Program-made: the position numbers and the translations under genes | Source: a virus | Direction: 5' to 3' (one strand) | Length of the DNA: 64,000 nt | Virus record (IMG/VR): IMGVR_UViG_3300042922_000346 | Span: 650-64,649 of that record | Notes under the pieces: generated by a model | Databases searched by the model: none | The model's input: the letters and a program-made list of their open reading frames with translations, nothing else | Told to the model about the DNA's origin: nothing | Part shown: positions 1-64,000 of the stretch, piece by piece | How the letters are laid out: the number at the start of each line of letters is the position of its first letter | Position numbering within the stretch: the first letter of the stretch is position 1

Positions 1-1
1 T

Positions 2-136
2 ACATTTGATAATTATAAATTCTTAAATTGTATTTGTGAATTAGAAGGTATAAAAAACAATTTAGAAGATGAATTTGTAAGAAAAAAGACACTAGATTTA
101 GCTAACTTTATAAGCAATATTCCAAAGGAGAGTTGA
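2..136 (+). CDS. 3' end (44 codons) of an upstream gene truncated by the window edge
   Basis: Frame open from position 2 to TGA at 134-136 with no in-window start; ends immediately before the RBS (AAAGGAGAG) of the next gene. Confidence 0.4.
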   Translation, partial: TFDNYKFLNCICELEGIKNNLEDEFVRKKTLDLANFISNIPKES

Positions 137-140
137 TAAT

Positions 141-1142
141 ATGAATTTAGATATTTCTAAATATAGAAAAAACTCTGCTTTTTATAAATATGGAGCAAGT
201 GAATCTTATGAAAGACAAATGGTTATATCACAAGCAATTGATGAATTTGAATTATATCAACAGTATGCTCCAAATACGCATAAAATGTATATAAACGGAA
301 GTTTAACTCCAATATTAGGTACTATTCAAGACGTATCTGACTTAGAAGTAAGAGCAGATACTAAATGGTTATTAACATCATTGAAGAATAAAGTAAATAG
401 TGGCGATATAATTTTATGGGATGGTATAAAATGGATTTGTATATATGATAAAGAGCAACCTACTCAGAATTGTTATACTGTTAAAATACAACCATGTAAT
501 TACGCTATTAAAATACCATATTTAAACGAAGAGAATATCCCAAGTTTATATACTTCTGATAGTATTATAATGACTTATTTGACAGACACAAAAGATTTTA
601 AACAACCATTCCCAACAGAAGTAGGTACGACTTTTGCTACTGTTCAATTTAATGAAATTAATAATATAATACAAAGAAAATCTAGGATATGGTTATACGA
701 TAGTCCATTTGAAGTTACAGGAGTAGATTTTACAAATATAAACTTTTATACAAATAAAGGATTTTTAAAATGGACACTTAGACCAGATACCCAAAGTGAT
801 GATTATGATAATAAATTACTTGGTGTTTGTGACTATTATAGAATTTTTAATAAATCAGTAGTAACTCCAATAGACAATAATGATGCAAATATAGTTTTGA
901 CAGCTAATAAAAAATCATTAGGACTATATGATTTTGCTACAGCAACAATTGTTACTAATCCAATCAATGAAAGTATAAAGGTTGAGTTTGAAGGAGATAC
1001 AAAGGGATGTTTGTTATCTGATGTTACTAATAATGGATTTACAATAAAATCTGGTTCTAAAATCGGAATAGTATATATCAAATGTTCTTTGGTAAGTAAT
1101 CCATCTCAATTTTCTAAATTAAGATTTACTATATCTGGGTAG
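141..1142 (+). CDS. hypothetical phage late/structural protein (333 aa)
   Basis: Long ORF with RBS AAGGAGAG upstream; co-oriented and tightly packed with tail genes; no recognisable motif. Confidence 0.55.
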   Translation: MNLDISKYRKNSAFYKYGASESYERQMVISQAIDEFELYQQYAPNTHKMYINGSLTPILGTIQDVSDLEVRADTKWLLTSLKNKVNSGDIILWDGIKWICIYDKEQPTQNCYTVKIQPCNYAIKIPYLNEENIPSLYTSDSIIMTYLTDTKDFKQPFPTEVGTTFATVQFNEINNIIQRKSRIWLYDSPFEVTGVDFTNINFYTNKGFLKWTLRPDTQSDDYDNKLLGVCDYYRIFNKSVVTPIDNNDANIVLTANKKSLGLYDFATATIVTNPINESIKVEFEGDTKGCLLSDVTNNGFTIKSGSKIGIVYIKCSLVSNPSQFSKLRFTISG

Positions 1143-1153
1143 GAGGGATATGG

Positions 1154-1657
1154 ATGGTTACAAAAAAGAATATGCAAGAAATCTTTGATATGTTAATTGA
1201 GGATGAATCATTTTGTAGATTTTTGGCTTATGGTAAGAATCCTTTAGATGAATCAAAAGATAATATTGTGGGAAGTCCTTCTCACGAAGAGTTAATGAAA
1301 AAAATAATAAATTTCGCTCCTCAAATAGATACAATAGAAGCAAAAGAAAGAGTACGAGTGTGTCTATATAAATCATATACTAAATTTAAAATATATGAAC
1401 CAGCAATAAGAGATGAATTAATTCAGATTGACATATATTGTCCTCATGAATTAGTAAAAGAAGATATGCGACCGTATGATATTGAAAATATAATAGTTAC
1501 TTTACTAGAGGGTAAGGTAATAACTGGTATAGGTTCATTGTTGTATGTTGATGGTTCATTTGTTCCATTACCTTCTGTCAGTGGTTATGCTCAATATAAA
1601 ATGATTTTCTCTATGCAACAAGGTAGAGCAACACAAGGAATGGGTTTACGTGGATAA
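1154..1657 (+). CDS. hypothetical phage late protein (167 aa)
   Basis: RBS GGAGGGA 6 nt upstream; tight spacing in late operon. Confidence 0.5.
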   Translation: MVTKKNMQEIFDMLIEDESFCRFLAYGKNPLDESKDNIVGSPSHEELMKKIINFAPQIDTIEAKERVRVCLYKSYTKFKIYEPAIRDELIQIDIYCPHELVKEDMRPYDIENIIVTLLEGKVITGIGSLLYVDGSFVPLPSVSGYAQYKMIFSMQQGRATQGMGLRG

Positions 1658-2345
1658 TATACCTCAATTATATATATTAAGTAAACCAATAGAGACAGAA
1701 TTAGGGAATATTCATTTTTTTAAAGTCAGTGATTATGATATTTTGTTAAAATATGTACCTTATATAGAATTAAGTAAATCTGAATTAGTTAATAAAGTAT
1801 TTAGTATTGATAAGGATTTAGGTAAATTAGCTAAAGAACTTCAAATGATAGAACTCATAAATATGTTCAAAGACTTATATAACAAATATCAAGAATTATT
1901 TTTATTTTGTTTTAAAAAAGATGTTTTTTATAAAATAGATAATGATAATACTTTTGAATATTATATAGATTTAATAAGAAAAATGAATTTAATTGAGCAT
2001 GAAGAAAAGAATCCTAATCCAGAAATTCAATATTTTAATGATTTAAAAAAATTATATGATAAGAAGAAGAGTAATGGAGATATAACTTTCGAGTCAATAT
2101 ATACATCGGTAGCTAAAGAATGTGGTAATCCCGATGATATGTCGATATATAAAATGTATGCCTTGTTTAATAGAATCTGTCAATTCCAAAACCATCAAAC
2201 AACTGTATTATATAGTTCTGTATCTGGAGGAGATAAAGTTTCTATAGACCCTTGGTATAAACATGTGGATTTAACAAAAAAAGAAAGAGAAACAATGACA
2301 TTAGACCAATTTGAAAACAAGGTAAAAAATATGATGGAAAACTAA
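1650..2345 (+). CDS. hypothetical phage late protein (231 aa), GTG start overlapping upstream stop
   Basis: ORF overlaps previous gene by 8 nt; start codon in sequence is GTG. Confidence 0.45.
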   Translation: MDNIPQLYILSKPIETELGNIHFFKVSDYDILLKYVPYIELSKSELVNKVFSIDKDLGKLAKELQMIELINMFKDLYNKYQELFLFCFKKDVFYKIDNDNTFEYYIDLIRKMNLIEHEEKNPNPEIQYFNDLKKLYDKKKSNGDITFESIYTSVAKECGNPDDMSIYKMYALFNRICQFQNHQTTVLYSSVSGGDKVSIDPWYKHVDLTKKERETMTLDQFENKVKNMMEN

Positions 2346-2362
2346 TTAAAGGAGAGATAAGA

Positions 2363-3079
2363 ATGAATAATATTCACGTTCAAGACGTATGTGAGGTTTA
2401 TTTAAAAGACCTTTCAGACCCAACCAAAGTATTCTTCTTTGGTATCACAATAAGTAATGAAGTAACTGCACAAATACAGCAAGAAGTTTTACGTGGCGGT
2501 ATAAGTAATGTGGTATATGGCGTTGCTCAAAGCAATAAAGAAATGAGTTTTAACGTTAAGACATTGTTCCATAATGATGACCTATATTCTATCCAAATGG
2601 GAAGTAATTTTTCTAGTGGAAGTACTATAATTCAAAAGTCTGAACAAGGCACTGTTAGTGCTGGTAAAGTTACAATAACAGGAACACCACAAGGAACTGC
2701 TTGTGTGGTAATTGATGGCTTAGGTAAACAATATGTGGGAACTTATGCAACAGGGCAAGTTACTATAACTACTCCACCATCAGATGGTACTGTAGTAACA
2801 GTAGTATATCCTTCAACTGTAACAGCACAGATATTAGATTTAAACAGTAAAACATTCCCAAAAAATTACTATGTAGAATTACACACAATAGCTTGGGATA
2901 TAGACAAAAATACTGTAGTAGCTGATATTTATTGGGTATTTGAAAAAGCAATGCCAAACGGTGGATTAACCGCTTCATACGAAGCTGGCAAAGGTAACGG
3001 CGACGATATTACATTTACAGCACAATGTAAAGTAGGTTCTAGTTCATTTGGTAAATATTTAACAGTAGCTAGGGCATAA
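2363..3079 (+). CDS. putative major tail protein (Thr/Gly/Val-rich, Ig-like C-terminal region)
   Basis: RBS AAAGGAGAGA; T/G/V-rich beta-rich composition typical of siphophage major tail proteins; followed directly by a strong intrinsic terminator as highly expressed tail-tube genes often are. Confidence 0.4.
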   Translation: MNNIHVQDVCEVYLKDLSDPTKVFFFGITISNEVTAQIQQEVLRGGISNVVYGVAQSNKEMSFNVKTLFHNDDLYSIQMGSNFSSGSTIIQKSEQGTVSAGKVTITGTPQGTACVVIDGLGKQYVGTYATGQVTITTPPSDGTVVTVVYPSTVTAQILDLNSKTFPKNYYVELHTIAWDIDKNTVVADIYWVFEKAMPNGGLTASYEAGKGNGDDITFTAQCKVGSSSFGKYLTVARA

Positions 3080-3080
3080 T

Positions 3081-3112
3081 AAATAGGGGTTTATCCCCTA
3101 TTTTATTTTTAA
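3081..3112 (+). terminator. rho-independent terminator/attenuator after putative major tail protein
   Basis: AAATAGGGG-tttat-CCCCTATTT 9-bp stem followed by TTATTTTT. Confidence 0.7.
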
Positions 3113-3125
3113 AGGAGGAAAGGTT

Positions 3126-3662
3126 ATGAAGTTAAGTCAATACAAATCAATTAATGTAGTTAGAAAATTGCAGTACGTAAATGGTGAAGCGATTATAAAA
3201 AACATCGTTGATTTTAATGGAGAAATAGGATTTTATGCTACAGACATAGACAGATTGACAAAGATTAATGAGGAAATAATTCAAAAAATAGAAAAAATAT
3301 CAAATGACGAAATTACTTATAAATTTATACCGTATTTATGTGATGTGGAATGTGACATAAGTTTTGAGGAATTTACAGAAATGCTTGAACATCCAACCCA
3401 ACAATTCATAGATTTTATGACATTAATAGCTAAATCTATGAATGATATATTTGAGATGTTGGATTCTATAGCCAACATGTCAGAAACCACTGAGAATGTA
3501 CAAGTTACAGTTAATAGAATACAGGAGAATATACCAGAAACAATTATATCTGAGGAAGAACAGCTTGATGAATTATATAGTGCGTTAAGTAAAACTTCTG
3601 ACAAAGATATTAGAAAGTCTTTAATACGTCAAATTACAGAATTAGAAAATAAAGAAAAGTGA
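3126..3662 (+). CDS. hypothetical acidic protein (178 aa)
   Basis: RBS AAAGGAGGAAAGG 5 nt upstream; highly acidic, D/E-rich. Confidence 0.5.
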   Translation: MKLSQYKSINVVRKLQYVNGEAIIKNIVDFNGEIGFYATDIDRLTKINEEIIQKIEKISNDEITYKFIPYLCDVECDISFEEFTEMLEHPTQQFIDFMTLIAKSMNDIFEMLDSIANMSETTENVQVTVNRIQENIPETIISEEEQLDELYSALSKTSDKDIRKSLIRQITELENKEK

Positions 3663-3668
3663 TGATTT

Positions 3669-4115
3669 ATGGCGAAACAAATATTGTCTTACGATATAGA
3701 CAAGGAAATTAGCGAAGAATTTAATAATTATTTATACAAAATTGCAGACCAAATACAAGAAATAATGATAAGAGCAATTATCCTATCTGTATATCGAAGA
3801 TATAATCCTGTAGAATATAAAAGAACGTATGCATTAGCACAATGTGTATCCGTAAAAGTTGATACAACAAGGAATGTGTTATTAGCATATATAGACGAAG
3901 ATAAACTTGATTATTTTTCTGCGGTAGATGGTAGAGCGGTCACACCATTAATTCCTTATATCATAGAAGAAGGACATAATGATGACTATCCATATGTTTT
4001 TAATATGTATCATCATTATCCTGCTAGACGTTATTTAGAAATGGCTAGAGATATGATATTGACACAACTTGGTATAGATGTGGAAATAGTAAAGAACCCA
4101 CCCCAATATGTGTAG
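3669..4115 (+). CDS. hypothetical protein (148 aa)
   Basis: ORF packed 6 nt after previous stop. Confidence 0.5.
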   Translation: MAKQILSYDIDKEISEEFNNYLYKIADQIQEIMIRAIILSVYRRYNPVEYKRTYALAQCVSVKVDTTRNVLLAYIDEDKLDYFSAVDGRAVTPLIPYIIEEGHNDDYPYVFNMYHHYPARRYLEMARDMILTQLGIDVEIVKNPPQYV

Positions 4116-4134
4116 TTTAAGGAGTGTTTAGGTA

Positions 4135-4527
4135 ATGAGCGAGAATGAAAATGTTGTATATGAAAAAATCGCAAATGTAGGTGCTAGAATAGATAGGGTT
4201 GAAGAATCAATGGATAAAATAAACCAAAGAATGGATGAATTTGATAAAAAAACAGGTGCGTTAGAACATGAACTATCTAATAGACTTACCAAGATGGAAA
4301 CTAAATTTGATTTCTTTTTAGATATAACTTCTAATAAATTAGATAATTTAGATAAAAAAATGGATAAGTTTATGATAGATGCAAATCAAACAAAGGTTCA
4401 AACACCACCCCCATCCCAAGCGGATACTTTTAAAGAGTGGGGTTTTAAAAAAGGTATGCAAATTCTTGATACCGCTATTTATGGTGGAGTATTATATGCA
4501 ATAGCAAAAGGATTAAAATTATTTTAA
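4135..4527 (+). CDS. XhlA-like coiled-coil protein with C-terminal transmembrane helix (lysis-associated)
   Basis: RBS AAGGAG; N-terminal heptad coiled coil, C-terminal hydrophobic segment ILDTAIYGGVLYAIAKGLKLF; sits immediately upstream of amidase and holin-like genes as xhlA does in PBSX-type lysis cassettes. Confidence 0.45.
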   Translation: MSENENVVYEKIANVGARIDRVEESMDKINQRMDEFDKKTGALEHELSNRLTKMETKFDFFLDITSNKLDNLDKKMDKFMIDANQTKVQTPPPSQADTFKEWGFKKGMQILDTAIYGGVLYAIAKGLKLF

Positions 4528-4546
4528 AAAAGAAGGTAGGGATAAT

Positions 4547-5512
4547 ATGAAAATAGGATGGAGATATGGACATTTAAAAAATGTAGACCAATCTGCTAAT
4601 GGAATATTATTAGAATATGAATTTAATAGATTTTATGGTGCTAGAGTAGTTGAATATTTACAGAAGGATGGAAATGAATTAATTGATTGTACCCCTCCAG
4701 AATCAACTGCTACAATGGCAGATAGTTTAAATTATGGAATAAAGAAAGCCAATGATAATAAAGTAGATTATTTTGTAAGTTTTCATGGTAACTGTTTTAA
4801 TGGAGAAGCTAATGGTTCAGAAGTTATATGTGGTTCTCAAGCAGGAATAGATATAGGAAATAGAATTACAAGTAATTTAGAAAAATTAGGATTTGTTAAT
4901 CGTGGAGCAAAAATGGATACTAGAGGATTAGCTGAAATAAAGAAAACAAATATGACGGCTAATATTATAGAACCATTATTTGTAGATAGCAGAAAAGATA
5001 TTGATTTATTAGATGCTGTAGGAGTAGATTTATTTGCTAGAGCGATAGCAGAAGGTATTGTTGGACATGTTATAAATGTAGTAGAACCAACTCCAGAACC
5101 AGAACCAATTCCAGAAGATAATTCTGTGTTGGATGCTCAACGTAAATTAAATAAATTAAAATTTTACGGAGCGAATGGATTAAGACTTGATGAAGATGGA
5201 ATCATGGGAGCGAACACTATGTTTGCAATAAGAGAGTTTCAATATATAACTGGGTTAAGTATTGACGGTGTTCTAGGTGAGACAACAAAAGGAGCAATAA
5301 ATCATATCCTTAATGATAGACCAATGGTATCTATAACAATTAATAATAATGAGGTTATTGCTATAAGATATTTACAATGGAGATTAGGAATAATTTTTGA
5401 TGGTATATTTGGTAATGGTACAAGGAATGCAGTTATTGGATTCCAATCCAGAAACGGATTATATCAAGATGGAATTGTTGGTAATGATACATGGAAAGTA
5501 TTATTAGATTAG
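4547..5512 (+). CDS. N-acetylmuramoyl-L-alanine amidase (Amidase_3 family) with two C-terminal PG_binding_1 repeats; endolysin
   Basis: Motifs GH..E, DYFVSFHGNCFNGEANGSEV, NRGAKMDTRGLAEIKKTNMTANIIEPLFVDSRKD match the Amidase_3 zinc amidase pattern; two DG(I/V)xGxxTxxAIxxFQ repeats match PG_binding_1; Pro/Glu linker PTPEPEPIPE. Confidence 0.75.
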   Translation: MKIGWRYGHLKNVDQSANGILLEYEFNRFYGARVVEYLQKDGNELIDCTPPESTATMADSLNYGIKKANDNKVDYFVSFHGNCFNGEANGSEVICGSQAGIDIGNRITSNLEKLGFVNRGAKMDTRGLAEIKKTNMTANIIEPLFVDSRKDIDLLDAVGVDLFARAIAEGIVGHVINVVEPTPEPEPIPEDNSVLDAQRKLNKLKFYGANGLRLDEDGIMGANTMFAIREFQYITGLSIDGVLGETTKGAINHILNDRPMVSITINNNEVIAIRYLQWRLGIIFDGIFGNGTRNAVIGFQSRNGLYQDGIVGNDTWKVLLD

Positions 5513-5522
5513 GAGGGTTATT

Positions 5523-5750
5523 ATGGAAACCTCAAAAAAATTAACTTGGGTAATGACTATATTCTTTATTTTTGCTGTTATAGGAATAGGATTAACAGAT
5601 GCTTTATTAAAAACTAATTTATCATATTTATTAGATTATATTATGCCATTAGAAACAACTGTTATGGTAGCATATTTTGGTAAAAGCGGTGTTGAAAATT
5701 TCCAAAAAATAAAGAGTTCTGACAGTACGAGTATTGACCAAACTAAATAA
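5523..5750 (+). CDS. holin-like small membrane protein (75 aa)
   Basis: Two hydrophobic helices then charged tail; immediately follows the amidase. Confidence 0.5.
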   Translation: METSKKLTWVMTIFFIFAVIGIGLTDALLKTNLSYLLDYIMPLETTVMVAYFGKSGVENFQKIKSSDSTSIDQTK

Positions 5751-5766
5751 TGTGAGGTGAAAATAC

Positions 5767-6135
5767 ATGGATTTAACTATAATATATGTGTTATTAATAA
5801 TTATCATAGTTATTGGTTTAAGTTGGTTAAGTAAATATTTAAAGGATAATGATATAGTAGATAGCGAAGATTTACTATTTGCTATGACGATACTAGATTT
5901 ATCAATGAAAATAATAGATGAATTAAATCTTAAAGACGAAGATAAAATAAAGGATATTGCTGAGATAGTTAAGGAATCTGTAGATTATATTAATAAGAGT
6001 ATGAGTGAGGAAGCAGATAAAGAAGTTTGGGCAATAGATTATGCATATAAATTATGTGAAGAAATGGATATAGAATTAACTGATAACAGAAAAGAAATAA
6101 TTATACAGTTAATTGGATTACAGCTTAAAAAATAA
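5767..6135 (+). CDS. small membrane protein (122 aa, N-terminal TM helix, acidic C-terminus); second holin or antiholin candidate
   Basis: N-terminal LTIIYVLLIIIIVIGLSWL helix; last gene before a strong terminator. Confidence 0.45.
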   Translation: MDLTIIYVLLIIIIVIGLSWLSKYLKDNDIVDSEDLLFAMTILDLSMKIIDELNLKDEDKIKDIAEIVKESVDYINKSMSEEADKEVWAIDYAYKLCEEMDIELTDNRKEIIIQLIGLQLKK

Positions 6136-6140
6136 CAAAC

Positions 6141-6186
6141 GAGGATATTACAAACAAACTTGTGATATCCTCTTATTTTTTTTGTT
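6141..6186 (+). terminator. rho-independent terminator closing the lysis cassette, upstream of the tape-measure gene
   Basis: GAGGATATTACA-aacaaact-TGTGATATCCTC 12-bp stem (1 mismatch) followed by TTATTTTTTTTT. Confidence 0.75.
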
Positions 6187-6234
6187 AGGTTGATAAAATT
6201 TGAATTTTATAAAAATTTAAATCATCGAACATAT

Positions 6235-6268
6235 ACGAAAAACGAAGAAAAACGAAGGAAAACGGAGA
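6235..6268 (+). repeat. three tandem ~10-bp direct repeats ACGAAGRAAA upstream of tape-measure start
   Basis: cgaaaaacgaagaaaaacgaaggaaaacggag read directly. Confidence 0.5.
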
Positions 6269-6295
6269 TTATAAAAGCAGAAAGGGTGATGAAAG

Positions 6296-9200
6296 GTGTT
6301 AGGAGTAAAAGTTGGTCTGGAGTCGAAAAGTGTCGCTCAAGTTAAATCGGAATTTATAAAATTATTAGATTCATTACAAGAAAGAGCAAATAAATCAGTA
6401 ATTAAAGTCGATGTAGACTTAAAAAATATGAGAAATGTTAATGCTGTTTTAAATGAAACAGTTAGTGGATTAAAAAAACTTAGTACTCAAACTAAAGATA
6501 GTATTAAAACCACTAACCAATTATCAAGTGCATATAATAATTTTGCTAAGACTCAAAAGGCAATTAACCAAACATCTACTACACGTGCTAAAGTTGATGT
6601 GGGTATTCCTCAATTAACAGAATGGTTTTTAATTAGACGAGGTATTCAACAAGTTATAGACCAAATAGCAAATGGATTTAAATTTATAAATGATTTTAAT
6701 AAATCTTTAACAGAAATAAGTATTGTTACTGGTAAAAATCAAGCATCTATAAATGCTTTAGGTTTAGAATATAATAAATTAGCAAAAGAAATGTCTGTAA
6801 CTACTCAAGAAATAGCAAAAGCATCTGTTGAATTTTATAGACAAGGTCTTGCTCAAGATGAAGTTAATAAAAGATTAGTATCTACAACTCAATATTCTAA
6901 AGTAGCAAATTTACAATTTGAACAGTCTGCTGAAATATTAACTTCAACGGTAAACTCAATGGAATTAGATATTAATCGTGTAACTGATGTATTTACATTC
7001 TTAGGAGATGCTACAGCTACAGGTGCAGATGAAATAGGTATTGCATTCCAAAAAGTTGGAGGTAGTGCATCTGCATTAGAAGTTCAATTTGAAAAAGTTG
7101 CATCATGGATTGCTACATTATCATCTAAAACACGTGAAGGTAGTGAAGCTATTGGTAACTCAATAAAATCATTAATGTCAAGATTTCAACAATTACGTGA
7201 ACGTGGTTTTGCAGAAGAGGACGGAACAAAAGTTAACCAAGTTGCTAAAGCATTAAATGAAGTAGGAATACAGGCTATGGATGCTACTGGCAATTTTAGA
7301 AACTTTGGAGATGTTATGGATGAACTTGGATTAAAATGGGATTCTTTAGACGGAAGAGAAAAATCTTATATATCTACCACTGTTGCAGGAGCATATCAAC
7401 AAAATAGATTCTTGAACTTAATGGAGAACTATAGAGAGTCTTTAGATTTATATTCTCAATCATTAGATAGTGCAGGAACAACTCAAAATAAATTTAATAT
7501 ATGGTTAGATTCTACAGAAGCACATATTAATAAATTACGTGCTACAACAGAAGGATTATGGCTAAAGGTATTTAATAGTGATGTTATAAAATCATTTATT
7601 GATACATTAAATGTATTAGTTGGTGGAATAGATAGCGTAGTTACTAAATTTGGAGGACTTCCAACATTATTTGCAACGATTGGTGTTACATTCGGAGCAT
7701 TAAAAAAGAATTGGTCTTTGTTCGGTGTAGAAATAACTAAGACAAATACAGCAATGTCAGATGGAAGTATAGTTACACAAAAATATGCTGGGTTCACAGG
7801 TATATTAGGTAATTCCTTAAATAAATTAATTGATAAAGAAATAAAATGGTATAATCAACAAAATATTGGCAATGAAGTATCTAGAAGTAGCTTATCTTTA
7901 TTTGACCAATTAAAATTTGCGTATAATGGAGTTGCTAGTGGAATATTAAATATGTCAGCTAAACAAGGTATTGCAATATTAACTACTGGTGCTTTAAAGG
8001 TAGCTTCTATTGCTTTAAATACTGCATTAACAATGGGTATTGGTTTACTTGTTGGAGCAGGAATACAAGCATTAGTAAATTATATAAATAAAACAAAAGA
8101 GTTAAAAACACAAGTTGATAATTTAACTCAAACAACTCAATCCAATATGCAAAATAATAATTCTAATATACGAACTTTGACAGCCTTAGAAGAAACTTAT
8201 AATAAGCTTACTCTTCAAACTAGTTTGACTAAAGACGAACAACAGGAATTAGTAGATATACAAAATCAAATTGCTTCTATTGCTCCAGATGTTGTTAGTG
8301 GATATGATGCTCAAGGTAATGCTGTTATTAGATTAAAAGACGGAGTTAAAGGATTAGTTGAAGAATTAAAAAAGAAAAACAAAGAAGAACAAGATAGTCT
8401 CGTAAGTGGATATGGCGATGCTAGTAAAGTATATAATAAAGAAACAGGTAAAGCACAAACTAAATTAGATAAATCAAATGAACAAAAACAATTTTTACTA
8501 GACCAAATAAAAACAAGCGAAGAATTAATGAGTAATTATGAAAAACTAGGTCAAGCTAGTTATGTAGATAAATACAAAACTGTAATAGCTGATTATGGCA
8601 GACAATTAAAAGAGGTAAATGGTGATATAGTTGAGCAAGAAGCTATTATTAGGTCAGCTACAGCAACAATGCAACCATTTAAAAATGCTTTTTTAAGTGT
8701 AGCAGATGGATATGATTTATTAAGTGAAAAGCAAAAGAAAATAGCTTTTGAACTTACTTCTGCATTAGACCCTAAGAAATATTCCCCAGAATCATTTCAA
8801 GAAATTGTTACTTTTGTAAGTGATAAAAAATTTACAGATACATTAAAACAATTAGAGTCTTTAAATGTAACGAAAGGAACTATCTCTGCAAAAGAATTTA
8901 ATGAGGAAATAATTAAATTATATAATGAATTAAGTAATCTTACTAGCGGTAAAATATCTGCTGATGCTTTGATGAATATGTTTAATATAAAACCAATTGA
9001 GTTAGCAACAGCTTCTATGAGAACTTTTGAAAAGATTCAAGAAGATGTAATTAATACGATGATTGAAGTAGGTAATCAACTTAAAGACGTAAATACATTA
9101 TTGCTTAATCATAAGGAAAATGGTGAGTGGGATTATGCTACTATTTCAAAATTAGCAGAAGTATATCCAGAACTTTTAAATGCTATGGGTGACGAAGAAA

Positions 9201-11950
9201 AATTAACTCAAGCATTAATTAATATAAAAGAAAAACTTGTTGGTTCTACAGATACTCAAATAAATGCAGAAATAGAAGCGGTAAAAGCACAATTAGATGC
9301 TTATGGTATTAATGTAGATGGATTCAAAACAGCAGAAGAAGCAAAAACAGAAATTGCTAAAGAAGGAGCAATAAACAGATTAAAAATATATGAGCAAGAA
9401 CAAAAGGCTATTGAAGAAACAATTAAAACATTAAACCCAGAATTAGCAGAAGACCAAACAAGGTACTCTCGACTAATGAAAAATCATAGTGTTTATGGTG
9501 CTAATATAGAAAGTATAAATAGTGCTATAAATAAGTGGGCAAGTTTAGATGATTTAAAAGCAAGAGCATCCAGTATTTCTTCTAGTATTGGTAATTCTAC
9601 TAATAAATCTAGTAAAAGTGAAACCACTATTTATGAAAGTAAACTAGATGGAGCAGATGAATTTTTAGCAGTTCTTGAAGATATAAATTTTGCTTTTTCA
9701 AAACAAGACAGTGTAATAAAAGAAATTGATGATAAAATAAAATTGTATAAAGCTATAGGTACTAATGATGCTATGACTAAGTCGATAGAAGAACAAAATA
9801 ATTTATATTCAGAACAAGCTAATCAAATCAGTTTGTTAAGTGGTGGATTAAACACCATGAATCAACAAAAGGATACTATCGCCCAAGCATTTAAATTAAA
9901 TTTTAGTTCTATGGTAGGAGCAGATTTAAATAATTGGTCAAAATCTGATTTTACAAATATGTTCCAAGAATTATTCCCAACAATGACCACTACAGACAAA
10001 AATAAAGCAGATGAATATAATCAAAGTAAACAGTTATTTAATAGATTAACAGATGATTGGTTCAAATATTTGGATGCCATAGAAAGTACAAAAAATAGTA
10101 TTAGCGAAGTTCAAACAGATATGTTAACTACTATGAGTGAGAGATACGATATATACTTTAAAACAGTAGACCAATTATTTAAGAATCATAAAAATAACAT
10201 TGGAGTTCTTGAAAATGAATTAAAAGCATTGGATGACACAGACTTTGATGGTAGAGAAGCTAAAATAAAACAAATTATCGGAGAAACAGAAAAATATAAA
10301 TCTTCTATTACGGATATTATATCTCAATTAAAAGAGAAACAATCAACACTAGAAAGTGGAAGTCATGAATGGGGTATTATAAACGAGGAAGTTGAAAAGA
10401 ACGAATCTTTATTAGCTGATGTTAATTCTCAAATTAAAGATACTACAAAAGAATTAAAAGAAAACACCATTAAGGAATATGATGATTATTTTGATAAAAT
10501 AAGTAAAAATATAGATAATATAAAAAATAAACTTAGTGGAATTAATAAAGATAGACAACTTTTAGATGATTCAGATTATGATTCTCAGTTAGAGTTAATT
10601 AATGAATTAGTTGATGAAACAGCAGTATATAAAAATACTATTGAATTATCACTGAACGAATTAAAAGGTAAACAGTCTCTTTTAAAAGTAAACAGTGATG
10701 AATGGATTAAAATAAATGACGAAGTATTAAAATACGAGGATTTATTGAAAGATGCTAAAATAGAATTAAAGGATGCTAAAGATTTAACTAAGGAATTAAG
10801 AGAAGAACAATCTAATACGGTAATGGATATGCAGGATAAAATAGTGGATGCTTTAAGAAAACAATATGAAACAGCTAAAGATGCTGAACTTGAAGCTATA
10901 CAAAATAATTCTGATAAAAAAATAGAAATTAAAGAAACCGAAATAGATAGACTCAAAGCTGAACTTGAAGCTATGAAAGATGATACTCAAGGTAAAAAAG
11001 ATACTCTTGCAAAGTTACAAAAGGAATTAGCTTTATGGAAAGAAGATACGGATAGTCCATATGCTAAAAAAAGAGTACTAGAATTAGAACAACAAATTAA
11101 AGAAAAACAAAAAGAATTAGCTATTGATGTTAAAGAAAATGAAATTAAACAAGCGGAAGATGCATTAGATGCTATTCGTGAGAAAGCAGAAGATGAAAAA
11201 GAAATTATTGAGAAAAAATATAAATATTTACTTGATGAACAAAGATTGTATTCTCAAGCAACATTTATGATGACCAATAATTCTCAAGAACAAATCTTAT
11301 CATTATTATTATCTCAAAACACCAAATACCAAACTATGGGAACTACATTAGGAAAATCATTCTCAGATGCTATGTTAGCTGAAATCAATAAAGTAAAAAA
11401 TGCTTTAACAGCATTAGCTGGAATGACTTATAGTGGGTTAGTTGATAATGCAACTACTGGATTAAGTGGTGGAGGACGAGGTCTTAATGGTTCTTCAACA
11501 ACACAAAGTAGTTCTTCAAGTAATAGTTCTTCTAGTGGCGGAAGTGTAATTGTCCCTCCAAGTGGAGTTGTTATACCATCCACGTATCAACAGTTGAAAA
11601 ACTTAGATTCTGTATTTGGTAACGGACAAAGATTTAAGAGCGGTGGAGAAACAGGAGAATGGGGAAGTTGGGGTAAATTAGCTATATTAGATGAAAAAGA
11701 AAGAGTTTTAGATGCAAGTCAAACAAAAGCTTTTAATCATTTAGTTTACAATATATTACCTTATTTTAATAACACATCAACATTAGGATTAAATAAACAA
11801 CAAGCAATGAACACCTTTAATGCTCCAGTAATTCAAAATGATATTACTATAACAAATAATACACCTTTTGATGTAAGTAATAATATTGATAATCTTAACA
11901 AGGCAATAAAGGAAGAGTTAAAAATAGGTGGATATAAAATAGCATTATAA
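6296..11950 (+). CDS. tail tape measure protein (1884 aa), GTG start
   Basis: Very long mostly coiled-coil ORF; N-terminal region GIAFQKVGGSASALEV...LGIQAMDATGNFRNFGDVMDELGLKWDSL matches the conserved tape-measure core pattern; followed by Dit-like gene; upstream in-frame TGA forces GTG start at 6296. Confidence 0.8.
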   Translation: MLGVKVGLESKSVAQVKSEFIKLLDSLQERANKSVIKVDVDLKNMRNVNAVLNETVSGLKKLSTQTKDSIKTTNQLSSAYNNFAKTQKAINQTSTTRAKVDVGIPQLTEWFLIRRGIQQVIDQIANGFKFINDFNKSLTEISIVTGKNQASINALGLEYNKLAKEMSVTTQEIAKASVEFYRQGLAQDEVNKRLVSTTQYSKVANLQFEQSAEILTSTVNSMELDINRVTDVFTFLGDATATGADEIGIAFQKVGGSASALEVQFEKVASWIATLSSKTREGSEAIGNSIKSLMSRFQQLRERGFAEEDGTKVNQVAKALNEVGIQAMDATGNFRNFGDVMDELGLKWDSLDGREKSYISTTVAGAYQQNRFLNLMENYRESLDLYSQSLDSAGTTQNKFNIWLDSTEAHINKLRATTEGLWLKVFNSDVIKSFIDTLNVLVGGIDSVVTKFGGLPTLFATIGVTFGALKKNWSLFGVEITKTNTAMSDGSIVTQKYAGFTGILGNSLNKLIDKEIKWYNQQNIGNEVSRSSLSLFDQLKFAYNGVASGILNMSAKQGIAILTTGALKVASIALNTALTMGIGLLVGAGIQALVNYINKTKELKTQVDNLTQTTQSNMQNNNSNIRTLTALEETYNKLTLQTSLTKDEQQELVDIQNQIASIAPDVVSGYDAQGNAVIRLKDGVKGLVEELKKKNKEEQDSLVSGYGDASKVYNKETGKAQTKLDKSNEQKQFLLDQIKTSEELMSNYEKLGQASYVDKYKTVIADYGRQLKEVNGDIVEQEAIIRSATATMQPFKNAFLSVADGYDLLSEKQKKIAFELTSALDPKKYSPESFQEIVTFVSDKKFTDTLKQLESLNVTKGTISAKEFNEEIIKLYNELSNLTSGKISADALMNMFNIKPIELATASMRTFEKIQEDVINTMIEVGNQLKDVNTLLLNHKENGEWDYATISKLAEVYPELLNAMGDEEKLTQALINIKEKLVGSTDTQINAEIEAVKAQLDAYGINVDGFKTAEEAKTEIAKEGAINRLKIYEQEQKAIEETIKTLNPELAEDQTRYSRLMKNHSVYGANIESINSAINKWASLDDLKARASSISSSIGNSTNKSSKSETTIYESKLDGADEFLAVLEDINFAFSKQDSVIKEIDDKIKLYKAIGTNDAMTKSIEEQNNLYSEQANQISLLSGGLNTMNQQKDTIAQAFKLNFSSMVGADLNNWSKSDFTNMFQELFPTMTTTDKNKADEYNQSKQLFNRLTDDWFKYLDAIESTKNSISEVQTDMLTTMSERYDIYFKTVDQLFKNHKNNIGVLENELKALDDTDFDGREAKIKQIIGETEKYKSSITDIISQLKEKQSTLESGSHEWGIINEEVEKNESLLADVNSQIKDTTKELKENTIKEYDDYFDKISKNIDNIKNKLSGINKDRQLLDDSDYDSQLELINELVDETAVYKNTIELSLNELKGKQSLLKVNSDEWIKINDEVLKYEDLLKDAKIELKDAKDLTKELREEQSNTVMDMQDKIVDALRKQYETAKDAELEAIQNNSDKKIEIKETEIDRLKAELEAMKDDTQGKKDTLAKLQKELALWKEDTDSPYAKKRVLELEQQIKEKQKELAIDVKENEIKQAEDALDAIREKAEDEKEIIEKKYKYLLDEQRLYSQATFMMTNNSQEQILSLLLSQNTKYQTMGTTLGKSFSDAMLAEINKVKNALTALAGMTYSGLVDNATTGLSGGGRGLNGSSTTQSSSSSNSSSSGGSVIVPPSGVVIPSTYQQLKNLDSVFGNGQRFKSGGETGEWGSWGKLAILDEKERVLDASQTKAFNHLVYNILPYFNNTSTLGLNKQQAMNTFNAPVIQNDITITNNTPFDVSNNIDNLNKAIKEELKIGGYKIAL

Positions 11951-11966
11951 GGAAGAAGGGGTTAAT

Positions 11967-12779
11967 TTGAATCAAATATTAGATATAGATTATACTGATT
12001 TTTATTATAATGGATATTGGTTATCTGATTTTGATGGTATGGCTATTGGGAGAACAGGGCAACCCCCTTTCTCCTTATTACCAACCCTTGAAATAGAAAG
12101 TGATAAAATAATGGGTAATGATGGTGAATTTGTATATAATTCATTTTATAATCCAAGAACATTCACTGTACCAGTAACATTTAATGATATTAGTAAATTG
12201 AGACAAATAGCTGGTTGGTTACATAGTAAAAAACCAACTGATTTTTATTATAAAAATGATGATATAAAAATATCAGTATTAAAAGAAGGTTTAATAGAAA
12301 TAACACCATATACATTGCAAGGAATAACAGAGTTAAAATTTATAGCACATGACCCGTTTTTCTATGCTATAAACGATACTATTTATTTGATAAATAAAAC
12401 AGGATATATTAAGACAACCGTAGATTTACCAGTAATTTCAAATACAATATATTCCGATAAAATACTTATTAGAAATTTTCTTGGAAGTAATATTAATATA
12501 TTAAATGAAGGTAATATAGAAAGTTATCCTATTTATGTTATTATTGGTACAGGTAATGTAAGTTGTTCTATAAACAATATATCATTTAATCTTGCATTAA
12601 ATTCGGGTGGAGATAAAGTATTCGTAGATACAAAGTATTTAACAGTATATGATAGCCAATATAATAGATTAAATAGTTTTGATGGTAATTTCCCTTTATT
12701 AAAAAGTGGTATGAACACAATATCTACAAGTGGAAATATTCAATCGTTGCAAGTAAAATGTAGGTCAAGATGGATATAA
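11967..12779 (+). CDS. distal tail protein (Dit-like)
   Basis: Immediately downstream of tape measure; N-terminus FYYNGYWLSDFDGMAIG...GNDGEF resembles siphophage Dit N-terminal pattern. Confidence 0.45.
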   Translation: MNQILDIDYTDFYYNGYWLSDFDGMAIGRTGQPPFSLLPTLEIESDKIMGNDGEFVYNSFYNPRTFTVPVTFNDISKLRQIAGWLHSKKPTDFYYKNDDIKISVLKEGLIEITPYTLQGITELKFIAHDPFFYAINDTIYLINKTGYIKTTVDLPVISNTIYSDKILIRNFLGSNINILNEGNIESYPIYVIIGTGNVSCSINNISFNLALNSGGDKVFVDTKYLTVYDSQYNRLNSFDGNFPLLKSGMNTISTSGNIQSLQVKCRSRWI

Positions 12780-12793
12780 TGAGGTGAGTATAA

Positions 12794-13414
12794 ATGGAAT
12801 TAATAAAAAATATTGTTATAGATATAGATGGTGGTACTCTTACTAAAATAATTGCAAAACAAAGTGATGATAAAAGTAGAGTGTTACAATTTTCAATTGT
12901 AAATAGTGGCATACCAATTAATTTATCTGGACATACTGTTAAAATATATGCAAGTAAACCAGATGGATATCCTGTATTTAATAATGCAACAATATTAGAT
13001 GCTGTTAATGGTGTAATATCTATAGTGTTGACTAATCAGATTTTAGCTGTAAGTGGAGATGTTCAATGTGAATTAGTTATTTTAAATAATAATAATACCG
13101 TTATTTTATCTACTAAAATATTTGTATTGAGTGTTTTACCATGTGTTAGAAATGACCAAGCAATAGAATCATCTAGTGAATTTACAGCTTTACAGAAAGC
13201 ATTAGAAGATGCAGACTTTTTAATTCAAAAAGTAGAGTTAATTGATGATGAAGTTGATGTTATAATATCTGAAATGAACGACAAATTAGATTTAGCAAAT
13301 GAACAAATTGATAATATGATTTCAAGATATGAAAGTGTAACGTATATATATGTTGCTACTACTGCTCCATCTACTGGTGTATTAAGTGGTCACTTTTGGT
13401 ATAAATTAATTTAA
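12794..13414 (+). CDS. baseplate protein with BppU-like N-terminal domain and coiled-coil C-terminus
   Basis: IVIDIDGGTLTKI...LQFSIVNSGIPINLSGHTVKIYASKPDGYPV...DAVNGVISIVLTNQILAVSGDVQCELVIL follows the BppU_N pattern. Confidence 0.45.
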   Translation: MELIKNIVIDIDGGTLTKIIAKQSDDKSRVLQFSIVNSGIPINLSGHTVKIYASKPDGYPVFNNATILDAVNGVISIVLTNQILAVSGDVQCELVILNNNNTVILSTKIFVLSVLPCVRNDQAIESSSEFTALQKALEDADFLIQKVELIDDEVDVIISEMNDKLDLANEQIDNMISRYESVTYIYVATTAPSTGVLSGHFWYKLI

Positions 13415-13426
13415 GGAGGAAAGGTT

Positions 13427-15937
13427 ATGGCAAATTATAATTTTCAAATAACTCAAAGAAATTCAACAAATACAGCTTGGGATAATATGTATCCTGCAAC
13501 AAAAGCAGAAATTGTAAATACTGCGGATGGTGTTACATTAGAATCTCTTTTGGGTAAAACAGATAAACAAACAGCTACAATAGCTAGAGGTATTAATAGT
13601 TTAACTGTGCCACAAGCAAGTACTGCTAGTGTTGGCATAACTGGTAGAAATACAATAAATTTATTAGGTATAGCTGGTAATTGTGAAACTTTAAGCAATT
13701 TTTATAGAGCTTCGGGTACTGGATTGATAAGTTTAGATTCTACTAATAAATTATTTGGAAATAACAGTGTTAAAATGACTGTCGAATCTGGTGGTAATGT
13801 CGTATACGCAATAAATAACTATAACATGGTACAAGCTGATAAATATTATTGTCTCAGTGCCTATTTTAAAAATGTTAGTGCGGTTGAATGTTTTGTGGTT
13901 ATGAATGGTATTACTGGTAGTAATGCAAATGATATATCATCGTTTAAGAGAAGTATTTTGAAAATATCTCCAGCACAGATAGAAGTACCGCTAGATAATA
14001 GTAAAAATAGATTTAGAATATGGATAAATGGTTCTAATGGAACTTATGCATATGTTGATGGAGCTATGCTTATAGAAATAACTCAAGCAGAATATAATGA
14101 CCCAAACTATGTACCACCAGAATATGTAGATAGTTTTCAACCAGTAAGAAATCCTTATATTGTTAGACGAGGTAAAAATTTAGTAAGAAACGGTAACGGC
14201 GAAGAAGGAATTAGTTGGTGGAGTTTGAGTTATGGTGCAGTTAATCCAAGATTTGAGAATGGGTATTTTGTAGTTGAAGATGACTCTACTCTATATAATC
14301 GAGGGTACAATCAAGTAGTTCCTGCAAAACCAAATACTCAATACACATTTTCTGTAATTGGAAAGCGTATTACTTCAAATGCTAGAGTTCAAATATATGA
14401 AGTAGACGAAGATAATCTAAGTTCATCTGGAATCCTACTCGGTAATACAGTGCTTACAAATACTGTGGATACAAAACTGTCTGTAACAGGAACTACCAGT
14501 GCTAATGCAAAGAGGATACGTGTTGCAATTATATCCGGTTTTACTGTAGCTGATGTTGGTATAGCATACTGTAAAGAAGCTATGCTTGTTGAAGGTTCAT
14601 CAACTCCCAGTATATACGAACCATATAATGAAGATTATTTATTCTTTGAAACTGATTTATATGATGGAGAAAACTTACAAGAGGTTGATGGTAAATATAT
14701 TAGATATAAAAAATGGAATAAAATTACTTTAGATAATAAATTTACTACAACAATAAGTTCGTTTACACCAGTTAGGAAAAATATTAGAATATCTGATTGT
14801 CTATATAATGTAAATACTGTTATAAATGGAGCATTAGTATTAAATTGTATTAAGTATGATGGTAAAATATTAAAACTAGATACTTTAACAGATATAGACC
14901 AATTTACAACCGATAGACCAAATGGAATAGTATGGTTATCTGTTTCAAATAATGAAACTGGATGGGGAGAAAGTTATACTCCAACATCTGATGAAATTAA
15001 TGCTTATTTATTGGGTTGGGTAATGAGTGATGCAAATGGTAATCATTATTCTGGTGGACAAAAATTTTGGACGAGAATATATTGTGGTATAGGTACTAGT
15101 ACAGCATCAACAAGTTTCGGTATGAAAGTAATTGGAGCATATACAAACACTTGTCCTACAGTAATGAATGACCAAGGATATACTCCATATGAAATGCATT
15201 ATCAATTAGCAAATCCAATAACAGAAGAAGTCAAAACAGAAGGTTCTTTGTCTTTAGTTGAGGGAATTAATAATTTTGAAGTCGGAGAAGGAATTATAAT
15301 TAGGGAGAATATAAGAGAATTTGGTTCATGGAGTAATGGTATATATCTTGGAGATACAAGCACAACAGAACCTCAATTCAAATATAATCCTTATAAAATA
15401 TTGAATTTATATAAAAACAATTATGAAGATATTGGGAAATGGTATAGTTATTATAGTCCTACCAATATCCAAGGTTTAGATAAACTCACTACAACTAAAA
15501 ATAATTATGATTCTAATGCGGTTTATACTACTACTTATATAATGATAGATAAATATAAATTCTCTTCATCTATTCCAAATATTACTTTATATTATAATAA
15601 TACTTTAAGACAAGCAACAAATGTCTTATTAGATAAAGCAACAGATATATTAAATGAATCAAATATAAATAAATTAGCTATATATAATTCTGAATATATG
15701 GAGAATTTTAAATCAGATTCTATGAAAGGTACTATAGTAATACCTACATTAGATAGTAATGGTAATGTTACTAAAATCGACCATAAAAGAGTGAGTGATG
15801 GAGCTATTTTAAGAACAGATATATTTGATTATAGTATACTTAACCAAATAATAGAAACAAGAAAAGATGCTTTAATAAATAAAACAGTAATAAAATATAC
15901 GTATCATTTAGATACGTTACAAACGGAGGTTTTATAA
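13427..15937 (+). CDS. tail protein / putative receptor-binding protein (836 aa)
   Basis: RBS AAGGAGGAAAGG; large ORF in tail-tip module. Confidence 0.5.
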   Translation: MANYNFQITQRNSTNTAWDNMYPATKAEIVNTADGVTLESLLGKTDKQTATIARGINSLTVPQASTASVGITGRNTINLLGIAGNCETLSNFYRASGTGLISLDSTNKLFGNNSVKMTVESGGNVVYAINNYNMVQADKYYCLSAYFKNVSAVECFVVMNGITGSNANDISSFKRSILKISPAQIEVPLDNSKNRFRIWINGSNGTYAYVDGAMLIEITQAEYNDPNYVPPEYVDSFQPVRNPYIVRRGKNLVRNGNGEEGISWWSLSYGAVNPRFENGYFVVEDDSTLYNRGYNQVVPAKPNTQYTFSVIGKRITSNARVQIYEVDEDNLSSSGILLGNTVLTNTVDTKLSVTGTTSANAKRIRVAIISGFTVADVGIAYCKEAMLVEGSSTPSIYEPYNEDYLFFETDLYDGENLQEVDGKYIRYKKWNKITLDNKFTTTISSFTPVRKNIRISDCLYNVNTVINGALVLNCIKYDGKILKLDTLTDIDQFTTDRPNGIVWLSVSNNETGWGESYTPTSDEINAYLLGWVMSDANGNHYSGGQKFWTRIYCGIGTSTASTSFGMKVIGAYTNTCPTVMNDQGYTPYEMHYQLANPITEEVKTEGSLSLVEGINNFEVGEGIIIRENIREFGSWSNGIYLGDTSTTEPQFKYNPYKILNLYKNNYEDIGKWYSYYSPTNIQGLDKLTTTKNNYDSNAVYTTTYIMIDKYKFSSSIPNITLYYNNTLRQATNVLLDKATDILNESNINKLAIYNSEYMENFKSDSMKGTIVIPTLDSNGNVTKIDHKRVSDGAILRTDIFDYSILNQIIETRKDALINKTVIKYTYHLDTLQTEVL

Positions 15938-15938
15938 T

Positions 15939-17693
15939 ATGGATATAATGACTTATAATAAGATAAATGAAGTCGCTCAAAATATCAATGGTGGGAATGT
16001 TTTTAAGACATATCCCACTTATTCATTTAATCCACCTGTAGTTGGACAACCTTGTGCCTTATATCAAGATGGTATCATTGCTAGTGCGCAAGTTCGTCCG
16101 ATGGGAAGATATGCTAGATTAGCTAATGCTATAAGTAATTATGCTACATTTAATTCAAGTATTACTCCAACATGGCATCCAAGAATGAATGAATATAATA
16201 TGGATAGGGTTAGTACAGGTAAATATATACACAGATATTTTCGAGAGGGTACAATGTTTTGTAAAATAGTTACAGATAACGGTAATTCAATCACACAAGG
16301 AACAGAATTAAATTTAGGTTTATCCAGAAATAATGTATTATTTGGAGATAATGATTATATGATTTATAGTAAATTATTGAGTAGTTCTGTATATGTTATA
16401 TTTTATAAAGGTATTAGTACTCAAAATGGCACTATTCGGGCATTGGTTATAACAATATCTGGAACAACTTGTACTTTAGCAAATACGTATGATATTGTTG
16501 TTACACAATCATCTGCATCAAAAGATACATTTGATATAGAATGTAATGCAGATAACACTAAAATAATTTGTGTATATAATAAATCTACCGCATATAACAC
16601 TTATGCAATTGTAATTACAGTAAGTGGTTCTACTTTTTCATTGGGTACGGAGGTATTAGTCCATACTAAAGTTACGTATAATGATATATATCCTTCAATT
16701 ATAAAATTAAATTCAACATTATTTGTTATAGGATGTCAACAAGATAATAATCCAAGAAATAGATATTTTATACCAGTTGCTATAAATGGAACATCTCTTA
16801 CTTTAAATACTGCATATAGTATATCATCTTGGATAGGTGCAAATAAAATGACTTATTATGCAGATGGATATTTTTTAGTTAATGGAGGAACGACAAGTAA
16901 CACTATTACAATGCTTAATTATAATGGAACTAGTTGGAGCACAATATCTACTAAGGTAGTAAGTAATAATACAATGTCTTCCTATACTAATCTAATGTTG
17001 GATAACGATGGTATATCTACGAATAATGTTGTAAGAATTACAGATATAAACAAAACAGGTATATCAACTGTAAAAGTAAATGCAGATTATACATTAGGTA
17101 CGGTATATAACACCATACATGGGGTTTATTCCCAAGGTTCAATTGGAATTGTAAATACTAGTTATGGAATGATGTTATTTGTAAATAGATGGAATCATCC
17201 TACATTAACTGGATTAGATTATGAGTATTATCCTATAGATGGTAATAGTGGATGGAGTGGATTATCTGCAATGCAAACATTGGGTAATATGTCTGAATAC
17301 CCAAATAAAGGTAATCTTTCTTTTGTAGTAGGGTGTTCATATGATTCATCAACGGATAGAATAATGTTGGCTATTGCAACTTTAACTTCTGTGTATAGTG
17401 ACGATACTAGTTATTATTTAATGACAACTCACTTTGAAGTATTTAATCAAACTGAGTTAACAATAAGTAGAGTAAATATAAAATCTGTAGCAGGATTATA
17501 TTTAGGAAATGGTAAGGTATTATTAAAAGGCATTGGAACTACATCTGGCTTAATACCTTCATTAAATTATTATAGTCATCCAGATACAGGATTATTTAAT
17601 TATGATAGTACTACAACAAATGGTTCTCCTGCTATATATGTTGGTCAAGCATTAAGTACTACTGAATTATTAATTAATGAATTTATTATATAA
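15939..17693 (+). CDS. tail fibre-like protein (584 aa; Ser/Thr/Asn/Gly-rich), XkdV-like by position
   Basis: Composition typical of fibre/RBP; followed by XkdW/XkdX-like small genes. Confidence 0.45.
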   Translation: MDIMTYNKINEVAQNINGGNVFKTYPTYSFNPPVVGQPCALYQDGIIASAQVRPMGRYARLANAISNYATFNSSITPTWHPRMNEYNMDRVSTGKYIHRYFREGTMFCKIVTDNGNSITQGTELNLGLSRNNVLFGDNDYMIYSKLLSSSVYVIFYKGISTQNGTIRALVITISGTTCTLANTYDIVVTQSSASKDTFDIECNADNTKIICVYNKSTAYNTYAIVITVSGSTFSLGTEVLVHTKVTYNDIYPSIIKLNSTLFVIGCQQDNNPRNRYFIPVAINGTSLTLNTAYSISSWIGANKMTYYADGYFLVNGGTTSNTITMLNYNGTSWSTISTKVVSNNTMSSYTNLMLDNDGISTNNVVRITDINKTGISTVKVNADYTLGTVYNTIHGVYSQGSIGIVNTSYGMMLFVNRWNHPTLTGLDYEYYPIDGNSGWSGLSAMQTLGNMSEYPNKGNLSFVVGCSYDSSTDRIMLAIATLTSVYSDDTSYYLMTTHFEVFNQTELTISRVNIKSVAGLYLGNGKVLLKGIGTTSGLIPSLNYYSHPDTGLFNYDSTTTNGSPAIYVGQALSTTELLINEFII

Positions 17694-17719
17694 GAAAATA
17701 TAAGAAAGAAGGAATAATA

Positions 17720-18109
17720 ATGTTAAAAAAATTAATTACATTAAAACAAATAAATAATATAGTTATAGGTATGCATAGTGTTGCTAAAAAAGAAGGAGAC
17801 GATATCGTTACTGGAGATGATATTGTCTATAGTAATATTGGTGATATCTTAGACATTATAGCAATAGATTCAGATGATTTACCAAGTGATTTTGAATTAT
17901 CAAAATATTGCTATACTGAAAATGATGGATTTTATTTAAATCCAGATTATGTAGCACCACAACCACCAATACCATCTTTAGAAGATGAAATAAGGAAATT
18001 ACAAGCAGAATTATTTTTAAAAGACAGTATAATTGAACAGCAATCGGTAAGAATTGATTCAACAGAAAGTGCTATTATGATGCTCATGGATATAACCATG
18101 GGTATGTAA
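17720..18109 (+). CDS. XkdW-like small tail-associated protein (129 aa)
   Basis: Position between fibre gene and XkdX-like mini-gene; acidic. Confidence 0.35.
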   Translation: MLKKLITLKQINNIVIGMHSVAKKEGDDIVTGDDIVYSNIGDILDIIAIDSDDLPSDFELSKYCYTENDGFYLNPDYVAPQPPIPSLEDEIRKLQAELFLKDSIIEQQSVRIDSTESAIMMLMDITMGM

Positions 18110-18141
18110 TATATATTTAAAAATTTATAGGAGGAATGTTT

Positions 18142-18297
18142 ATGTACGGATTTATTTTAAACATGTGGATTATGAGGAAATTAACAGCACAGAAGGTTCA
18201 GTCTTATGTACCATTTTATATTACTCAAGAGGAATGTGACATGATATTAGCAACACCACAAAATCCATTACCAACAGTTACAGAAACAGAAGTATAA
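18142..18297 (+). CDS. XkdX-like mini-protein (51 aa), below the ORF-track length cut-off
   Basis: RBS TAGGAGGAA 6 nt upstream of ATG; KLTAQKVQSYVPFYITQEECDMIL resembles XkdX family consensus; followed by terminator. Confidence 0.45.
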   Translation: MYGFILNMWIMRKLTAQKVQSYVPFYITQEECDMILATPQNPLPTVTETEV

Positions 18298-18308
18298 CAA
18301 ATATAAAA

Positions 18309-18346
18309 TAAGGGAGAAAGACGTCTTCTCCCTTATATTTTATAGA
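18309..18346 (+). terminator. rho-independent terminator/attenuator between the two tail-tip modules
   Basis: TAAGGGAGAA-agacgtc-TTCTCCCTTA 10-bp stem then TATATTTTAT; only 14 nt to next start, so likely a leaky attenuator. Confidence 0.65.
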
Positions 18347-18359
18347 ATGAGGTGGGAAC

Positions 18360-20216
18360 GTGGAAAGGATAGATATTTTAGATTTAGTTTATAATAGACT
18401 AGCTATTTTAAACGATAATTCAGATTTTTCAATAAAAGATGATATAGAAGAGAATTTAAAATTAAATGAAATAAATAAATTAAGTTTCTCTATACCTGTA
18501 GATTCTGAAAAGTTTAAATATTTAATTAATGAAAATTTAGTTTATTATAAAAACGAATTATATATAATAAAAACACCAAAACTAGAACATACTCAAAACG
18601 ATGTAAGAACATGTAATATTGAATGTTATCATTTGTCTAGTGGATTACAAAGTATGTTAATAGAACCAATTGTTTCAGAAGATGATACAAGAAATGGTAT
18701 AGCAAAAACAGCAACACAATTATTAACATTAATATTAGATGGTACTGGATGGTCTATTGGTGAAGTTGATGCATTGGATACGGTTAAACGTAGTTTACTC
18801 TGTGATGAACAATCAGTGTTTGATACATTATTACAGGTAGCTGAATTATTTGATTTAAACCTAATATTTTCAGCAAATCCATCTCAAAGGACAGTAAGTT
18901 TAAAAAAGGCTATAGATAGCGGATTTATAATAAGAAAAAATAAAAATTTAAAGAACTTATCTTTACAATATGATAGTAGTGAAATAGTAACTAAATTACA
19001 TGTTTTTGGTGGACAAGATTTAGATACAGGAAATACAATAAGTATTCATGAAGCGTATGAGAGAGATGCGGAAGGAAATATAATATATGAGAATGGTAAT
19101 CCAGTATTACATGAAACCTCTTATATTATAGATTATTCGTATTATTTATCTTTAGGATATACTTTAGATTATATTGAACAACACCCAGAACATTTTTTAA
19201 GAGAACAGACTTGGATAGCTTCTGAATATTTAGTAGCGGATGATTTATATGTTGATGCATTAAAGAAAATGAAAATATTAGCTAAACCAAAAGTTACAGC
19301 TACTATAGATGCTTATGATATGTCGGGAATATCAGAACACAAGACTCATGCTCCAATATTGAGTGAATTAGTTCATATTATAGATGATGATTTTAAACTT
19401 ATATTAGAAGCGAAAATTATAGGTATAAAAAGATATGCAAAAAATCCTAATTTAAAATTAGAAATTTCAAATGAAGTAGAATATGATAGTATGATAAAGA
19501 GATTAATATCTTCTTCTGAAAAATTTAAAAAGGTATTAAATCCTCAAGGTGGAATTAGGTTAGCAAATGATACAGTTAATGGAGGAATAGATACAAGTTA
19601 TATTAAGCTATCATCAACCTCTGGTAATTGGTATACCGACAATAATGGATTTTTAGTATTTGAGAATCCAAATAAAACACAAGCAATAAGAATGGGTAAT
19701 GGTAATATAGATATATCTAATTCAAAAACGCCAAGTGGAAATTATGTGTATACTTCTTTTGGTAATGGTGCTGGATTTAATGCAGATAATATTACAAAAG
19801 GTATTTTAAGTAGTAATAGTATAAAATGGGACTTAGTAAATAATACATTTATGATTACTAACCCTATAGACCCAAATGATTATTTATTAAAATTTGATGG
19901 TTCTCAATTATATATAAAAAACAATATATCCAGTGTTACATGGGAAGGTATACAAAATAAACCAAATTTTGCTACTGTTGCAATTACTGGGAATTATGAT
20001 GATTTAACTAATAAACCAAAAGATAAACATGTCCATATACAGACAACTCCCTCATTAGTATGGACAATAATTCACGATATGAATAAATTCCCTTCTGTCA
20101 CAATAGTTGATAGTGGAGGAAATGAAGTAACTGGGAAGAAAAGATATGTGGACGAAAATACAGTAGAATTAACTTTTTCACCATATGCCTTTTCTGGTAG
20201 AGCATATTTAAATTAA
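18360..20216 (+). CDS. Tal-like tail-tip protein (618 aa), GTG start
   Basis: N-terminus IDILDLVYNRLAILNDNSDFSIKDDIEENLKLNEINKLSFSIPV...YLINENLVYYKNELYIIK matches the N-terminal pattern of siphophage Tal/antireceptor proteins; RBS GAGGTGGG. Confidence 0.5.
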   Translation: MERIDILDLVYNRLAILNDNSDFSIKDDIEENLKLNEINKLSFSIPVDSEKFKYLINENLVYYKNELYIIKTPKLEHTQNDVRTCNIECYHLSSGLQSMLIEPIVSEDDTRNGIAKTATQLLTLILDGTGWSIGEVDALDTVKRSLLCDEQSVFDTLLQVAELFDLNLIFSANPSQRTVSLKKAIDSGFIIRKNKNLKNLSLQYDSSEIVTKLHVFGGQDLDTGNTISIHEAYERDAEGNIIYENGNPVLHETSYIIDYSYYLSLGYTLDYIEQHPEHFLREQTWIASEYLVADDLYVDALKKMKILAKPKVTATIDAYDMSGISEHKTHAPILSELVHIIDDDFKLILEAKIIGIKRYAKNPNLKLEISNEVEYDSMIKRLISSSEKFKKVLNPQGGIRLANDTVNGGIDTSYIKLSSTSGNWYTDNNGFLVFENPNKTQAIRMGNGNIDISNSKTPSGNYVYTSFGNGAGFNADNITKGILSSNSIKWDLVNNTFMITNPIDPNDYLLKFDGSQLYIKNNISSVTWEGIQNKPNFATVAITGNYDDLTNKPKDKHVHIQTTPSLVWTIIHDMNKFPSVTIVDSGGNEVTGKKRYVDENTVELTFSPYAFSGRAYLN

Positions 20217-20227
20217 GGTAAGGAAAG

Positions 20228-23200
20228 GTGAATATAATGTTACATTTTGATAGTTTAGATTTAGTGCAAAATGAATTACTTAATGCTAGAATACAGAATC
20301 TAGCAACTGCTCCTGTCAACCCAGTAGAAGGTCAAATTTATTATAACACAGCACAAAAAGCATTCATGGGATGGAATGGAACTTCATGGATAAATATAAG
20401 TTTAATATTTACTAATAAAGCAATATTGGATGCTATTACAGCTTCATATACAACCGAAGAACAAACAAAATTATCTGGTATTAGTACTGGAGCAAATAAA
20501 GTTGAACAAAGTGGCACGAATGGAAATATAAAAATAGACGGAGTTGAAAAAACAGTTTATACTCTTCCTGCAACTCTTCCTGCTACTATAATATCACAAG
20601 ATAGTTCCCATAGAATGGTGACAGATACCAATATTTCAACATGGAATGCAAAAGCATCAACCACTTTAGCTACTACTTCCGTTAATGGATTAATGTCAAC
20701 GACTTACGCTTCAAAATTAGAAGGTATTTCTGCAAATGCTAATAAAGTAGAACAAAGTTCAACTAATGGAAATATTAAAATAGATGGAGTAGAAAAGGTA
20801 GTATATACACATCCTACAGGTACAAATCCTCATGGGACTACAAAGAGTGATGTAGGATTAGGTAACGTTGAAAATAAAACATCTGCAACAATAAGAAGTG
20901 AAATAACTAGTGCAAATGTTACAACTGCATTGGGATTTACACCTGTAAAAAACGGAGGTAATGTTCCAGAATTTAGATATGGAACAGAAGCAAGTAGACC
21001 ATCTGCTACTGGGAGTAATTTAGTTTATTTTTCAGATGAAGGTAAAATATATAAAGATATAGCTGTTGGAACATGGAAACAAATGGGTGGACAAGATTTA
21101 TCTCCAGCTACAACAACTGAATTAGGATTAATTAAAGTTGGAGCAAATTTATCTATAGGTACAGATGGCACATTAAATGCGAATGATAACCCTGCAAGTT
21201 TTATAAGAAAACAGGAAAGATTTATAGGTGGAGTTGGACAAACAGTATTTAATTTGACAAAGGGTGTTTATCAACCAAATACTGGAGCAATGACATGGTA
21301 TTTAAATGGTAGTAAACAAGATGATTCTGCTTTAGATGAAATATCCTCAACTAGTGTTGGTTTGCCATCTGGACTTCCAGACGGAATGGAAATAATGTTT
21401 GAATATTATCAAGTTACAAATTGGAATCCATTTCCATATCATGCAAGTGAACATTTGACAGATGGAGATGACCCAATTCCAAAGGCAACTAGTGTGGCTG
21501 ATGGATTAATGCCAAAAGAAGCTGTAACAAAACTTAGTGGAATTGCTGATAATGCTAATAATTATATTCATCCTACAGGGGATGGTAATTTACATGTTCC
21601 TGCAAATGGAACTACTAATAATGGTAAAGTTCTTAAAGCAGGGAGTACGGCAGGCAATATTGCTTGGGGAACTTTAACAGCTAGTGATGTTGGAGCGATT
21701 GATACATCTGATGTAGTAACAACCGCAACTGCAAACAAAATATTAAGATTAAATGCTTCATCTCAACTTCCTGCATCAATAACAGGCAATGCAGTAACAG
21801 CTACCACTTTAGCTACATCTAGAACAATTGGTGCTTCTGGAGATATAACAGCGACAGGAGTAGCTTTTAATGGTGGTACGAATATTACACTAGTAACTAC
21901 TCTTTCTAATACTGGAGTAACAGCAGGAACTTATCCGAAGGTTACAGTAGATGCTAAAGGTAGGGTAACTGGAGGAACTAGTTTATCTGCTAGTGATATA
22001 CCAGTATTAACAGCATCTAAAATAAGTGATTTTGATTCAACTGTTGTAGCACATTCTATAAGTGATTTTGCTTTACCAACAACTGATTTTAATGTAAACA
22101 ATCATAAAATAACTAATCTTGCTACTCCTACAAGTGGCTCAGATGCGGTAACAAAAGACTATGCAGATGCATTAAGGTCTGGATTAAGTTTAAAAGACCC
22201 AGTTAAAGCTACAACTACAGCAAATATAACCTTGAGTGGTACTCAAACCATTGATGGAATTGCACTTGTAGTAGGAGATAGAGTACTTGTAAAAAACCAA
22301 ACAACAGCATCTCAAAATGGTATATATATTGTAGCTAGTAGTACATGGACAAGAGCGACCGATGCAGACAATACGCCAAGCAATGAAATACGAGAAGGTA
22401 TGACTTGTTGGGTAAATCAAGGTACGACATATGGTAATACAAGATGGGTAATGACTACAGCAGACCCAATTACACTTGGAACAAGTTCTTTGGTTTTCAC
22501 AAAAGATTTCCAAGCTAGTGATATAGTTGCAGGAACAGGATTGACTAAAAGTGGAAGTACTTTATCAATTACAAATGTTGGAACAGCAGGAACTTATACA
22601 AAGGTAACTACTAATGCACAAGGACAAATAACTAGTGGTACGACATTAGATGCTACAGATATTCCAGATTTAGATTGGAGCAAAATTACAACAGGTAAAC
22701 CTACTACATTATCTTTATATGGAATTACAGATGCCGTTAATACATCTGACGTAGTTACTACTGCTACGGCTAATAAGATATTAAAATTAAACGCAAGTTC
22801 TCAATTGCCAGCTTCTATAACAGGCAATGCGAATACAGCAACAACATTAGCAACTGCAAGGACTATAACTATGAGTGGAGATGCTACATCCTCTGCTATA
22901 TCATTTAATGGTGGTGCAAATATATCTATTCCGTTGACATTGTCTGCTTCTGGAGTTACAGCAGGGAATTATTCTAAAGTAACTGTAGATAGTAAAGGTA
23001 GAGTTACAGCAGGATTAAGTATGGCTAGTTCAGATATTACAACGGCATTAGGATTCACTCCAGCCAAAAAAGTTACATTCAATGTTGGAAATGGTACAAA
23101 TAATGAAATAACTGTAACACATGGATTAGGAACAATGGATTTTACTGTATCAGTAAGAGCAAATGCAACACCATACGAATTTGTTACTGTTGGAATATTG

Positions 23201-23284
23201 CCAATAGATAGTAATAGTGTAAAGTTAAGATTTGGTTCTTATATTCCAGCAATTAATGAATTTAAGGCGGTTATTACAGGTTAA
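20228..23284 (+). CDS. long tail fibre (1018 aa) with internal duplicated modules
   Basis: Two ~24-aa ANKVEQS.TNGNIKIDGVEK.VYT repeats near N-terminus and two ~100-aa SDVVTTATANKIL.LNASSQLPASITGNA.TATTLAT...VTAG.Y.KVTVD.KGRVT repeats. Confidence 0.6.
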   Translation: MNIMLHFDSLDLVQNELLNARIQNLATAPVNPVEGQIYYNTAQKAFMGWNGTSWINISLIFTNKAILDAITASYTTEEQTKLSGISTGANKVEQSGTNGNIKIDGVEKTVYTLPATLPATIISQDSSHRMVTDTNISTWNAKASTTLATTSVNGLMSTTYASKLEGISANANKVEQSSTNGNIKIDGVEKVVYTHPTGTNPHGTTKSDVGLGNVENKTSATIRSEITSANVTTALGFTPVKNGGNVPEFRYGTEASRPSATGSNLVYFSDEGKIYKDIAVGTWKQMGGQDLSPATTTELGLIKVGANLSIGTDGTLNANDNPASFIRKQERFIGGVGQTVFNLTKGVYQPNTGAMTWYLNGSKQDDSALDEISSTSVGLPSGLPDGMEIMFEYYQVTNWNPFPYHASEHLTDGDDPIPKATSVADGLMPKEAVTKLSGIADNANNYIHPTGDGNLHVPANGTTNNGKVLKAGSTAGNIAWGTLTASDVGAIDTSDVVTTATANKILRLNASSQLPASITGNAVTATTLATSRTIGASGDITATGVAFNGGTNITLVTTLSNTGVTAGTYPKVTVDAKGRVTGGTSLSASDIPVLTASKISDFDSTVVAHSISDFALPTTDFNVNNHKITNLATPTSGSDAVTKDYADALRSGLSLKDPVKATTTANITLSGTQTIDGIALVVGDRVLVKNQTTASQNGIYIVASSTWTRATDADNTPSNEIREGMTCWVNQGTTYGNTRWVMTTADPITLGTSSLVFTKDFQASDIVAGTGLTKSGSTLSITNVGTAGTYTKVTTNAQGQITSGTTLDATDIPDLDWSKITTGKPTTLSLYGITDAVNTSDVVTTATANKILKLNASSQLPASITGNANTATTLATARTITMSGDATSSAISFNGGANISIPLTLSASGVTAGNYSKVTVDSKGRVTAGLSMASSDITTALGFTPAKKVTFNVGNGTNNEITVTHGLGTMDFTVSVRANATPYEFVTVGILPIDSNSVKLRFGSYIPAINEFKAVITG
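21701..22007 (+). repeat. first copy of ~300-bp intragenic tail-fibre repeat (second copy 22741-23040)
   Basis: Protein-level duplication ~80 % identical read from translation. Confidence 0.5.
22741..23040 (+). repeat. second copy of ~300-bp intragenic tail-fibre repeat
   Basis: See 21701-22007. Confidence 0.5.
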
Positions 23285-23311
23285 ATTAAGAGATAGGTTG
23301 GAGGGAAACTA

Positions 23312-24517
23312 ATGAAGATATTTGATTTTGAATTTAAATTTAATGGATTTGATATATGGCATAAAGGAAATCAAGGAGCAGGAAGTGGACTAGATGCAGA
23401 CACTCTTGACACTAAACAAGCTTCTGATTTCCAACAATTAACAAATGGTGGAGCATATGGTATATTCCCTTCTACTGCTAGTACAATGGTTGGAAATGAA
23501 TATAATTTATTACTAAATGCTCATACAAGAAGTGGACTAACTATTACTCAAAGCGGAACAGGACTATTAAGTTCACCTAATACATTATTTGATGGAACAG
23601 TAGTCGCTACTTATTCTACTGATGGTATAAATCCAACAAACCCATATGTATTACTTATAACAGGTTTACCAAATACTCATACTCAAACAGGTGGTGTTTT
23701 AGGTTGGAGTTCAAGATATTGGTATCCAAGTAAATATAAAATTGAAGTATATGATTCTTATAATAGTATAGGGTGGAAAACAATTGTTGACCAATCTGTT
23801 ATAGATAAACCAACGAAAGATTTATTGATACCAATTTATCCAACTTATTCTGGTAGCTTTACGCAAATAAAAATTACAATATATGAATCAACGGTTGGAG
23901 CGCAAGGAGCAAACGGATATAATAAATGGGGTTTAAGTGAGTTATTTTTTTGTCACCCCGAAGCTATGAGAGTTCATCAATATTTACATGTTGATAGCGC
24001 AGATAGATTAGAAACTCCAAGGAATATAAATGGAGTTCCCTTTGATGGACAGTCAGATATAACAATAACAGCAAACCCAAATACTCACACGCATACTATT
24101 GCAAATGTAACAAGTTTACAAACAGCTTTAGATAGTAAAGCACCATCTGGATTTGGATTAGGTACAGTTGCAACTACTGCTACTGTAGATTGGAATAATT
24201 ATGTTACTACAGGATTTTTCATGGGGACAGGATTATTAAATGAATGTGAAGGTGGTTCATGGAGATTTTGTATGGTAATAAGACACAATGATTCATATGT
24301 ATCTCAAACGATGTGGGACTTTAATGGTACAAGAATGTGTCAAAGGAATAAAGTTAATGGAACATGGACAACTTGGAGAAGATTAGATGTTACAAAACTA
24401 AGTGAGTTAGAAAATGATATTGGAGCAGGAGGTACGGGTGGATATCCAAAAATAACTACGAGTAGTACTGCTCCATCATCTCCAGCAATAGCTGATATTT
24501 GGTGGAAATTATTATAA
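23312..24517 (+). CDS. tail fibre / receptor-binding protein (401 aa)
   Basis: RBS GGAGGGAAAC; last structural gene before lysin. Confidence 0.5.
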   Translation: MKIFDFEFKFNGFDIWHKGNQGAGSGLDADTLDTKQASDFQQLTNGGAYGIFPSTASTMVGNEYNLLLNAHTRSGLTITQSGTGLLSSPNTLFDGTVVATYSTDGINPTNPYVLLITGLPNTHTQTGGVLGWSSRYWYPSKYKIEVYDSYNSIGWKTIVDQSVIDKPTKDLLIPIYPTYSGSFTQIKITIYESTVGAQGANGYNKWGLSELFFCHPEAMRVHQYLHVDSADRLETPRNINGVPFDGQSDITITANPNTHTHTIANVTSLQTALDSKAPSGFGLGTVATTATVDWNNYVTTGFFMGTGLLNECEGGSWRFCMVIRHNDSYVSQTMWDFNGTRMCQRNKVNGTWTTWRRLDVTKLSELENDIGAGGTGGYPKITTSSTAPSSPAIADIWWKLL

Positions 24518-24531
24518 AGGAGAAAGGTATT

Positions 24532-25518
24532 ATGGAAGATATGAATAAATTTAAATTAGGTGCAATACCTTCTGGAAAAGACGAAAGAGATTTTAATATA
24601 TCTAAATTAGTGGCTACAGTAAACGTATTTCCAAGTGAATTTTGTTTAGATTTAGATGGAATAGAAATACAAGACCAAGGAGAGGTAGGGTGTTGTGTTG
24701 GAGAGTCTTTAGCATATACAAGATTTTTAACAGAGAAGAAACAAACAGCAAAAACAGATTTATTTAGTGTAGGATTTATATATGGTACAAGAGAAGAAAC
24801 AGATTATCAAGAAGATGGAATGCGACCAAGAGAAGCATTAAAAAATCTTCAAAAATATGGTACTGTACTTCATAAAGATTTCCCTTATTTAGAAGAAGTT
24901 CCAAATATAATTAATAGAGTAAGACAACAAAATAATGTATTATTACCAAAAGCAGAACCTTTTAGAATTAGTGCTTATGCAAAATTAGATAATGAATTTT
25001 CAATAAAAAATGCGTTAATGCAAATTGGAGCAGTAACAACAATGATTGCTGTAGATTGGGCATTTATGTGTACAGGTAGTGACGGATTAGTTCCTACTAA
25101 TTTAGTATTTAATCCATATATGGGATTCCATCAAATTACTATAGTAGGATGGAGAGAAGATGGAAAATGGATATGTTTAAATAGTTGGGGAAAAGGATGG
25201 GGAGATAATGGTATAGTGTATTTAGATAAGAGTAAAACATTAGAATCATGGTCATTAACAGATACTATTGTTCCACAACCAGACCCAGAACCAATCACTA
25301 AATGGTATAGAGTACAAGTAGGTGCTTATCATAATTTAGAATATTGTTTAGCTTTTCAGCAAGAATTAAAAGACAAAGGTTTAGAAACTTATTTAGTTAA
25401 GATAGATGAATGGTATAAAGTACAATTAGGAGCATATCAAAACAAAGATTATTGCTATGCGTTTTTAGCTAAAGTACACGAAATGGGATACACTGATGCA
25501 TTTGTAGTATATTATTAA
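24532..25518 (+). CDS. lysin: papain-like (C1-type) cysteine peptidase domain fused to tandem SPOR repeats (ORF track begins at 24499; ATG at 24532 preferred)
   Basis: QGEVGCCVGES (Cys), GFHQITIVGW (His), LNSWGKGWGDNGIVYL (Asn/Trp) in papain order; PQPDPEP linker; C-terminal WYRVQVGAYHNLEYCLAFQQEL...WYKVQLGAYQNKDYCYAF is a duplicated SPOR-like motif; RBS AAAGGAGAAAGG before 24532. Confidence 0.6.
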   Translation: MEDMNKFKLGAIPSGKDERDFNISKLVATVNVFPSEFCLDLDGIEIQDQGEVGCCVGESLAYTRFLTEKKQTAKTDLFSVGFIYGTREETDYQEDGMRPREALKNLQKYGTVLHKDFPYLEEVPNIINRVRQQNNVLLPKAEPFRISAYAKLDNEFSIKNALMQIGAVTTMIAVDWAFMCTGSDGLVPTNLVFNPYMGFHQITIVGWREDGKWICLNSWGKGWGDNGIVYLDKSKTLESWSLTDTIVPQPDPEPITKWYRVQVGAYHNLEYCLAFQQELKDKGLETYLVKIDEWYKVQLGAYQNKDYCYAFLAKVHEMGYTDAFVVYY

Positions 25519-25601
25519 TCTTTATAAAACTAAGGTTTTAATAACATTTTATAAAACAAACAAGGTAGATAATTGGAGTAAATAAGAGATATACGGAGCA
25601 T

Positions 25602-25646
25602 GAGAGAGGTCACTTTATTAAATTAAAGTGTACTCTCTCTTTTTAT
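25602..25646 (+). terminator. rho-independent terminator after lysin gene
   Basis: GAGAGAG..CACTTTA-ttaaat-TAAAGTG..CTCTCTC two-part stem followed by TTTTT. Confidence 0.6.
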
Positions 25647-25655
25647 GTTGAAAGG

Positions 25656-26615
25656 ATGGTTAAAATGCCAGAAAGAAGTAAAAGAATTGAAACTTATGAT
25701 AAAAATAAGCTTTCTTTAATAAATGCACAAACATTACAAGATTATAGAAGATATAAGATAGATATGGAGATTAGAGAATTATCCCCAAAAACAGTTTATA
25801 ATTATGAATTAGATTTGTTCCAATGGTTTACTTATATTTATGAGAATCAAGGTAATATTTGTGTTAGAGAAATAATTGAAGATGATATTGTTGAGTTCTT
25901 ACATTTTTGTAAAACACAAGGTAATAATAGTAGAAGAATGAAAAGAAGAATGTCCTCTATTAGTGCTTTTTATAAATTCTTGAGAAAGAAAAAACTAGTT
26001 AAAGAAAATCCTATGGAAATGATTGATAGACCAAGAAAAGATACAGATATAGTTGAGCAAACTTACCTATCTCAAGAACAAGTAGCTTTAATGAGAGATA
26101 AATTAATTGAAAATAAAGATACTCAATTAGAACTTTACGCAAATTTATCCTTAAGTACTATGGCAAGAGTAAATGCAATTTCAAATATAAGATGGGAACA
26201 AATTGACTTTGATAAACGTAAAATTGATAAGGTATTAGAAAAAGAACAAAGATACGTTACTTTAAGATTTAATGAAAAATGTAAAGATTTATTTTTACAA
26301 TTAAGAGAAGAAAGAAGGAAAAACAATATTATAACTGAATATGTATTTAGTAGCTTTTATGGTGGACAATATAATAAAGTTAGTAATGTTACGTTAAATG
26401 ATTGGTGTAAAAAGATTGGAGAAATGATTGGAGTAGAATCTTTACATCCTCATGATTTCCGTCATACTTCTGCTACTTTATTAAAAAATTCTGGTATGCC
26501 TTTAGAAAGTATTAGTAAATTATTAAATCATATGGGTACGGATGTAACTTTAAAATTTTATATAAAAGAAGATGAAGAAAAGATACAACAAGAAAAAGAT
26601 AAATATGATTTTTAA
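25656..26615 (+). CDS. int: tyrosine site-specific recombinase (phage integrase / Xer-like)
   Basis: N-terminal SAM-like core-binding region; catalytic box HPHDFRHTSATLL (HxxR) and C-terminal LKFY tyrosine region; RBS AAAGGATGG. Confidence 0.8.
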   Translation: MVKMPERSKRIETYDKNKLSLINAQTLQDYRRYKIDMEIRELSPKTVYNYELDLFQWFTYIYENQGNICVREIIEDDIVEFLHFCKTQGNNSRRMKRRMSSISAFYKFLRKKKLVKENPMEMIDRPRKDTDIVEQTYLSQEQVALMRDKLIENKDTQLELYANLSLSTMARVNAISNIRWEQIDFDKRKIDKVLEKEQRYVTLRFNEKCKDLFLQLREERRKNNIITEYVFSSFYGGQYNKVSNVTLNDWCKKIGEMIGVESLHPHDFRHTSATLLKNSGMPLESISKLLNHMGTDVTLKFYIKEDEEKIQQEKDKYDF

Positions 26616-26648
26616 AAAGAGAGGAATTTCCTCTCTTTTATTTTAATA
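26611..26648. terminator. bidirectional intrinsic terminator shared by convergent integrase and polymerase genes
   Basis: AAAAAGAGAGGA-att-TCCTCTCTTTT 11-bp stem flanked by A-run on one side and T-run on the other; both stop codons lie in or at the stem. Confidence 0.75.
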
Positions 26649-29600
26649 TATTATATGATTTAAGAACTTTTTCAAATTGGTCTGTTACTATCCACCTTCC
26701 ATTTGTAAATCTTCTTTTAGCTTCTTCTTTTATATCTGTTAATCTTAACATATCTAATTTTTCAAATGGAAACTTTTCAAACACTTGTTTCTTTAATTTT
26801 ATTTTAGCTATTTTACCATCTTGCAGTTTATATAATTGTAATATCGGATGTGTGTAAGTTGTATCTATATTTACAACCATTACAATAGATGGGTCAGCAT
26901 TTGGGATAGTTATTTTAGAGTATCCTAGATATTCTAAATCTATTTTTAACTTAATATCTAATGGATAATCTTCATTAGGTAAATCTTTTTCAAATTGTTT
27001 TAATAATGGTATTCTCTTTTGTTTTGTTTTATCTGTGTGCTTTTTATCATATTTATTTTTACCTTTCATAACTTCTAAATATATTGCCATAAGTTTTTTA
27101 GGTAATCCAAATTCTTTAAAATAATCTATATTAATTAATATTTTCATTTCTTTTGAGTTCGCAACTTTATTATCTTCAATATCAATCAATAAATCTACAA
27201 AAGTATCATATTGTTTATCTTTTAATTCGTATAATTTATCTGAGGTGGTTTTACCAATATATTTTATAGATGCTAAAGATGGATTAATCATATTTTTCTC
27301 TTTGTTAGCAACAAATCCACGATTATCATATCTAAAAGTATATTCTCCTAAATTAATATTGAAACCCTTATCCATTTCACTAATTAACGCACTAACCTTA
27401 TCTTTGTTGCCTTTTTCAGAATAATGATTCAATACAACCTCATAAAACTCATATGGATAATTAGCTTTTAAATATGCTCCATCTAAACTATCACAAGATA
27501 CACAATATGCGTGGCTGGCATTAAATCCATAGGCAACTGAGTTTTCTATAATTGTCCATACCTGTAAACATTTTTCTTCAATTGCTTCTTGGGTTAATAA
27601 TGGTTCTTCTTGTCTTATTTTATCTCCAAATCCTTTAATGAAGGTATCTTTTAATGGTAATATAATTTCTGGTTTCTTTTTACTGATAGCTTTCATTATA
27701 GTATAAGTTTCTGATGCAGGAAATCCTGCATAACTTAAAGTAGCCATTATTTGTTCTTGATATAATACGAAACTATAAGGTAACTCTTCTGTTTGTAAAA
27801 GCTTATCAAATGCTTTGATTTCATATGAGAAGTCTTCTCTTTTTTCAAATATACCATACATAGATTTAAATGACGGTCTTATTCCTGCGATAAAGGCACA
27901 TAATTCAGAAATGTTTTGTGCTTTATATCTTTGCATTTTTTCTCTTGTTTTTTCTTGTTCTGTTTGATTAATACATAATGTAAATCCTTTACTATATATA
28001 TCCCATATTTTATTATCTTTATTGGAAATCTCTATAAGTTCAGTAACGTCAAGAGATGGCATAGAAATTCTTTTATATACTTTATCATTAATTAAAACAA
28101 CATCAACCTTTAGTATATCGTTCTTTAGAAACTTATATTTTTCTGCAATTCTTCCATCTATAACAGTAGTTATAACTTCCTTATCATTCGATTCTGTCTT
28201 ACATTTAATTAATCCTATTTCAGCTTTTATATCTCCAGAATATAATAAATGTCCGCAAGGGTGTGCTTTTTTATCCGATATAATACCTTCATATTTTTTA
28301 CTGGATTCAATAAGTGGCATATATTCTTCATCAACATAATCTTCAAGTACAATCAAGTCTTTATCATCATCTTCTGCATTTGCTAAAGCTGTTTCATATT
28401 TTTCTAATTGTTGAGATACCGCATTAGCTATATTATAATCTAAATTTTGAGATTTAGCATATAATTTAAACGCAGATTTCTTTTTAAATGTCCCAAATGC
28501 AATCATAGGATAAGAATGTCCTTCTCCTAATAATGCTGTTTGGGCATCTATAAATGGTTGTTGTTCTCCTACGTTTAAATCTAAATCTGGTAATGATTTT
28601 GTGTCTAATATTCTAGTGGTACTCATAAATCTTTCTGGATACATGTGAACTTTAGCAGATATTCTATCTACTTTTGTGAACCCAAGAAGCTTATTTATAT
28701 AGAAGCTGACACCGCTACCACGACCACTCTTTGTAATAATACCTCCACGATTTTCTACTGCATCTTTAACCATATAATAATCAATTAAAAAATAATCAGC
28801 CATACCAGTATCTACAACACATTTAACTTCATTTGCTATTTCATGTTGATATTTAGGATGTAACATGGTAGGTACAGTAGATTTAATATTATCCCATTGT
28901 TCTTTTATTAATTTAATAAATAAAATATCCTTTTCGGTTTGAGTGAGATTAGGATATAATGTAGGTAATTTTATATCTTTATTAAATGTAATATCTTCAA
29001 ATGTTAATAATATATTTGTATTATCCATTGCTCTAAAAATTTCTTCATCTGATAGAATACCTTGTTTTTTAAATCTATTAAATGCTTCTTTACCTGTTGG
29101 ATAATCCATATACCAACCATCTTCTGATTCATACCTAATACCTTTTGCTTCAAGAATATTATCTCTTTCAACAGTATCTTCTTGAGATATGAAATGACTA
29201 TCACATCCCATTATAATGTCTATTCCATAATTTTTGCTTATACTTAATATTTTAGTATTAATATCTTTTTGACTTTGAGTGTTATGATATTGTACTTCAA
29301 GCATAAAGTTTTTACCAAAATGATTTTGTAATTTTTGAATAATTTCTAATGTGTCAGCGTAGTCATATTGCCAAAAGGCTATACAGGCGGTAGTAATAAA
29401 TACATCATCTTTTGGTAAATTCAATAATAACTCAAGGTCAAGTCTTGGTTTATGATAATATCCTGTTATATTTGCTTCTGATAAAGCTAAGTTTATTGCC
29501 TTTCTTCCATTTTCATTTTTGGCTATAAGTACAATATGATTGTTAGTGTTATCCTTTTCAAATCTATCTTTTACCCAATAAGCTTCTGTAGCAAATATAA

Positions 29601-29940
29601 ATTTTAAATCATCTCTTTTATATCCTAAATTATGATAATGTTTTGCTCTTATCTTTATATCATTGGATTCACTCAAAAGATGTGGATTATTTTTCAATAA
29701 AGACTCTATTCGTTTAACATAATCAAAATCATTTTCTTTAGCTAATTCAAATGTTTCATAATAATATCCTTGCCAACCATGTTCTAATGAAGAAAGAATA
29801 CCATGCTTTAATTCTCTTGCTCTTTTGGCATATTCTTCTTGTGATGCTCCACTATCTGGTGTCATTATATTACTGTACATACTGTGTCTATGATAATTTT
29901 GGAATATTAATTTATTCTTTTTATTTTTTCGTTTGCTCAT
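26638..29940 (-). CDS. dnaE: DNA polymerase III alpha subunit (DnaE-type replicative polymerase)
   Basis: N-terminal PHP motif YHRHSMYS; palm motifs GRGSGVSFYINKLLGFTKVD and PDLDLNV (catalytic aspartates). Confidence 0.85.
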   Translation of the reverse strand: MSKRKNKKNKLIFQNYHRHSMYSNIMTPDSGASQEEYAKRARELKHGILSSLEHGWQGYYYETFELAKENDFDYVKRIESLLKNNPHLLSESNDIKIRAKHYHNLGYKRDDLKFIFATEAYWVKDRFEKDNTNNHIVLIAKNENGRKAINLALSEANITGYYHKPRLDLELLLNLPKDDVFITTACIAFWQYDYADTLEIIQKLQNHFGKNFMLEVQYHNTQSQKDINTKILSISKNYGIDIIMGCDSHFISQEDTVERDNILEAKGIRYESEDGWYMDYPTGKEAFNRFKKQGILSDEEIFRAMDNTNILLTFEDITFNKDIKLPTLYPNLTQTEKDILFIKLIKEQWDNIKSTVPTMLHPKYQHEIANEVKCVVDTGMADYFLIDYYMVKDAVENRGGIITKSGRGSGVSFYINKLLGFTKVDRISAKVHMYPERFMSTTRILDTKSLPDLDLNVGEQQPFIDAQTALLGEGHSYPMIAFGTFKKKSAFKLYAKSQNLDYNIANAVSQQLEKYETALANAEDDDKDLIVLEDYVDEEYMPLIESSKKYEGIISDKKAHPCGHLLYSGDIKAEIGLIKCKTESNDKEVITTVIDGRIAEKYKFLKNDILKVDVVLINDKVYKRISMPSLDVTELIEISNKDNKIWDIYSKGFTLCINQTEQEKTREKMQRYKAQNISELCAFIAGIRPSFKSMYGIFEKREDFSYEIKAFDKLLQTEELPYSFVLYQEQIMATLSYAGFPASETYTIMKAISKKKPEIILPLKDTFIKGFGDKIRQEEPLLTQEAIEEKCLQVWTIIENSVAYGFNASHAYCVSCDSLDGAYLKANYPYEFYEVVLNHYSEKGNKDKVSALISEMDKGFNINLGEYTFRYDNRGFVANKEKNMINPSLASIKYIGKTTSDKLYELKDKQYDTFVDLLIDIEDNKVANSKEMKILINIDYFKEFGLPKKLMAIYLEVMKGKNKYDKKHTDKTKQKRIPLLKQFEKDLPNEDYPLDIKLKIDLEYLGYSKITIPNADPSIVMVVNIDTTYTHPILQLYKLQDGKIAKIKLKKQVFEKFPFEKLDMLRLTDIKEEAKRRFTNGRWIVTDQFEKVLKSYNILK

Positions 29941-29988
29941 ATTATTCCCCCTAGTGAAAATAGGAGGTAAACATATACCCCCTATTTA

Positions 29989-30017
29989 ATTATAACATTT
30001 TAATTTCTTTTTGTCAA
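29989..30017 (-). promoter_or_regulatory. consensus sigma-A promoter P1 (TTGACA-17-TATAAT, TGt extended -10) upstream of dnaE
   Basis: Reverse complement reads TTGACAaaaagaaattaaaatgtTATAAT; member of 7-copy family. Confidence 0.65.
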
Positions 30018-30451
30018 TCAAGTTCTTCGATTAATATTTCTGTTCTTGGATTTGCTTTATCATATGCTCCATATATTATTAATGGATTTAAATGATTGTA
30101 ATCATCATCTATTAACATTCCTGCATGAACTAAAGCATCTAAAAAGAATTTTGGTGATTGATTATCGTTGTCATGTCGATGTTTTGTAGGATAATACGTA
30201 TTTATTGTAATTTTACATTTATTTATTTTTAAATTACTATATCCCGAAATATTAACCAACCAAACCATAAAATCATTAAATTTTTGTTTTAATATATTCA
30301 TTTCAATATTATTCATATGAGTCCATTCATTTAACGAAGGATGAACTGGTTTTAAAACAGGTGCAACTCTTCGTCTTGGGTATAATTCAAAATAATGTTT
30401 ATTGTATTCTGCTAATACACTGTTGCTAATGATAAGTAAATAGCGGTTCAA
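30014..30451 (-). CDS. RusA-like Holliday junction resolvase
   Basis: HDNDNQSPKFFLDALVHAGMLIDDDYNHL...PRTEILIEEL matches RusA D.DN..K...DAL...G.i.DD pattern. Confidence 0.55.
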   Translation of the reverse strand: MNRYLLIISNSVLAEYNKHYFELYPRRRVAPVLKPVHPSLNEWTHMNNIEMNILKQKFNDFMVWLVNISGYSNLKINKCKITINTYYPTKHRHDNDNQSPKFFLDALVHAGMLIDDDYNHLNPLIIYGAYDKANPRTEILIEELD

Positions 30452-30456
30452 TTAAA

Positions 30457-31026
30457 TCAATCCTTTAGTAAAATTTTAAGTAAGTCGTATAATTCTAACC
30501 AATTAGTTACTCTGTAACCATCCCAATCTTTATTCCAACTATAATTACCATAACATATTTTTATTTTTGAAGGATTAGTAACTAAGCATTCTATCTTATC
30601 GTCTATAATAACATCACCAATTACAGAACTCTTATCAAATTTAAAAGGTTGATTTTTATAAATTGGTAATACAGTTACTTTATCCACATGTGGCATGTTT
30701 TGATAAATCCATGCTTTTTTTATTATAACACCCTCTATTCTGTGCAAAGTTAATCCTTCAATAATATGCCCATCAAATTTAAGCAATCGTATAACTTCAT
30801 TAACATTAGGAAATAATTCTAAATATTGGAAAAGTTTAGGATTTGCAAATACATTATCTATATCTTCTGGTGTCCATAAAGGACATACTTTACCCATGTT
30901 CCATTCTAATGTTTCATCATTTAATTCAGTTGAATAATCATTTGTTTGTTCACGATACAGTTTTAATACTGCATCGTGAGTTGGAACACAAGTTGAATCA
31001 AAATCTATTAAGATGTGTTTCCTCAT
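30457..31026 (-). CDS. HAD-superfamily 5'(3')-deoxyribonucleotidase-like hydrolase
   Basis: N-terminal HAD motif I ILIDFDST (DxDxT); size and layout like NT5C/YorS-type nucleotidases. Confidence 0.5.
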   Translation of the reverse strand: MRKHILIDFDSTCVPTHDAVLKLYREQTNDYSTELNDETLEWNMGKVCPLWTPEDIDNVFANPKLFQYLELFPNVNEVIRLLKFDGHIIEGLTLHRIEGVIIKKAWIYQNMPHVDKVTVLPIYKNQPFKFDKSSVIGDVIIDDKIECLVTNPSKIKICYGNYSWNKDWDGYRVTNWLELYDLLKILLKD

Positions 31027-31043
31027 AATATCACCCCATATTA

Positions 31044-31721
31044 TTAAATTATTTTTGTTATTATTTCATCTATTAATCCGTATTCTAATGCTTCTTCTGC
31101 TGTCATCCACCATTCTTTAGTGTAGTTTTTATTCATTAGTTTTTTTGAAATAGTAGTGTGATTTACAATATATTTTTTAACTAATTTTTCTCTTTTTATA
31201 ACAAATGGAAAGTAATCTATAAATTTACCTATAGAATTTTGATTGCCTGTAGTTCCATCATGTATAAGAAAAGTACTATTAGGATAACACGCTTTATAAT
31301 GACATGCCATTGGTAATAATGCCCCCATAGAATAAGCATGAGATATTACTATGCCGTATACTGGTGTTTTACTTGCTTTAATAATATCTATTAAGGCAAA
31401 TCCATATCTATCATCTCCTCCATCACAAGCAATATATAGTTTAATAGGTATTCTTTCTTCTTCTGGAAGTTCTCTTTCATCATCTTCTTGATTCATTTTT
31501 ATAATCGGTAGGATATATTTATTAGCTGTACTTTCATCAAGTACCCCAACTATTTTAATTTCTCTTCTTGCATAATCAACACAAGAATCTGTTTGAACAG
31601 TATCTTCTCCATCACTTAATGCAATTAATAATTCTGCTAATTCTTCATCTGTCATGTCATCAAGTTTATTAACCTTCTGTAATTTTGATTTTAATATATT
31701 AATTTTATTTATATTTTTCAT
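31044..31721 (-). CDS. ClpP-like serine protease (S14 family)
   Basis: PIKLYIACDGGDDRYGFALIDIIKASKTPVYGIVISHAYSMGALL (active-site Ser region), FLIHDG (His), C-terminal MTAEEALEYGLIDEII all in ClpP order. Confidence 0.7.
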   Translation of the reverse strand: MKNINKINILKSKLQKVNKLDDMTDEELAELLIALSDGEDTVQTDSCVDYARREIKIVGVLDESTANKYILPIIKMNQEDDERELPEEERIPIKLYIACDGGDDRYGFALIDIIKASKTPVYGIVISHAYSMGALLPMACHYKACYPNSTFLIHDGTTGNQNSIGKFIDYFPFVIKREKLVKKYIVNHTTISKKLMNKNYTKEWWMTAEEALEYGLIDEIITKII

Positions 31722-31737
31722 AAAATCAACTCCTTAG

Positions 31738-32484
31738 TTATTTATTTGAAGAACCTAGTTTACCTGTACCTCTTTTAGATGGAATAGCCATTATCTCTTC
31801 TACTGTCTTTTCTACAACGTCCACATCTGGAACTTCCTCTAATGATGCTTGACAAATAGCTTTAGCATAAGGATAATAAGTTGTGGAATCAGTAACAATC
31901 ACTTTATCAACTGATTTACTAATTATAATAGGTTTTGTACCTCCATTACTTAACGCTACAAACCATTCTCCTCTATATCCAGAGTCAATTTTTCCTGCTC
32001 GGATTTCCATTAAATTAGTACCAGTTGAACCTCTTTCGCCTAATGATACTTTATATTTAGGGTCAAACGCAGATATTATTCCAGTAGGAATCATAACACA
32101 GGTTTGTGGTTGAATGATAAAACCATCTTCTTCAAAACATGCATATACGTCATACCAACCATTTTCATAATCCTTTGAAGGTATTTTAGCATCTTGTTTT
32201 AATTTAGCAAAATATATTTCATCTTTTTTATTTTTAATGAATCCTTCTTCCCCAATAACGATAGTTGTATTATCAATTATTTTTGCTTTTGATAAAGTAT
32301 TAGTTGTTGGTTTAATGTCTGGAGTTAATGGTATTCCAACCCCTTCTTTTGTTTCAATAAAAACACCTTTTGCAAAATTAACAATTTTTTCTACTATATA
32401 AGTTTCATTAGTTTTTATATTTATCACCTCGTCCCCTTTTTCAAAAAAGGTTTTAGTACGATTGTTATAAATAGTTTTTTTCAT
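31738..32484 (-). CDS. dut: dUTP diphosphatase with ~110-aa N-terminal extension
   Basis: dUTPase motifs IPTGI, SLGERGS, RAGKIDSGYRGE, and C-terminal RGTGKLGSS in C-terminal 140 aa; N-terminal 110 aa unassigned. Confidence 0.75.
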   Translation of the reverse strand: MKKTIYNNRTKTFFEKGDEVINIKTNETYIVEKIVNFAKGVFIETKEGVGIPLTPDIKPTTNTLSKAKIIDNTTIVIGEEGFIKNKKDEIYFAKLKQDAKIPSKDYENGWYDVYACFEEDGFIIQPQTCVMIPTGIISAFDPKYKVSLGERGSTGTNLMEIRAGKIDSGYRGEWFVALSNGGTKPIIISKSVDKVIVTDSTTYYPYAKAICQASLEEVPDVDVVEKTVEEIMAIPSKRGTGKLGSSNK

Positions 32485-32485
32485 A

Positions 32486-32653
32486 TTATCTCCTCCCTTT
32501 CTTTGAGTCTTTAACTATTGTATATCCTGCCAGTTTAGCTTTTAATATAGTAATTCCCTGTTCACCTAAAATCTCTTCTATTGTAAAAGTACCATATTTA
32601 CCCTCTTCCCATTTAAGAACATTACCTTTTAATTCGTTTTTGAATATTGTCAT
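32486..32653 (-). CDS. small hypothetical protein (55 aa), first gene after promoter P2; below ORF-track cut-off
   Basis: Strong RBS AAAAGGAGAGGA 6 nt before ATG (reverse complement of 32651-32653); stop overlaps dut RBS. Confidence 0.45.
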   Translation of the reverse strand: MTIFKNELKGNVLKWEEGKYGTFTIEEILGEQGITILKAKLAGYTIVKDSKKGRR

Positions 32654-32674
32654 AAATATCCTCTCCTTTTGTTA

Positions 32675-32703
32675 ATATAGTTATATTATACCACTTTAAT
32701 TTC
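32675..32703 (-). promoter_or_regulatory. consensus sigma-A promoter P2 (TTGACA-17-TATAAT, TGg extended -10)
   Basis: Reverse complement TTGACAaaaagaaattaaagtggTATAAT. Confidence 0.65.
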
Positions 32704-32771
32704 TTTTTGTCAACATATTTTGACAAAATATAAGGAATTTCTTCCTTATGTACAAGGGGAAACCCCTTGAA

Positions 32772-33068
32772 TTATAAATTTGATTTTTCTTTCCATTTAT
32801 CCATTTTCTTTGTTAAAGTTTCAATTAATTCAGTAGGGTTTCCATCTAATTTGTAGAATAAGGATAATGCTACCAATATTACATCAATACATTCTTCTTT
32901 AATATCTTGAGATGTTAATTGTTTATATTCACAACCATTTGCTTTTAACCAAGATAATAAAGCTTGAAAACATTCTCCTGTTTCTTCTCCTAATTTTAAA
33001 GCCATTTGTTCTAATGATTTTGATTCTGTTTTACTTAATTCATGAATTTGTTCTAGTATATTATTCAA
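32772..33068 (-). CDS. MazG-like nucleotide pyrophosphohydrolase (small all-alpha NTP-PPase)
   Basis: KLGEETGECFQAL ... EECIDVILVAL paired E-x-x-E / E-x-x-D helices typical of MazG domain. Confidence 0.5.
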   Translation of the reverse strand: MNNILEQIHELSKTESKSLEQMALKLGEETGECFQALLSWLKANGCEYKQLTSQDIKEECIDVILVALSLFYKLDGNPTELIETLTKKMDKWKEKSNL

Positions 33069-33091
33069 ATAATCACTCTCCCATCCAAGAT

Positions 33092-33358
33092 TTATAGACT
33101 ATATTCTAGTTTTTCATAACTATCCGCATAATCAAATCCTATTATTTTTATACCATTAAATGTTTTTAAAGTTAAATCTTCATTATATGCCTTTTTATAA
33201 TAAGCAAGTTTCGATTTAAAATTGTCTCTTTGATTTATTATTATTTCTGGTTGTTCAAATCCCTCCATTTGTATTTTTACACCGATATACCTTGCTCCAT
33301 TATTATATGCTTTTTCAATACAGTTTTCTAATTCAGTTAATGATAATTCACTGTTCAT
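33092..33358 (-). CDS. hypothetical protein (88 aa)
   Basis: ORF in operon. Confidence 0.45.
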   Translation of the reverse strand: MNSELSLTELENCIEKAYNNGARYIGVKIQMEGFEQPEIIINQRDNFKSKLAYYKKAYNEDLTLKTFNGIKIIGFDYADSYEKLEYSL

Positions 33359-33371
33359 ATAAATCCTCTCC

Positions 33372-33893
33372 TTAATATCTTAATATTTTAGTTCCTTTAA
33401 TTAAGCTGTCTTTAACATTTATAACATTTTGATTTTTACTACCTCTAAATTTTAATGTAATGTCTCTTTGAGTTATATCAAATCTACCATCAACTAAAAC
33501 ATCACATAATTCTAATAATCTTAATTTATTACTATCTTCTAATATTTCCTCGTAAGTAAATCCAGAATAAATCCAAATATTTTTTGTTGGACATGCGTGA
33601 TGAAACATTTGTAAAAATAAAAAACAGTCATTGGCAGAGAAAAAGGGGTCACCACCGCTCAGAGTAATGCCTTGAATTAAAGGGTTTGTTTCAACATATT
33701 TTATAAGGTCTAATTGCATTTCATAATCAAAAGGTTTACCATATTGAAAGTTGTGAGTGAGGGGATTATGACACCCCTCACAAGCATGTAAACAACCACT
33801 AATAAATACTGTTGTTCTTACGCCCTCACCATCAACTAAACTTTCATAATTTATTCCACTAACATACATCTTTAATAATCCTTCTTGGTTCAT
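33372..33893 (-). CDS. nrdG: anaerobic ribonucleotide reductase activating protein (radical SAM)
   Basis: CLHACEGCHNP CxxxCxxC cluster; overlaps nrdD 3' end by 35 nt. Confidence 0.85.
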   Translation of the reverse strand: MNQEGLLKMYVSGINYESLVDGEGVRTTVFISGCLHACEGCHNPLTHNFQYGKPFDYEMQLDLIKYVETNPLIQGITLSGGDPFFSANDCFLFLQMFHHACPTKNIWIYSGFTYEEILEDSNKLRLLELCDVLVDGRFDITQRDITLKFRGSKNQNVINVKDSLIKGTKILRY

Positions 33894-36147
33894 TTAAAAT
33901 GGTTATTCCTTCTGCTGTGAAATTAGTATATTTACTATGCTTTACTCTATCTAGTGTTTCTGCAATTTTACCTTTATTAAAATTTCTATAATCTGTTGTT
34001 AAATAACCTGTAACCCTTCTAAGTTGTTGAATATTTTTACTACCACAAACTGGACATGCATCATTGAACTCACCTTGATAACCACAATCTAAACAACTAT
34101 CAATCGGAAAATTAAATGCTAAATATGGAATATCTAAATCCATAGCATAATCTATAATTGCTTCTATTGCTTCTTCATTATTAATTATTGAGTTTTCTAA
34201 TTCGATATAAGTTATACATCCTCCTGTTGGATATTTGCAGAATGGTGCTTCTATTTTTAATTTATCAAAAATAGATACTTCTTGCCATACTGGAACATGA
34301 TGTGAATTAGTTAAATATTCTCTATCGGTAACATTTGGAATAATACCGTATTCCTCTTTAAGTTTTTCCATCATGGTTTTACATAAATTCTCCGCAGGAG
34401 TAGCATATGCACTAAAGTTTAAATTGTATTTGTCACTTGCTATCTTAGCATAATCATGAATATATTTAACTACTGATAATGCAAAAGCGTGAACTTTTTC
34501 ATCTTCCGCATGATTGTTTCCAAACAATGCTTCACACATTTCAGCAATACCAATATATCCTATTGCGTTAGTATTGTGTTTCATTGCTTCATAAACACTT
34601 TTATCAATAACTTTATCATATCCCATCATTGTTCCATTTTTATACATGAAAGGTGCTGATTTGGGAGATTGACTACAAATATGATAAAATCTATCAATTA
34701 ATCCTATTACAGCTAACTCTAATACTTCATCTAGTTCTTTCCAAAAGGCTTCTAAATTATTTTTATCATGAAGAATACCCAACTTAGGAAGATTAATTGT
34801 TATTGGAGATACATTTCCTCTGCCAACTTTAACATATGAATTACTAAATCTATCGTATCCTAACATTGTTCTACATCCCATAGTTGCCATGAAAGTATCT
34901 GGATTATTAGGGTCTTCTATATTCATTGACCAATCTCCATTTGCCCAATTAGGATAAATTCTTTTTGTCATGGATTTTATAGCTAATTTTTTAATAGTAT
35001 AATTTGGTGTATTGGGTTTATCATTTATCCCTTTTTTATATTGGAAAATTGAAATAGGGAATATTGAAGTTAAATTATACTTACCAATTCCATCTATACT
35101 AGCTTTAAATATCCATTCATTAATCCATCTTCCTTCTGGACTAGTATCTCTACCTAGGTTAATTGATGTGAATGGAAGTTGAGAACCGGGACGACTCTCA
35201 AGGGTATTAAGGTTATGATATAATGCTTGAGCAGATTGTAATCCTTCTTTATTAGTCATATCGTAAGCATATTCCCAAACAGCAGGATTTAACTCTTTAT
35301 ATCTTTTATCCTCAACTTTTATTTTATATTTACCATATTGCTCAGTGATTTCTTCGTCTGTAAGTCTTGCAATATATTTTAATCCAACCTTATAATGTTT
35401 GGTAAAAGATTTAATAACATGTGGTGCTAAATCAAAATCCAAATGAACAGACCCAACTCCACCAAACTGTACTTGACTCTGACATTGAAAAATAACAGCC
35501 ACAAGTTGCATTGCAGTACTTATTGAATTTGCTCCTCGAACATCTCCATTCCTAGTTACAAACCCATTATTTAATGTTTGTGGTAAATCGCAAAATAAAC
35601 AATTATGCATTCCTACATCATAAGAATCTAAGTCATGAATATATATTCTATTTTGTTTGTGTGCTTGGGAAACAGAAGGTCTTATTAAGTTATTTAAAGC
35701 AAAATCTTTATGAAGAACTCCTGCACTTTCAAACTTTCTTCCTCCAAAAGAATATTCATCTACATTAGCATTAGAATTTTGAATATTTTTACAAAGTAAA
35801 ATATCAGATATTTTTTTATTAATTTCACTATTTTTATGCCTATCTATAGTTCGTTGGGTTCTATATTTAATATATTCTCTGGCAACATCTTTATATTGAC
35901 TTGCCATTAACTTGTTCTCAACAATTGTTTGGACATATTCTATATCTACTATTTCTTGTTGCATTTTTTCAATACCTTCTGCAATTTGATTAGCGTAATT
36001 ATAGTCTACCTCTTTAATTTTTATATCTGGATGACCTTCTTTCCCAAGTTTAATAGTATAAATCATAGCTGATATAATTGCATCTACAATCTTTTGTTTA
36101 TTAAATGGTTTTAGTCTTCCGTCACGTTTCACAATTTGTCTTATCAT
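33859..36147 (-). CDS. nrdD: anaerobic ribonucleoside-triphosphate reductase
   Basis: N-terminal ATP-cone; C-terminal Zn ribbon CLDCGYQG...CPVCGS and glycyl-radical motif RVTGYL. Confidence 0.9.
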   Translation of the reverse strand: MIRQIVKRDGRLKPFNKQKIVDAIISAMIYTIKLGKEGHPDIKIKEVDYNYANQIAEGIEKMQQEIVDIEYVQTIVENKLMASQYKDVAREYIKYRTQRTIDRHKNSEINKKISDILLCKNIQNSNANVDEYSFGGRKFESAGVLHKDFALNNLIRPSVSQAHKQNRIYIHDLDSYDVGMHNCLFCDLPQTLNNGFVTRNGDVRGANSISTAMQLVAVIFQCQSQVQFGGVGSVHLDFDLAPHVIKSFTKHYKVGLKYIARLTDEEITEQYGKYKIKVEDKRYKELNPAVWEYAYDMTNKEGLQSAQALYHNLNTLESRPGSQLPFTSINLGRDTSPEGRWINEWIFKASIDGIGKYNLTSIFPISIFQYKKGINDKPNTPNYTIKKLAIKSMTKRIYPNWANGDWSMNIEDPNNPDTFMATMGCRTMLGYDRFSNSYVKVGRGNVSPITINLPKLGILHDKNNLEAFWKELDEVLELAVIGLIDRFYHICSQSPKSAPFMYKNGTMMGYDKVIDKSVYEAMKHNTNAIGYIGIAEMCEALFGNNHAEDEKVHAFALSVVKYIHDYAKIASDKYNLNFSAYATPAENLCKTMMEKLKEEYGIIPNVTDREYLTNSHHVPVWQEVSIFDKLKIEAPFCKYPTGGCITYIELENSIINNEEAIEAIIDYAMDLDIPYLAFNFPIDSCLDCGYQGEFNDACPVCGSKNIQQLRRVTGYLTTDYRNFNKGKIAETLDRVKHSKYTNFTAEGITILNEPRRIIKDVC

Positions 36148-36227
36148 TATAATTCCTCCTAATGTTTTTATATTTTTAAATTAATATGGTGGTGCATGTG
36201 TATATAACATTAATACTTCACCTCCTT

Positions 36228-36785
36228 TTATTTAATAATATATCCACTAATAGCTTGTCTTCCCATTTTTAATGTTCTTTTTTTATAATTATACGTTGAT
36301 TCATTTGATAATCTAGGAACAAATCTATCTAGTCTATTATTTTTATTAAAATCATTACCACCTCTATCTGAAACAGTTACAATTCCAATCCCTTCTAAAT
36401 AGATTTTTGTTCCTAATGGATAAAAATTACTTGCCACCATACCATCAACTAATTTTTTACCTTCACATGTTCCAACATGTCCACCATTTTCTTCTGGTAA
36501 ATCAGTATAGTGAGTAACTGTAAAATCAACAACTTGGATTGTTGGTGGCATACCACCTCTACTAAAAGATTGTTGATTTGTAGGCATAGTTATTGTTTTT
36601 ACATCTGCTCTATTTATTTCTTTACTTGGTAAAGTTGCTGTAAGTGGCAAAATTACTTCTTCTATTTTAATATTATTATTTTCTTGTTTAGGGACATCAA
36701 CACTATTACTTGTTTCACTATGATAAGATAAAAGTAATGATACAACAATTAACGATACCATAGCTGTTTTATTTGTTTGTTTCAA
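36228..36785 (-). CDS. secreted 3D-domain protein (MltA/YuiC-like cell-wall lytic domain)
   Basis: N-terminal signal/TM VSLIVVSLLLSY; C-terminal VASNFYPLGTKIYLEGIGIVTVSDRGG...NRLDRF matches 3D-domain conserved Asp pattern. Confidence 0.55.
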   Translation of the reverse strand: MKQTNKTAMVSLIVVSLLLSYHSETSNSVDVPKQENNNIKIEEVILPLTATLPSKEINRADVKTITMPTNQQSFSRGGMPPTIQVVDFTVTHYTDLPEENGGHVGTCEGKKLVDGMVASNFYPLGTKIYLEGIGIVTVSDRGGNDFNKNNRLDRFVPRLSNESTYNYKKRTLKMGRQAISGYIIK

Positions 36786-36801
36786 AAGTATCCCTCCTTA
36801 A

Positions 36802-37515
36802 TTACGAATTAAGTATCTTTACTATAACATCTTCCTTATTACTTAATTCTTTAATTTGTAGTTGTTCTAAATCTGATTTCTTTGGTTGTCTTCCACAACA
36901 AAACTTTTCAGTACAAAATCCTACCATATCACATTTTGGTTTACATTGTGATACTATCCATTTCCATTCATCATCTAATTCACTTAAAATATTAAGTAAT
37001 TCAATAACAAGTTTTCTTATTTCATGATATGCCCTAGTACATAATCGCATTTCTGCTAAATGAATTAATGCTCTAACATTAATTTTTAAAACTACTCTAC
37101 TAATCATTGCTAAAGGTAAAACATTAGCAACATCTTCTTTTGGTATATCTAATTCTTGAAGTTTCTGATAACCTTCTTTTATGGTATCCATAATTTTAGT
37201 GTATTCTTCTGTACCCATTTTATTTTTTATTGATGGGGGAGTGAAATAATCAAATTCCCCATATTTTATATATCTTGTCGATGCTTGTAAACGAGATGTC
37301 CCTATAATGTGTGTATATAATTCTCTTATTGTTCTAGCACTATATCCATCAATTACCACAGTTACGTCTGCAAATTCACTCACCCTACCATGACCAGATT
37401 CTATAATTTCTTTAGCAACTTTGACTAAATCTTTTGGATTACTGCCCCAACATTCTTTTGCACAAGTTGCCATAACAGTTAATGGATTGTGTGTGTAATT
37501 TAGCACTTTTATCAT
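36802..37515 (-). CDS. thyX: flavin-dependent thymidylate synthase ThyX-like
   Basis: N-terminus KVLNYTHNPLTVMATCAKECWGS and GHGRVSEFADVTVVIDGYSARTIRELYTH..STRY..FxxPPS resemble ThyX conserved blocks; the canonical RHR triplet is not obvious by eye. Confidence 0.65.
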   Translation of the reverse strand: MIKVLNYTHNPLTVMATCAKECWGSNPKDLVKVAKEIIESGHGRVSEFADVTVVIDGYSARTIRELYTHIIGTSRLQASTRYIKYGEFDYFTPPSIKNKMGTEEYTKIMDTIKEGYQKLQELDIPKEDVANVLPLAMISRVVLKINVRALIHLAEMRLCTRAYHEIRKLVIELLNILSELDDEWKWIVSQCKPKCDMVGFCTEKFCCGRQPKKSDLEQLQIKELSNKEDVIVKILNS

Positions 37516-37527
37516 GTCTATTCCTCC

Positions 37528-38109
37528 CTAAATACTCTTATTTTTTATATTCCTTAATATAATATCGACCGTATCATTTGTGTTTATATTATTTATTTTT
37601 AAAATAGCTAACTTTTCAGCTTCTTTAAATGTTTCTTTATCGGATAAAAATCTTCTGCATATTTCATTGCATTGCTCCTCTGTTGCATGAGGTTGTCTAT
37701 CTATTGACCGCTTTAATAATTCCCAAGGGTCAGATACATATAAATAGATTCCAATTACATTTTCTTTACCTAACTTATCTCTTATTTGTTTAAATCCTTC
37801 TGTTTCTGTAACTAAAACATAATCTCCTTTTGATAAATCTATTGATGAATATGGAGTTGCATATTTCCAATTATTATAAGGAACGACTTCCATAAATTCT
37901 CCATTTTCATTTCGTTTATCAAACTCTTCATCTGTTAGAAAATAATAATCTATACCCTCTACTTCATTTTCTCTTTTAGGTCTGGTTGTACAACTAACTC
38001 CTTGTAACATATGCTTTCCTAGCATTTTTTGAACAGTGGTTTTACCAACAGCAGAACGTCCATATAAAATATGAAGTTTTCCTTGATTCACTTGATTCAC
38101 TTGATTCAT
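37528..38109 (-). CDS. gmk: guanylate kinase
   Basis: P-loop GRSAVGKTTV; CTTRPKRENEVEGIDYYF guanylate-kinase signature; N-terminus carries NQV x3 tandem repeat. Confidence 0.8.
   Translation of the reverse strand: MNQVNQVNQGKLHILYGRSAVGKTTVQKMLGKHMLQGVSCTTRPKRENEVEGIDYYFLTDEEFDKRNENGEFMEVVPYNNWKYATPYSSIDLSKGDYVLVTETEGFKQIRDKLGKENVIGIYLYVSDPWELLKRSIDRQPHATEEQCNEICRRFLSDKETFKEAEKLAILKINNINTNDTVDIILRNIKNKSI
38080..38109 (-). repeat. three in-frame tandem copies of 9-bp unit (CTTGATTCA on plus strand) at 5' end of gmk
   Basis: ccttgattcacttgattcacttgattcat read directly. Confidence 0.8.
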
Positions 38110-38114
38110 AACAT

Positions 38115-38251
38115 TACCCCTTACATTTATGATGTTTTAATATTTTATCATAATTTTTTATAATATAAATTGTTCCTGTGTATAAAAATATTGAAATTAA
38201 CCATATTCCCATTAATACTTTTATATAAAAGTCTCCTAGCTGTGATTCCAT
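38115..38251 (-). CDS. small membrane protein (45 aa), below ORF-track cut-off
   Basis: RBS ATAAGGAGGAT 7 nt before ATG; one TM helix VLMGIWLISIFLYTGTIYII. Confidence 0.4.
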
Positions 38252-38296
38252 TCTTATATCCTCCTTATAATAAAAGGAGATAAACTCTCCTCTTTA

Positions 38297-39145
38297 TTAT
38301 TTTTTAACTGTATCTGCAACAGGTAATTGTAATATCATACCACTATCTCCAGATGTAATAGTTGGAAGTTTCCCATCCCATTTCTTTATCATTTCCATTT
38401 GAACCATTTCTGGGGTTAATTGCTGTGACTTTAATTTATATGATTCTGCTTCTGCTTTAGCTTGTTCAATTTGTTGTTGTGCTTCTGTTTTAATTCTAAC
38501 TAAATCTTGGTCAGCTTTCAAAGCATTTTGTTGAGCAGTTTGTTTTGCTTCAACCGCTTTATTAAATTCATCTGAGAAGTCAAAATCTATAATATTAAAA
38601 TTATCGACTTTTAATCCATATGCCATTATTTTTTCAGACAAAGCTGATTTTATTTGGTCACTGATATCTTGTCTTTTTGTAATTAATTCTTCCGCAGTAA
38701 ATTTAGCTGTTACACTTTTTACAGATTCTTGAATTGCAGGAATAATTATTACTGATTCATAAGCAGTTCCAACAGTCTTATAGATTTGACCAGAAGCATT
38801 TTTTTCTAACTGATAATTAACAGCTACCTTAGATTTAACTACTTGCAAATCTTTTGAAGATGCACTACTTGCAACTTCTGTTACCTTTGTCCTATTATCC
38901 ATAATAATAACTTTTGTTATAAATGGAAGTTTACCATGTAGTCCTTCTTGCATAACCTCATTTGATACTGCTCCAAAATGAGTTACTACTCCAGTGTGTC
39001 CAGATTTGACCCCTGTAACAGAATTTAATCCTATGATTAATATTCCTAATCCTACTAGTCCCCCAATAATTAAACCTTTTGTTGCTTTACCCATAATATC
39101 AATTCTCCTCGTATTTATATTTGGGAGGAAATATCCTCCCCACAT
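38297..39145 (-). CDS. SPFH/band-7 (prohibitin/HflC-like) membrane protein
   Basis: N-terminal TM helix; VVTHFGAVSNEVMQEGLHGKLPFITKVIIMDNRTKV... then Ala/Gln-rich coiled coil with repeated EAKQTAQQ/EQAKAEAE is the SPFH pattern. Confidence 0.7.
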   Translation of the reverse strand: MWGGYFLPNINTRRIDIMGKATKGLIIGGLVGLGILIIGLNSVTGVKSGHTGVVTHFGAVSNEVMQEGLHGKLPFITKVIIMDNRTKVTEVASSASSKDLQVVKSKVAVNYQLEKNASGQIYKTVGTAYESVIIIPAIQESVKSVTAKFTAEELITKRQDISDQIKSALSEKIMAYGLKVDNFNIIDFDFSDEFNKAVEAKQTAQQNALKADQDLVRIKTEAQQQIEQAKAEAESYKLKSQQLTPEMVQMEMIKKWDGKLPTITSGDSGMILQLPVADTVKK

Positions 39146-39149
39146 TACA

Positions 39150-39178
39150 TATTATACTACTTTAATTTATTTTTGTCA
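39150..39178 (-). promoter_or_regulatory. consensus sigma-A promoter P3 (TTGACA-17-TATAAT) with 5' UTR hairpin GGGAGGATATTTCCTCCC
   Basis: Reverse complement TTGACAaaaataaattaaagtagTATAAT; hairpin at 39121-39140. Confidence 0.65.
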
Positions 39179-39183
39179 AGTAT

Positions 39184-40374
39184 CTATTGGAATAAATTAA
39201 ATATTTGGTCTTGTAATGAAACATTAATAGAATTATCTTCAAGCTTATCCATAGTAAATTGTGGCACTTTTTGGTCTACAGCTTGACTTCTTGATATAAG
39301 ATAATTGCTATAGGCTTGGCAATGTGCTTTACAATCGCATAATGTATTACAAAAGAAACTTGTTTTATCTGTAATTTCTTTAGCAGTCCATTCAGATTCT
39401 ATTGTTTTGTCTTTTGACTCTATTTCATTTACTATATTTATAATGTAATCAATTAACTCCTGTTTAGTTTGCTCTGTATAAGGGTAAGAAACAAATCCAT
39501 CTGAAATACTATATTTATATTGAACTGATTGAGGTAATAAAGACATGTTGTTTTCACTAACAGCCTTTTCTAATATCAATTCAATTTCAATTTCACTCAT
39601 GCTTAAAGTTCTTAAGTCTTTTTTTAATTCATTATAAAGAGTTTTGACAATCTCATGTCTAGCGGAGAATGATTGTTTATGGGATGTTTTACCACTCTTA
39701 AGAATATTATCCCATGAAATCCAACAATATTTAAGCATATTCCATTTTACTTCGGAAACACTAATTTTATATTCTTTCTCTAAAGCATAAGCATATAATA
39801 CTAATTGTTTTCCATGTTCATCTAAATCTTTCCCAGTATATTTTGAAGATGTTTTGTAGTCTACTACTTCAACTGTGTGAGATATTATATTACCATCGTT
39901 ATCTTTATTTTCATATAAAATAACTCCGTCAATATATCCCATAAGAACAATTTTTCTATCTTCATAAGGAATATCTGTAAAGAACTCCATTTCAGATTTA
40001 AAATTTGTACATGGAATAGGTTTATAATTTTTCAAACAATGTTCTATACAATATTCAAAATTTTGTTTAATCTTTTCAGATGCAAAATTATATCCATGAA
40101 TATTAAAACACTCAAACATTGCCCCTCTAAATTTATTAAGAGCATCTTCATTAGATATTTTACCAAATTGTAACAACTCTAATAATTCATGAATTTTTGT
40201 TCCAAGGAAGGAGTAAACATTTTGTTTACCTTCCTTTTTTAAATTATATTTTAAATGATATCCTTGTTTACAATTTCTATAATTATCCAATCTTGATATG
40301 GAATATATAGGAAGTCCTTTATATTTTTCTGGAATTATTCTTTCTGCCATATAAATCCTCCTTTGTAAATTCAA
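39184..40374 (-). CDS. PD-(D/E)XK nuclease, Cas4/RecB-like with C-terminal Cys cluster
   Basis: MGYIDGV...EVVDYKTS (D...E.K nuclease core), C-terminal FFCNTLCDCKAHCQAY. Confidence 0.55.
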   Translation of the reverse strand: MNLQRRIYMAERIIPEKYKGLPIYSISRLDNYRNCKQGYHLKYNLKKEGKQNVYSFLGTKIHELLELLQFGKISNEDALNKFRGAMFECFNIHGYNFASEKIKQNFEYCIEHCLKNYKPIPCTNFKSEMEFFTDIPYEDRKIVLMGYIDGVILYENKDNDGNIISHTVEVVDYKTSSKYTGKDLDEHGKQLVLYAYALEKEYKISVSEVKWNMLKYCWISWDNILKSGKTSHKQSFSARHEIVKTLYNELKKDLRTLSMSEIEIELILEKAVSENNMSLLPQSVQYKYSISDGFVSYPYTEQTKQELIDYIINIVNEIESKDKTIESEWTAKEITDKTSFFCNTLCDCKAHCQAYSNYLISRSQAVDQKVPQFTMDKLEDNSINVSLQDQIFNLFQ

Positions 40375-40810
40375 TAACTAACTGCCAATAAGCATTTAAT
40401 ACATCTTTTGTTTTAATAGATTTATTAATTGATTTACCATCAAATGAGTAAGTTGTAATATCATAAAAATAATCATGGTCTATTTCAATAGGGATTACTG
40501 ATATTCTTTTATGAAAATATATTTCTAAAATAATCCTTAATTGAGTTTCATTAAGTAATGGAGTAATTGTAACAATATCATGTACCGAAGAAGATATGTC
40601 TTTTATTGTAATTATTTTTTCTTCTAATATTTCCAATACCCCAAGGAATTGTTTATTATAATAACTTATAGATACTAGACTATCATTATCTCCAACATAA
40701 CACCACATTTGATATAATCGCTCCATTGTTTTTCTATCTTGTTCAAGAAATTGTCTTTTTGAAATGTAATTTGACATATAAAAATCCTCCCTTAAATCCA
40801 TACAGTACAT
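40319..40810 (-). CDS. hypothetical protein (163 aa)
   Basis: ORF overlapping neighbours in operon. Confidence 0.45.
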   Translation of the reverse strand: MYCMDLREDFYMSNYISKRQFLEQDRKTMERLYQMWCYVGDNDSLVSISYYNKQFLGVLEILEEKIITIKDISSSVHDIVTITPLLNETQLRIILEIYFHKRISVIPIEIDHDYFYDITTYSFDGKSINKSIKTKDVLNAYWQLVIEFTKEDLYGRKNNSRKI

Positions 40811-41886
40811 TCTTGTATAAGTTTTTGAAAAATGTCTTTCCCAAAGTCGCTAGGACTAGCCTTTGAATCTTTAGGTAAATATTTATTATCTCTATCAAAA
40901 ACATATGCAATATTACATTCTATGAATTTTGAACTGTATTTTAATTTTTCTGCTTCTGTTTTTATTTGTTCTTCTGGAATACCTTCATCAAAGCAAACTA
41001 TAATATTTTCAAGGAAAGCACTTTGAATTAATCTTTTTTGAATATTAGATATAGAATGTCCTCCAACGGATACTCCACAATTAATTGTTTCGTATTCTTG
41101 TAAATCACCATTTTCGTCATACACTGGTTTTTCTTTAATCTCCATGCTTCTTAATTGCATAGGAAACTTTTCACTTTCACCAATAAAAATTGTTTTTTCT
41201 GATTGTATATAATTATAGTTCTCATAAAATCCGAATAAAATCTGAGATTTATAAAAATTTATTATAGGAAACCACTTAGGAATATTGTTGATTTTACAGT
41301 ATTCCGCTGTATCATTATACCTTCCTGTGATTCCTACTATTTGACCAATCGAATTTCTCCAAGGAACTATAATCCTATCTGTTTCTTCGTCATATCCTAT
41401 ATTGAATAATTGTTGTGTTTTTAAATTAATACCATCTGCTAAAAATCTTTTATGAGGAATTAACTTAAATTCAGTTAATACAGATTCACTATATACAGGA
41501 ATATTTACATAGGTTTCTGGTTCTCTTTTAATTCCTGTATAATACCCACCAAATGGTAATATTATTTTTTCGTCTTTTTCAAATTCAGATACAGACAACC
41601 CTATTGCATTACAAACAATTTCAATTGCTTTATATAGTTTACAATCTTTTAATTCTTGTATTAATGTAAATATATCACCACTTACATTCATAGTTGAACT
41701 TCTTAAAAATGTATATAGAGTATCTTTCTTAATACTTATTCCAGTGGAATTACTGTTTTCATCTTTAGCACATCTTATTTCATTATTGCTAGAATTATGA
41801 ATTTTACAACATCCTATTGCTTGTAATATCTTAATAATATATTCTTCATTATTAATAATTTTCTCTTTGAGGTGAGTTATATTCAA
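40792..41886 (-). CDS. putative DNA primase (TOPRIM-like)
   Basis: N-terminal Cys/His cluster CCKIHNSSNNEIRC; IGESEKF and VCFDEGIPEE resemble TOPRIM E and DxD elements; located next to helicase. Confidence 0.35.
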   Translation of the reverse strand: MNITHLKEKIINNEEYIIKILQAIGCCKIHNSSNNEIRCAKDENSNSTGISIKKDTLYTFLRSSTMNVSGDIFTLIQELKDCKLYKAIEIVCNAIGLSVSEFEKDEKIILPFGGYYTGIKREPETYVNIPVYSESVLTEFKLIPHKRFLADGINLKTQQLFNIGYDEETDRIIVPWRNSIGQIVGITGRYNDTAEYCKINNIPKWFPIINFYKSQILFGFYENYNYIQSEKTIFIGESEKFPMQLRSMEIKEKPVYDENGDLQEYETINCGVSVGGHSISNIQKRLIQSAFLENIIVCFDEGIPEEQIKTEAEKLKYSSKFIECNIAYVFDRDNKYLPKDSKASPSDFGKDIFQKLIQECTVWI

Positions 41887-41898
41887 TTATATCACCTC

Positions 41899-43389
41899 CT
41901 AATATTGTGATACAGTACAATATCCTAATTCTTTCCAATTATTAAAAGCAATGTTCTTTTTATATACTAATTCTGTTCCTCTTGCTCCTCCACGCACTTT
42001 AGCAAGAAAAGCTATTGCGTATTGTTCTTTAGGGTCTAATTCTATTTTTTGAACGCTAGAAGAATAAGTACCATCTTCTTTCCTTATAAAATTATATGGG
42101 TTTATATATTTATTATTACCCATATCTATTTCATCTGCCCACGCATCTCTAAATATAATTACTGTGTCAGCAATTTCAGATATAGCTGTTGCTCCACCCA
42201 AATGTTCACAACCTAATTTTCTAATATTATTATATCTTAAAGCAACTTGTGCTGTAACAATTAAATACATTCCTGCTTTCATACATGCTTGGAATAATGC
42301 TTTAGATGCTTCAACCATTTGTTTCCATGCAGGATTATTATCACTTCCTCCATTATCTGGTGCTTTAAAAGTATCTAGTATAACAACATCATACCCAAGT
42401 TTACTATATTTACCTACAATCATTTTTACAGTATCAATTCTATAATCAAAACATTTTACAAATTCAATAGACCCTGCATATTGTTCTAACCATATAACAG
42501 CTTTTTTTATTAATTCATGTTCTGCTTCTGTAAAATGACCTTCTAAAAATCTTTTCCTTGTAAATCCACTTCTATCCCATAATTTATAATTTATAACAGT
42601 AGTAAGTAGTAATGAACGCCATGCTTCTTCCTCTTCTTCATTTATTATTAAAATAACTTTATGACCTTGTTCAATAAAATCTAATATATATTGTTTTGCT
42701 AACCATGAAGATTTACCTCCAGATGTTGTACTAGCTACAATAGTACAACCTTTTCTAACTCCTGCTGTTTGATAATTTAATATTGGACTTGCTTTAGCAT
42801 ATGATATACCCATATTTTGTCCACTATCTGCTTTCTCTATAAACTTATCGTATCCTGTTGTTAAGTCTGCCGTTTCTAAATCAAGTGTTTTGTGAACAAA
42901 AATAGTATTTAAAATACCATCAAAGTAATTATAAACAGAGTTACTATCTCCCATAATGAAAGTATCTAAATTTGACATCACATCAAATTTTTTATCATGT
43001 AATATCATAAGAATATTATATTTAATAATATCATCATAATATTTATCTATATTGTCTTCATTTAATAAAACAGCAAAACTAGTTAATGCTCTATATCCAC
43101 CTTTGTCATCAAATAGTTTTTTTACAATAGCATCTTTAACTCCAAAATAAGTTAATAAATTTATTTCATCTATTGTATTAAATCCCATTTTTCTCATTTC
43201 TTTCATCATGCAAAAATAAAAACGTCCATCCGTTGTTATAAAATCTTTATCTTTTAAATGATTATAATTATCTAACAGAGTTATTTTTCTCCATAATAAT
43301 CCTAAAAAGTTACCTTCTATAATGTGTCTGTTTTTTAATAACTCTTTAGGATATCTTTCATCTTCTCCAGACATAAATGTAATATCCAT
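41899..43389 (-). CDS. DnaB-like replicative DNA helicase
   Basis: N-terminus EGNFLGLLW like DnaB N-domain; Walker A STTSGGKSSWL, Walker B YDVVILDTFK, RecA-like C-domain. Confidence 0.6.
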   Translation of the reverse strand: MDITFMSGEDERYPKELLKNRHIIEGNFLGLLWRKITLLDNYNHLKDKDFITTDGRFYFCMMKEMRKMGFNTIDEINLLTYFGVKDAIVKKLFDDKGGYRALTSFAVLLNEDNIDKYYDDIIKYNILMILHDKKFDVMSNLDTFIMGDSNSVYNYFDGILNTIFVHKTLDLETADLTTGYDKFIEKADSGQNMGISYAKASPILNYQTAGVRKGCTIVASTTSGGKSSWLAKQYILDFIEQGHKVILIINEEEEEAWRSLLLTTVINYKLWDRSGFTRKRFLEGHFTEAEHELIKKAVIWLEQYAGSIEFVKCFDYRIDTVKMIVGKYSKLGYDVVILDTFKAPDNGGSDNNPAWKQMVEASKALFQACMKAGMYLIVTAQVALRYNNIRKLGCEHLGGATAISEIADTVIIFRDAWADEIDMGNNKYINPYNFIRKEDGTYSSSVQKIELDPKEQYAIAFLAKVRGGARGTELVYKKNIAFNNWKELGYCTVSQY

Positions 43390-43400
43390 TTAATCAACCC

Positions 43401-44018
43401 CTAATCCAAATCTAAATTCATCATTGCTGAAATATCCCTTTGTTTGTTTTGAATTTGTGTGTTCATTAAATTCATGCCATTTGTTGTCTGTGTATTAATA
43501 GTATTATCAGCCATTTTAGATAGAATATCCATCCTAAGTTTATATATCAACAAAGCATCATTTAAATATCCATCTACAATCGTCATTATATAATTTATTT
43601 TATGAGACTCGTTTGTAAATGTTTTATTTTTTAAACACCATACTATATCATCATATTTTTCTTTAAACGCTTGGTGGATAACAGGATAAATATATCCTTC
43701 TTTACTATTAACAATTACGTTACCACCCTTGGTTTCCGCTCCTCTTACTGTTCCGTTTCTTAAATCTTGCAATTTTGTTACTAATGATTTTGGAAGTTTT
43801 TGAGTAATACTATATCCAAAAATATCTTGTCTAATATATTCATATAATTCACAAAAATCATTATATTCCTTTTTATCTTCTTCATATTTTTTATTCCATA
43901 AATTATAATGTTCCGCAGAACAAAAATAATTGTTTTTATCATTAATAACTATTTTGATTGCTTTATTTTGTGTTATTCTAGTTCTACAATATTTGCATAA
44001 GCAATTTGCCATAAGCAT
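43401..44018 (-). CDS. zinc-ribbon protein, possible helicase loader/replication initiation factor
   Basis: N-terminal CLCKYCRTRI...CSAEH; immediately upstream of helicase. Confidence 0.35.
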   Translation of the reverse strand: MLMANCLCKYCRTRITQNKAIKIVINDKNNYFCSAEHYNLWNKKYEEDKKEYNDFCELYEYIRQDIFGYSITQKLPKSLVTKLQDLRNGTVRGAETKGGNVIVNSKEGYIYPVIHQAFKEKYDDIVWCLKNKTFTNESHKINYIMTIVDGYLNDALLIYKLRMDILSKMADNTINTQTTNGMNLMNTQIQNKQRDISAMMNLDLD

Positions 44019-44027
44019 ACCCCCCTC

Positions 44028-44063
44028 TAGTAAAAATAAGGGAGATAATAAACCTCCCTTATT
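44028..44063 (-). terminator. rho-independent terminator after AAA_24 ATPase gene
   Basis: On minus strand ATAAGGGAG-loop-CTCCCTTAT followed by TTTT. Confidence 0.5.
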
Positions 44064-44069
44064 TAATTA

Positions 44070-45122
44070 TTAAACTAATATTTCTTTTATTTCTAATAAT
44101 ACTTCAATATCTAATTGCTCTAAATTGGATAAGTTTGCTATTTTCTTTTCTGATAAATAAGCTACTAAAGCAGTCTTTTGAACATCTGTACTACTTGCAA
44201 ATTTTGATTTTATTTCTGCAACTAATTCATCTGCATTTGGTGCTTGTTGAGCATCTACATATGCTTGTACATCTTTAGCTTTTTGGTCAGCTTGCTCTTT
44301 AGCTATTTCTTTAATATCCTTAGTGATTCCTGCTTTTCTTATTTTTTCTTCTATTGCAGATTGGAAATGTTGTTGGAATAATGCAACTGCTTCTTCTTCT
44401 GTATCAAATACGATATCACCTTTTAAAGCTAATCTACTTCCTGCTTGAGATTCATCTGCATTGTTTCCACTCACTATCATACATCTCTTAATAACACTAG
44501 TTCCGAGCATTGGGTCTTCTACTTTTTTCTTTTCTCCAAAAATAATATAATCAACTAATGGATATATTATTTTTTCAAGTCTTTCAGACATTGTTGAAGT
44601 ATAAGTATCGTAAGGTTCACCTGTTTTTGGTTTTATATTTTTAACCTTAGAGTGGGATATAAATAATATAGCAAATCCTAATTTTTGGATTCTATCTATT
44701 TGCAATTTAAAATACTGGTCTAGTTTAGCATATCCTTGTCCAAATGGTAAATCTCCTATTGCAGTATATTTTTGTCCAGACTTTAATGATTCCTTTTTTA
44801 ACATATAAGGTAAACATAATTCATATGCTTCATTAACAGTATCAAAAACAATTGTTTGAAGGTCATTACCAATTTCTGCTCTATGCTTTTCTAATTTATC
44901 GACAAAGGCAACAAAATTATCCCATGAGTTCATGTCCTCTATAAAGTTAACAACTTGAGCATTAAACCCTTTTTCAAATGGTGCGATAATTGCTTTTGGG
45001 AACATAGAAGCTATCGTTGTTTTACCCCACTTTGGAGGACACACAAAAATACCTGTATAATCTGTAAAGTTTACCTTTGGAATGTTTCTTTTTACCCCTA
45101 ATTTACCTAAATCAAAACCCAT
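44070..45122 (-). CDS. AAA_24/Sak4-like RecA-fold ATPase
   Basis: N-terminal P-loop YTGIFVCPPKWGKTTIAS; Walker B-like IVFDTVNE. Confidence 0.5.
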   Translation of the reverse strand: MGFDLGKLGVKRNIPKVNFTDYTGIFVCPPKWGKTTIASMFPKAIIAPFEKGFNAQVVNFIEDMNSWDNFVAFVDKLEKHRAEIGNDLQTIVFDTVNEAYELCLPYMLKKESLKSGQKYTAIGDLPFGQGYAKLDQYFKLQIDRIQKLGFAILFISHSKVKNIKPKTGEPYDTYTSTMSERLEKIIYPLVDYIIFGEKKKVEDPMLGTSVIKRCMIVSGNNADESQAGSRLALKGDIVFDTEEEAVALFQQHFQSAIEEKIRKAGITKDIKEIAKEQADQKAKDVQAYVDAQQAPNADELVAEIKSKFASSTDVQKTALVAYLSEKKIANLSNLEQLDIEVLLEIKEILV

Positions 45123-45146
45123 AATATCAATCTCCTTAAATTTTAT

Positions 45147-45551
45147 TTATATATTTTTAGCCATGTCGTTTAATATATTAGTTAAATTTTTTATTGCATC
45201 TTGACCATGTTGACAATATATATCAAGTCCTTTAACCTTTCCTGTTGGTTCATCTATTTTTGTTGCAAAAGCTGACGATGGAACAGTCTTTTTATCAGCA
45301 TACCAATAATCATTTGGGTCATGATACTTATAATTATTCCAAATATCATTATCCCTATCTGTTTTAGTTTTTGGGGCGATATCTGTATAACTTGGATAAG
45401 TATATGGAAGTCTTTCTTCACATTGAATAATTATTTTTATAGGACTATTTTGATTATCTATTTCCTTATTATCTATTGATTTCTGTTTCTCTTCAACTAT
45501 AGATTTGAGAGAACATATTTTATTGTGTTGACAATTTTCACATATAATCAT
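45147..45551 (-). CDS. hypothetical Cys-rich protein (134 aa)
   Basis: CENCQHNKIC N-terminal zinc-binding-like motif. Confidence 0.45.
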   Translation of the reverse strand: MIICENCQHNKICSLKSIVEEKQKSIDNKEIDNQNSPIKIIIQCEERLPYTYPSYTDIAPKTKTDRDNDIWNNYKYHDPNDYWYADKKTVPSSAFATKIDEPTGKVKGLDIYCQHGQDAIKNLTNILNDMAKNI

Positions 45552-45605
45552 TTAATCTTCACATCCTTTAATTTATTTTAGTGAGGGGAGTGTATCCCCT
45601 CATTT

Positions 45606-46745
45606 TTAAGAAAATAGATTACTTATTAAAGTAGCAGTATTAGTGTCTGTACTTAATGCTCCATCTTTACTTTCTATAGATGGTGATTTAGCATAGAAAT
45701 CTTCATCAGTATATTTAGTAACAGTATTTGCTTCTCCACCATTTTCCCCAAATTTTAATGTTGGGGCAATTAATCTTATTTCATTTATTCTTGCTCCTGC
45801 TTTCCCTGCTTGATACCTTTGTTTTATTTTTTCAAAAGTAGTTAAACCATAAGCTATCTGTACTTTTTCTGCTTCTGATAAATCCTCTAAAGTTATTTCT
45901 TCCTGTTCTTCTCCTTTTGCAAGTTCACATCTCCATTGAGTTTCATAATAAGTATCCGCAGGAATATTAAAGTACTCCTTATATAAATCTAGTACTATTG
46001 CTTTCGTAGCATCATCCATTGGTTTTCCATTACTAGAAGCTATTTCAGATAATCTATCCATATCAATAACAAGATTAGTAAGTGGAACAAACTCAGTTGC
46101 TTTAGCATCTTTATTCCATGTTGTAGTATATCCACCAATATCAACTTTATTATCGGTACTATATCTTGAATCATCCCATGCAGAATTATTAAATACAAAA
46201 CTTAATGTAGCTTCTGCTTTATTGACATCTTTTTCTCCTGCTAATCTGATTTTTCTAGGTGAGAATTTAACTGTTGTTTTCTTATTGCCTTGTTTATCTT
46301 CAAATCTATTAATTTGAATATTTCCAAAAACACAAATTCTCATATCCTTTTTTAAGGAATTTTTTAATACTTCTACAACATCATATTCTGATAAGAATGT
46401 ATCAGCTTTATCTTCCTCTGACTCAGTTAGTGTAACTTTTAGTTTTTTGAAATCCATAACACTATTTACAATCGTACTATCAAATCTATCTTTCCACGCT
46501 ATTTCTAATTTATTTTTATCTTTATCCATTGCATATACTATATTGTCTTTATTAATAAAGTATCCACCCATTAATTCAAGAAAAATTGTATTTGAACTAG
46601 AAGTCTTTACTCCAAATTGAACCTTATGATATTTATACCCTTTTTCATTTGTATCTCCACTGTAAAATTTATCTGCTTTATCACTTACCACCGCATTACC
46701 TATTAATGTACAAGTACCGTATAAACTAGTTATTTTTTCTACCAT
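45606..46745 (-). CDS. hypothetical protein (379 aa) in recombination/replication module
   Basis: Large ORF, no motif recognised. Confidence 0.5.
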   Translation of the reverse strand: MVEKITSLYGTCTLIGNAVVSDKADKFYSGDTNEKGYKYHKVQFGVKTSSSNTIFLELMGGYFINKDNIVYAMDKDKNKLEIAWKDRFDSTIVNSVMDFKKLKVTLTESEEDKADTFLSEYDVVEVLKNSLKKDMRICVFGNIQINRFEDKQGNKKTTVKFSPRKIRLAGEKDVNKAEATLSFVFNNSAWDDSRYSTDNKVDIGGYTTTWNKDAKATEFVPLTNLVIDMDRLSEIASSNGKPMDDATKAIVLDLYKEYFNIPADTYYETQWRCELAKGEEQEEITLEDLSEAEKVQIAYGLTTFEKIKQRYQAGKAGARINEIRLIAPTLKFGENGGEANTVTKYTDEDFYAKSPSIESKDGALSTDTNTATLISNLFS

Positions 46746-46763
46746 AAAATCACTTCTCCTATT

Positions 46764-47000
46764 TTAATTTATTGTTGTTAAGTTTGAGTCTTCATTAATT
46801 ATAAAATTTTTAAAATCTATATTTGTAATTAATGAATAATTAAAGTCTATTGCAGAGCAATACCATTCAGCATCTTCTGATAAAAGAAATTCTTTTGCAT
46901 CTTCTCTAAGTTTTTTATTCCTGCTGTTTAAATCCATCAATGCATCATAAACTACTTGAACCATTAATGTTTTGTAACATTCATCATGACACACTACCAT
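46764..47000 (-). CDS. hypothetical protein (78 aa)
   Basis: First ORF downstream of promoter P4. Confidence 0.45.
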   Translation of the reverse strand: MVVCHDECYKTLMVQVVYDALMDLNSRNKKLREDAKEFLLSEDAEWYCSAIDFNYSLITNIDFKNFIINEDSNLTTIN

Positions 47001-47023
47001 CCCCTCTTCCTTTGCTATAACTT

Positions 47024-47052
47024 ATTATACCATTTATACTTAATTTTGTCAA
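47024..47052 (-). promoter_or_regulatory. consensus sigma-A promoter P4 (TTGACA-17-TATAAT, TGg extended -10)
   Basis: Reverse complement TTGACAaaattaagtataaatggTATAAT. Confidence 0.65.
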
Positions 47053-47083
47053 GGGTTTTTTGTAATATCTTGTCGAAATTTTT

Positions 47084-47115
47084 GTTATAATGGAGAATGT
47101 TTTCTCCATTATAAC
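47084..47115 (-). other. 14-bp perfect-stem hairpin overlapping the 3' end of the topoisomerase A-subunit gene
   Basis: GTTATAATGGAGAA-tgtt-TTCTCCATTATAAC; no U-tract on either strand. Confidence 0.6.
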
Positions 47116-49340
47116 GGCAATACATTCATTGATAAAACCCTATCTTTGTTCTGTCTACAGTTATATATAAATATCCCCACGTTTGTTCTAGAACCTGTGT
47201 AATAAACTGTATTACCTATCTTTAATTTTAAAGCATTTTTACTTGTATTAACGATAAGTTCAGTATTATTATTAGGATTTATCCCTGCTCCAACAACAAC
47301 ATTATCATCTGTTAAAGCCATTCCCTTTACCCCTTTAGCTGTTTTACTATTAACTGGATTAATACCAAGGGTATTGAAAATAAGGAGTTTACCTTCGGAA
47401 GATAATAACATTAAATTAATATCTTCAACAAGTTTATAGACTGCAATAGTTTTACTATTAACATTCCCTTTTGTTACTTTGGTGTTTAGATTATACGCTT
47501 CTATATTTACTCTAGATATAAATCCATTTTCATATACTGTTAAGATATTTTCTTTAACATCATATCCTGTCGTTACAACATTAACAATAGATTCATCTTT
47601 TAAACCTAATTCAGATGGCAAATATAATCCTAACTGAGAAACCTTATAATCTAATATCTTATGAGCCTTTAACCTATATATATTCCCAACATCTGTAAAC
47701 ACTAAGACATCATCTGTATTTTTACCTTGATATGAACTTATAAAATAATCATCTTCTTTTAATAGATGCTCTCCTGCTCCACGTAAACTTGTTAGTGGTA
47801 TTTTTTTAAGATAACCATCTTTACTGCAAGTAAACATAACATTATAGTCATCTATAACTTCTGTTAAGACAAGGTCTTCAACATCATATAATATTTCAGT
47901 TTTCCTTGGTTGTCCGTATATTTTAGATATCCTATCAAGTTCATTAATAATATCTTCATCTATTTTAGACATATCAGATATTTTATCTGTTAAGTTTTTA
48001 ATTTTTTCTTCTAATAATTTAATAGGTTTTATTTTTTCAATAATAAAATCATTATTTATATCTTCCAATAACATCTTACGAACTGTATTTACTTGTGTTT
48101 CATCTATATTAAAATAAGAACTTAAATTTTTAGTTATATCTTGTTTCTTTGATGTTCTTATAATACTAATTGTTTTATCAATATCCAATAATATTTTTTC
48201 TAACCCCTTTAATCCATGAAGTTCTTTATTTAGTTTATCTAAATCGTGTTTAATACTATTAATAAGGCATTCCCTACGAAACTCCAACCAATGAAATAGT
48301 ACTTGTTTAACATTAAGAACTTTAGGTGAATAATTAACTAAACAAGTCATACTTGCTGTGAATGGATTTTCTAGGGTAGTATTCTTGAATAAAAAGGCTA
48401 CTACATTTTCAACATTTGCATTTTTCTTAAGTTCAATATAAATATTTAATTCAGTTTTATTTGTAACTTTATTAAATCCTGTAGCATCTTTAACATCAAG
48501 AATATCTGTTGTTGCCTTATCTTTTATTAAATCAAGAATCTTTTTTATAATAGTATTTGAAGTAGTATTGTGCGGTATTTCGTAAAATTCAAGAGTATTA
48601 GATTTAGGATTATATCTATACTTACTTCTTATTCTTAATTTCCCTTTACCTGTATTTATAATATTATCTAACTCTTTTTTATTATAAATTATCTGCCCTC
48701 CACTAGAAAAATCTGGACATTGTAAATATTGGGTTAAGTCTACTTCTGGATTCTTAATATATTCTTTTGTAGCAGAACAAACCTCTATTAAATTAAAACT
48801 AGGGAAATAACAACTCATACCTACGGCAATACCTTCCGTTTGTTTAACTAAGATATTTGGAAATGAATTAGGTAAAACTAATGGTTGCCTATGCTCTTTT
48901 TCACCAATAAATTTAACAATATCTTTATTAATATCTTTAAATAATTCCATTCCAAATTTACTTAATCTAACAAAAGTATATCTTGCATCTGCTGGACTAG
49001 CACTAGAATATTTTTTACCAAATGCTCCTTCTCCATCAATATAACCATGTAATTGACTTTCATTATATTCGGTTAATTTAGCCATTGCATCATATACTGA
49101 ACTGTCGCCATGTCCATGAATTGTTAAAACATCACCAACAACAGTTAAACTTTTCATTCTTTCAACATCTGGGAAAGATTTATTATCATATAATTTAAAT
49201 AATATTCTTCTATGCACTGGTTTTAATCCATCTCTTACATCTGCTAATGCTCTATCAATGAGTGTTTTCATTGCATAAGGAAGAAAGAATTTTACAATTG
49301 CTTTCCCTACTTCCCATTTTTGAATATTAACATTACTCAT
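47109..49340 (-). CDS. type II DNA topoisomerase subunit A (GyrA/ParC-like)
   Basis: LADVRDGLKPVHRRILF signature with catalytic-Tyr region; 743 aa. Confidence 0.85.
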   Translation of the reverse strand: MSNVNIQKWEVGKAIVKFFLPYAMKTLIDRALADVRDGLKPVHRRILFKLYDNKSFPDVERMKSLTVVGDVLTIHGHGDSSVYDAMAKLTEYNESQLHGYIDGEGAFGKKYSSASPADARYTFVRLSKFGMELFKDINKDIVKFIGEKEHRQPLVLPNSFPNILVKQTEGIAVGMSCYFPSFNLIEVCSATKEYIKNPEVDLTQYLQCPDFSSGGQIIYNKKELDNIINTGKGKLRIRSKYRYNPKSNTLEFYEIPHNTTSNTIIKKILDLIKDKATTDILDVKDATGFNKVTNKTELNIYIELKKNANVENVVAFLFKNTTLENPFTASMTCLVNYSPKVLNVKQVLFHWLEFRRECLINSIKHDLDKLNKELHGLKGLEKILLDIDKTISIIRTSKKQDITKNLSSYFNIDETQVNTVRKMLLEDINNDFIIEKIKPIKLLEEKIKNLTDKISDMSKIDEDIINELDRISKIYGQPRKTEILYDVEDLVLTEVIDDYNVMFTCSKDGYLKKIPLTSLRGAGEHLLKEDDYFISSYQGKNTDDVLVFTDVGNIYRLKAHKILDYKVSQLGLYLPSELGLKDESIVNVVTTGYDVKENILTVYENGFISRVNIEAYNLNTKVTKGNVNSKTIAVYKLVEDINLMLLSSEGKLLIFNTLGINPVNSKTAKGVKGMALTDDNVVVGAGINPNNNTELIVNTSKNALKLKIGNTVYYTGSRTNVGIFIYNCRQNKDRVLSMNVLPL

Positions 49341-49350
49341 GTTCTACCTC

Positions 49351-51357
49351 CTAGTCTTCATAGATTGAATAATCAAAATATTCATGTCCATGTTTTTCTA
49401 TATATTCTCTTCTATCAGTGGAATCGTCATCAAGAAACATTTCTAATAATCTTATTGCTTCTGGCACATCTTCCATAGTGATAATTTTAACTCTTCTGTT
49501 TTCTTCATGCATTACTGTATTTGCCATTAGTTGAGTATTAATACCTCCAAGACCTTTAAATCTTGTTTCTGTATAAGGCATTTTTAATTTTTTTAATATT
49601 TCTGCTCTTTCCATTTCACTATATGCAACATATTGAAAAACTCCCTTTTGTTCTGTTGGTAAACAAAGCATATTAGGTATAATTTCTTTAGTTACAAATC
49701 TATATAATGGTGCTTCTAATATTTTTAATCTACCATATGTGATTATGTCTGGCATTAACATATAACACATTAATATAAACAAACATCTAATATGGTATCC
49801 ATCATCATCTGCATCTGTCATAACATCAAATTCACAAAAGTTCATATTGTTTATATTGAACTTTGGTAATCCTTTTACTGCCTTACCTTTATAAGTAACC
49901 CCTGCTCCATTAATCTTAACTATACTTTTTATTTCTGCATTAGCTAAAATATCATCTATATTCTTTTTTAAACAATTCATTATTTTACCTTTTAATGGTA
50001 GGATAGCATCATATTCTGGATTTCTTGCACTCTTAACAGCATCTAAAGCAGAATCTCCTTCTAAGAAAATACATTTTCGTTTTGTTTTATCATTGCTTTT
50101 TGATGCCACGTATTTTTCTGGACGAGAGAAAACATTATCTGATTGTGATTCTAATTCTTTCCTTGTTTTTTGTCGATTGATATCTGAATTTTCTCTTACT
50201 CTTTTGTTTATAAGAACTTGCATACACATTTTTTCAGCTTGGTCTTTGTTTTCGATAAAGTAAATTTCAATAAAGTCTTTTATAATAGTATTTAAAGCAG
50301 TCTTATAATGTCCATCTAAAGTTCTTTGTTTTGTTTGATTTTCATATTCAACATATAAACTTCTAACATCACAAACATAATTTAATCCTATTAAGGTATC
50401 GTCAAGTTTTATATACGATTCTACTTTATTTTTTTCTTTTTTATATTTATCATTATCTTTTAACCAATTATGAATAGCATTTTTTAGTCCCATTACAATA
50501 CCTTCTTGAATTGTTCCGTATAGAATTAAATCTGCGGTATTTAAAAATTCTTTTCTTATATCTTGATTATTATCATTAGAATATGCGAAAATCATATTAA
50601 CACTTATTGGGTCTTTAACTTCTTGTTCTTTGTAAATTATATCAAATACCTTAGATGTTTGTAATACAACTGGGGTACATACAAAATTTTTATCTTTTGC
50701 TATTGTTCCAAAATAATCAACGATACCATTTTCATAATAAAAAACTTCTTTTTTATTAGAAACTTTATCTTCAATTATAATTTTTGCATTTGCTAAAGAT
50801 GCTTGTCCTTTTGCTATTTCACATATTTGTTCAAATGTAAACTTAGGTTTTTCCCAAACACTTTTATCTAATTCAAATAACATTTTAGTATATGTCTTAT
50901 TTGATTTACCATTAACTATTAGATTATTCACTCTATCTCCTTTATGATAGCTTACCGTATATATATTCGTATTTGGTCTAGCTATTTCATATTGGATATT
51001 TTCACATGTCATAGATAATGTCCATAAGAAGATACCGTTTTGTCCTACTGTATCTTGAGCATTATTATATTTTGTTCCTGCGAATGGTTTTTCAAATATT
51101 GCTTCATAATTAGCCATTCCATTAGAAGCAACTCCTTCTACTGGGATACCCTTACCACTATCTTCATATTCAATCTTATTTGAATCATGTAAGGTTATTT
51201 TAATTGTGTTTAGTTCGTTTTTAGGGAATACATCTAAAGCATTTCCTATTAACTCTTTAATTACATTAATATAATTGTTTGCAGAACCATGAAAGACATT
51301 TATTCTTGTCCTCGCTTGTTGCTTATCAGACAATACTATTACTTGTTCATCTGCCAT
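49351..51357 (-). CDS. type II DNA topoisomerase subunit B (GyrB/ParE-like ATPase + TOPRIM)
   Basis: GHKL ATPase motif IKELIGNALD; TOPRIM FLEGDSALDAVK; DADDDGYHI. Confidence 0.85.
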   Translation of the reverse strand: MADEQVIVLSDKQQARTRINVFHGSANNYINVIKELIGNALDVFPKNELNTIKITLHDSNKIEYEDSGKGIPVEGVASNGMANYEAIFEKPFAGTKYNNAQDTVGQNGIFLWTLSMTCENIQYEIARPNTNIYTVSYHKGDRVNNLIVNGKSNKTYTKMLFELDKSVWEKPKFTFEQICEIAKGQASLANAKIIIEDKVSNKKEVFYYENGIVDYFGTIAKDKNFVCTPVVLQTSKVFDIIYKEQEVKDPISVNMIFAYSNDNNQDIRKEFLNTADLILYGTIQEGIVMGLKNAIHNWLKDNDKYKKEKNKVESYIKLDDTLIGLNYVCDVRSLYVEYENQTKQRTLDGHYKTALNTIIKDFIEIYFIENKDQAEKMCMQVLINKRVRENSDINRQKTRKELESQSDNVFSRPEKYVASKSNDKTKRKCIFLEGDSALDAVKSARNPEYDAILPLKGKIMNCLKKNIDDILANAEIKSIVKINGAGVTYKGKAVKGLPKFNINNMNFCEFDVMTDADDDGYHIRCLFILMCYMLMPDIITYGRLKILEAPLYRFVTKEIIPNMLCLPTEQKGVFQYVAYSEMERAEILKKLKMPYTETRFKGLGGINTQLMANTVMHEENRRVKIITMEDVPEAIRLLEMFLDDDSTDRREYIEKHGHEYFDYSIYED

Positions 51358-51388
51358 GAATTTTTTCCCCCTATCTCGCTATTGTAGT

Positions 51389-51432
51389 ATATACTATAGT
51401 ATATGGTCAGTGGTAAGGATTGTTACCACTGG
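51389..51432 (-). promoter_or_regulatory. structured 5' leader of topoisomerase operon: 16-bp perfect palindrome ATATACTATAGTATAT plus 9-bp stem hairpin CAGTGGTAA-ggattg-TTACCACTG
   Basis: Both lie between the P5 -10 box and the start codon. Confidence 0.5.
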
Positions 51433-51442
51433 CTATATTTAC

Positions 51443-51471
51443 ATTATACTACAAATTTCTACATTTGTCAA
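51443..51471 (-). promoter_or_regulatory. consensus sigma-A promoter P5 (TTGACA-17-TATAAT) for topoisomerase operon
   Basis: Reverse complement TTGACAaatgtagaaatttgtagTATAAT. Confidence 0.65.
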
Positions 51472-51474
51472 CAA

Positions 51475-51678
51475 CTAAAAATTAAATTTAACATTTGATG
51501 TTATAATATCTACAAGCAACACTAATACTAAAGAAATTCCAAATGTAATTGCTTTAATTCCAAAGTAAGTTGCTATAATATTAAACAAACCCATTACTGC
51601 CCAAGCTTTTAAAAACCATATTATAAAAAACGTTAAAATAAAATATACCATAATATCACTCCTTATTTTTTTCAGCAA
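51475..51678 (-). CDS. small membrane protein (67 aa, two TM helices)
   Basis: Hydrophobic profile. Confidence 0.45.
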   Translation of the reverse strand: MLKKIRSDIMVYFILTFFIIWFLKAWAVMGLFNIIATYFGIKAITFGISLVLVLLVDIITSNVKFNF

Positions 51679-51937
51679 TAAATTCTTCTATCATAGGGTC
51701 GTCTATTTCCTTAGCACATTGCCAACATAAAAAAATATATATATTATCAGACTCCTCAGCCATTTGTATTGCTTCTTCTGCACTATTTGCTTCAAATTCA
51801 CCAACATATTTTGTTCCTGTTACTTTACCATAAACACTATATTTAGCCATACAGTTACTCCCTTCCCCTCCCATTATTTTATTTTCATCAATAACGCAAG
51901 GTATATTAATTTTATTTTTTGGTTCAAATTTATCCAT
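51656..51937 (-). CDS. hypothetical protein with CxxC pairs (93 aa)
   Basis: PCVID...C and CWQC motifs. Confidence 0.45.
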   Translation of the reverse strand: MDKFEPKNKINIPCVIDENKIMGGEGSNCMAKYSVYGKVTGTKYVGEFEANSAEEAIQMAEESDNIYIFLCWQCAKEIDDPMIEEFIAEKNKE

Positions 51938-51963
51938 TCAATATCACCTTTAAAAATTAATTA

Positions 51964-52158
51964 TTAAATTTTATTAAATATCTCTAGGGTTTGATTTAAG
52001 TCTCTTTTATTTATAAATACTGCTTTATCACCAATTAGAAACTTAAGCGTCCAATAATTTTCCCCATCATTCAATATAGTTATTTCAATATCTTCTTTTA
52101 TAACTTCTTCTGCTCCCTTTTCAGCGATTTGTCCCTCAAGAATTATTATTTTTTTCAT
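51964..52158 (-). CDS. hypothetical protein (64 aa)
   Basis: ORF in small-gene cluster. Confidence 0.4.
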   Translation of the reverse strand: MKKIIILEGQIAEKGAEEVIKEDIEITILNDGENYWTLKFLIGDKAVFINKRDLNQTLEIFNKI

Positions 52159-52201
52159 AATATCACCTCTTTTATTTTGTTATACATATTGGAAATACAA
52201 A

Positions 52202-52453
52202 CTAATTATTTATTGCTCTCATGTTCCCAAAGTAGAAAAATAACCATCCACACAACCAAGAGCCATTATTATGTCTCTGTTCCTTATGTGGGTATAACCA
52301 CATATCAACAAATGAAAACTGTACAAAATAACCATTCATAATATCGCTTTTTCGATTGTATAAATGAATACCCAAAGTACCTCTTTTGTGGAACAATCCA
52401 ACAAATTGCATAAAATCACCTCTTTTTATTCGCAATATTCTTGAATTGTTCAT
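52202..52453 (-). CDS. hypothetical protein (83 aa), downstream partner of a TAATG-coupled pair
   Basis: Start ATG overlaps stop of upstream ORF (TAATG); locally higher GC than flanks. Confidence 0.45.
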   Translation of the reverse strand: MNNSRILRIKRGDFMQFVGLFHKRGTLGIHLYNRKSDIMNGYFVQFSFVDMWLYPHKEQRHNNGSWLCGWLFFYFGNMRAINN

Positions 52454-52782
52454 TAACTCAATACTTCACTATTTAAAACTTTTATCACTCCATTGCTGAT
52501 TTTATAGGTAGTTTTAACGCTATAATCTTTTCCATTTGACCAATCAACCGATATACAAAACTTCTTATAGGTCTTTTTTAATGTTTTGAAAAGCTTATGC
52601 CTTTTGCTGAGGCAGGCCTTATGAATTGCTCTGATAAATGAGGTTTTTCCATTCTTTCGACCACACATCATAATGTGCTTATTAAAGAACTTGAAACGCT
52701 CAGTTGTTATCTTATTTCTTTTCTTAATTTGCCTTTTATTCAAGATTTCGCCCCCTTTTAAATTAGTGAATAATATAATCAA
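52453..52782 (-). CDS. hypothetical very basic protein (109 aa), upstream partner of coupled pair
   Basis: Lys/Arg-rich; CGRKNGKTSF P-loop-like string; locally higher GC. Confidence 0.45.
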   Translation of the reverse strand: MIILFTNLKGGEILNKRQIKKRNKITTERFKFFNKHIMMCGRKNGKTSFIRAIHKACLSKRHKLFKTLKKTYKKFCISVDWSNGKDYSVKTTYKISNGVIKVLNSEVLS

Positions 52783-52790
52783 AAAATGAA

Positions 52791-53066
52791 CTATCGTCTT
52801 AATTTATCAACTACTCTTTTAGCACTTCCTTGACCGTTATCTCTATCATATAACCATTCATCAAATTCAACATCTGAACTTAAACTTATTTTCATTACTT
52901 TCCCATAAAGATAATCAAAATAAGTTTGCTTTTTAAGTAAATCTGTTGCTTCGCTAATCGTCATATCTTTTCCAGTAGCTTGTAAAAATCCAAATCCCTG
53001 TACTATAGAATTATTATATAATTCCTTCAATACTTCTGCTTTACTTAATCCTTCAATATTTATCAT
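52791..53066 (-). CDS. hypothetical protein (91 aa)
   Basis: RBS AAGGAGGAA. Confidence 0.5.
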   Translation of the reverse strand: MINIEGLSKAEVLKELYNNSIVQGFGFLQATGKDMTISEATDLLKKQTYFDYLYGKVMKISLSSDVEFDEWLYDRDNGQGSAKRVVDKLRR

Positions 53067-53139
53067 TTATAAATTCCTCCTTAAATTTTTTACTTAATTC
53101 ACATTGTTTATAAAATTCATGTTTTAATAAGTTTTTACG

Positions 53140-53209
53140 CTGTTTTCTTTGTAATAATATACAAAAATAAGCTGTTTTTATAATATATTTTGATATATTT
53201 TTGTATATT
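53140..53209. repeat. 21-bp perfect inverted repeat TTTGTAATAATATACAAAAATA separated by 25-bp spacer containing TATAAT
   Basis: Read directly; lies between the RecD-like gene 3' end and the next gene. Confidence 0.7.
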
Positions 53210-53220
53210 ATTACAAAACA

Positions 53221-55452
53221 CTAACTGAATAACATATTCAATCCAGTTAAAGTTATTTTCTTTGCCCAATTCTTTAATATTTCACATAAGAATGTATGCC
53301 TTGTTAAATTTTCTTGCTTTCTTAATGCAGAATTAATTACAACTGGAGAACCAATATGATATACTCTCTCTTCTGCTCTTGTTATACCAACATATAACAG
53401 ATTCCTATTTAAAAAGAATGTATGGGCAGAAGGAGTAGCTAAAATAACATACTTGAATCCACTTCCCTGTGATTTATGAATACTAATACAATATCCTAAT
53501 CTCAATGTTTCTAATTCATCATGTTCATACCAAATTGAGATTTCTTCAAAGTCCACCAATACTCGTTTACCATAAATTTCTCGTATAGTTCCTATATTTC
53601 CATTGAATATAGCAACATCATTATATTCTTCGTCTGTTGCATGATAATTGTTTTTTATTTGAATAACCCTATCTCCTTCTCTAAAAATAGTATCTCCATA
53701 TGTCGTTTGTGCTAATTTATTGGATTCTGGATTTATTACAGATTGAATTGCTTTATTAATTGCAACTGTACCATATGCTCCCTTATTTAAAGCAGTTAAA
53801 ACAATTATATCATCTAATACTGTTCCCTTTTTTAATAATCCATTTATAACTTGTAAAATTGAACCAATAGATTGATTATCTGGTACAGACAATAAATTAT
53901 AATCGCTATTTATTCCAAATTGTTTTATACCAACAAAATCATTGTCGATATAACTTTTACCTTCTCTTACGTCTGTAGCTATTTGATATAATCCACCTTC
54001 ACCATATCTAAATATTTGTGTTAGTGTAATTGTTGGTATTTTACCACTTTGTATCATATCGTAAGCTACATTCCCTGCCCCTACAGATGGTAATTGTGCA
54101 GGGTCAAGAATTAATAATAGTCTTGTACCTTTACTTAATGCAATAGCTTCTAATACCTTTCTGAAAACAAGTACATCTGCCATAGATGTTTCATCAACAA
54201 TAAGATAATCAACAAGCAAAGGATTATTTTTATTTATACCCCAACCAAATGCAGGATTATATTCTAATCCTCTATGGATTGTACTCGCAGGTTTATTCGT
54301 ATATTTTTTCATTACTTGGGATGCTCTACCTGTTGGAGCAAATAAACGATATGTCTTTTGATAATCATCCAACATATTAATTACTGCTTTAGTTGTTTGT
54401 GATTTACCACTTCCTGCAAATCCAGCTAAAATAGCTACTCTGTATTTAGTTAAATTCTTTAATAATTCAGCTTGATTCTCATTTAATGTTTTCCCATCAA
54501 AACTTATATATTTATTCGTGTCCATATCTAACACACTATTTGCATCAAGTAACTCCATTAATTTATTACCAATATATTCTTCATGTTCATACGTTTCTTT
54601 ATTAGCTAGGTAATCATCTTTTTTATAAAAAGATTCCTTGTCCTCTATAGCTTTTTCAAAAAACTCCATTGCTTGTGGTACAATTTCAATACATTGTTTT
54701 AATAAATTTTTAATTGTTGTTTTTGTACTTCCACTAGATTCATTTTCATCTAATAAATAACATATACAAGATGTCATTCTTTGCATAGAATTAGTTAACT
54801 CTGGTCTAGCTGATAGTATTTTCACATCTGCTGTAATAAATCCTACTCGACTAATACTACATAAACATTTATATGGGTCTTTAATCATTTCTTCTCTTAT
54901 TTTATCTACAGATGTATATTCATAATATAATGATTTTACCATTGATAATGTCAAATCATATTCTTTAAATTCTGTAATAATATCCATAAGAGAAAAATTT
55001 ATAATGATTTTTTCTTTAATTTTATTAAATGTAATTTCTTTTATACCTTTAGTTAATTCTAAGTCAACTTCTTCATTATTTAAAACTCTATCAACAATAT
55101 CTGGATATACTTCTAATAATGTATCGGTTTGTTTCTTCGTAAGTATTTCATATAAAAAATCCCTTATCTGTTTTATTGTTTTAGGTTTATCTCTTGTTAT
55201 ATGAATAACTTTATATTGCCAACCGAATTTAGGATGCTGTTTTGGAAATTCTGTTTCTATTGTATATTCAACATTAGAATCCAACTCAGTAAAATCCCCT
55301 ACTATTGTTACACTTCCGTAGTTATCATAAAGAAATTTCATATCTCCATTATCACACGATTTAACATCTATCGGATATATTTTGAAATCATCTCCATTAA
55401 ATATAGGTTTAAATGCAACATATTTTCCTTTAAATTTTATACTTTCCTCCAA
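53221..55452 (-). CDS. RecD/Dda-like SF1 DNA helicase
   Basis: Walker A LAGFAGSGKSQT, motif TIHRGL, Walker B LIVDETSMAD, motif V/VI YCISIHKSQGSGF. Confidence 0.8.
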   Translation of the reverse strand: MEESIKFKGKYVAFKPIFNGDDFKIYPIDVKSCDNGDMKFLYDNYGSVTIVGDFTELDSNVEYTIETEFPKQHPKFGWQYKVIHITRDKPKTIKQIRDFLYEILTKKQTDTLLEVYPDIVDRVLNNEEVDLELTKGIKEITFNKIKEKIIINFSLMDIITEFKEYDLTLSMVKSLYYEYTSVDKIREEMIKDPYKCLCSISRVGFITADVKILSARPELTNSMQRMTSCICYLLDENESSGSTKTTIKNLLKQCIEIVPQAMEFFEKAIEDKESFYKKDDYLANKETYEHEEYIGNKLMELLDANSVLDMDTNKYISFDGKTLNENQAELLKNLTKYRVAILAGFAGSGKSQTTKAVINMLDDYQKTYRLFAPTGRASQVMKKYTNKPASTIHRGLEYNPAFGWGINKNNPLLVDYLIVDETSMADVLVFRKVLEAIALSKGTRLLLILDPAQLPSVGAGNVAYDMIQSGKIPTITLTQIFRYGEGGLYQIATDVREGKSYIDNDFVGIKQFGINSDYNLLSVPDNQSIGSILQVINGLLKKGTVLDDIIVLTALNKGAYGTVAINKAIQSVINPESNKLAQTTYGDTIFREGDRVIQIKNNYHATDEEYNDVAIFNGNIGTIREIYGKRVLVDFEEISIWYEHDELETLRLGYCISIHKSQGSGFKYVILATPSAHTFFLNRNLLYVGITRAEERVYHIGSPVVINSALRKQENLTRHTFLCEILKNWAKKITLTGLNMLFS

Positions 55453-55468
55453 CGTTATCCCTCCTGTG

Positions 55469-55708
55469 TTACTCCACTACGAATAATTCCTCCCTCGAAA
55501 ATAATATTTCTGTTTCATCATTTAGTTCGTAAGGGAATCCTGCTTCTATTCCATAACTTAGTATACCTATTATTTCATATACTGTATTATAGTTATTTTT
55601 TATATGTCTCATGTCAGATAGTTTAATATCCATATCTAATAAATTCCATACATCTAATTTTTCTGGGTCATACATAACTTTTGTTCCTATTGGTAAATAT
55701 TCAATCAT
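55469..55708 (-). CDS. hypothetical protein (79 aa)
   Basis: ORF in operon. Confidence 0.4.
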   Translation of the reverse strand: MIEYLPIGTKVMYDPEKLDVWNLLDMDIKLSDMRHIKNNYNTVYEIIGILSYGIEAGFPYELNDETEILFSREELFVVE

Positions 55709-55715
55709 ATTATCC

Positions 55716-56318
55716 CTACTTTCCTACATTTAATTTTAACAAATCTTTTTTATATTCTGCTGAATTACATATTTTTAAAGCATGAACTTCAATTTCTTTA
55801 TTTATCATTTCAGCATCATTATAAACTACTTTAATTTCTGATTGTAAAGTATTCTTTTTCACATCTAGCATAAATAACCTTTCTTTTAAATTAATTATTT
55901 CTGATTCAACATTAGATAATTCTGTTTCTTTATATGAAACTGTGTCAGCAATAGTTTCTTTTTTACTTTCTAATTTAATCTTCAATAGTTTAATTTTTTC
56001 TAGTAAACTATCAGTCACCACTCTATCTATCTCTTCATCAAATCCAAAATCAATCCGATATAAAGTTATTATAGTTGTATTTGCGGTATCTGTAACTAAC
56101 ACAATATTATCTCTTAACCAATAATTTTTAGTAGATTTATCTCCATTAATTTGCATTGTGCAAATTAGTTGAGCATGTTCAACCATCTTATTAACATTTT
56201 CTACTATTTTTTCTCTATTAGAATTTATGTGTTGTCTCCCAGTAGTCATATCTGTTATACCTATGATTCTCTCTACATACCTATCTAAAGCATGATTTGT
56301 TACGTTCATTAATATCAT
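55716..56318 (-). CDS. hypothetical protein, N-terminal DUF4258-like (HAxxRxxER) region plus C-terminal coiled coil
   Basis: NHALDRYVERIIGI...LRDNIVLVTDTANTTIITLYR pattern. Confidence 0.4.
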   Translation of the reverse strand: MILMNVTNHALDRYVERIIGITDMTTGRQHINSNREKIVENVNKMVEHAQLICTMQINGDKSTKNYWLRDNIVLVTDTANTTIITLYRIDFGFDEEIDRVVTDSLLEKIKLLKIKLESKKETIADTVSYKETELSNVESEIINLKERLFMLDVKKNTLQSEIKVVYNDAEMINKEIEVHALKICNSAEYKKDLLKLNVGK

Positions 56319-56324
56319 CTCCTC

Positions 56325-56615
56325 TTATTTGTTTATTGCATATACTGCACAAGTTTTATTTGAAATTAAATCTTTTTTCTTACTAAGTACTATAATCTTA
56401 TTTTGAGAAACTAATTCATTTAATCTAGGATGAACAAAATTCCTTGAGAAATATGGAGTTATACCTTTGTTAAACATTTCCATAGCTAATTCATTTGCCG
56501 TTGCTTCTCCTAGTTGTTTTAAGGTATTATAACATTGTTCTTGTCTATTTGGAATTTCTGGTTTAATTTCCTCATAACTTTGGTTTCTTGTTTCTATTGT
56601 TATGGTTGATAACAT
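56325..56615 (-). CDS. small putative winged-helix DNA-binding protein (96 aa)
   Basis: Helix-turn-helix-like segment TANELAMEMFNKGITP and wing-like tail; weak. Confidence 0.35.
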   Translation of the reverse strand: MLSTITIETRNQSYEEIKPEIPNRQEQCYNTLKQLGEATANELAMEMFNKGITPYFSRNFVHPRLNELVSQNKIIVLSKKKDLISNKTCAVYAINK

Positions 56616-56677
56616 AATAAAACCTCCTTATTATTTGCTTTAGTATGTATATTTCTAGGGACTCCCCTAGAAATATT

Positions 56678-57271
56678 TTAACTTATAGGAGTATTAAAAT
56701 CAATTTCTATATTCTTCCTTGATGCTAAATAATCTGATAATGCTACAATAGCATCTAATTTCGTCTTTGGTAAAGGTAATACAACATTACTATACTTATT
56801 AGTATTCCATTGACTCATATGACAATTTATACATTGGAATAATATATCGGATGTACCCATACAAGTATTTTCTAAAGCATCCATTACTTTTGTATTTTTA
56901 CTTAACAATTCGGTAATTATTAATGGATGTTCATGTACTGTGAAATTACTTTGCTCTATACCAGATTTTGCTCCATCATGTAATATTCCTGCTACTATGA
57001 AAATATCTCTTTCATTATCTGTAAAATCAAATAATGTTTTAAATTGTATCATATTTAATCCTATTCTCACAAGTGCCTTAGAATGTCTTACAAGTCCACC
57101 ATCTCCCAAGCAATAACTAGGGTGATATTTACCTGTGCTAGATGCAGGAATAGTGAAAAAATAATCTGGAACAACTTCTGCTAAAGCTACCATTACAGCA
57201 ATTTTCATATTTGGATTTTTTATTGCATTTATTTCATCATGAAACAATTCTATTTTTTCTTTTGGTGTCAT
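56678..57271 (-). CDS. HD-domain phosphohydrolase
   Basis: H...HD...D pattern: KYHPSY...AGILHDGAKSG...H. Confidence 0.55.
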   Translation of the reverse strand: MTPKEKIELFHDEINAIKNPNMKIAVMVALAEVVPDYFFTIPASSTGKYHPSYCLGDGGLVRHSKALVRIGLNMIQFKTLFDFTDNERDIFIVAGILHDGAKSGIEQSNFTVHEHPLIITELLSKNTKVMDALENTCMGTSDILFQCINCHMSQWNTNKYSNVVLPLPKTKLDAIVALSDYLASRKNIEIDFNTPIS

Positions 57272-57272
57272 A

Positions 57273-57836
57273 TTACTTCACCAACTTTGCTAAATATTTT
57301 TCTCTTTTATTAAGTGCTTTAAGCCGTTCGTCTATCTTAGCATCAAATTCTTTTATTTCCTTATTGATGTTATAATAATCTCTTTTTATTTCAGCTTTCG
57401 CTTTTGCTATTTTAAGTCCAGTAACTTCATTATATTCATCTTCTGGTAAACATTTTGCAACACCTTTGAATATTTTATTCCCTTCTTTAACAATATATAT
57501 AATAGCAGGATAACTATAAATTATTTTACCATTTGGTAATGGTATAACCCTATCTTCTTTTGCATTGAAGATATTCCATGTATTTTCTTTTTTAGTTTCT
57601 ACAAATTCAAGCATATCACTTGACCAACTATATGACCCATTATCTATATCTAATAAATATCTAACATTTTCATAATCTAAAGAGTTATTCATATAATCTA
57701 CAATTTTAACTTTAGCTTCTTTACCTTTAAATTCTTTCATTTTAAAAACAAATCCACATCCGTTATATAATTCAGAAGTAACTAAATCTTCTTTTATTTT
57801 TACTCTATCTCCAATTATAAATAATTTCTTTCCCAT
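57273..57836 (-). CDS. hypothetical protein (187 aa)
   Basis: ORF 1 nt after next gene stop. Confidence 0.5.
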   Translation of the reverse strand: MGKKLFIIGDRVKIKEDLVTSELYNGCGFVFKMKEFKGKEAKVKIVDYMNNSLDYENVRYLLDIDNGSYSWSSDMLEFVETKKENTWNIFNAKEDRVIPLPNGKIIYSYPAIIYIVKEGNKIFKGVAKCLPEDEYNEVTGLKIAKAKAEIKRDYYNINKEIKEFDAKIDERLKALNKREKYLAKLVK

Positions 57837-57837
57837 A

Positions 57838-58368
57838 TTATCGCGCTCCTTCGTTTTTATTATTTGATAAAAGTTCTATAATAATATATTGTATAGCTAT
57901 TAAAGTTTTTGTATCTTTAATGCTTATTTGTAATAATTGATTGATATCAAACCATTCTACTGATTCAACATCAGAATCTTCTACTATTGTACTAACTCCT
58001 ATTCCATCATATTCAACAACAAATATTGAACTCGTAGCATCACTACTACCACAAATCATATAATATTCTCTAACCAGTTGTGGAACAGATAATTTATCTT
58101 TTGGTAAATTACATTCCTCTTGAAGTTCTTCAATAAGAATATCTTCTGGAGATTTGTCTTTATCAATGCATCCAGCAGGAAGTTCGTATAAATATTGCTC
58201 AACACAAGGTCTATACTGTTTAACTAAAGCTACTTTCCCCACATTATCTATTACAATTGCAGAAACAGCACTCTTTATGTGTAGCTTTTCTCTTGTGACA
58301 GGGTTTCCTTTAATTAAGCTGTCAATTTTTTCAACTTTATGCCAACCATTATAAACTATTTCACTCAT
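57838..58368 (-). CDS. Nudix hydrolase, ADP-ribose pyrophosphatase-like with degenerate Nudix box
   Basis: YELPAGCIDKDKSPEDILIEELQEECNL aligns to lElPAGkid.gEsp.eaAiRELkEEtGl with R-to-E and G-to-N substitutions. Confidence 0.45.
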   Translation of the reverse strand: MSEIVYNGWHKVEKIDSLIKGNPVTREKLHIKSAVSAIVIDNVGKVALVKQYRPCVEQYLYELPAGCIDKDKSPEDILIEELQEECNLPKDKLSVPQLVREYYMICGSSDATSSIFVVEYDGIGVSTIVEDSDVESVEWFDINQLLQISIKDTKTLIAIQYIIIELLSNNKNEGAR

Positions 58369-58375
58369 TAAATTA

Positions 58376-58654
58376 TCACCTTACCCTTATAATATCATTA
58401 TTTTGGTTTATTATTTCTGATATATTATTTGATGATACAATAATTGGTATAGGTAATATTTTTTTATAATTTTCATAACTATCTGTAGAAACTACCATAA
58501 CATAAAGTCCATTTTCATCAACCATACCTACTTTACCTAAATTACCATATGATGTATATTTATTATCTTTTGTTGTAAAACTAATAACATCTCCAACGTT
58601 TATATCATATTCTTTTATTGTTGGTATATTTACATTAACTTTAATTTTACCCAT
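58376..58654 (-). CDS. hypothetical protein (92 aa)
   Basis: ORF; ATGA overlap with upstream gene. Confidence 0.45.
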   Translation of the reverse strand: MGKIKVNVNIPTIKEYDINVGDVISFTTKDNKYTSYGNLGKVGMVDENGLYVMVVSTDSYENYKKILPIPIIVSSNNISEIINQNNDIIRVR

Positions 58655-58842
58655 TAATATTCCTCCTTACAATAATCCTTCAATTCATTTTTAATCTTTT
58701 GCTTATTCTTCTCTTTATTTTCTTCTTCTTCATGAAACCCTGTTTTAAACTCTGGTTTATATACTTTACCTTCTCTATTTAATAATAAATCTTTACCACT
58801 TATAACCATAGTACTCTTCTCTTTTTTCTTAGATTTACCCAT
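58654..58842 (-). CDS. hypothetical Lys/Glu-rich protein (62 aa)
   Basis: ORF. Confidence 0.4.
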   Translation of the reverse strand: MGKSKKKEKSTMVISGKDLLLNREGKVYKPEFKTGFHEEEENKEKNKQKIKNELKDYCKEEY

Positions 58843-59481
58843 TTATACCTCCGTTAAAACATCCTTACTTTCATAAACATCATGAAGTTTATAATAAATT
58901 AGATTAGGGTCTTTTTTAAAATGATTTATATTATCGTGAGATTGTGCAGGAGATATTCCTAACATAATCTCACGTAGCATAGAGTAATGTTTGTGTGTTT
59001 TTGAATGAGCATATTTATGCCATTCCTCCTTATTGTCTTGAATTAACCAGTTTCTCATTTGTGTTGCTGATACTGGGGTTAATGCTCTTGGAACAACTAT
59101 TCTTAAAGTTGTCCTCATTTCATCATCTGTAAACCAACCATTTACCTTTTCATCTCCAAACATACATACATCTGGCTGTTTACCCATATATTGATTAACT
59201 GTATTTAATAAGTATTGAGTCCAATTTGAACTCATATCATGTTTATCAATTAAATCGCTTATTGGTTTAACAATAACTCTATCTCCATAAATTTCCTCAA
59301 TTAACTTTATTCTTAATTTAATATCGTATGGATTTTCATAAGTGCCGTACTCTTGACTACTTCCAACTAAAACTAATATTCTATCACATATCTGCAAACC
59401 AGTATCAATAACACTACAATGTCCTATGTGAATATGTTGAAATCTTCCGATATATAATCCTAAATCTGGGTTAGTTAACAT
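58843..59481 (-). CDS. nicotinamide/nicotinate mononucleotide adenylyltransferase (NadM/NatV-type NMNAT)
   Basis: N-terminal nucleotidyltransferase signature LGLYIGRFQHIHIGH ((H/T)xGH motif). Confidence 0.65.
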   Translation of the reverse strand: MLTNPDLGLYIGRFQHIHIGHCSVIDTGLQICDRILVLVGSSQEYGTYENPYDIKLRIKLIEEIYGDRVIVKPISDLIDKHDMSSNWTQYLLNTVNQYMGKQPDVCMFGDEKVNGWFTDDEMRTTLRIVVPRALTPVSATQMRNWLIQDNKEEWHKYAHSKTHKHYSMLREIMLGISPAQSHDNINHFKKDPNLIYYKLHDVYESKDVLTEV

Positions 59482-59485
59482 AACA

Positions 59486-59695
59486 TCATCTCCTTATCAA
59501 TATAACTAGTATTATTAAAAATCCTATAAATAATCCAAATTTTATAATAAGTATTTTTAATAATTCATCTTCAATAGCTTTTTTAATTACTTTAGTATCT
59601 TTTTTCTTTTTTAATTGTCTTGGAAAATGTAAATTTTTAGGTACTTTGATTGACACGCTTTGTTTTTGAGTAAATCCAGTTTTGCCCATCGTCAA
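59486..59695 (-). CDS. small protein with C-terminal TM helix (69 aa)
   Basis: LKILIIKFGLFIGFLIILVILI. Confidence 0.4.
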   Translation of the reverse strand: MTMGKTGFTQKQSVSIKVPKNLHFPRQLKKKKDTKVIKKAIEDELLKILIIKFGLFIGFLIILVILIRR

Positions 59696-59705
59696 CTTCC
59701 TCCTT

Positions 59706-59734
59706 ATTGTAACACTTTAATTTATGTTTGTCAA
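59706..59734 (-). promoter_or_regulatory. near-consensus sigma-A promoter P6 (TTGACA-17-TACAAT, TGt extended -10); -35 overlaps upstream hairpin
   Basis: Reverse complement TTGACAaacataaattaaagtgtTACAAT; hairpin CAAGGGGATTAACCCCTTG at 59731-59749. Confidence 0.6.
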
Positions 59735-59753
59735 GGGGATTAACCCCTTGAAT

Positions 59754-61154
59754 TTATTTTATATCATATTTCTCATGAAACGAATTAATTAAAGCTTGTG
59801 TTTCTTTTGATAATAATATTTTTTCTTGTGTTGTTTTTTGAGCATATGCCCTGCTCCTTACTTCATCAAAATGTCTAGAATTAACTGTTGCGATATATGC
59901 TTCATTACCAGATGGAATATATTCATATATTACTTCATATAAGCCTTCTCCGTCCCCATCTTGAACAACCATGTCGCCATTATTATAAGTTAAATGAACT
60001 ATATTTGGAATAGATTGTTTTATTGGTTCAGTTGGCACAAGTTTCATTCTTGGTTGACCATTTGAAAAGGCTGTTTTCATTGCCCATCCCAAAGTGTCTC
60101 TTTCAAGATTCTTATAAAATCCTGCTCCAATTCCATAATTTACAAAATTAATTGGCACATCATAATCTAACAATTTAGAATCAAATTTCTTAGCTTCTTC
60201 AAAAGACATTCCTTCACCAACAATTACCGCACAGCTATTTAATAAATCATTTTCTTTAGCAATTTTATATATTGCTACTGTTTGGTCAAATATATCTCCA
60301 CTATCTGGTCGCCAAACAACTTTTACACCTTTTGATTTAGCATATTCAGTTAATGGAGTTACCCATTTATTAATTACATTCCATGCATTATAGGTATCTA
60401 TAACCATTGCTACAATACCTTCTCCTACTTCTTTTGTTGCATCTATAGTATGAATAAAACATTCATATTCATCATCAAATTGTTGAGTTACTTTGTGTGC
60501 TAAAGCAGAGATTGAACCCATAACGCCATTTGGCATGTGTTGAAAAACATGAAAATCATCTGTGCCTTGTAAGAACAATGACCAAGCTGTTCCTGCAAAA
60601 TAAGAATCTTCTAAACTTTTATGACCTCTAAATCCAAAACTATGAAACTTCCATAGAAATCCATCATCATAACCAAATTGATTTTGTCTTTCAACTAAAT
60701 ATTTTTTCATATTAAATGCTTCTGTAGCACATGCACTTGGAAACCAACCATGCATAAGAATTGCTTCTAACCATGTAACCATTTCTCCAAAACCCTTTAC
60801 TGTGTTTCTTATTTGAGCAAATGGTGTATTGATTGGACAATAAGTCCCTTCTGGTAACATTTCAATCTTTATTGGGATTCTACCATTACACTCCGTAACG
60901 ACTCTCTTCCACAATTCCTTTGGAAAACTTAATCCTCTTTGTTCAGCTAATTTATCAGCTTTATTTACCATACTCATAGTAATTTTCTTAGAAAGAATAC
61001 TATTTACAATTTCCTTTAGTCCATATAATATCATTGGGTTTGCTCTATTATACATATGAGAAACCTCAAAATCTGTATTTACTTTTAATCTTTCATGGGA
61101 AAGATTATAAACATCTGTTAGCATTATTGGGTTCTTTCTTATATCTCCTAACAT
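59754..61154 (-). CDS. nadV: nicotinamide phosphoribosyltransferase (NadV/NAMPT)
   Basis: 466 aa; blocks GFRGHKS, DSGD, GIGAGFYKNLERDTLGWAMK characteristic of NAMPT family. Confidence 0.75.
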   Translation of the reverse strand: MLGDIRKNPIMLTDVYNLSHERLKVNTDFEVSHMYNRANPMILYGLKEIVNSILSKKITMSMVNKADKLAEQRGLSFPKELWKRVVTECNGRIPIKIEMLPEGTYCPINTPFAQIRNTVKGFGEMVTWLEAILMHGWFPSACATEAFNMKKYLVERQNQFGYDDGFLWKFHSFGFRGHKSLEDSYFAGTAWSLFLQGTDDFHVFQHMPNGVMGSISALAHKVTQQFDDEYECFIHTIDATKEVGEGIVAMVIDTYNAWNVINKWVTPLTEYAKSKGVKVVWRPDSGDIFDQTVAIYKIAKENDLLNSCAVIVGEGMSFEEAKKFDSKLLDYDVPINFVNYGIGAGFYKNLERDTLGWAMKTAFSNGQPRMKLVPTEPIKQSIPNIVHLTYNNGDMVVQDGDGEGLYEVIYEYIPSGNEAYIATVNSRHFDEVRSRAYAQKTTQEKILLSKETQALINSFHEKYDIK

Positions 61155-61164
61155 ATTATCCCTC

Positions 61165-61440
61165 CTAAACTTCTAGTGATAGACTTAATCTATCCTTTAA
61201 TATAACTTCTTTAACAGGTTCTTGATAAAATAAACTTCCATTACTTATTCTCTCTTCTAATTGTCCAAGACTTTCATAATTACTTACTATTTTAATATTT
61301 TTTAAATCTAATAAACTAGCTTTATAATTATAACCTTGACAAGATTCTACTATCATATATAAACTTCCACCTGTTGTTACTAAAACATCACCATAAGCTA
61401 ATTTGCATGAGTTTTTTGTTGTATCAAAATTTATCTTCAT
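61165..61440 (-). CDS. hypothetical protein (91 aa)
   Basis: ORF. Confidence 0.45.
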   Translation of the reverse strand: MKINFDTTKNSCKLAYGDVLVTTGGSLYMIVESCQGYNYKASLLDLKNIKIVSNYESLGQLEERISNGSLFYQEPVKEVILKDRLSLSLEV

Positions 61441-61452
61441 ATTATCATCCTC

Positions 61453-62214
61453 CTAATATCTATTCTTTCTTTTTATTATTCTATAAATAACATATATAAT
61501 AATTATTAAAACAATCAAACTAATTATGTCCCATAAAACTGACCTAACTCCTCCGTATACTGGAGCATATCCTCCACTAGTATATCCATCTGCATAAATT
61601 GGTCTATTATCATTTGTTACTGCTCTATAAAACCAATAATGTGACCAAAAATTATTCCAACTACTACCACTATTATCATAATAACCATTGGTATTATATC
61701 CTGCGTTGTATCCACTAGAATTATTTGAACTTTGAGTTGACGTAGTATTTCCAGAAGTTAAACCAGACGAACTAGGTTTAACCGATATAGCTGAACCACC
61801 TGTTACTGTTGTTCCAGAAGAACTTGGCTTAACTGTAGTTGAAGTTGAACTGCTCGGTTTAGTAGTTGTACTTGTACTGGGTTTAGTGGTTGTACTACTA
61901 CTTGGAGCAATAGTTGTGGAAGTAGAAGGTTTCGTAGTAGTTGATGTGCTAGGTTTTACAGTTGTAGACGTTGAAGGTTTTGTCGTGGTTGTAGACGTAC
62001 TTGGCTTAATGGTCGTAGTTGATGTTGAAGGTTTAACTGTACTAGTACTTGTACTAGGTTTTGATACACTAGTTGATGTACTAGGTCTACTAACTGAACT
62101 GGTACTTGGTCTACTTACACTCGTTGATGATTTTGCAAATCCAATTTCACCTGTAAACATAATTAACATTATGGTCGTTATAATTGATACTAAAATCTTA
62201 TTACCTTTTTTCAT
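61453..62214 (-). CDS. Ser/Thr/Pro-rich mucin-like type I membrane protein with tandem KPSTSTTT repeats
   Basis: Signal peptide, ~130 aa of (V)KPSTSTTT repeats, Gly/Tyr/Asn-rich segment, C-terminal TM LIVLIIIIYVIY and basic tail. Confidence 0.6.
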   Translation of the reverse strand: MKKGNKILVSIITTIMLIMFTGEIGFAKSSTSVSRPSTSSVSRPSTSTSVSKPSTSTSTVKPSTSTTTIKPSTSTTTTKPSTSTTVKPSTSTTTKPSTSTTIAPSSSTTTKPSTSTTTKPSSSTSTTVKPSSSGTTVTGGSAISVKPSSSGLTSGNTTSTQSSNNSSGYNAGYNTNGYYDNSGSSWNNFWSHYWFYRAVTNDNRPIYADGYTSGGYAPVYGGVRSVLWDIISLIVLIIIIYVIYRIIKRKNRY

Positions 62215-62232
62215 TTCCCCACACTCCTTAAT

Positions 62233-62436
62233 TTATATATTTCTATATGCCATTATTTTTGATTTTACTACAGAAGTCCAAATAGTTGATTCAACTCCTT
62301 TATCATCAACTACAACTTCTGGAACAACGAAATCTAAACCATCTGGAATTTCAGTTAATGCTTTCTTCATTTCCTCCCAATTATAAGTTGTGAAAATCAA
62401 TGTTCCACCATCCATTACTAATATTACTTTACTCAT
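62233..62436 (-). CDS. hypothetical protein (67 aa)
   Basis: First ORF after promoter P7. Confidence 0.45.
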   Translation of the reverse strand: MSKVILVMDGGTLIFTTYNWEEMKKALTEIPDGLDFVVPEVVVDDKGVESTIWTSVVKSKIMAYRNI

Positions 62437-62482
62437 AATACCATCTCCCTTTGTTTTTATTATTTCTCTTGACTACTATTAT

Positions 62483-62511
62483 ATTATAACACTTTAATTT
62501 CTTTTTGTAAA
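62483..62511 (-). promoter_or_regulatory. sigma-A promoter P7 (TTTACA-17-TATAAT, TGt extended -10)
   Basis: Reverse complement TTTACAaaaagaaattaaagtgtTATAAT. Confidence 0.6.
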
Positions 62512-62537
62512 CTATTTATTATCGACATCTTTCGACT

Positions 62538-62795
62538 TTATTTTAAGTATTTTGACTTTATCCTAAGTAATTTAAAAACTGTTTCTCCTGCTGATAATTC
62601 TAAATCTGCTATTATAATAGCTATATCAATTACAGTTATACCTATTATATTTATTACTGGGATTAATATAAGCACTATTAAACCTCCCACAAAATCTCCA
62701 TCAATATCATATGGGTCTACCCTTTTAAGTCCTATTCTTAATATAAATAATGAAATAATTATTGTAACTATCCATAATAAAACAAATATCATCAT
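62538..62795 (-). CDS. small membrane protein (85 aa, two TM helices)
   Basis: Hydrophobic profile. Confidence 0.45.
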   Translation of the reverse strand: MMIFVLLWIVTIIISLFILRIGLKRVDPYDIDGDFVGGLIVLILIPVINIIGITVIDIAIIIADLELSAGETVFKLLRIKSKYLK

Positions 62796-62806
62796 ATTAT
62801 CTCCTC

Positions 62807-63907
62807 CTAAATATTATAAATTAATTTTTTGTTTGTTGCCCATCTAGCAATAAATTCTTGTTCTACTTTTGTAGTTGGTCTATTATATTTCCCTTTAGTT
62901 TGTTTAATCTCACCATTCCTTACTTCTATCGTTACTAGACTATCTTCTGGCATAGTTTTATATCTCATAAAATAAATTTTACATTTACTTGATATAATAT
63001 CATCAACATAAGAAGCTACACAATGACTGAGATTAGTGCCTTCTGCTACAACATCTTTAACTGATTTTGGATTTATAATGGTATAATTTTCATAAGTATA
63101 TAATAACTTAAGATACTCCTCTTTGTCAACTATATTTTGCAATTTTTGTTCTTTTATTTTATCTTTGTTTGTATTGTAATTCATCAAGGTTATATCATGC
63201 ATCTTTTTTAATGATTCTGGATATTTGGTATATTCATGTTTCAAGTCTATACTCATACGAATATAATCACGTAATAAGATACTAGCATCCGAAGGTGAAG
63301 AAATACCTTGTTGAAGTTTAACTTCTCTTGTTAAATAAGTACAAAGGTTTATAATGTTATTATATTTATATTCGGTATATAATTCAATTAAAGTATCACA
63401 ACAATTAAATAAACTAGCTATACGAGCTTCTTCATTAAATATTTTAATGATTATTTTAAATTTATTGATATCGAAAATTTTAGATAAATTATTGAGTTTA
63501 ATTATATTATAATTGTCTATTTTAAAACCGTTATTTAATAATACCCCTAAAGAAAATTTAGATATTCCTATCATATCATTAACTTTTGTTGCTCCCTTTG
63601 AAATATTCCTAATTATACTATCAGACATATTCCATATATCAGATAATTGAGTATAATTCATGCCATACATTCCAAATACTTGTATAAATGAATATTTATA
63701 CATTAATCTATACAATGCTCTTAACCTTTTCGTAGATAACTCATAATTCATTCTTCCTAATCTATAAAATGCAGTTTCATAAACAGCTTTATTTTTTTCA
63801 GTTGCTATTGCATTAAGAAGTATTTTCTCTGGAATATTTTGAAGTAAATTATTAAGAAGATTATTTCTTTTATTTGTATCATAAGATATTTCAATGTTAT
63901 TTTTCAT
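62807..63907 (-). CDS. hypothetical protein (366 aa)
   Basis: Long ORF, no motif recognised. Confidence 0.5.
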   Translation of the reverse strand: MKNNIEISYDTNKRNNLLNNLLQNIPEKILLNAIATEKNKAVYETAFYRLGRMNYELSTKRLRALYRLMYKYSFIQVFGMYGMNYTQLSDIWNMSDSIIRNISKGATKVNDMIGISKFSLGVLLNNGFKIDNYNIIKLNNLSKIFDINKFKIIIKIFNEEARIASLFNCCDTLIELYTEYKYNNIINLCTYLTREVKLQQGISSPSDASILLRDYIRMSIDLKHEYTKYPESLKKMHDITLMNYNTNKDKIKEQKLQNIVDKEEYLKLLYTYENYTIINPKSVKDVVAEGTNLSHCVASYVDDIISSKCKIYFMRYKTMPEDSLVTIEVRNGEIKQTKGKYNRPTTKVEQEFIARWATNKKLIYNI

Positions 63908-64000
63908 TATTTTGAATATATTATTTTTAAAACTATATTCAAAACGATAAACAATAGGAATATCTATAAATTCTAAAGATTTTCATTCTTCAACAACACA

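Follow-up and report, generated by a model that had tools for sequence, protein, structure and literature searches.

Seven probable sigma-A-type promoters of consensus sequence, five with a common spacer core, along the non-structural arm of an AT-rich phage genome

How is transcription organised along a long arm of co-directional phage genes, and may the DNA between the promoter hexamers carry information of its own? The question arises from a window of 64,000 nt (positions 650-64,649 of the IMG/VR record IMGVR_UViG_3300042922_000346; 28% G+C) that covers part of a phage genome only, and in which a preliminary description had noted seven minus-strand copies of TTGACA-N17-TATAAT, one of them with TTTACA and one with TACAAT, five having TGn directly 5' of the -10 hexamer. 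We recovered all seven with a 17-nt spacer throughout; the -35 hexamer is exact in six (TTTACA in P62511), the -10 hexamer likewise in six (TACAAT in P59734), and TGn is present in P30017, P32713, P47052, P59734 and P62511. Five sets of coordinates were right as first given, while 32675-32703 is corrected to 32685-32713 and 39150-39178 to 39151-39179. The further claim that each site heads a recognisable operon also held when we verified the gene contents, each site lying directly upstream of its named block:

29989..30017, minus strand: P30017, TTGACA-AAAAGAAATTAAAATGT-TATAAT, with TGn; precedes dnaE (26638..29940)
32685..32713, minus strand: P32713, TTGACA-AAAAGAAATTAAAGTGG-TATAAT, with TGn; a 55-aa ORF comes first downstream, then dCTP-deaminase/dUTPase-like, ClpP, NT5C and RusA genes
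39151..39179, minus strand: P39179, TTGACA-AAAATAAATTAAAGTAG-TATAAT, without TG; SPFH, gmk, thyX, nrdD, nrdG and a MazG-like gene
47024..47052, minus strand: P47052, TTGACA-AAATTAAGTATAAATGG-TATAAT, with TGn, spacer unlike the family spacer described below; recombination/replication block with SSB-like, AAA_24, primase-like and PD-(D/E)XK genes
51443..51471, minus strand: P51471, TTGACA-AATGTAGAAATTTGTAG-TATAAT, without TG, spacer unlike the family spacer; GyrB-like and GyrA-like topoisomerase II genes
59706..59734, minus strand: P59734, TTGACA-AACATAAATTAAAGTGT-TACAAT, with TGn, wedged between a hairpin and the Shine-Dalgarno sequence of the next ORF; NMNAT-like, NUDIX, HD and RecD2 genes
62483..62511, minus strand: P62511, TTTACA-AAAAGAAATTAAAGTGT-TATAAT, with TGn; a 67-aa ORF comes first downstream, then further genes, with a NAMPT-like gene last

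When at most one mismatch is allowed, TTGACA-N17-TATAAT has 11 matches in the window against 2.73 expected, a count that none of 100 shuffles reached. The seven minus-strand sites, five perfect and two with a single mismatch, are among these 11. The three plus-strand matches, at 28411, 31849 and 45528, run antisense to genes of the minus strand and are no more than chance would give, and on the plus strand of the plus-strand gene arm (1-26615) there are no sites at this threshold, in agreement with the earlier statement that this arm has no equivalent motif; the different late mechanism suggested there is a possibility. A scan with a matrix built from the seven sites, as the preliminary description had proposed, gives the sites themselves 25-43 bits and the next-best position on either strand of the window 14 bits, so that nothing comparable occurs elsewhere in it. 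Rather than being as frequent within coding sequence on both strands, the motif is intergenic and on the coding strand in all seven cases, with a start codon and Shine-Dalgarno sequence 20-90 nt downstream of each; intergenic DNA makes up 4.1% of the window, and seven sites placed at random would all land within that 4% with a probability, computed from the counts, of about 1e-10. Although looser promoter scans of this AT-rich DNA show no real surplus over shuffled sequence (166 versus 145 and 143 versus 147 sites), the excess at the stringent level, the intergenic coding-strand placement and the presence of the same class of site on the gene strand of relatives make it highly improbable that the seven are mere chance matches.

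Those relatives, found through their DnaE proteins (39-53% identity), have such sites at a density of 5-13 per 23 kb, nearly all on the gene strand, which makes the seven sites of the window almost certainly host sigma-A promoters, as judged from sequence. The lineage logo, TTGACAAa...TRTGnTATAAT, has the Gram-positive -16/extended -10 form. The -16 region of Gram-positive sigma-A promoters reads TRTGnTATAAT; the window sites resemble it in TGn (five sites) and RTGn (four sites), whereas the T that opens TRTG, at 0.75 in the lineage logo, is replaced by A in the window's spacer family. Promoter positions are fluid across the lineage rather than conserved: a site with at most one mismatch lies upstream of dnaE in only 8 of 83 relatives. 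The closest relative by DnaE is 65% identical. The phage is uncultured and AT-rich and probably of clostridial type, with a host that we infer to be of Gram-positive type. Among the genes of the window, itself part of a genome, we found no sigma factor, activator or YonO-like polymerase; host-type promoters are the expected means of early expression for a phage without an early RNA polymerase of its own.

In the mechanism we propose, the housekeeping host holoenzyme (sigma-A/sigma-70 class) would read all seven sites, with sigma region 4 on TTGACA, region 2 on TATAAT 17 bp downstream, and region 3 contacting the TGn extension of five. Transcription, perhaps early or middle in timing, would then run leftward on the minus strand via seven successive units of 2.7-8.2 kb each, whose predicted products serve DNA replication, recombination, topoisomerase function, and nucleotide and NAD metabolism. 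Where the sites had been called strong host-polymerase promoters, the class assignment agrees with their perfect consensus, intergenic position, coding strand and recurrence in relatives, while their strength is a prediction.

The promoters had also been said to partition the arm, a claim on which the hairpins of the window bear:

32724..32769, minus strand: two hairpins, CAAGGGGTTTCCCCTTG and AAGGAAGAAATTCCTT followed by a T-run, closing the upstream unit just before P32713
47090..47109, minus strand: hairpin ATGGAGAAAACATTCTCCAT upstream of P47052, without a T-run
59731..59751, minus strand: GC-rich hairpin, its 3' arm sharing bases with the -35 of P59734
26615..26639, no strand assigned: hairpin flanked by T-runs at either end, in the gap where dnaE and the tyrosine-recombinase gene converge
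29963..29982, minus strand: 5'-leader hairpin of the dnaE transcript, GGGGGUAUAUGUUUACCUCC
39123..39140, minus strand: 5'-leader hairpin downstream of P39179, GGGAGGAUAUUUCCUCCC
51408..51431, minus strand: 5'-leader hairpin downstream of P51471

The hairpin at 26615..26639 marks the end of the minus-strand arm. Partition is borne out in part. A hairpin stands immediately upstream of only three of the seven promoters, and several others, with no promoter beside them, are found within units, which makes it likely that transcription reads through from one unit into the next. Since a terminator-like hairpin comes ahead of some promoters only, the seven would serve mainly as points of repeated re-initiation on one co-directional arm, not as heads of strictly insulated operons. 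The -10 of P59734 ends 2 nt 5' of the Shine-Dalgarno sequence and leaves almost no leader, so transcripts from this promoter may fail to translate their first ORF. At P30017, the -35 hexamer and the stop codon of the RusA-like gene overlap.

Five of the promoters (P30017, P32713, P39179, P59734 and P62511) form a spacer family with the invariant core AAATTAAA; P47052 and P51471 stand outside it despite their perfect hexamers. The five had been described as sharing the spacer AAAGAAATTAAAGTG. Their spacers are indeed similar, but this 15-mer is exact in P32713 and P62511 only, with one mismatch in P30017 and two each in P39179 and P59734. Pairwise identity within the family is 0.86 in the spacer versus 0.30-0.36 over the flanking 10 nt at each end (background 0.30), and the similarity ends exactly at the edges of the 29-mer; upstream of the -35, where identity is at background (0.30-0.34), there is no conserved A/T-rich UP-like region. 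Mean spacer identity is 11.5/17, as compared to 6.9 +/- 0.9 in random draws from lineage spacers. All seven spacer differences fall outside core positions 6-13, for which the chance under uniform scatter is about 0.01-0.04, a figure based on only 5-7 events. An eighth, degenerate copy lies within a coding sequence:

55818..55848, minus strand: TTTACA-ATCAGAAATTAAAGTAGTT-TATAAT, spacer of 19 nt, inside the ORF 55716..56318

Its core is that of P39179, though the spacing is 19 nt. An element of at least 10-15 bp, asymmetric and without dyad symmetry, therefore recurs at five promoters and in one degenerate copy. Its register relative to the -35 is constant, other occurrences of the 10-mer show no further similarity, and every copy in the window sits between -35-like and -10-like hexamers. 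Consensus promoters of IMG/VR contain the spacer core at 14 loci on 11 contigs, or some 6-7 independent families, versus 4 and 7 for shuffled cores of the same composition; it is not generally favoured among viral contigs, and in bacterial genomes it occurs once at most. We take the core to be under selection and not a relic of neutral copying. Jointly, it is very likely that seven host sigma-A promoters re-initiate transcription along the arm and that five of them share a selected spacer core.

For the role of the shared spacer we rank a regulator's binding site first, RNA polymerase tuning and neutral copying or gene conversion after it. The first reading, our tentative preference though held at less than even confidence, is that AAAGAAATTAAAGTG is an operator at which a phage repressor or switch protein would occlude RNA polymerase and so co-regulate five of the seven units, silencing them in a lysogen or shutting them off after the early phase. 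On our reading the same architecture occurs in SPbeta, a distant relative in which the element SPBRE would fill the 17-nt spacer of five promoters, and the invariance of the core, kept even in the copy with broken promoter spacing, points the same way. A temperate lifestyle, which the reading would suit, is plausible since a tyrosine recombinase gene adjoins dnaE (as it also does in the closest relatives) and homologous DnaE genes are present in bacterial chromosomes. The recombinase itself, however, has no similarity to YopR/MrpR, and its catalytic residues are apparently kept. Against an operator also stand the lack of dyad symmetry and the confinement of the element to the -35/-10 context. 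P47052 and P51471 do not carry it, so that the units for replication and topoisomerase would escape silencing by a master repressor. No candidate repressor was recognised either, the proteins of the window, part of the genome, including no recognisable HTH, RHH or MrpR-like protein.

Alternatively, though rather unlikely in our estimate, the AT-rich spacer may belong to what RNA polymerase recognises, with a shape that maximises binding or opening; the 'uber' early promoters of T4 and T5, with their extended consensus, would be the model. [quoted passage not shown] Polymerase tuning is, however, hard to reconcile with the diverse spacers of lineage relatives whose hexamers are equally perfect, with the other spacers used by the perfect promoters P47052 and P51471, and with the IMG/VR comparison, in which the core is no commoner than shuffled cores; moreover, the core persists in the copy with the 19-nt spacer, where it would be of no help to RNA polymerase.

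Equally doubtful is a spacer without function, in which a 29-bp promoter cassette was recently copied to several intergenic positions, or its copies were homogenised by short-patch gene conversion through the recombination system of the phage itself. In favour of this reading, the similarity is confined exactly to the 29-mer, promoter positions are fluid across the lineage, and one copy has landed in the ORF 55716..56318; the phage codes for a Sak4-like annealing protein, a PD-(D/E)XK nuclease and an SSB-like protein, and other phages have identical 29-mers within one genome with unrelated flanks. The differences among the copies nevertheless avoid the 8-nt core, and there is neither homology in the flanks nor a repeat to mark an insertion. 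Nor is there a larger duplicated unit, since the first ORFs downstream of the promoters are mutually unrelated.

To return to the regulator, a more specific form, in which the core AAATTAAA within AAAGAAATTAAAGTG would be the operator of a phage regulator, bound in one fixed register and switching five of the seven promoters together, is a possibility that we hold more tentatively still. If true, the replication and topoisomerase units, with their other spacers, would escape the regulator that switches the five otherwise constitutive promoters, and a two-class early programme would be written purely in spacer sequence, analogous to SPBRE/MrpR and unrelated to it in sequence.

The seven sites belong to a known promoter class and are a tidy, largely ordinary example of a phage recruiting host RNA polymerase. 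They provide a reliable transcription map, predicted from sequence, for the non-structural arm of a phage without a close public relative, and, as predicted very strong and compact sigma-A promoters, may be useful as parts. The shared spacer offers a clean, testable case of whether regulatory information can reside in phage promoter spacers, as it does for SPBRE in SPbeta.

Several known systems share features with this arrangement. The T4-type PeSL is a mobile regulatory cassette of an early promoter and a stem-loop, and the window resembles it in having repeated promoters by hairpins at gene-block boundaries, with positions fluid among relatives. We rejected a cassette of this type: the hairpins differ in sequence and accompany three of the seven promoters only, and with unrelated flanks there is no conserved promoter/stem-loop unit. 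P1 C1 operators and mycobacteriophage L5 stoperators are short asymmetric sequences repeated genome-wide that allow global repression; the likeness lies in a short asymmetric repeat at many transcription units, but they are present in large numbers and often away from promoters, whereas the five or six copies here are all in promoter context. T5 early promoters are strong host-RNA-polymerase promoters of an extended-consensus type. Early promoters of T4 and T5 form, as is predicted here, a very strong host-polymerase family with -35, TGn and -10 plus further shared positions. The extra consensus of T4 includes an upstream UP-like region and covers nearly all of its early promoters (PMC2988021); in the window, by contrast, no upstream sequence is conserved, the extra positions occur in five of seven promoters, and the host would be of Gram-positive type.

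By analogy, the closest precedent for the spacer element is SPBRE/MrpR of SPbeta, whose master repressor MrpR (YopR) binds the repeated SPBRE at ten promoter regions (PMC10516654). A short dyad (ATACA...TGTAT) is part of SPBRE, which is also placed on the upstream and the downstream side of promoters, whereas the element here is asymmetric and found in spacers only; the -35 boxes of SPbeta are imperfect (TAGACA) and those here perfect; the two elements are unrelated in sequence, and the window has no MrpR homologue. In protein sequence, window and SPbeta are distantly homologous (DnaE/YorL 21%, primase 25% and Sak4 29% identity, the tail proteins also being homologous), and both phages are large siphoviruses of Firmicutes whose polymerase is of the DnaE type. 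In both, an element of about 15 bp is repeated at many sigma-A-type promoters of the non-structural region, in fixed register at five: in SPbeta we read SPBRE as filling the 17-nt spacer of TAGACA-N17-TATAAT-like promoters at yonP, yorE, yorM, yorZ and yosX.

Searching the window for TTGACA-N17-TATAAT with at most one mismatch yielded 11 sites against 2.73 expected, a count that none of 100 dinucleotide-preserving shuffles reached. Seven of the 11 are the minus-strand consensus promoters singled out in the preliminary description, which had misplaced P32713 by 10 nt and P39179 by 1 nt.

Promoter sites located by motif search, named by the coordinate on the −35 side
29989-30017, minus strand: P30017, perfect TTGACA-N17-TATAAT
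32685-32713, minus strand: P32713, perfect TTGACA-N17-TATAAT
39151-39179, minus strand: P39179, perfect TTGACA-N17-TATAAT
47024-47052, minus strand: P47052, perfect TTGACA-N17-TATAAT
51443-51471, minus strand: P51471, perfect TTGACA-N17-TATAAT
59706-59734, minus strand: P59734, one mismatch (TACAAT)
62483-62511, minus strand: P62511, one mismatch (TTTACA)

As had been proposed, the 17-nt spacer is fixed in all seven, and five carry an extended −10, with TG one base ahead of the hexamer. On a log-odds matrix derived from the seven sites, they score 25–43 bits, with nothing else above 14 bits (the next best position) on either strand of the window; in leave-one-out matrices six sites score 24–41 bits and P51471 scores 5 bits. 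While intergenic DNA makes up 4.1% of the window, it holds all seven sites, each on the coding strand, ahead of a start codon that has a Shine-Dalgarno (SD) sequence. P39179 seemed to clash with the longest ORF, but an independent gene call on an identical contig places the start of the SPFH gene 50 nt past the −10, which resolves the conflict.

The window (28% G+C) switches coding strand near 26.6 kb, and domain scans of the ORFs (Pfam and PHROG) found the gene blocks of the preliminary description on the minus arm.

Arms of the window and gene blocks of the minus arm
1-26615, plus strand: plus arm; virion and tail proteins, endolysin, 1884-aa tape measure, Dit, tail fibre proteins, with a tyrosine recombinase last
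26638-64000, minus strand: minus arm, with the blocks and genes below
minus strand: DnaE
minus strand: dCTP-deaminase/dUTPase-like protein, ClpP, 5'-nucleotidase, RusA
minus strand: SPFH, guanylate kinase, ThyX, NrdD, NrdG, MazG-like protein
minus strand: SSB-like, AAA_24 (Sak4-like), primase-like, PD-(D/E)XK nuclease
minus strand: GyrB-like and GyrA-like topoisomerase II subunits
minus strand: NMNAT-like protein, NUDIX, HD, RecD2
minus strand: NAMPT-like protein
minus strand: PcfJ-like protein

No structured RNAs or tRNAs were found in the window. The endolysin gene (4547-5512, plus strand) lies upstream of the tape-measure and tail genes and not at the end of the structural arm. The tyrosine recombinase gene (25656-26615, plus strand) is convergent with dnaE where the arms meet, an arrangement kept in the closest relatives, L209 and L210; judging by sequence, the encoded protein seems to retain its catalytic R, HxxR, H and Y, and the gene hints at a temperate or plasmid-like lifestyle. 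The protein has weak similarity to YomM of the Bacillus phage SPbeta and none to the SPbeta repressor YopR/MrpR.

When 12 kb was compared by megablast with 50,697 phage records, no DNA-level relatives emerged, and an exact-protein look-up for close relatives returned only a 100% identical contig (Logan). DnaE is 38–43% identical to that of Geobacillus E3, Lactococcus 949/WRP3/phiL47 and Bacillus Tsamsa-like phages and 39–53% identical to that of IMG/VR contigs of 45–175 kb, the closest non-self DnaE among 5.8 billion proteins being 65% identical; replication and tail genes show distant homology to SPbeta. Among the relatives fetched through DnaE, many loci have 5–13 sites per 23 kb within one mismatch of the consensus, the gene strand holding nearly all of them; the position of the dnaE promoter is kept only weakly (8 of 83). 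The pooled lineage logo, TTGACA-A-a...T-R-T-G-n-TATAAT, is the Gram-positive −16/extended −10 form. From their sequence, we conclude that the seven sites are almost certainly host sigma-A-type promoters; the original reading in terms of the host polymerase is sound in the light of the matrix scores, the intergenic coding-strand placement and the gene-strand sites of the relatives. In a set of IMG/VR relatives with 45–49% G+C (L047–L064 and L076), TTGACA-N17-TATAAT is almost absent in 23 kb despite the same DnaE lineage, and this near-absence presumably reflects a different promoter type or host sigma specificity there.

The plus-strand arm had been described as free of the motif, and the asymmetry is real: positions 1-26615 hold no plus-strand site with at most one mismatch, whereas the density of the minus arm (seven sites in 37 kb) would give about five. 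The genes of the window include no sigma factor or activator, no YonO-type late polymerase and no other SPbeta late factor; the 64.6-kb JGI contig is incomplete, its relatives reaching 80–170 kb, and transcription of the plus arm may start at a promoter lying to the left of the window.

The claim that the promoters partition the minus arm holds in part: they punctuate it, heading units of 2.7–8.2 kb, but the partition is not clean. P32713 is immediately preceded by two hairpins, of which the second has a T-run after it, and P47052 by one; another overlaps the −35 of P59734, while P30017, P39179, P51471 and P62511 lie 0–40 nt past the preceding stop codon without a hairpin. Since other hairpins in turn lack promoters, the arm is punctuated rather than cleanly partitioned. 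Three of the seven leaders start with a stable hairpin (z-scores about −1.5 to −2).

Hairpins without a promoter and leader hairpins
38110-38296: gap with promoter-less hairpin
44019-44069: gap with promoter-less hairpin
45552-45605: gap with promoter-less hairpin
56616-56677: gap with promoter-less hairpin
29963-29982, minus strand: leader hairpin
39123-39140, minus strand: leader hairpin
51408-51431, minus strand: leader hairpin

The leader hairpins may be 5' mRNA stabilisers or translational switches; two of the three pair an SD-like 5' arm (GGGGG, GGGAGG) with an anti-SD-like 3' arm (CCUCC). The 58-bp gap at 59696-59753 (minus strand) accommodates a GC-rich hairpin, P59734 with its −35 over the hairpin's 3' arm, and an SD sequence that begins 2 nt after the −10, so that the promoter's own transcripts would lack most of the first ORF's SD. 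In the relatives L046 and L070, the −35 is placed inside terminator loops. The minus arm's only large promoter-less intergenic gap, just downstream of recD2, contains a perfect 22-nt inverted repeat, TTTGTAATAATATACAAAAATA (arms 53148-53169 and 53196-53217, 26 nt apart, no T-run), which may serve as an origin, bind a protein or direct RNA processing. Sequences within one mismatch of the Spo0A box consensus are in weak excess near the promoters (5 against 1.4 expected): a perfect heptamer, TGTCGAA, lies 19 nt upstream of the P47052 −35 (47071-47077, plus strand), and P62511 is preceded by a tandem pair of near-boxes, AGTCGAA and TGTCGAT, set 10 nt apart (62521-62537, minus strand).

Five promoters (P30017, P32713, P39179, P59734 and P62511) have related spacers. 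The 15-mer said to be common to them is exact in two, with one mismatch in one and two mismatches in the other two. Pairwise identity within this family is 0.86 in the spacer and 0.30–0.36 in the flanking 10 nt on each side, against a background of 0.30; across all seven sites, mean spacer identity is 11.5 of 17, whereas sets picked at random from 122 lineage spacers give 6.9 ± 0.9. The five copies show seven differences, every one at positions 3–5 or 14–17, and the core AAATTAAA (positions 6–13) is invariant. An eighth, degenerate copy, TTTACA-ATCAGAAATTAAAGTAGTT-TATAAT, lies inside ORF 55716..56318 (55818-55848, minus strand) and keeps the exact core AAATTAAAGTAG in a 19-nt spacer; it may act as a weak promoter within the ORF, upstream of a 79-aa ORF and recD2, or be a relic. 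No other occurrence of the 10-mer in the window is in promoter context.

The strict 29-mer (−35, spacer and −10) has no match in IMG/VR, and the spacer is absent from the contigs with the closest DnaE homologues. A looser pattern, with fixed hexamers, AAA after the −35 and the core, matched 57 metagenome loci, none DNA-related to the window, and 45 places in 185,579 reference genomes, predominantly those of Clostridia and other Firmicutes, and never more than one per stretch. In IMG/VR it matched 14 loci on 11 contigs, or about 6–7 independent promoters once near-identical loci are collapsed; as two controls with permuted core letters gave 4 and 7 loci, there is no meaningful enrichment, and matches of this kind across genomes can thus be expected of any AT-rich spacer in a large database. 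With such control counts and scattered, unrelated matches we reject a widely favoured sequence, and, as no bacterial genome among the 185,579 carries it repeatedly, a host-regulon element. Within-genome promoter families were common among AT-rich phages in our pattern scans: a single 29-mer recurs unchanged three times in one 59-kb contig, between unrelated flanks, and some relatives of the DnaE lineage also show raised within-genome spacer similarity. The unrelated 85-kb AT-rich metagenome contig Ga0079303_10000003 (L093, L113, L126) is studded with TTTACA-N17-TATAAT promoters, dozens of near-identical copies at intervals of a few hundred bases, with conserved flanks (GGTGGTTTTTTC upstream, AAATTATAAAATAAA downstream), and looks like a dense early-gene region of repeated terminator-promoter cassettes.

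What the shared spacer does can be read in three ways, of which we tentatively rank first an operator for a regulator. The SPbeta master repressor MrpR binds a repeated element, SPBRE, at ten promoter regions (PMC10516654). We find 11 SPBRE-like sites in the SPbeta promoter regions read here (NC_001884, L213–L215), and at yonP, yorE, yorM, yorZ and yosX (record positions 64155, 99586, 110906, 116155 and 129210) the 17 nt between the boxes of TAGACA-N17-TATAAT-like promoters are occupied by SPBRE, the layout also seen in the window. However, the window element lacks a dyad, is never found away from promoter context and is missing from two perfect promoters; nor did Pfam and PHROG scans recognise a DNA-binding family among the ~60 window ORFs. 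The recombinase at 25656-26615 is not MrpR-like: it is unrelated to MrpR and seemingly keeps its catalytic residues. Tuning intrinsic to RNA polymerase, which we consider rather unlikely, has been proposed for T4 early promoters (PMC2988021), and sigma-70 senses spacer sequence (PMC3130263), but equally perfect promoters in the relatives and in this genome have diverse spacers, and the core persists in the copy with 19-nt spacing. Similarly doubtful is a neutral origin, in which a 29-bp cassette was copied or underwent gene conversion: the abrupt edges of similarity, the fluid promoter positions across relatives and the intragenic copy are in its favour, although the differences cluster outside the core, a weak counter-argument. 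A larger duplicated unit is rejected, the first ORFs after the promoters being mutually unrelated and the flanks at background identity.

The seven sites are a real feature and belong to a familiar class, that of consensus promoters for the host polymerase in the non-structural arm of a phage. For the shared spacer, which is specific to this genome, SPbeta provides a clear precedent from experiment; here it may be functional or a neutral by-product. SPBRE fills the spacer in five SPbeta promoters, the placement that the shared element has in the window, but at six further sites it lies outside the promoter, either upstream or downstream.

Follow-up and report, generated by a model that had tools for sequence, protein, structure and literature searches.

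A predicted NARP2-type NAD+ salvage module in split-gene form in an uncultured Clostridium-type phage

Depletion of NAD+ is a common bacterial strategy against phages, and NARP1, NARP2 and NARP3 are known phage countermeasures. NARP1 consists of Adps and Namat (SPbetaL1, Bas63) and NARP3 of PnuC and NadR (Bas30/TrudiRoth), whilst for NARP2 the Vibrio phage KVP40 reportedly encodes NadV together with NatV, an Nmnat-Nudix protein. The Nampt and Nmnat of KVP40 have been shown experimentally to raise NAD+ and to counter Thoeris and DSR2 (Osterman et al. 2024). All experimental NARP2 work rests on this one Gram-negative phage, with its fused NMNAT-Nudix.

The window analyzed here is a stretch of 64,000 nucleotides from a 64.6-kb contig, probably an incomplete genome, and it holds three ORFs (Table 1) that we consider likely to form an accessory phage module for NARP2-type salvage of nicotinamide to NAD+. 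The earlier note on this DNA had described the three as co-oriented genes for a Nudix-like hydrolase, an NMN adenylyltransferase (NMNAT) and a nicotinamide phosphoribosyltransferase (NAMPT), and the ORFs were confirmed at exactly those positions. With a GC content of 28%, ORFs of this length and the E-values given below, they are not chance open frames. Each is preceded by a Shine-Dalgarno (SD) sequence, and the block is co-directional and tightly packed, with gaps of -1 to 18 nt except for a 58-nt spacer after the NAMPT gene; the NMNAT gene starts 272 nt downstream of NAMPT. The small ORFs between the three genes, one of 69 aa and two of 62 and 92 aa, have no family match in Pfam or PHROGs and are not conserved across related loci. 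A hairpin and a promoter-like sequence lie in the spacer, in a region where 70 promoter-like sites were found against 62 expected from shuffles, which is no enrichment.

Table 1. Features of the predicted NAD+ salvage module and its surroundings (positions are those of the window).
Feature	Position	Strand	Evidence
Predicted NAMPT/NadV, 466 aa, Firmicute-type clade	59754..61154	-	Pfam NAPRTase and NAMPT_N, phrog_448, PDB, core residues
Intergenic hairpin CAAGGGGTTAATCCCCTTG over promoter-like TTGACA-17-TACAAT, between NAMPT and downstream genes	59706..59751	-	Consensus match only
69-aa ORF, hydrophobic C-terminus, between NAMPT and NMNAT	59486..59695	-	SD sequence
Predicted monofunctional NadM-type NMN adenylyltransferase, 212 aa	58843..59481	-	CTP_transf_like, NCBIfam, PDB, motifs
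Two small ORFs, 62 aa and 92 aa, between NMNAT and Nudix	58376..58842	-	SD sequences; abut neighbors
Predicted Nudix hydrolase, ADP-ribose/NDP-sugar pyrophosphatase family, remodelled box, 176 aa	57838..58368	-	Pfam, PDB, AF2 and Foldseek
HD hydrolase	56678..57271		Pfam HD

The source is likely an uncultured Clostridium-type phage with a Firmicute as host. It would be a large phage of the c-st/SPbeta-like kind, probably temperate, that infects an AT-rich anaerobe and has acquired the module as an accessory insertion; a megablast search of the region against phages found nothing. The module lies in the arm for replication and nucleotide metabolism, where NrdD/G, ThyX, a kinase and NT5C are also encoded. 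An HD hydrolase (Pfam HD, 5e-5, above the gathering cut-off) is present nearby, as the earlier note had pointed out along with several unknowns, but it is not functionally tied to the NAD set. Its homologues occur at 42–45% identity in Clostridium phage c-st and also in SPO1-like phages, the 20-kb replication region that holds the c-st homologue has no annotated NAD gene, and HD is absent from every related NAD cluster, which rules it out as a pathway member. A PDB sequence search with this protein gave only noise and a pattern scan of viral_contigs found nothing. By its homologues it is a general Firmicute-phage gene and not NAD-specific.

The 466-aa protein matches Pfam NAPRTase (4e-13) and NAMPT_N (4e-7), and the 212-aa and 176-aa proteins match CTP_transf_like (1e-9) and NUDIX (1e-10), so that the profile search suggested in the earlier note places all three above the Pfam gathering cut-offs; the family assignments agree across four independent libraries. 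The 466-aa protein also matches phrog_448 NAMPT at 1e-63, and its matches among solved structures in the PDB are NAMPTs only, the best being Xanthomonas 7yqo (3e-28). All NAMPT core residues are kept (Y16, F173, R176, D199, H220, R282, D284, R352, D353 and K360), and we take D199 to be the counterpart of human NAMPT D219, presumably the residue conferring nicotinamide specificity. Pfam, phrog_448 and PDB agree on NAMPT and none assigns the protein to another family, which supports its prediction as a NAMPT (NadV) with an intact catalytic core. It is 21–28% identical to validated Nampt and Namat proteins alike, and it has deletions after the GTD and RPDSGD motifs in comparison with KVP40-type Nampt, for which the nt-1 protein served as proxy. 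In an NJ tree of 11 sequences it forms a third deep clade, outside both Nampt and Namat. The nearest cultured-phage homologues are those of BcepSauron and phiRSL1, which have been labelled ‘Nmnat-associated’ (Osterman Table S2).

All 12 PDB matches of the 212-aa protein are NMN adenylyltransferases, and its best NCBIfam models are NadM-Nudix and archaeal NMNAT. Each of these falls under its cut-off (57.8 bits against 397 for NadM-Nudix; 51.9 against 127 for PRK01153), and the protein is divergent, so membership holds at the family level and not at the equivalog level. Both NadM signature motifs, GRFQHIHIGH and VSATQMR, can be aligned with those of NatV, MJ0541 and Synechocystis NadM, and the protein stops where the NadM domain stops in bifunctional NatV proteins. 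These observations support a monofunctional NadM-type NMN adenylyltransferase as the predicted product, and not the unrelated cytidylyltransferase that the earlier note had named as a possible contrary outcome.

For the 176-aa protein, 17 of 18 PDB sequence matches are named ADP-ribose (ADPR) or ADP-sugar pyrophosphatases (best 9jax, 2e-11), the remaining one being T. thermophilus 2yvm, deposited just as ‘MutT/nudix family protein’, and TIGR00052 YffH/AdpP matches at 2.5e-8, under its cut-off. The AF2 model (pLDDT 87) is a single Nudix domain with one long helix at the end, and its top 50 Foldseek matches are all ADP-ribose or NDP-sugar pyrophosphatases. Sequence and predicted fold thus support placing the protein in the ADP-ribose/NDP-sugar pyrophosphatase family, in agreement with the earlier note, and the QYR, ExPAG, EE and IxDxKT elements are conserved. 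The match to Firmicute NudF-type ADPR pyrophosphatases (B. methanolicus Nudix/Act 8wv3, 9jax and 8zr8; Mtb ADPRase 1mk1) covers the full-length sequence and the fold, but the canonical GX5E Glu, the R of REUXEE, the final G and the loop Glu of these enzymes are replaced by K, E, N and A, and Cys55 and Cys86 are conserved in the clade of the window protein.

The Nudix box reads GCIDKD-K-SPEDILI-EELQEECNL, that is G-x5-K-x7-E-E-L-Q-E-E-C-N-L against the canonical GX5EX7REUXEEXGU, with three signature changes (E to K, R to E and G to N), and retains the EUxEE glutamates E81, E84 and E85. The loop reads CGSSDA, with Ala in the Glu column after PG(F)(S/T)(D/N)E and the preceding Asp retained; by hmmalign columns, this position is E in 43 of 51 canonical representatives and A, S or T in 40 of the 45 closest ones. 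We take this loop Glu to be the catalytic base in the E. coli and Mtb enzymes. The variant box is kept across about 40 clusters at 50% identity, in which the catalytic glutamates are invariant, and this led us to reject a decayed pseudo-enzyme. An NrtR-like sensor, an ADPR-responsive regulator in which a degenerate Nudix domain is joined to a C-terminal winged-helix DNA-binding domain, was likewise rejected, as the protein has just 176 aa, no HTH match, the catalytic glutamates and a single-domain model. The earlier note had called the box degenerate, and whilst its R-to-E and G-to-N changes are correct, with the GX5E Glu additionally K, the comparison across clusters indicates a conserved, clade-wide remodelling, found on a Clostridia chromosome as well, and not decay. 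A pattern scan of viral_contigs for this Nudix found nothing.

The NAMPT clade to which the window protein belongs is large and of Firmicute type, and nine of its gene neighborhoods, independent of each other and located on phage DNA or a phage-like 137-kb plasmid, were compared. In seven of the nine, NAMPT adjoins a separate NMNAT of roughly 190–230 aa that follows it (the window, L004, L025, L022, L026, L030 and L032), and in the other two it adjoins NadR and/or a PnuC-like transporter, with NAMPT followed by PnuC and NadR in L021 and just a PnuC-like ORF within the 8-kb flank in L001. In the window, L004, L025, L021, L030 and L032 these genes are followed by a stand-alone Nudix, with three different Nudix lineages overall. 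Chromosomal members of the clade, such as that of B. methanolicus, stand alone. No member was found at more than 30% identity among 50,697 GenBank phage records (INPHARED, August 2025), so surveys on earlier releases are unlikely to have included this clade.

The likeness to KVP40 NadV/NatV and NARP2 drawn in the earlier note is apt, as the same three activities are predicted (nicotinamide and PRPP to NMN, NMN and ATP to NAD+, and a Nudix), NAMPT is tied to an NMNAT and no Adps was found in the 64 kb. The differences are that the NMNAT and the Nudix are encoded by distinct genes, which bears out what that note had observed, in place of one NatV of 340–370 aa; that the NAMPT belongs to a separate deep clade and is about 25% identical to KVP40-type Nampt; that the Nudix is from another lineage with a remodelled box; and that the likely host is a Firmicute and not a Gram-negative bacterium. 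NARP3 shares NAD+ as the end product of NMN adenylylation, and the clade relative L021 combines NAMPT with PnuC and NadR, but the NMNAT of the window is without a ribosylnicotinamide kinase domain, and phmmer with the PnuC-like protein of L001 and the Pfam and PHROGs scans, for the ORFs they covered, found no PnuC or NadR in the window. Among cellular NadV and NadM enzymes (Francisella, Synechocystis NadM-Nudix, MJ0541) the NMNAT is of the same archaeal/NadM type, its monofunctional form being the archaeal arrangement, but the set described here is phage-borne and clustered with NAMPT.

Inferring the enzyme activities and the Nudix substrate from families, motifs and gene linkage, the module would work as follows. 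NAMPT would join nicotinamide and PRPP into NMN, via phospho-His220, the stacking pair Y16/F173 and D199, and the monofunctional NMNAT would convert NMN and ATP into NAD+. The separate Nudix would most likely act on ADP-ribose, which NADase defences release as their other product, and yield AMP and ribose-5-phosphate; from the latter, host Prs could make PRPP that feeds the NAMPT step. This substrate is the least certain point, as it is read from family membership and the active site is remodelled. The net effect would be that NAD+ is kept available during infection, including under depletion by Thoeris, DSR or SIR2-type systems, an anti-defence role that we infer from the KVP40 experiments.

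Two alternatives concern what the first two proteins are. The 466-aa protein could be Namat-like, of NARP1 type, producing NAD+ from nicotinamide and ADPR-PP in one step; Namat is a homologue of Nampt that shares its phosphoribosyltransferase fold and has an identical catalytic core, the window protein is equally distant from both, and its clamp helix carries two aromatics, F346 and Y347, of which Y347 aligns with Namat Y394, so that this helix is not fully Nampt-like. The adenine selectivity clamp of Namat, made up of an SCL-loop stacking residue and the SCH aromatics F392 and Y396, is missing, however: the SCL loop is deleted, Namat F392, Y396 and T398 are replaced by G345, N349 and E351, and the protein follows Nampt at these positions and at G315. 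An HMM of three Adps proteins (Adps being the Prs-like ADPR pyrophosphokinase) and phmmer, run unfiltered on all six frames of the 64 kb, found neither Adps nor Prs homologues (best E about 0.1) on a contig that is probably incomplete, and Adps was not found in any related locus examined. An NMN-to-NAD+ enzyme would also be superfluous for a Namat, and an NMNAT is adjacent in seven of nine contexts and NadR in an eighth, L001 having its PnuC-like ORF alone. Missing clamp, missing partner and adjacent NMNAT together point to a NARP2-type route, and a Namat is scarcely credible. Slightly less remote, though still very improbable, is that the 212-aa protein is another HIGH-family nucleotidyltransferase, such as a cytidylyltransferase or PPAT. 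The generic CTP_transf_like is the sole Pfam model over its cut-off and all NMNAT equivalog models stay under theirs, but the PDB matches are without exception NMNATs, PPAT is far weaker (1e-4) than the NadM/archaeal models, the motifs GRFQxxHxGH and SATxxR are present in an alignment that spans the full NadM domain of NatV proteins, and the gene has a conserved position directly after NAMPT.

Further alternatives concern what the genes are for. The NAMPT-NMNAT pair may be a general metabolic booster that supplies NAD+ for phage replication and nucleotide metabolism, not selected for counter-defence. In its favor, the rise in NAD+ caused by NARP2 is also seen in defence-free cells, genes for NAD+ synthesis reportedly occur together with NAD-consuming enzymes in gut jumbo phages, and the arm in which the module lies would suit such a role. 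The biochemistry would be the same, and hence compatible with the salvage explanation, but neither an NAD-dependent ligase nor another NAD-consuming enzyme is among the window ORFs scanned, and an ADPR-type Nudix recurs beside the pair, as would suit the recycling of NADase products; we regard the booster as possible but rather unlikely. Similarly doubtful is that the Nudix acts outside NAD+ salvage, as a host-derived housecleaning or NDP-sugar/NAD(H) hydrolase that is nearby by chance, or on a different ADPR-related substrate. Its clade also occurs away from NAMPT, on a Tepidibacter chromosome, where a rhodanese gene and spore-germination genes flank it, and on a phage-like contig that carries RNA-repair genes, its active site differs from that of characterized ADPRases, the family includes GDP-mannose and ADP-sugar hydrolases, and two unrelated small ORFs separate it from NMNAT. 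Against this, ADPR pyrophosphatases are its top matches in both sequence and fold, Nudix is fused to NMNAT in Gram-negative phages, and five more independent loci have a stand-alone Nudix, from two further lineages, after the NAMPT-NMNAT or NadR pair, which argues for selection of Nudix activity alongside the pair. It is improbable that the remodelled Nudix (charge-swapped K72/E80, lost loop Glu, Cys55 and Cys86) and the Firmicute-type NAMPT with two clamp-helix aromatics make up a distinct NAD+ reconstitution route, with a specialized Nudix rather than a generic ADPRase. Candidate substrates of a specialized Nudix are ADPR-1''-phosphate from aRES-type NADases, a cyclic ADPR-type Thoeris signal and NAD(H). 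Counting against the NARP2-type reading itself are the low NAMPT identity, F346/Y347, the NMNAT and Nudix scores under their cut-offs, the remodelled Nudix, the intervening small ORFs and the probably incomplete contig.

On the sequence evidence, the module is probably a known phage strategy, NARP2, in split-gene form with an unusual member of the ADP-ribose hydrolase family. It offers predicted NAMPT and NMNAT enzymes as new subjects for testing, and its Nudix points to an uncharacterized subfamily. The NAMPT clade carried by large phages and plasmid-prophages of Firmicutes is separate and rich in members, and its pairing with stand-alone NMNAT and interchangeable Nudix genes, sometimes with PnuC and NadR, widens the distribution and modularity known for NAD+ reconstitution without adding a new principle.

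The earlier note on this DNA had read three NAD+ genes as co-oriented, with the Nudix and NMNAT activities on separate genes, and this reading was borne out. All three ORFs were recovered exactly, on the minus strand (see table), encoding distinct proteins of 466, 212 and 176 aa, and in the profile searches that it had proposed they matched Pfam NAPRTase plus NAMPT_N, CTP_transf_like and NUDIX, respectively, all above the gathering cut-offs. They lie inside one tightly packed, co-directional block that extends from about 62.8 to 56.7 kb and in which neighbouring genes are -1 to 18 nt apart; each of the three ORFs has a Shine-Dalgarno sequence ahead of it. The sole exception to this spacing is a 58-nt spacer after NAMPT, the first of the three genes.

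Identification of the 466-aa protein as a NAMPT is evidenced through its match to PHROG 448 (NAMPT; 1e-63) and to solved structures, where 32 of 32 matches were NAMPTs (Xanthomonas, 3e-28; the SPbetaL1 Namat, deposited as NAMPT, 2.5e-26; mammalian enzymes, about 1e-24). Alignment with validated references shows the core to be kept in full (Y16, F173, R176, D199, H220, R282, D284, R352, D353 and K360, with H220 at the phospho-His position), and one conservative change, D to E, is seen at position 314. An important rival is that this protein is instead a Namat, the ADPR-PP-using homologue of NARP1, which is told from Nampt in published work by an adenine "selectivity clamp" (a stacking residue in the beta1-beta2 loop together with helix residues F392 and Y396) and by the presence of a Prs-like Adps. 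Window Y347 does align with Namat Y394, and the adjoining F346 is peculiar to the clade of the window protein; the clamp loop, however, is deleted, and Namat positions 392, 396 and 398 are G, N and E, which is Nampt-like. Furthermore, a profile built from three Adps proteins gave no match in six frames of the window, and Adps was likewise missing from all nine independent contexts, on phages or phage plasmids, in which this NAMPT clade was examined.

The strongest argument for NMN as the product of this NAMPT clade is that an enzyme converting NMN to NAD+ accompanies NAMPT in eight of these nine contexts. The gene order NAMPT, NMNAT, Nudix is found in the L004-type locus, L025, L030 (B. wiedmannii) and L032 (P. 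peoriae), and in the window with two small ORFs ahead of the Nudix gene, while L022 and L026 have NAMPT and NMNAT. The L021 cluster, in which the 348-aa NadR-like protein combines NMNAT and ribosylnicotinamide kinase, is a NARP2/NARP3 hybrid in a single operon-like block. In the ninth, L001, only a PnuC-like gene is present within the 8-kb flank examined. The L030 and L032 replicons, NZ_CP032366.1 (Bacillus wiedmannii) and NZ_CP061173.1 (Paenibacillus peoriae), are RefSeq "plasmids" of about 137 kb with the three genes amid phage-like genes (SPbeta YorH-like, DNA ligase, RuvC), and look like plasmid prophages.

The window NAMPT shares no more than 30% identity with any of 1754 phage homologues, and its clade is absent from a collection of 50,697 phage records. 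A tree of 11 sequences places it, together with metagenomic relatives, on a third deep branch that belongs to neither the Nmnat- nor the Adps-associated clade. This clade comprises 330 clusters at E<=1e-20, the best 120 of which each share at least 49% identity, and takes in proteins from Bacillus, Paenibacillus and Brevibacillus assemblies; some members are chromosomal and solitary (e.g., B. methanolicus), others are on phage-like "plasmids" of roughly 137 kb.

The 212-aa protein carries the motifs GRFQHIHIGH and VSATQMR, and all 12 of its PDB matches are NMNATs. Its best NCBIfam matches are the NadM-Nudix and archaeal NMNAT models, all below the equivalog cut-offs, and it stops at the end of the NadM domain of the 340–370-aa bifunctional proteins of BcepSauron, phiRSL1 and Synechococcus phage B23.

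The separate Nudix protein, used alone as query, matched only ADP-ribose or ADP-sugar pyrophosphatases in the PDB (9jax, 2e-11), and its clade profile matched across the full length (2e-34). The 50 best Foldseek matches of its AlphaFold model (pLDDT 87) were likewise only ADP-ribose or NDP-sugar pyrophosphatases. The Nudix box had been called degenerate previously; the variant residues are indeed present, but they are kept among the closest representatives and do not reflect decay. Among the 45 closest representatives from an exhaustive search, clustered at 50% identity, E replaces the canonical Nudix-box R in 37 and L or K replaces the GX5E glutamate in 36, with E81, E84 and E85 kept in 43–44. 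Where canonical ADPRases have the loop Glu, this clade has A, S or T, with the preceding Asp retained, and lower-ranked matches shade gradually into canonical boxes. Judging from the residues, K72 and E80 of the window protein could be the canonical Glu-Arg pair with its charges exchanged. The substrate would most likely be ADPR. Members of the variant clade are also present on a Tepidibacter chromosome, as well as on a phage-like contig that lacks NAMPT, and the window protein is a host-type clostridial Nudix. The Nudix genes of the nine contexts fall into three unrelated lineages, none of them that of the fused NatV Nudix, which suggests repeated recruitment of this activity.

Two cysteines, C55 (QYRPC) and C86 (EEC), flank the catalytic Nudix helix and are invariant in the ten closest homologues, with A/P and T at these positions in canonical ADPRases; across the wider clade C86 is kept in 30 of 45 representatives and C55 in 12. 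They may have a redox or metal-related role. In L006, the phage-borne protein nearest to the variant Nudix (55% identity) has an RNA-repair-like rather than an NAD setting.

Features of the window and of related loci
Locus	Position	Strand	Feature
Window		+	Endolysin; 1884-aa tape measure; tail proteins
Window	24499-26615	+	Papain-family peptidase-SPOR fusion (339 aa); tyrosine recombinase (319 aa); at strand/GC-skew switch
Window	30457-38109	-	Dense nucleotide-metabolism block: NT5C-type 5'-deoxynucleotidase, ClpP-like protease, dCTP-deaminase-like protein, NrdG, NrdD, ThyX, guanylate-kinase-like protein
Window		-	Large DNA polymerase (phrog_405; c-st counterpart annotated DnaE/YorL homologue); primase; helicase; topoisomerase II subunits; RecD-like helicase
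Window	56678-57271	-	HD-domain protein (Pfam HD; phrog_5889, 2.5e-51)
Window	57273-57836	-	187-aa ORF between Nudix and HD genes (phrog_7488)
Window	57838-58368	-	Nudix
Window	58843-59481	-	NMNAT
Window			Hairpin overlapping promoter-like TTGACA-17-TACAAT (consensus match), in 58-nt spacer after NAMPT
Window	59754-61154	-	NAMPT
Window	61453-62214	-	253-aa protein
Window	62807-63907	-	366-aa PcfJ-like protein, upstream end of block (Pfam, 7e-27; phrog_3169, 4e-72)
L001	3288-3929		Protein similar to 253-aa protein, upstream of NAMPT
L001	15049-15738		PnuC-like gene, 5.6 kb downstream of NAMPT
L004	5400-6376		Short stand-alone GDxVKV/IT-type ORF
L006	8001-12236		Variant Nudix; RNA ligase, HNH endonuclease, KTI12/AAA_33 kinase-like gene
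L021 (IMGVR_UViG_3300025534_000013)	6001-10183		NAMPT, PnuC-like transporter, 116-aa ORF, NadR-like, canonical ADPRase-type Nudix
L021	10806-11060		Short stand-alone GDxVKV/IT-type ORF

With a GC content of 28% and a switch of strand and GC skew near 26 kb, the window has no DNA-level match among GenBank phages. Among cultured phages, Clostridium phage c-st is its nearest relative (RecD-like protein, 43% identity; HD protein, 45%). The 20-kb stretch of c-st that holds the SPbeta-type YorF-YorL replication module has no annotated NAD gene, and the NAD genes of the window are therefore an accessory insertion, the phage itself being c-st/SPbeta-like. The HD protein, which also shares about 42% identity with the SPO1 gp32.5/32.6 region, belongs to the conserved content of Firmicute-phage replication modules without NAD genes and has no solved-structure homologue detectable by sequence. 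The anaerobic RNR (NrdD/NrdG) suggests an anaerobic host, which is probably clostridial, and the tyrosine recombinase points to a phage that is temperate or lives as a plasmid prophage. The window takes up almost the whole of its source, a JGI contig of 64.6 kb; as relatives are 137–248 kb, the phage genome is probably incomplete.

The N-terminus of the 253-aa protein resembles a signal peptide and its C-terminus has a transmembrane segment; it also contains a long stretch rich in Ser, Thr, Pro and Lys, with imperfect 24-nt repeats. Over its last 77 aa it shares 42% identity with the L001 protein. The small N-terminal "GDxVKV/IT..." domain of the 187-aa ORF is met again close to the NAD clusters of relatives, there in short ORFs of its own.

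Assignment of the module to NAD+ salvage is well supported, and its function is most likely the NARP2 route (Lee et al., 2017; Osterman et al., 2024). NAMPT would turn nicotinamide and PRPP into NMN, from which, with ATP, NMNAT would form NAD+; the Nudix protein would probably split ADPR into AMP and ribose-5-P, the latter returning to PRPP through host Prs. In the literature, phage NadM is described as carrying a Nudix domain fused to its adenylyltransferase, with co-occurrence with NadR noted, and no description of the split Firmicute-type arrangement was found there. Compared with known NARP2, the window module is a split-gene variant in which the NAMPT clade is divergent and the Nudix has been swapped in. 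The module is ordinary in principle, and its modest interest lies in the breadth and modularity that it reveals.
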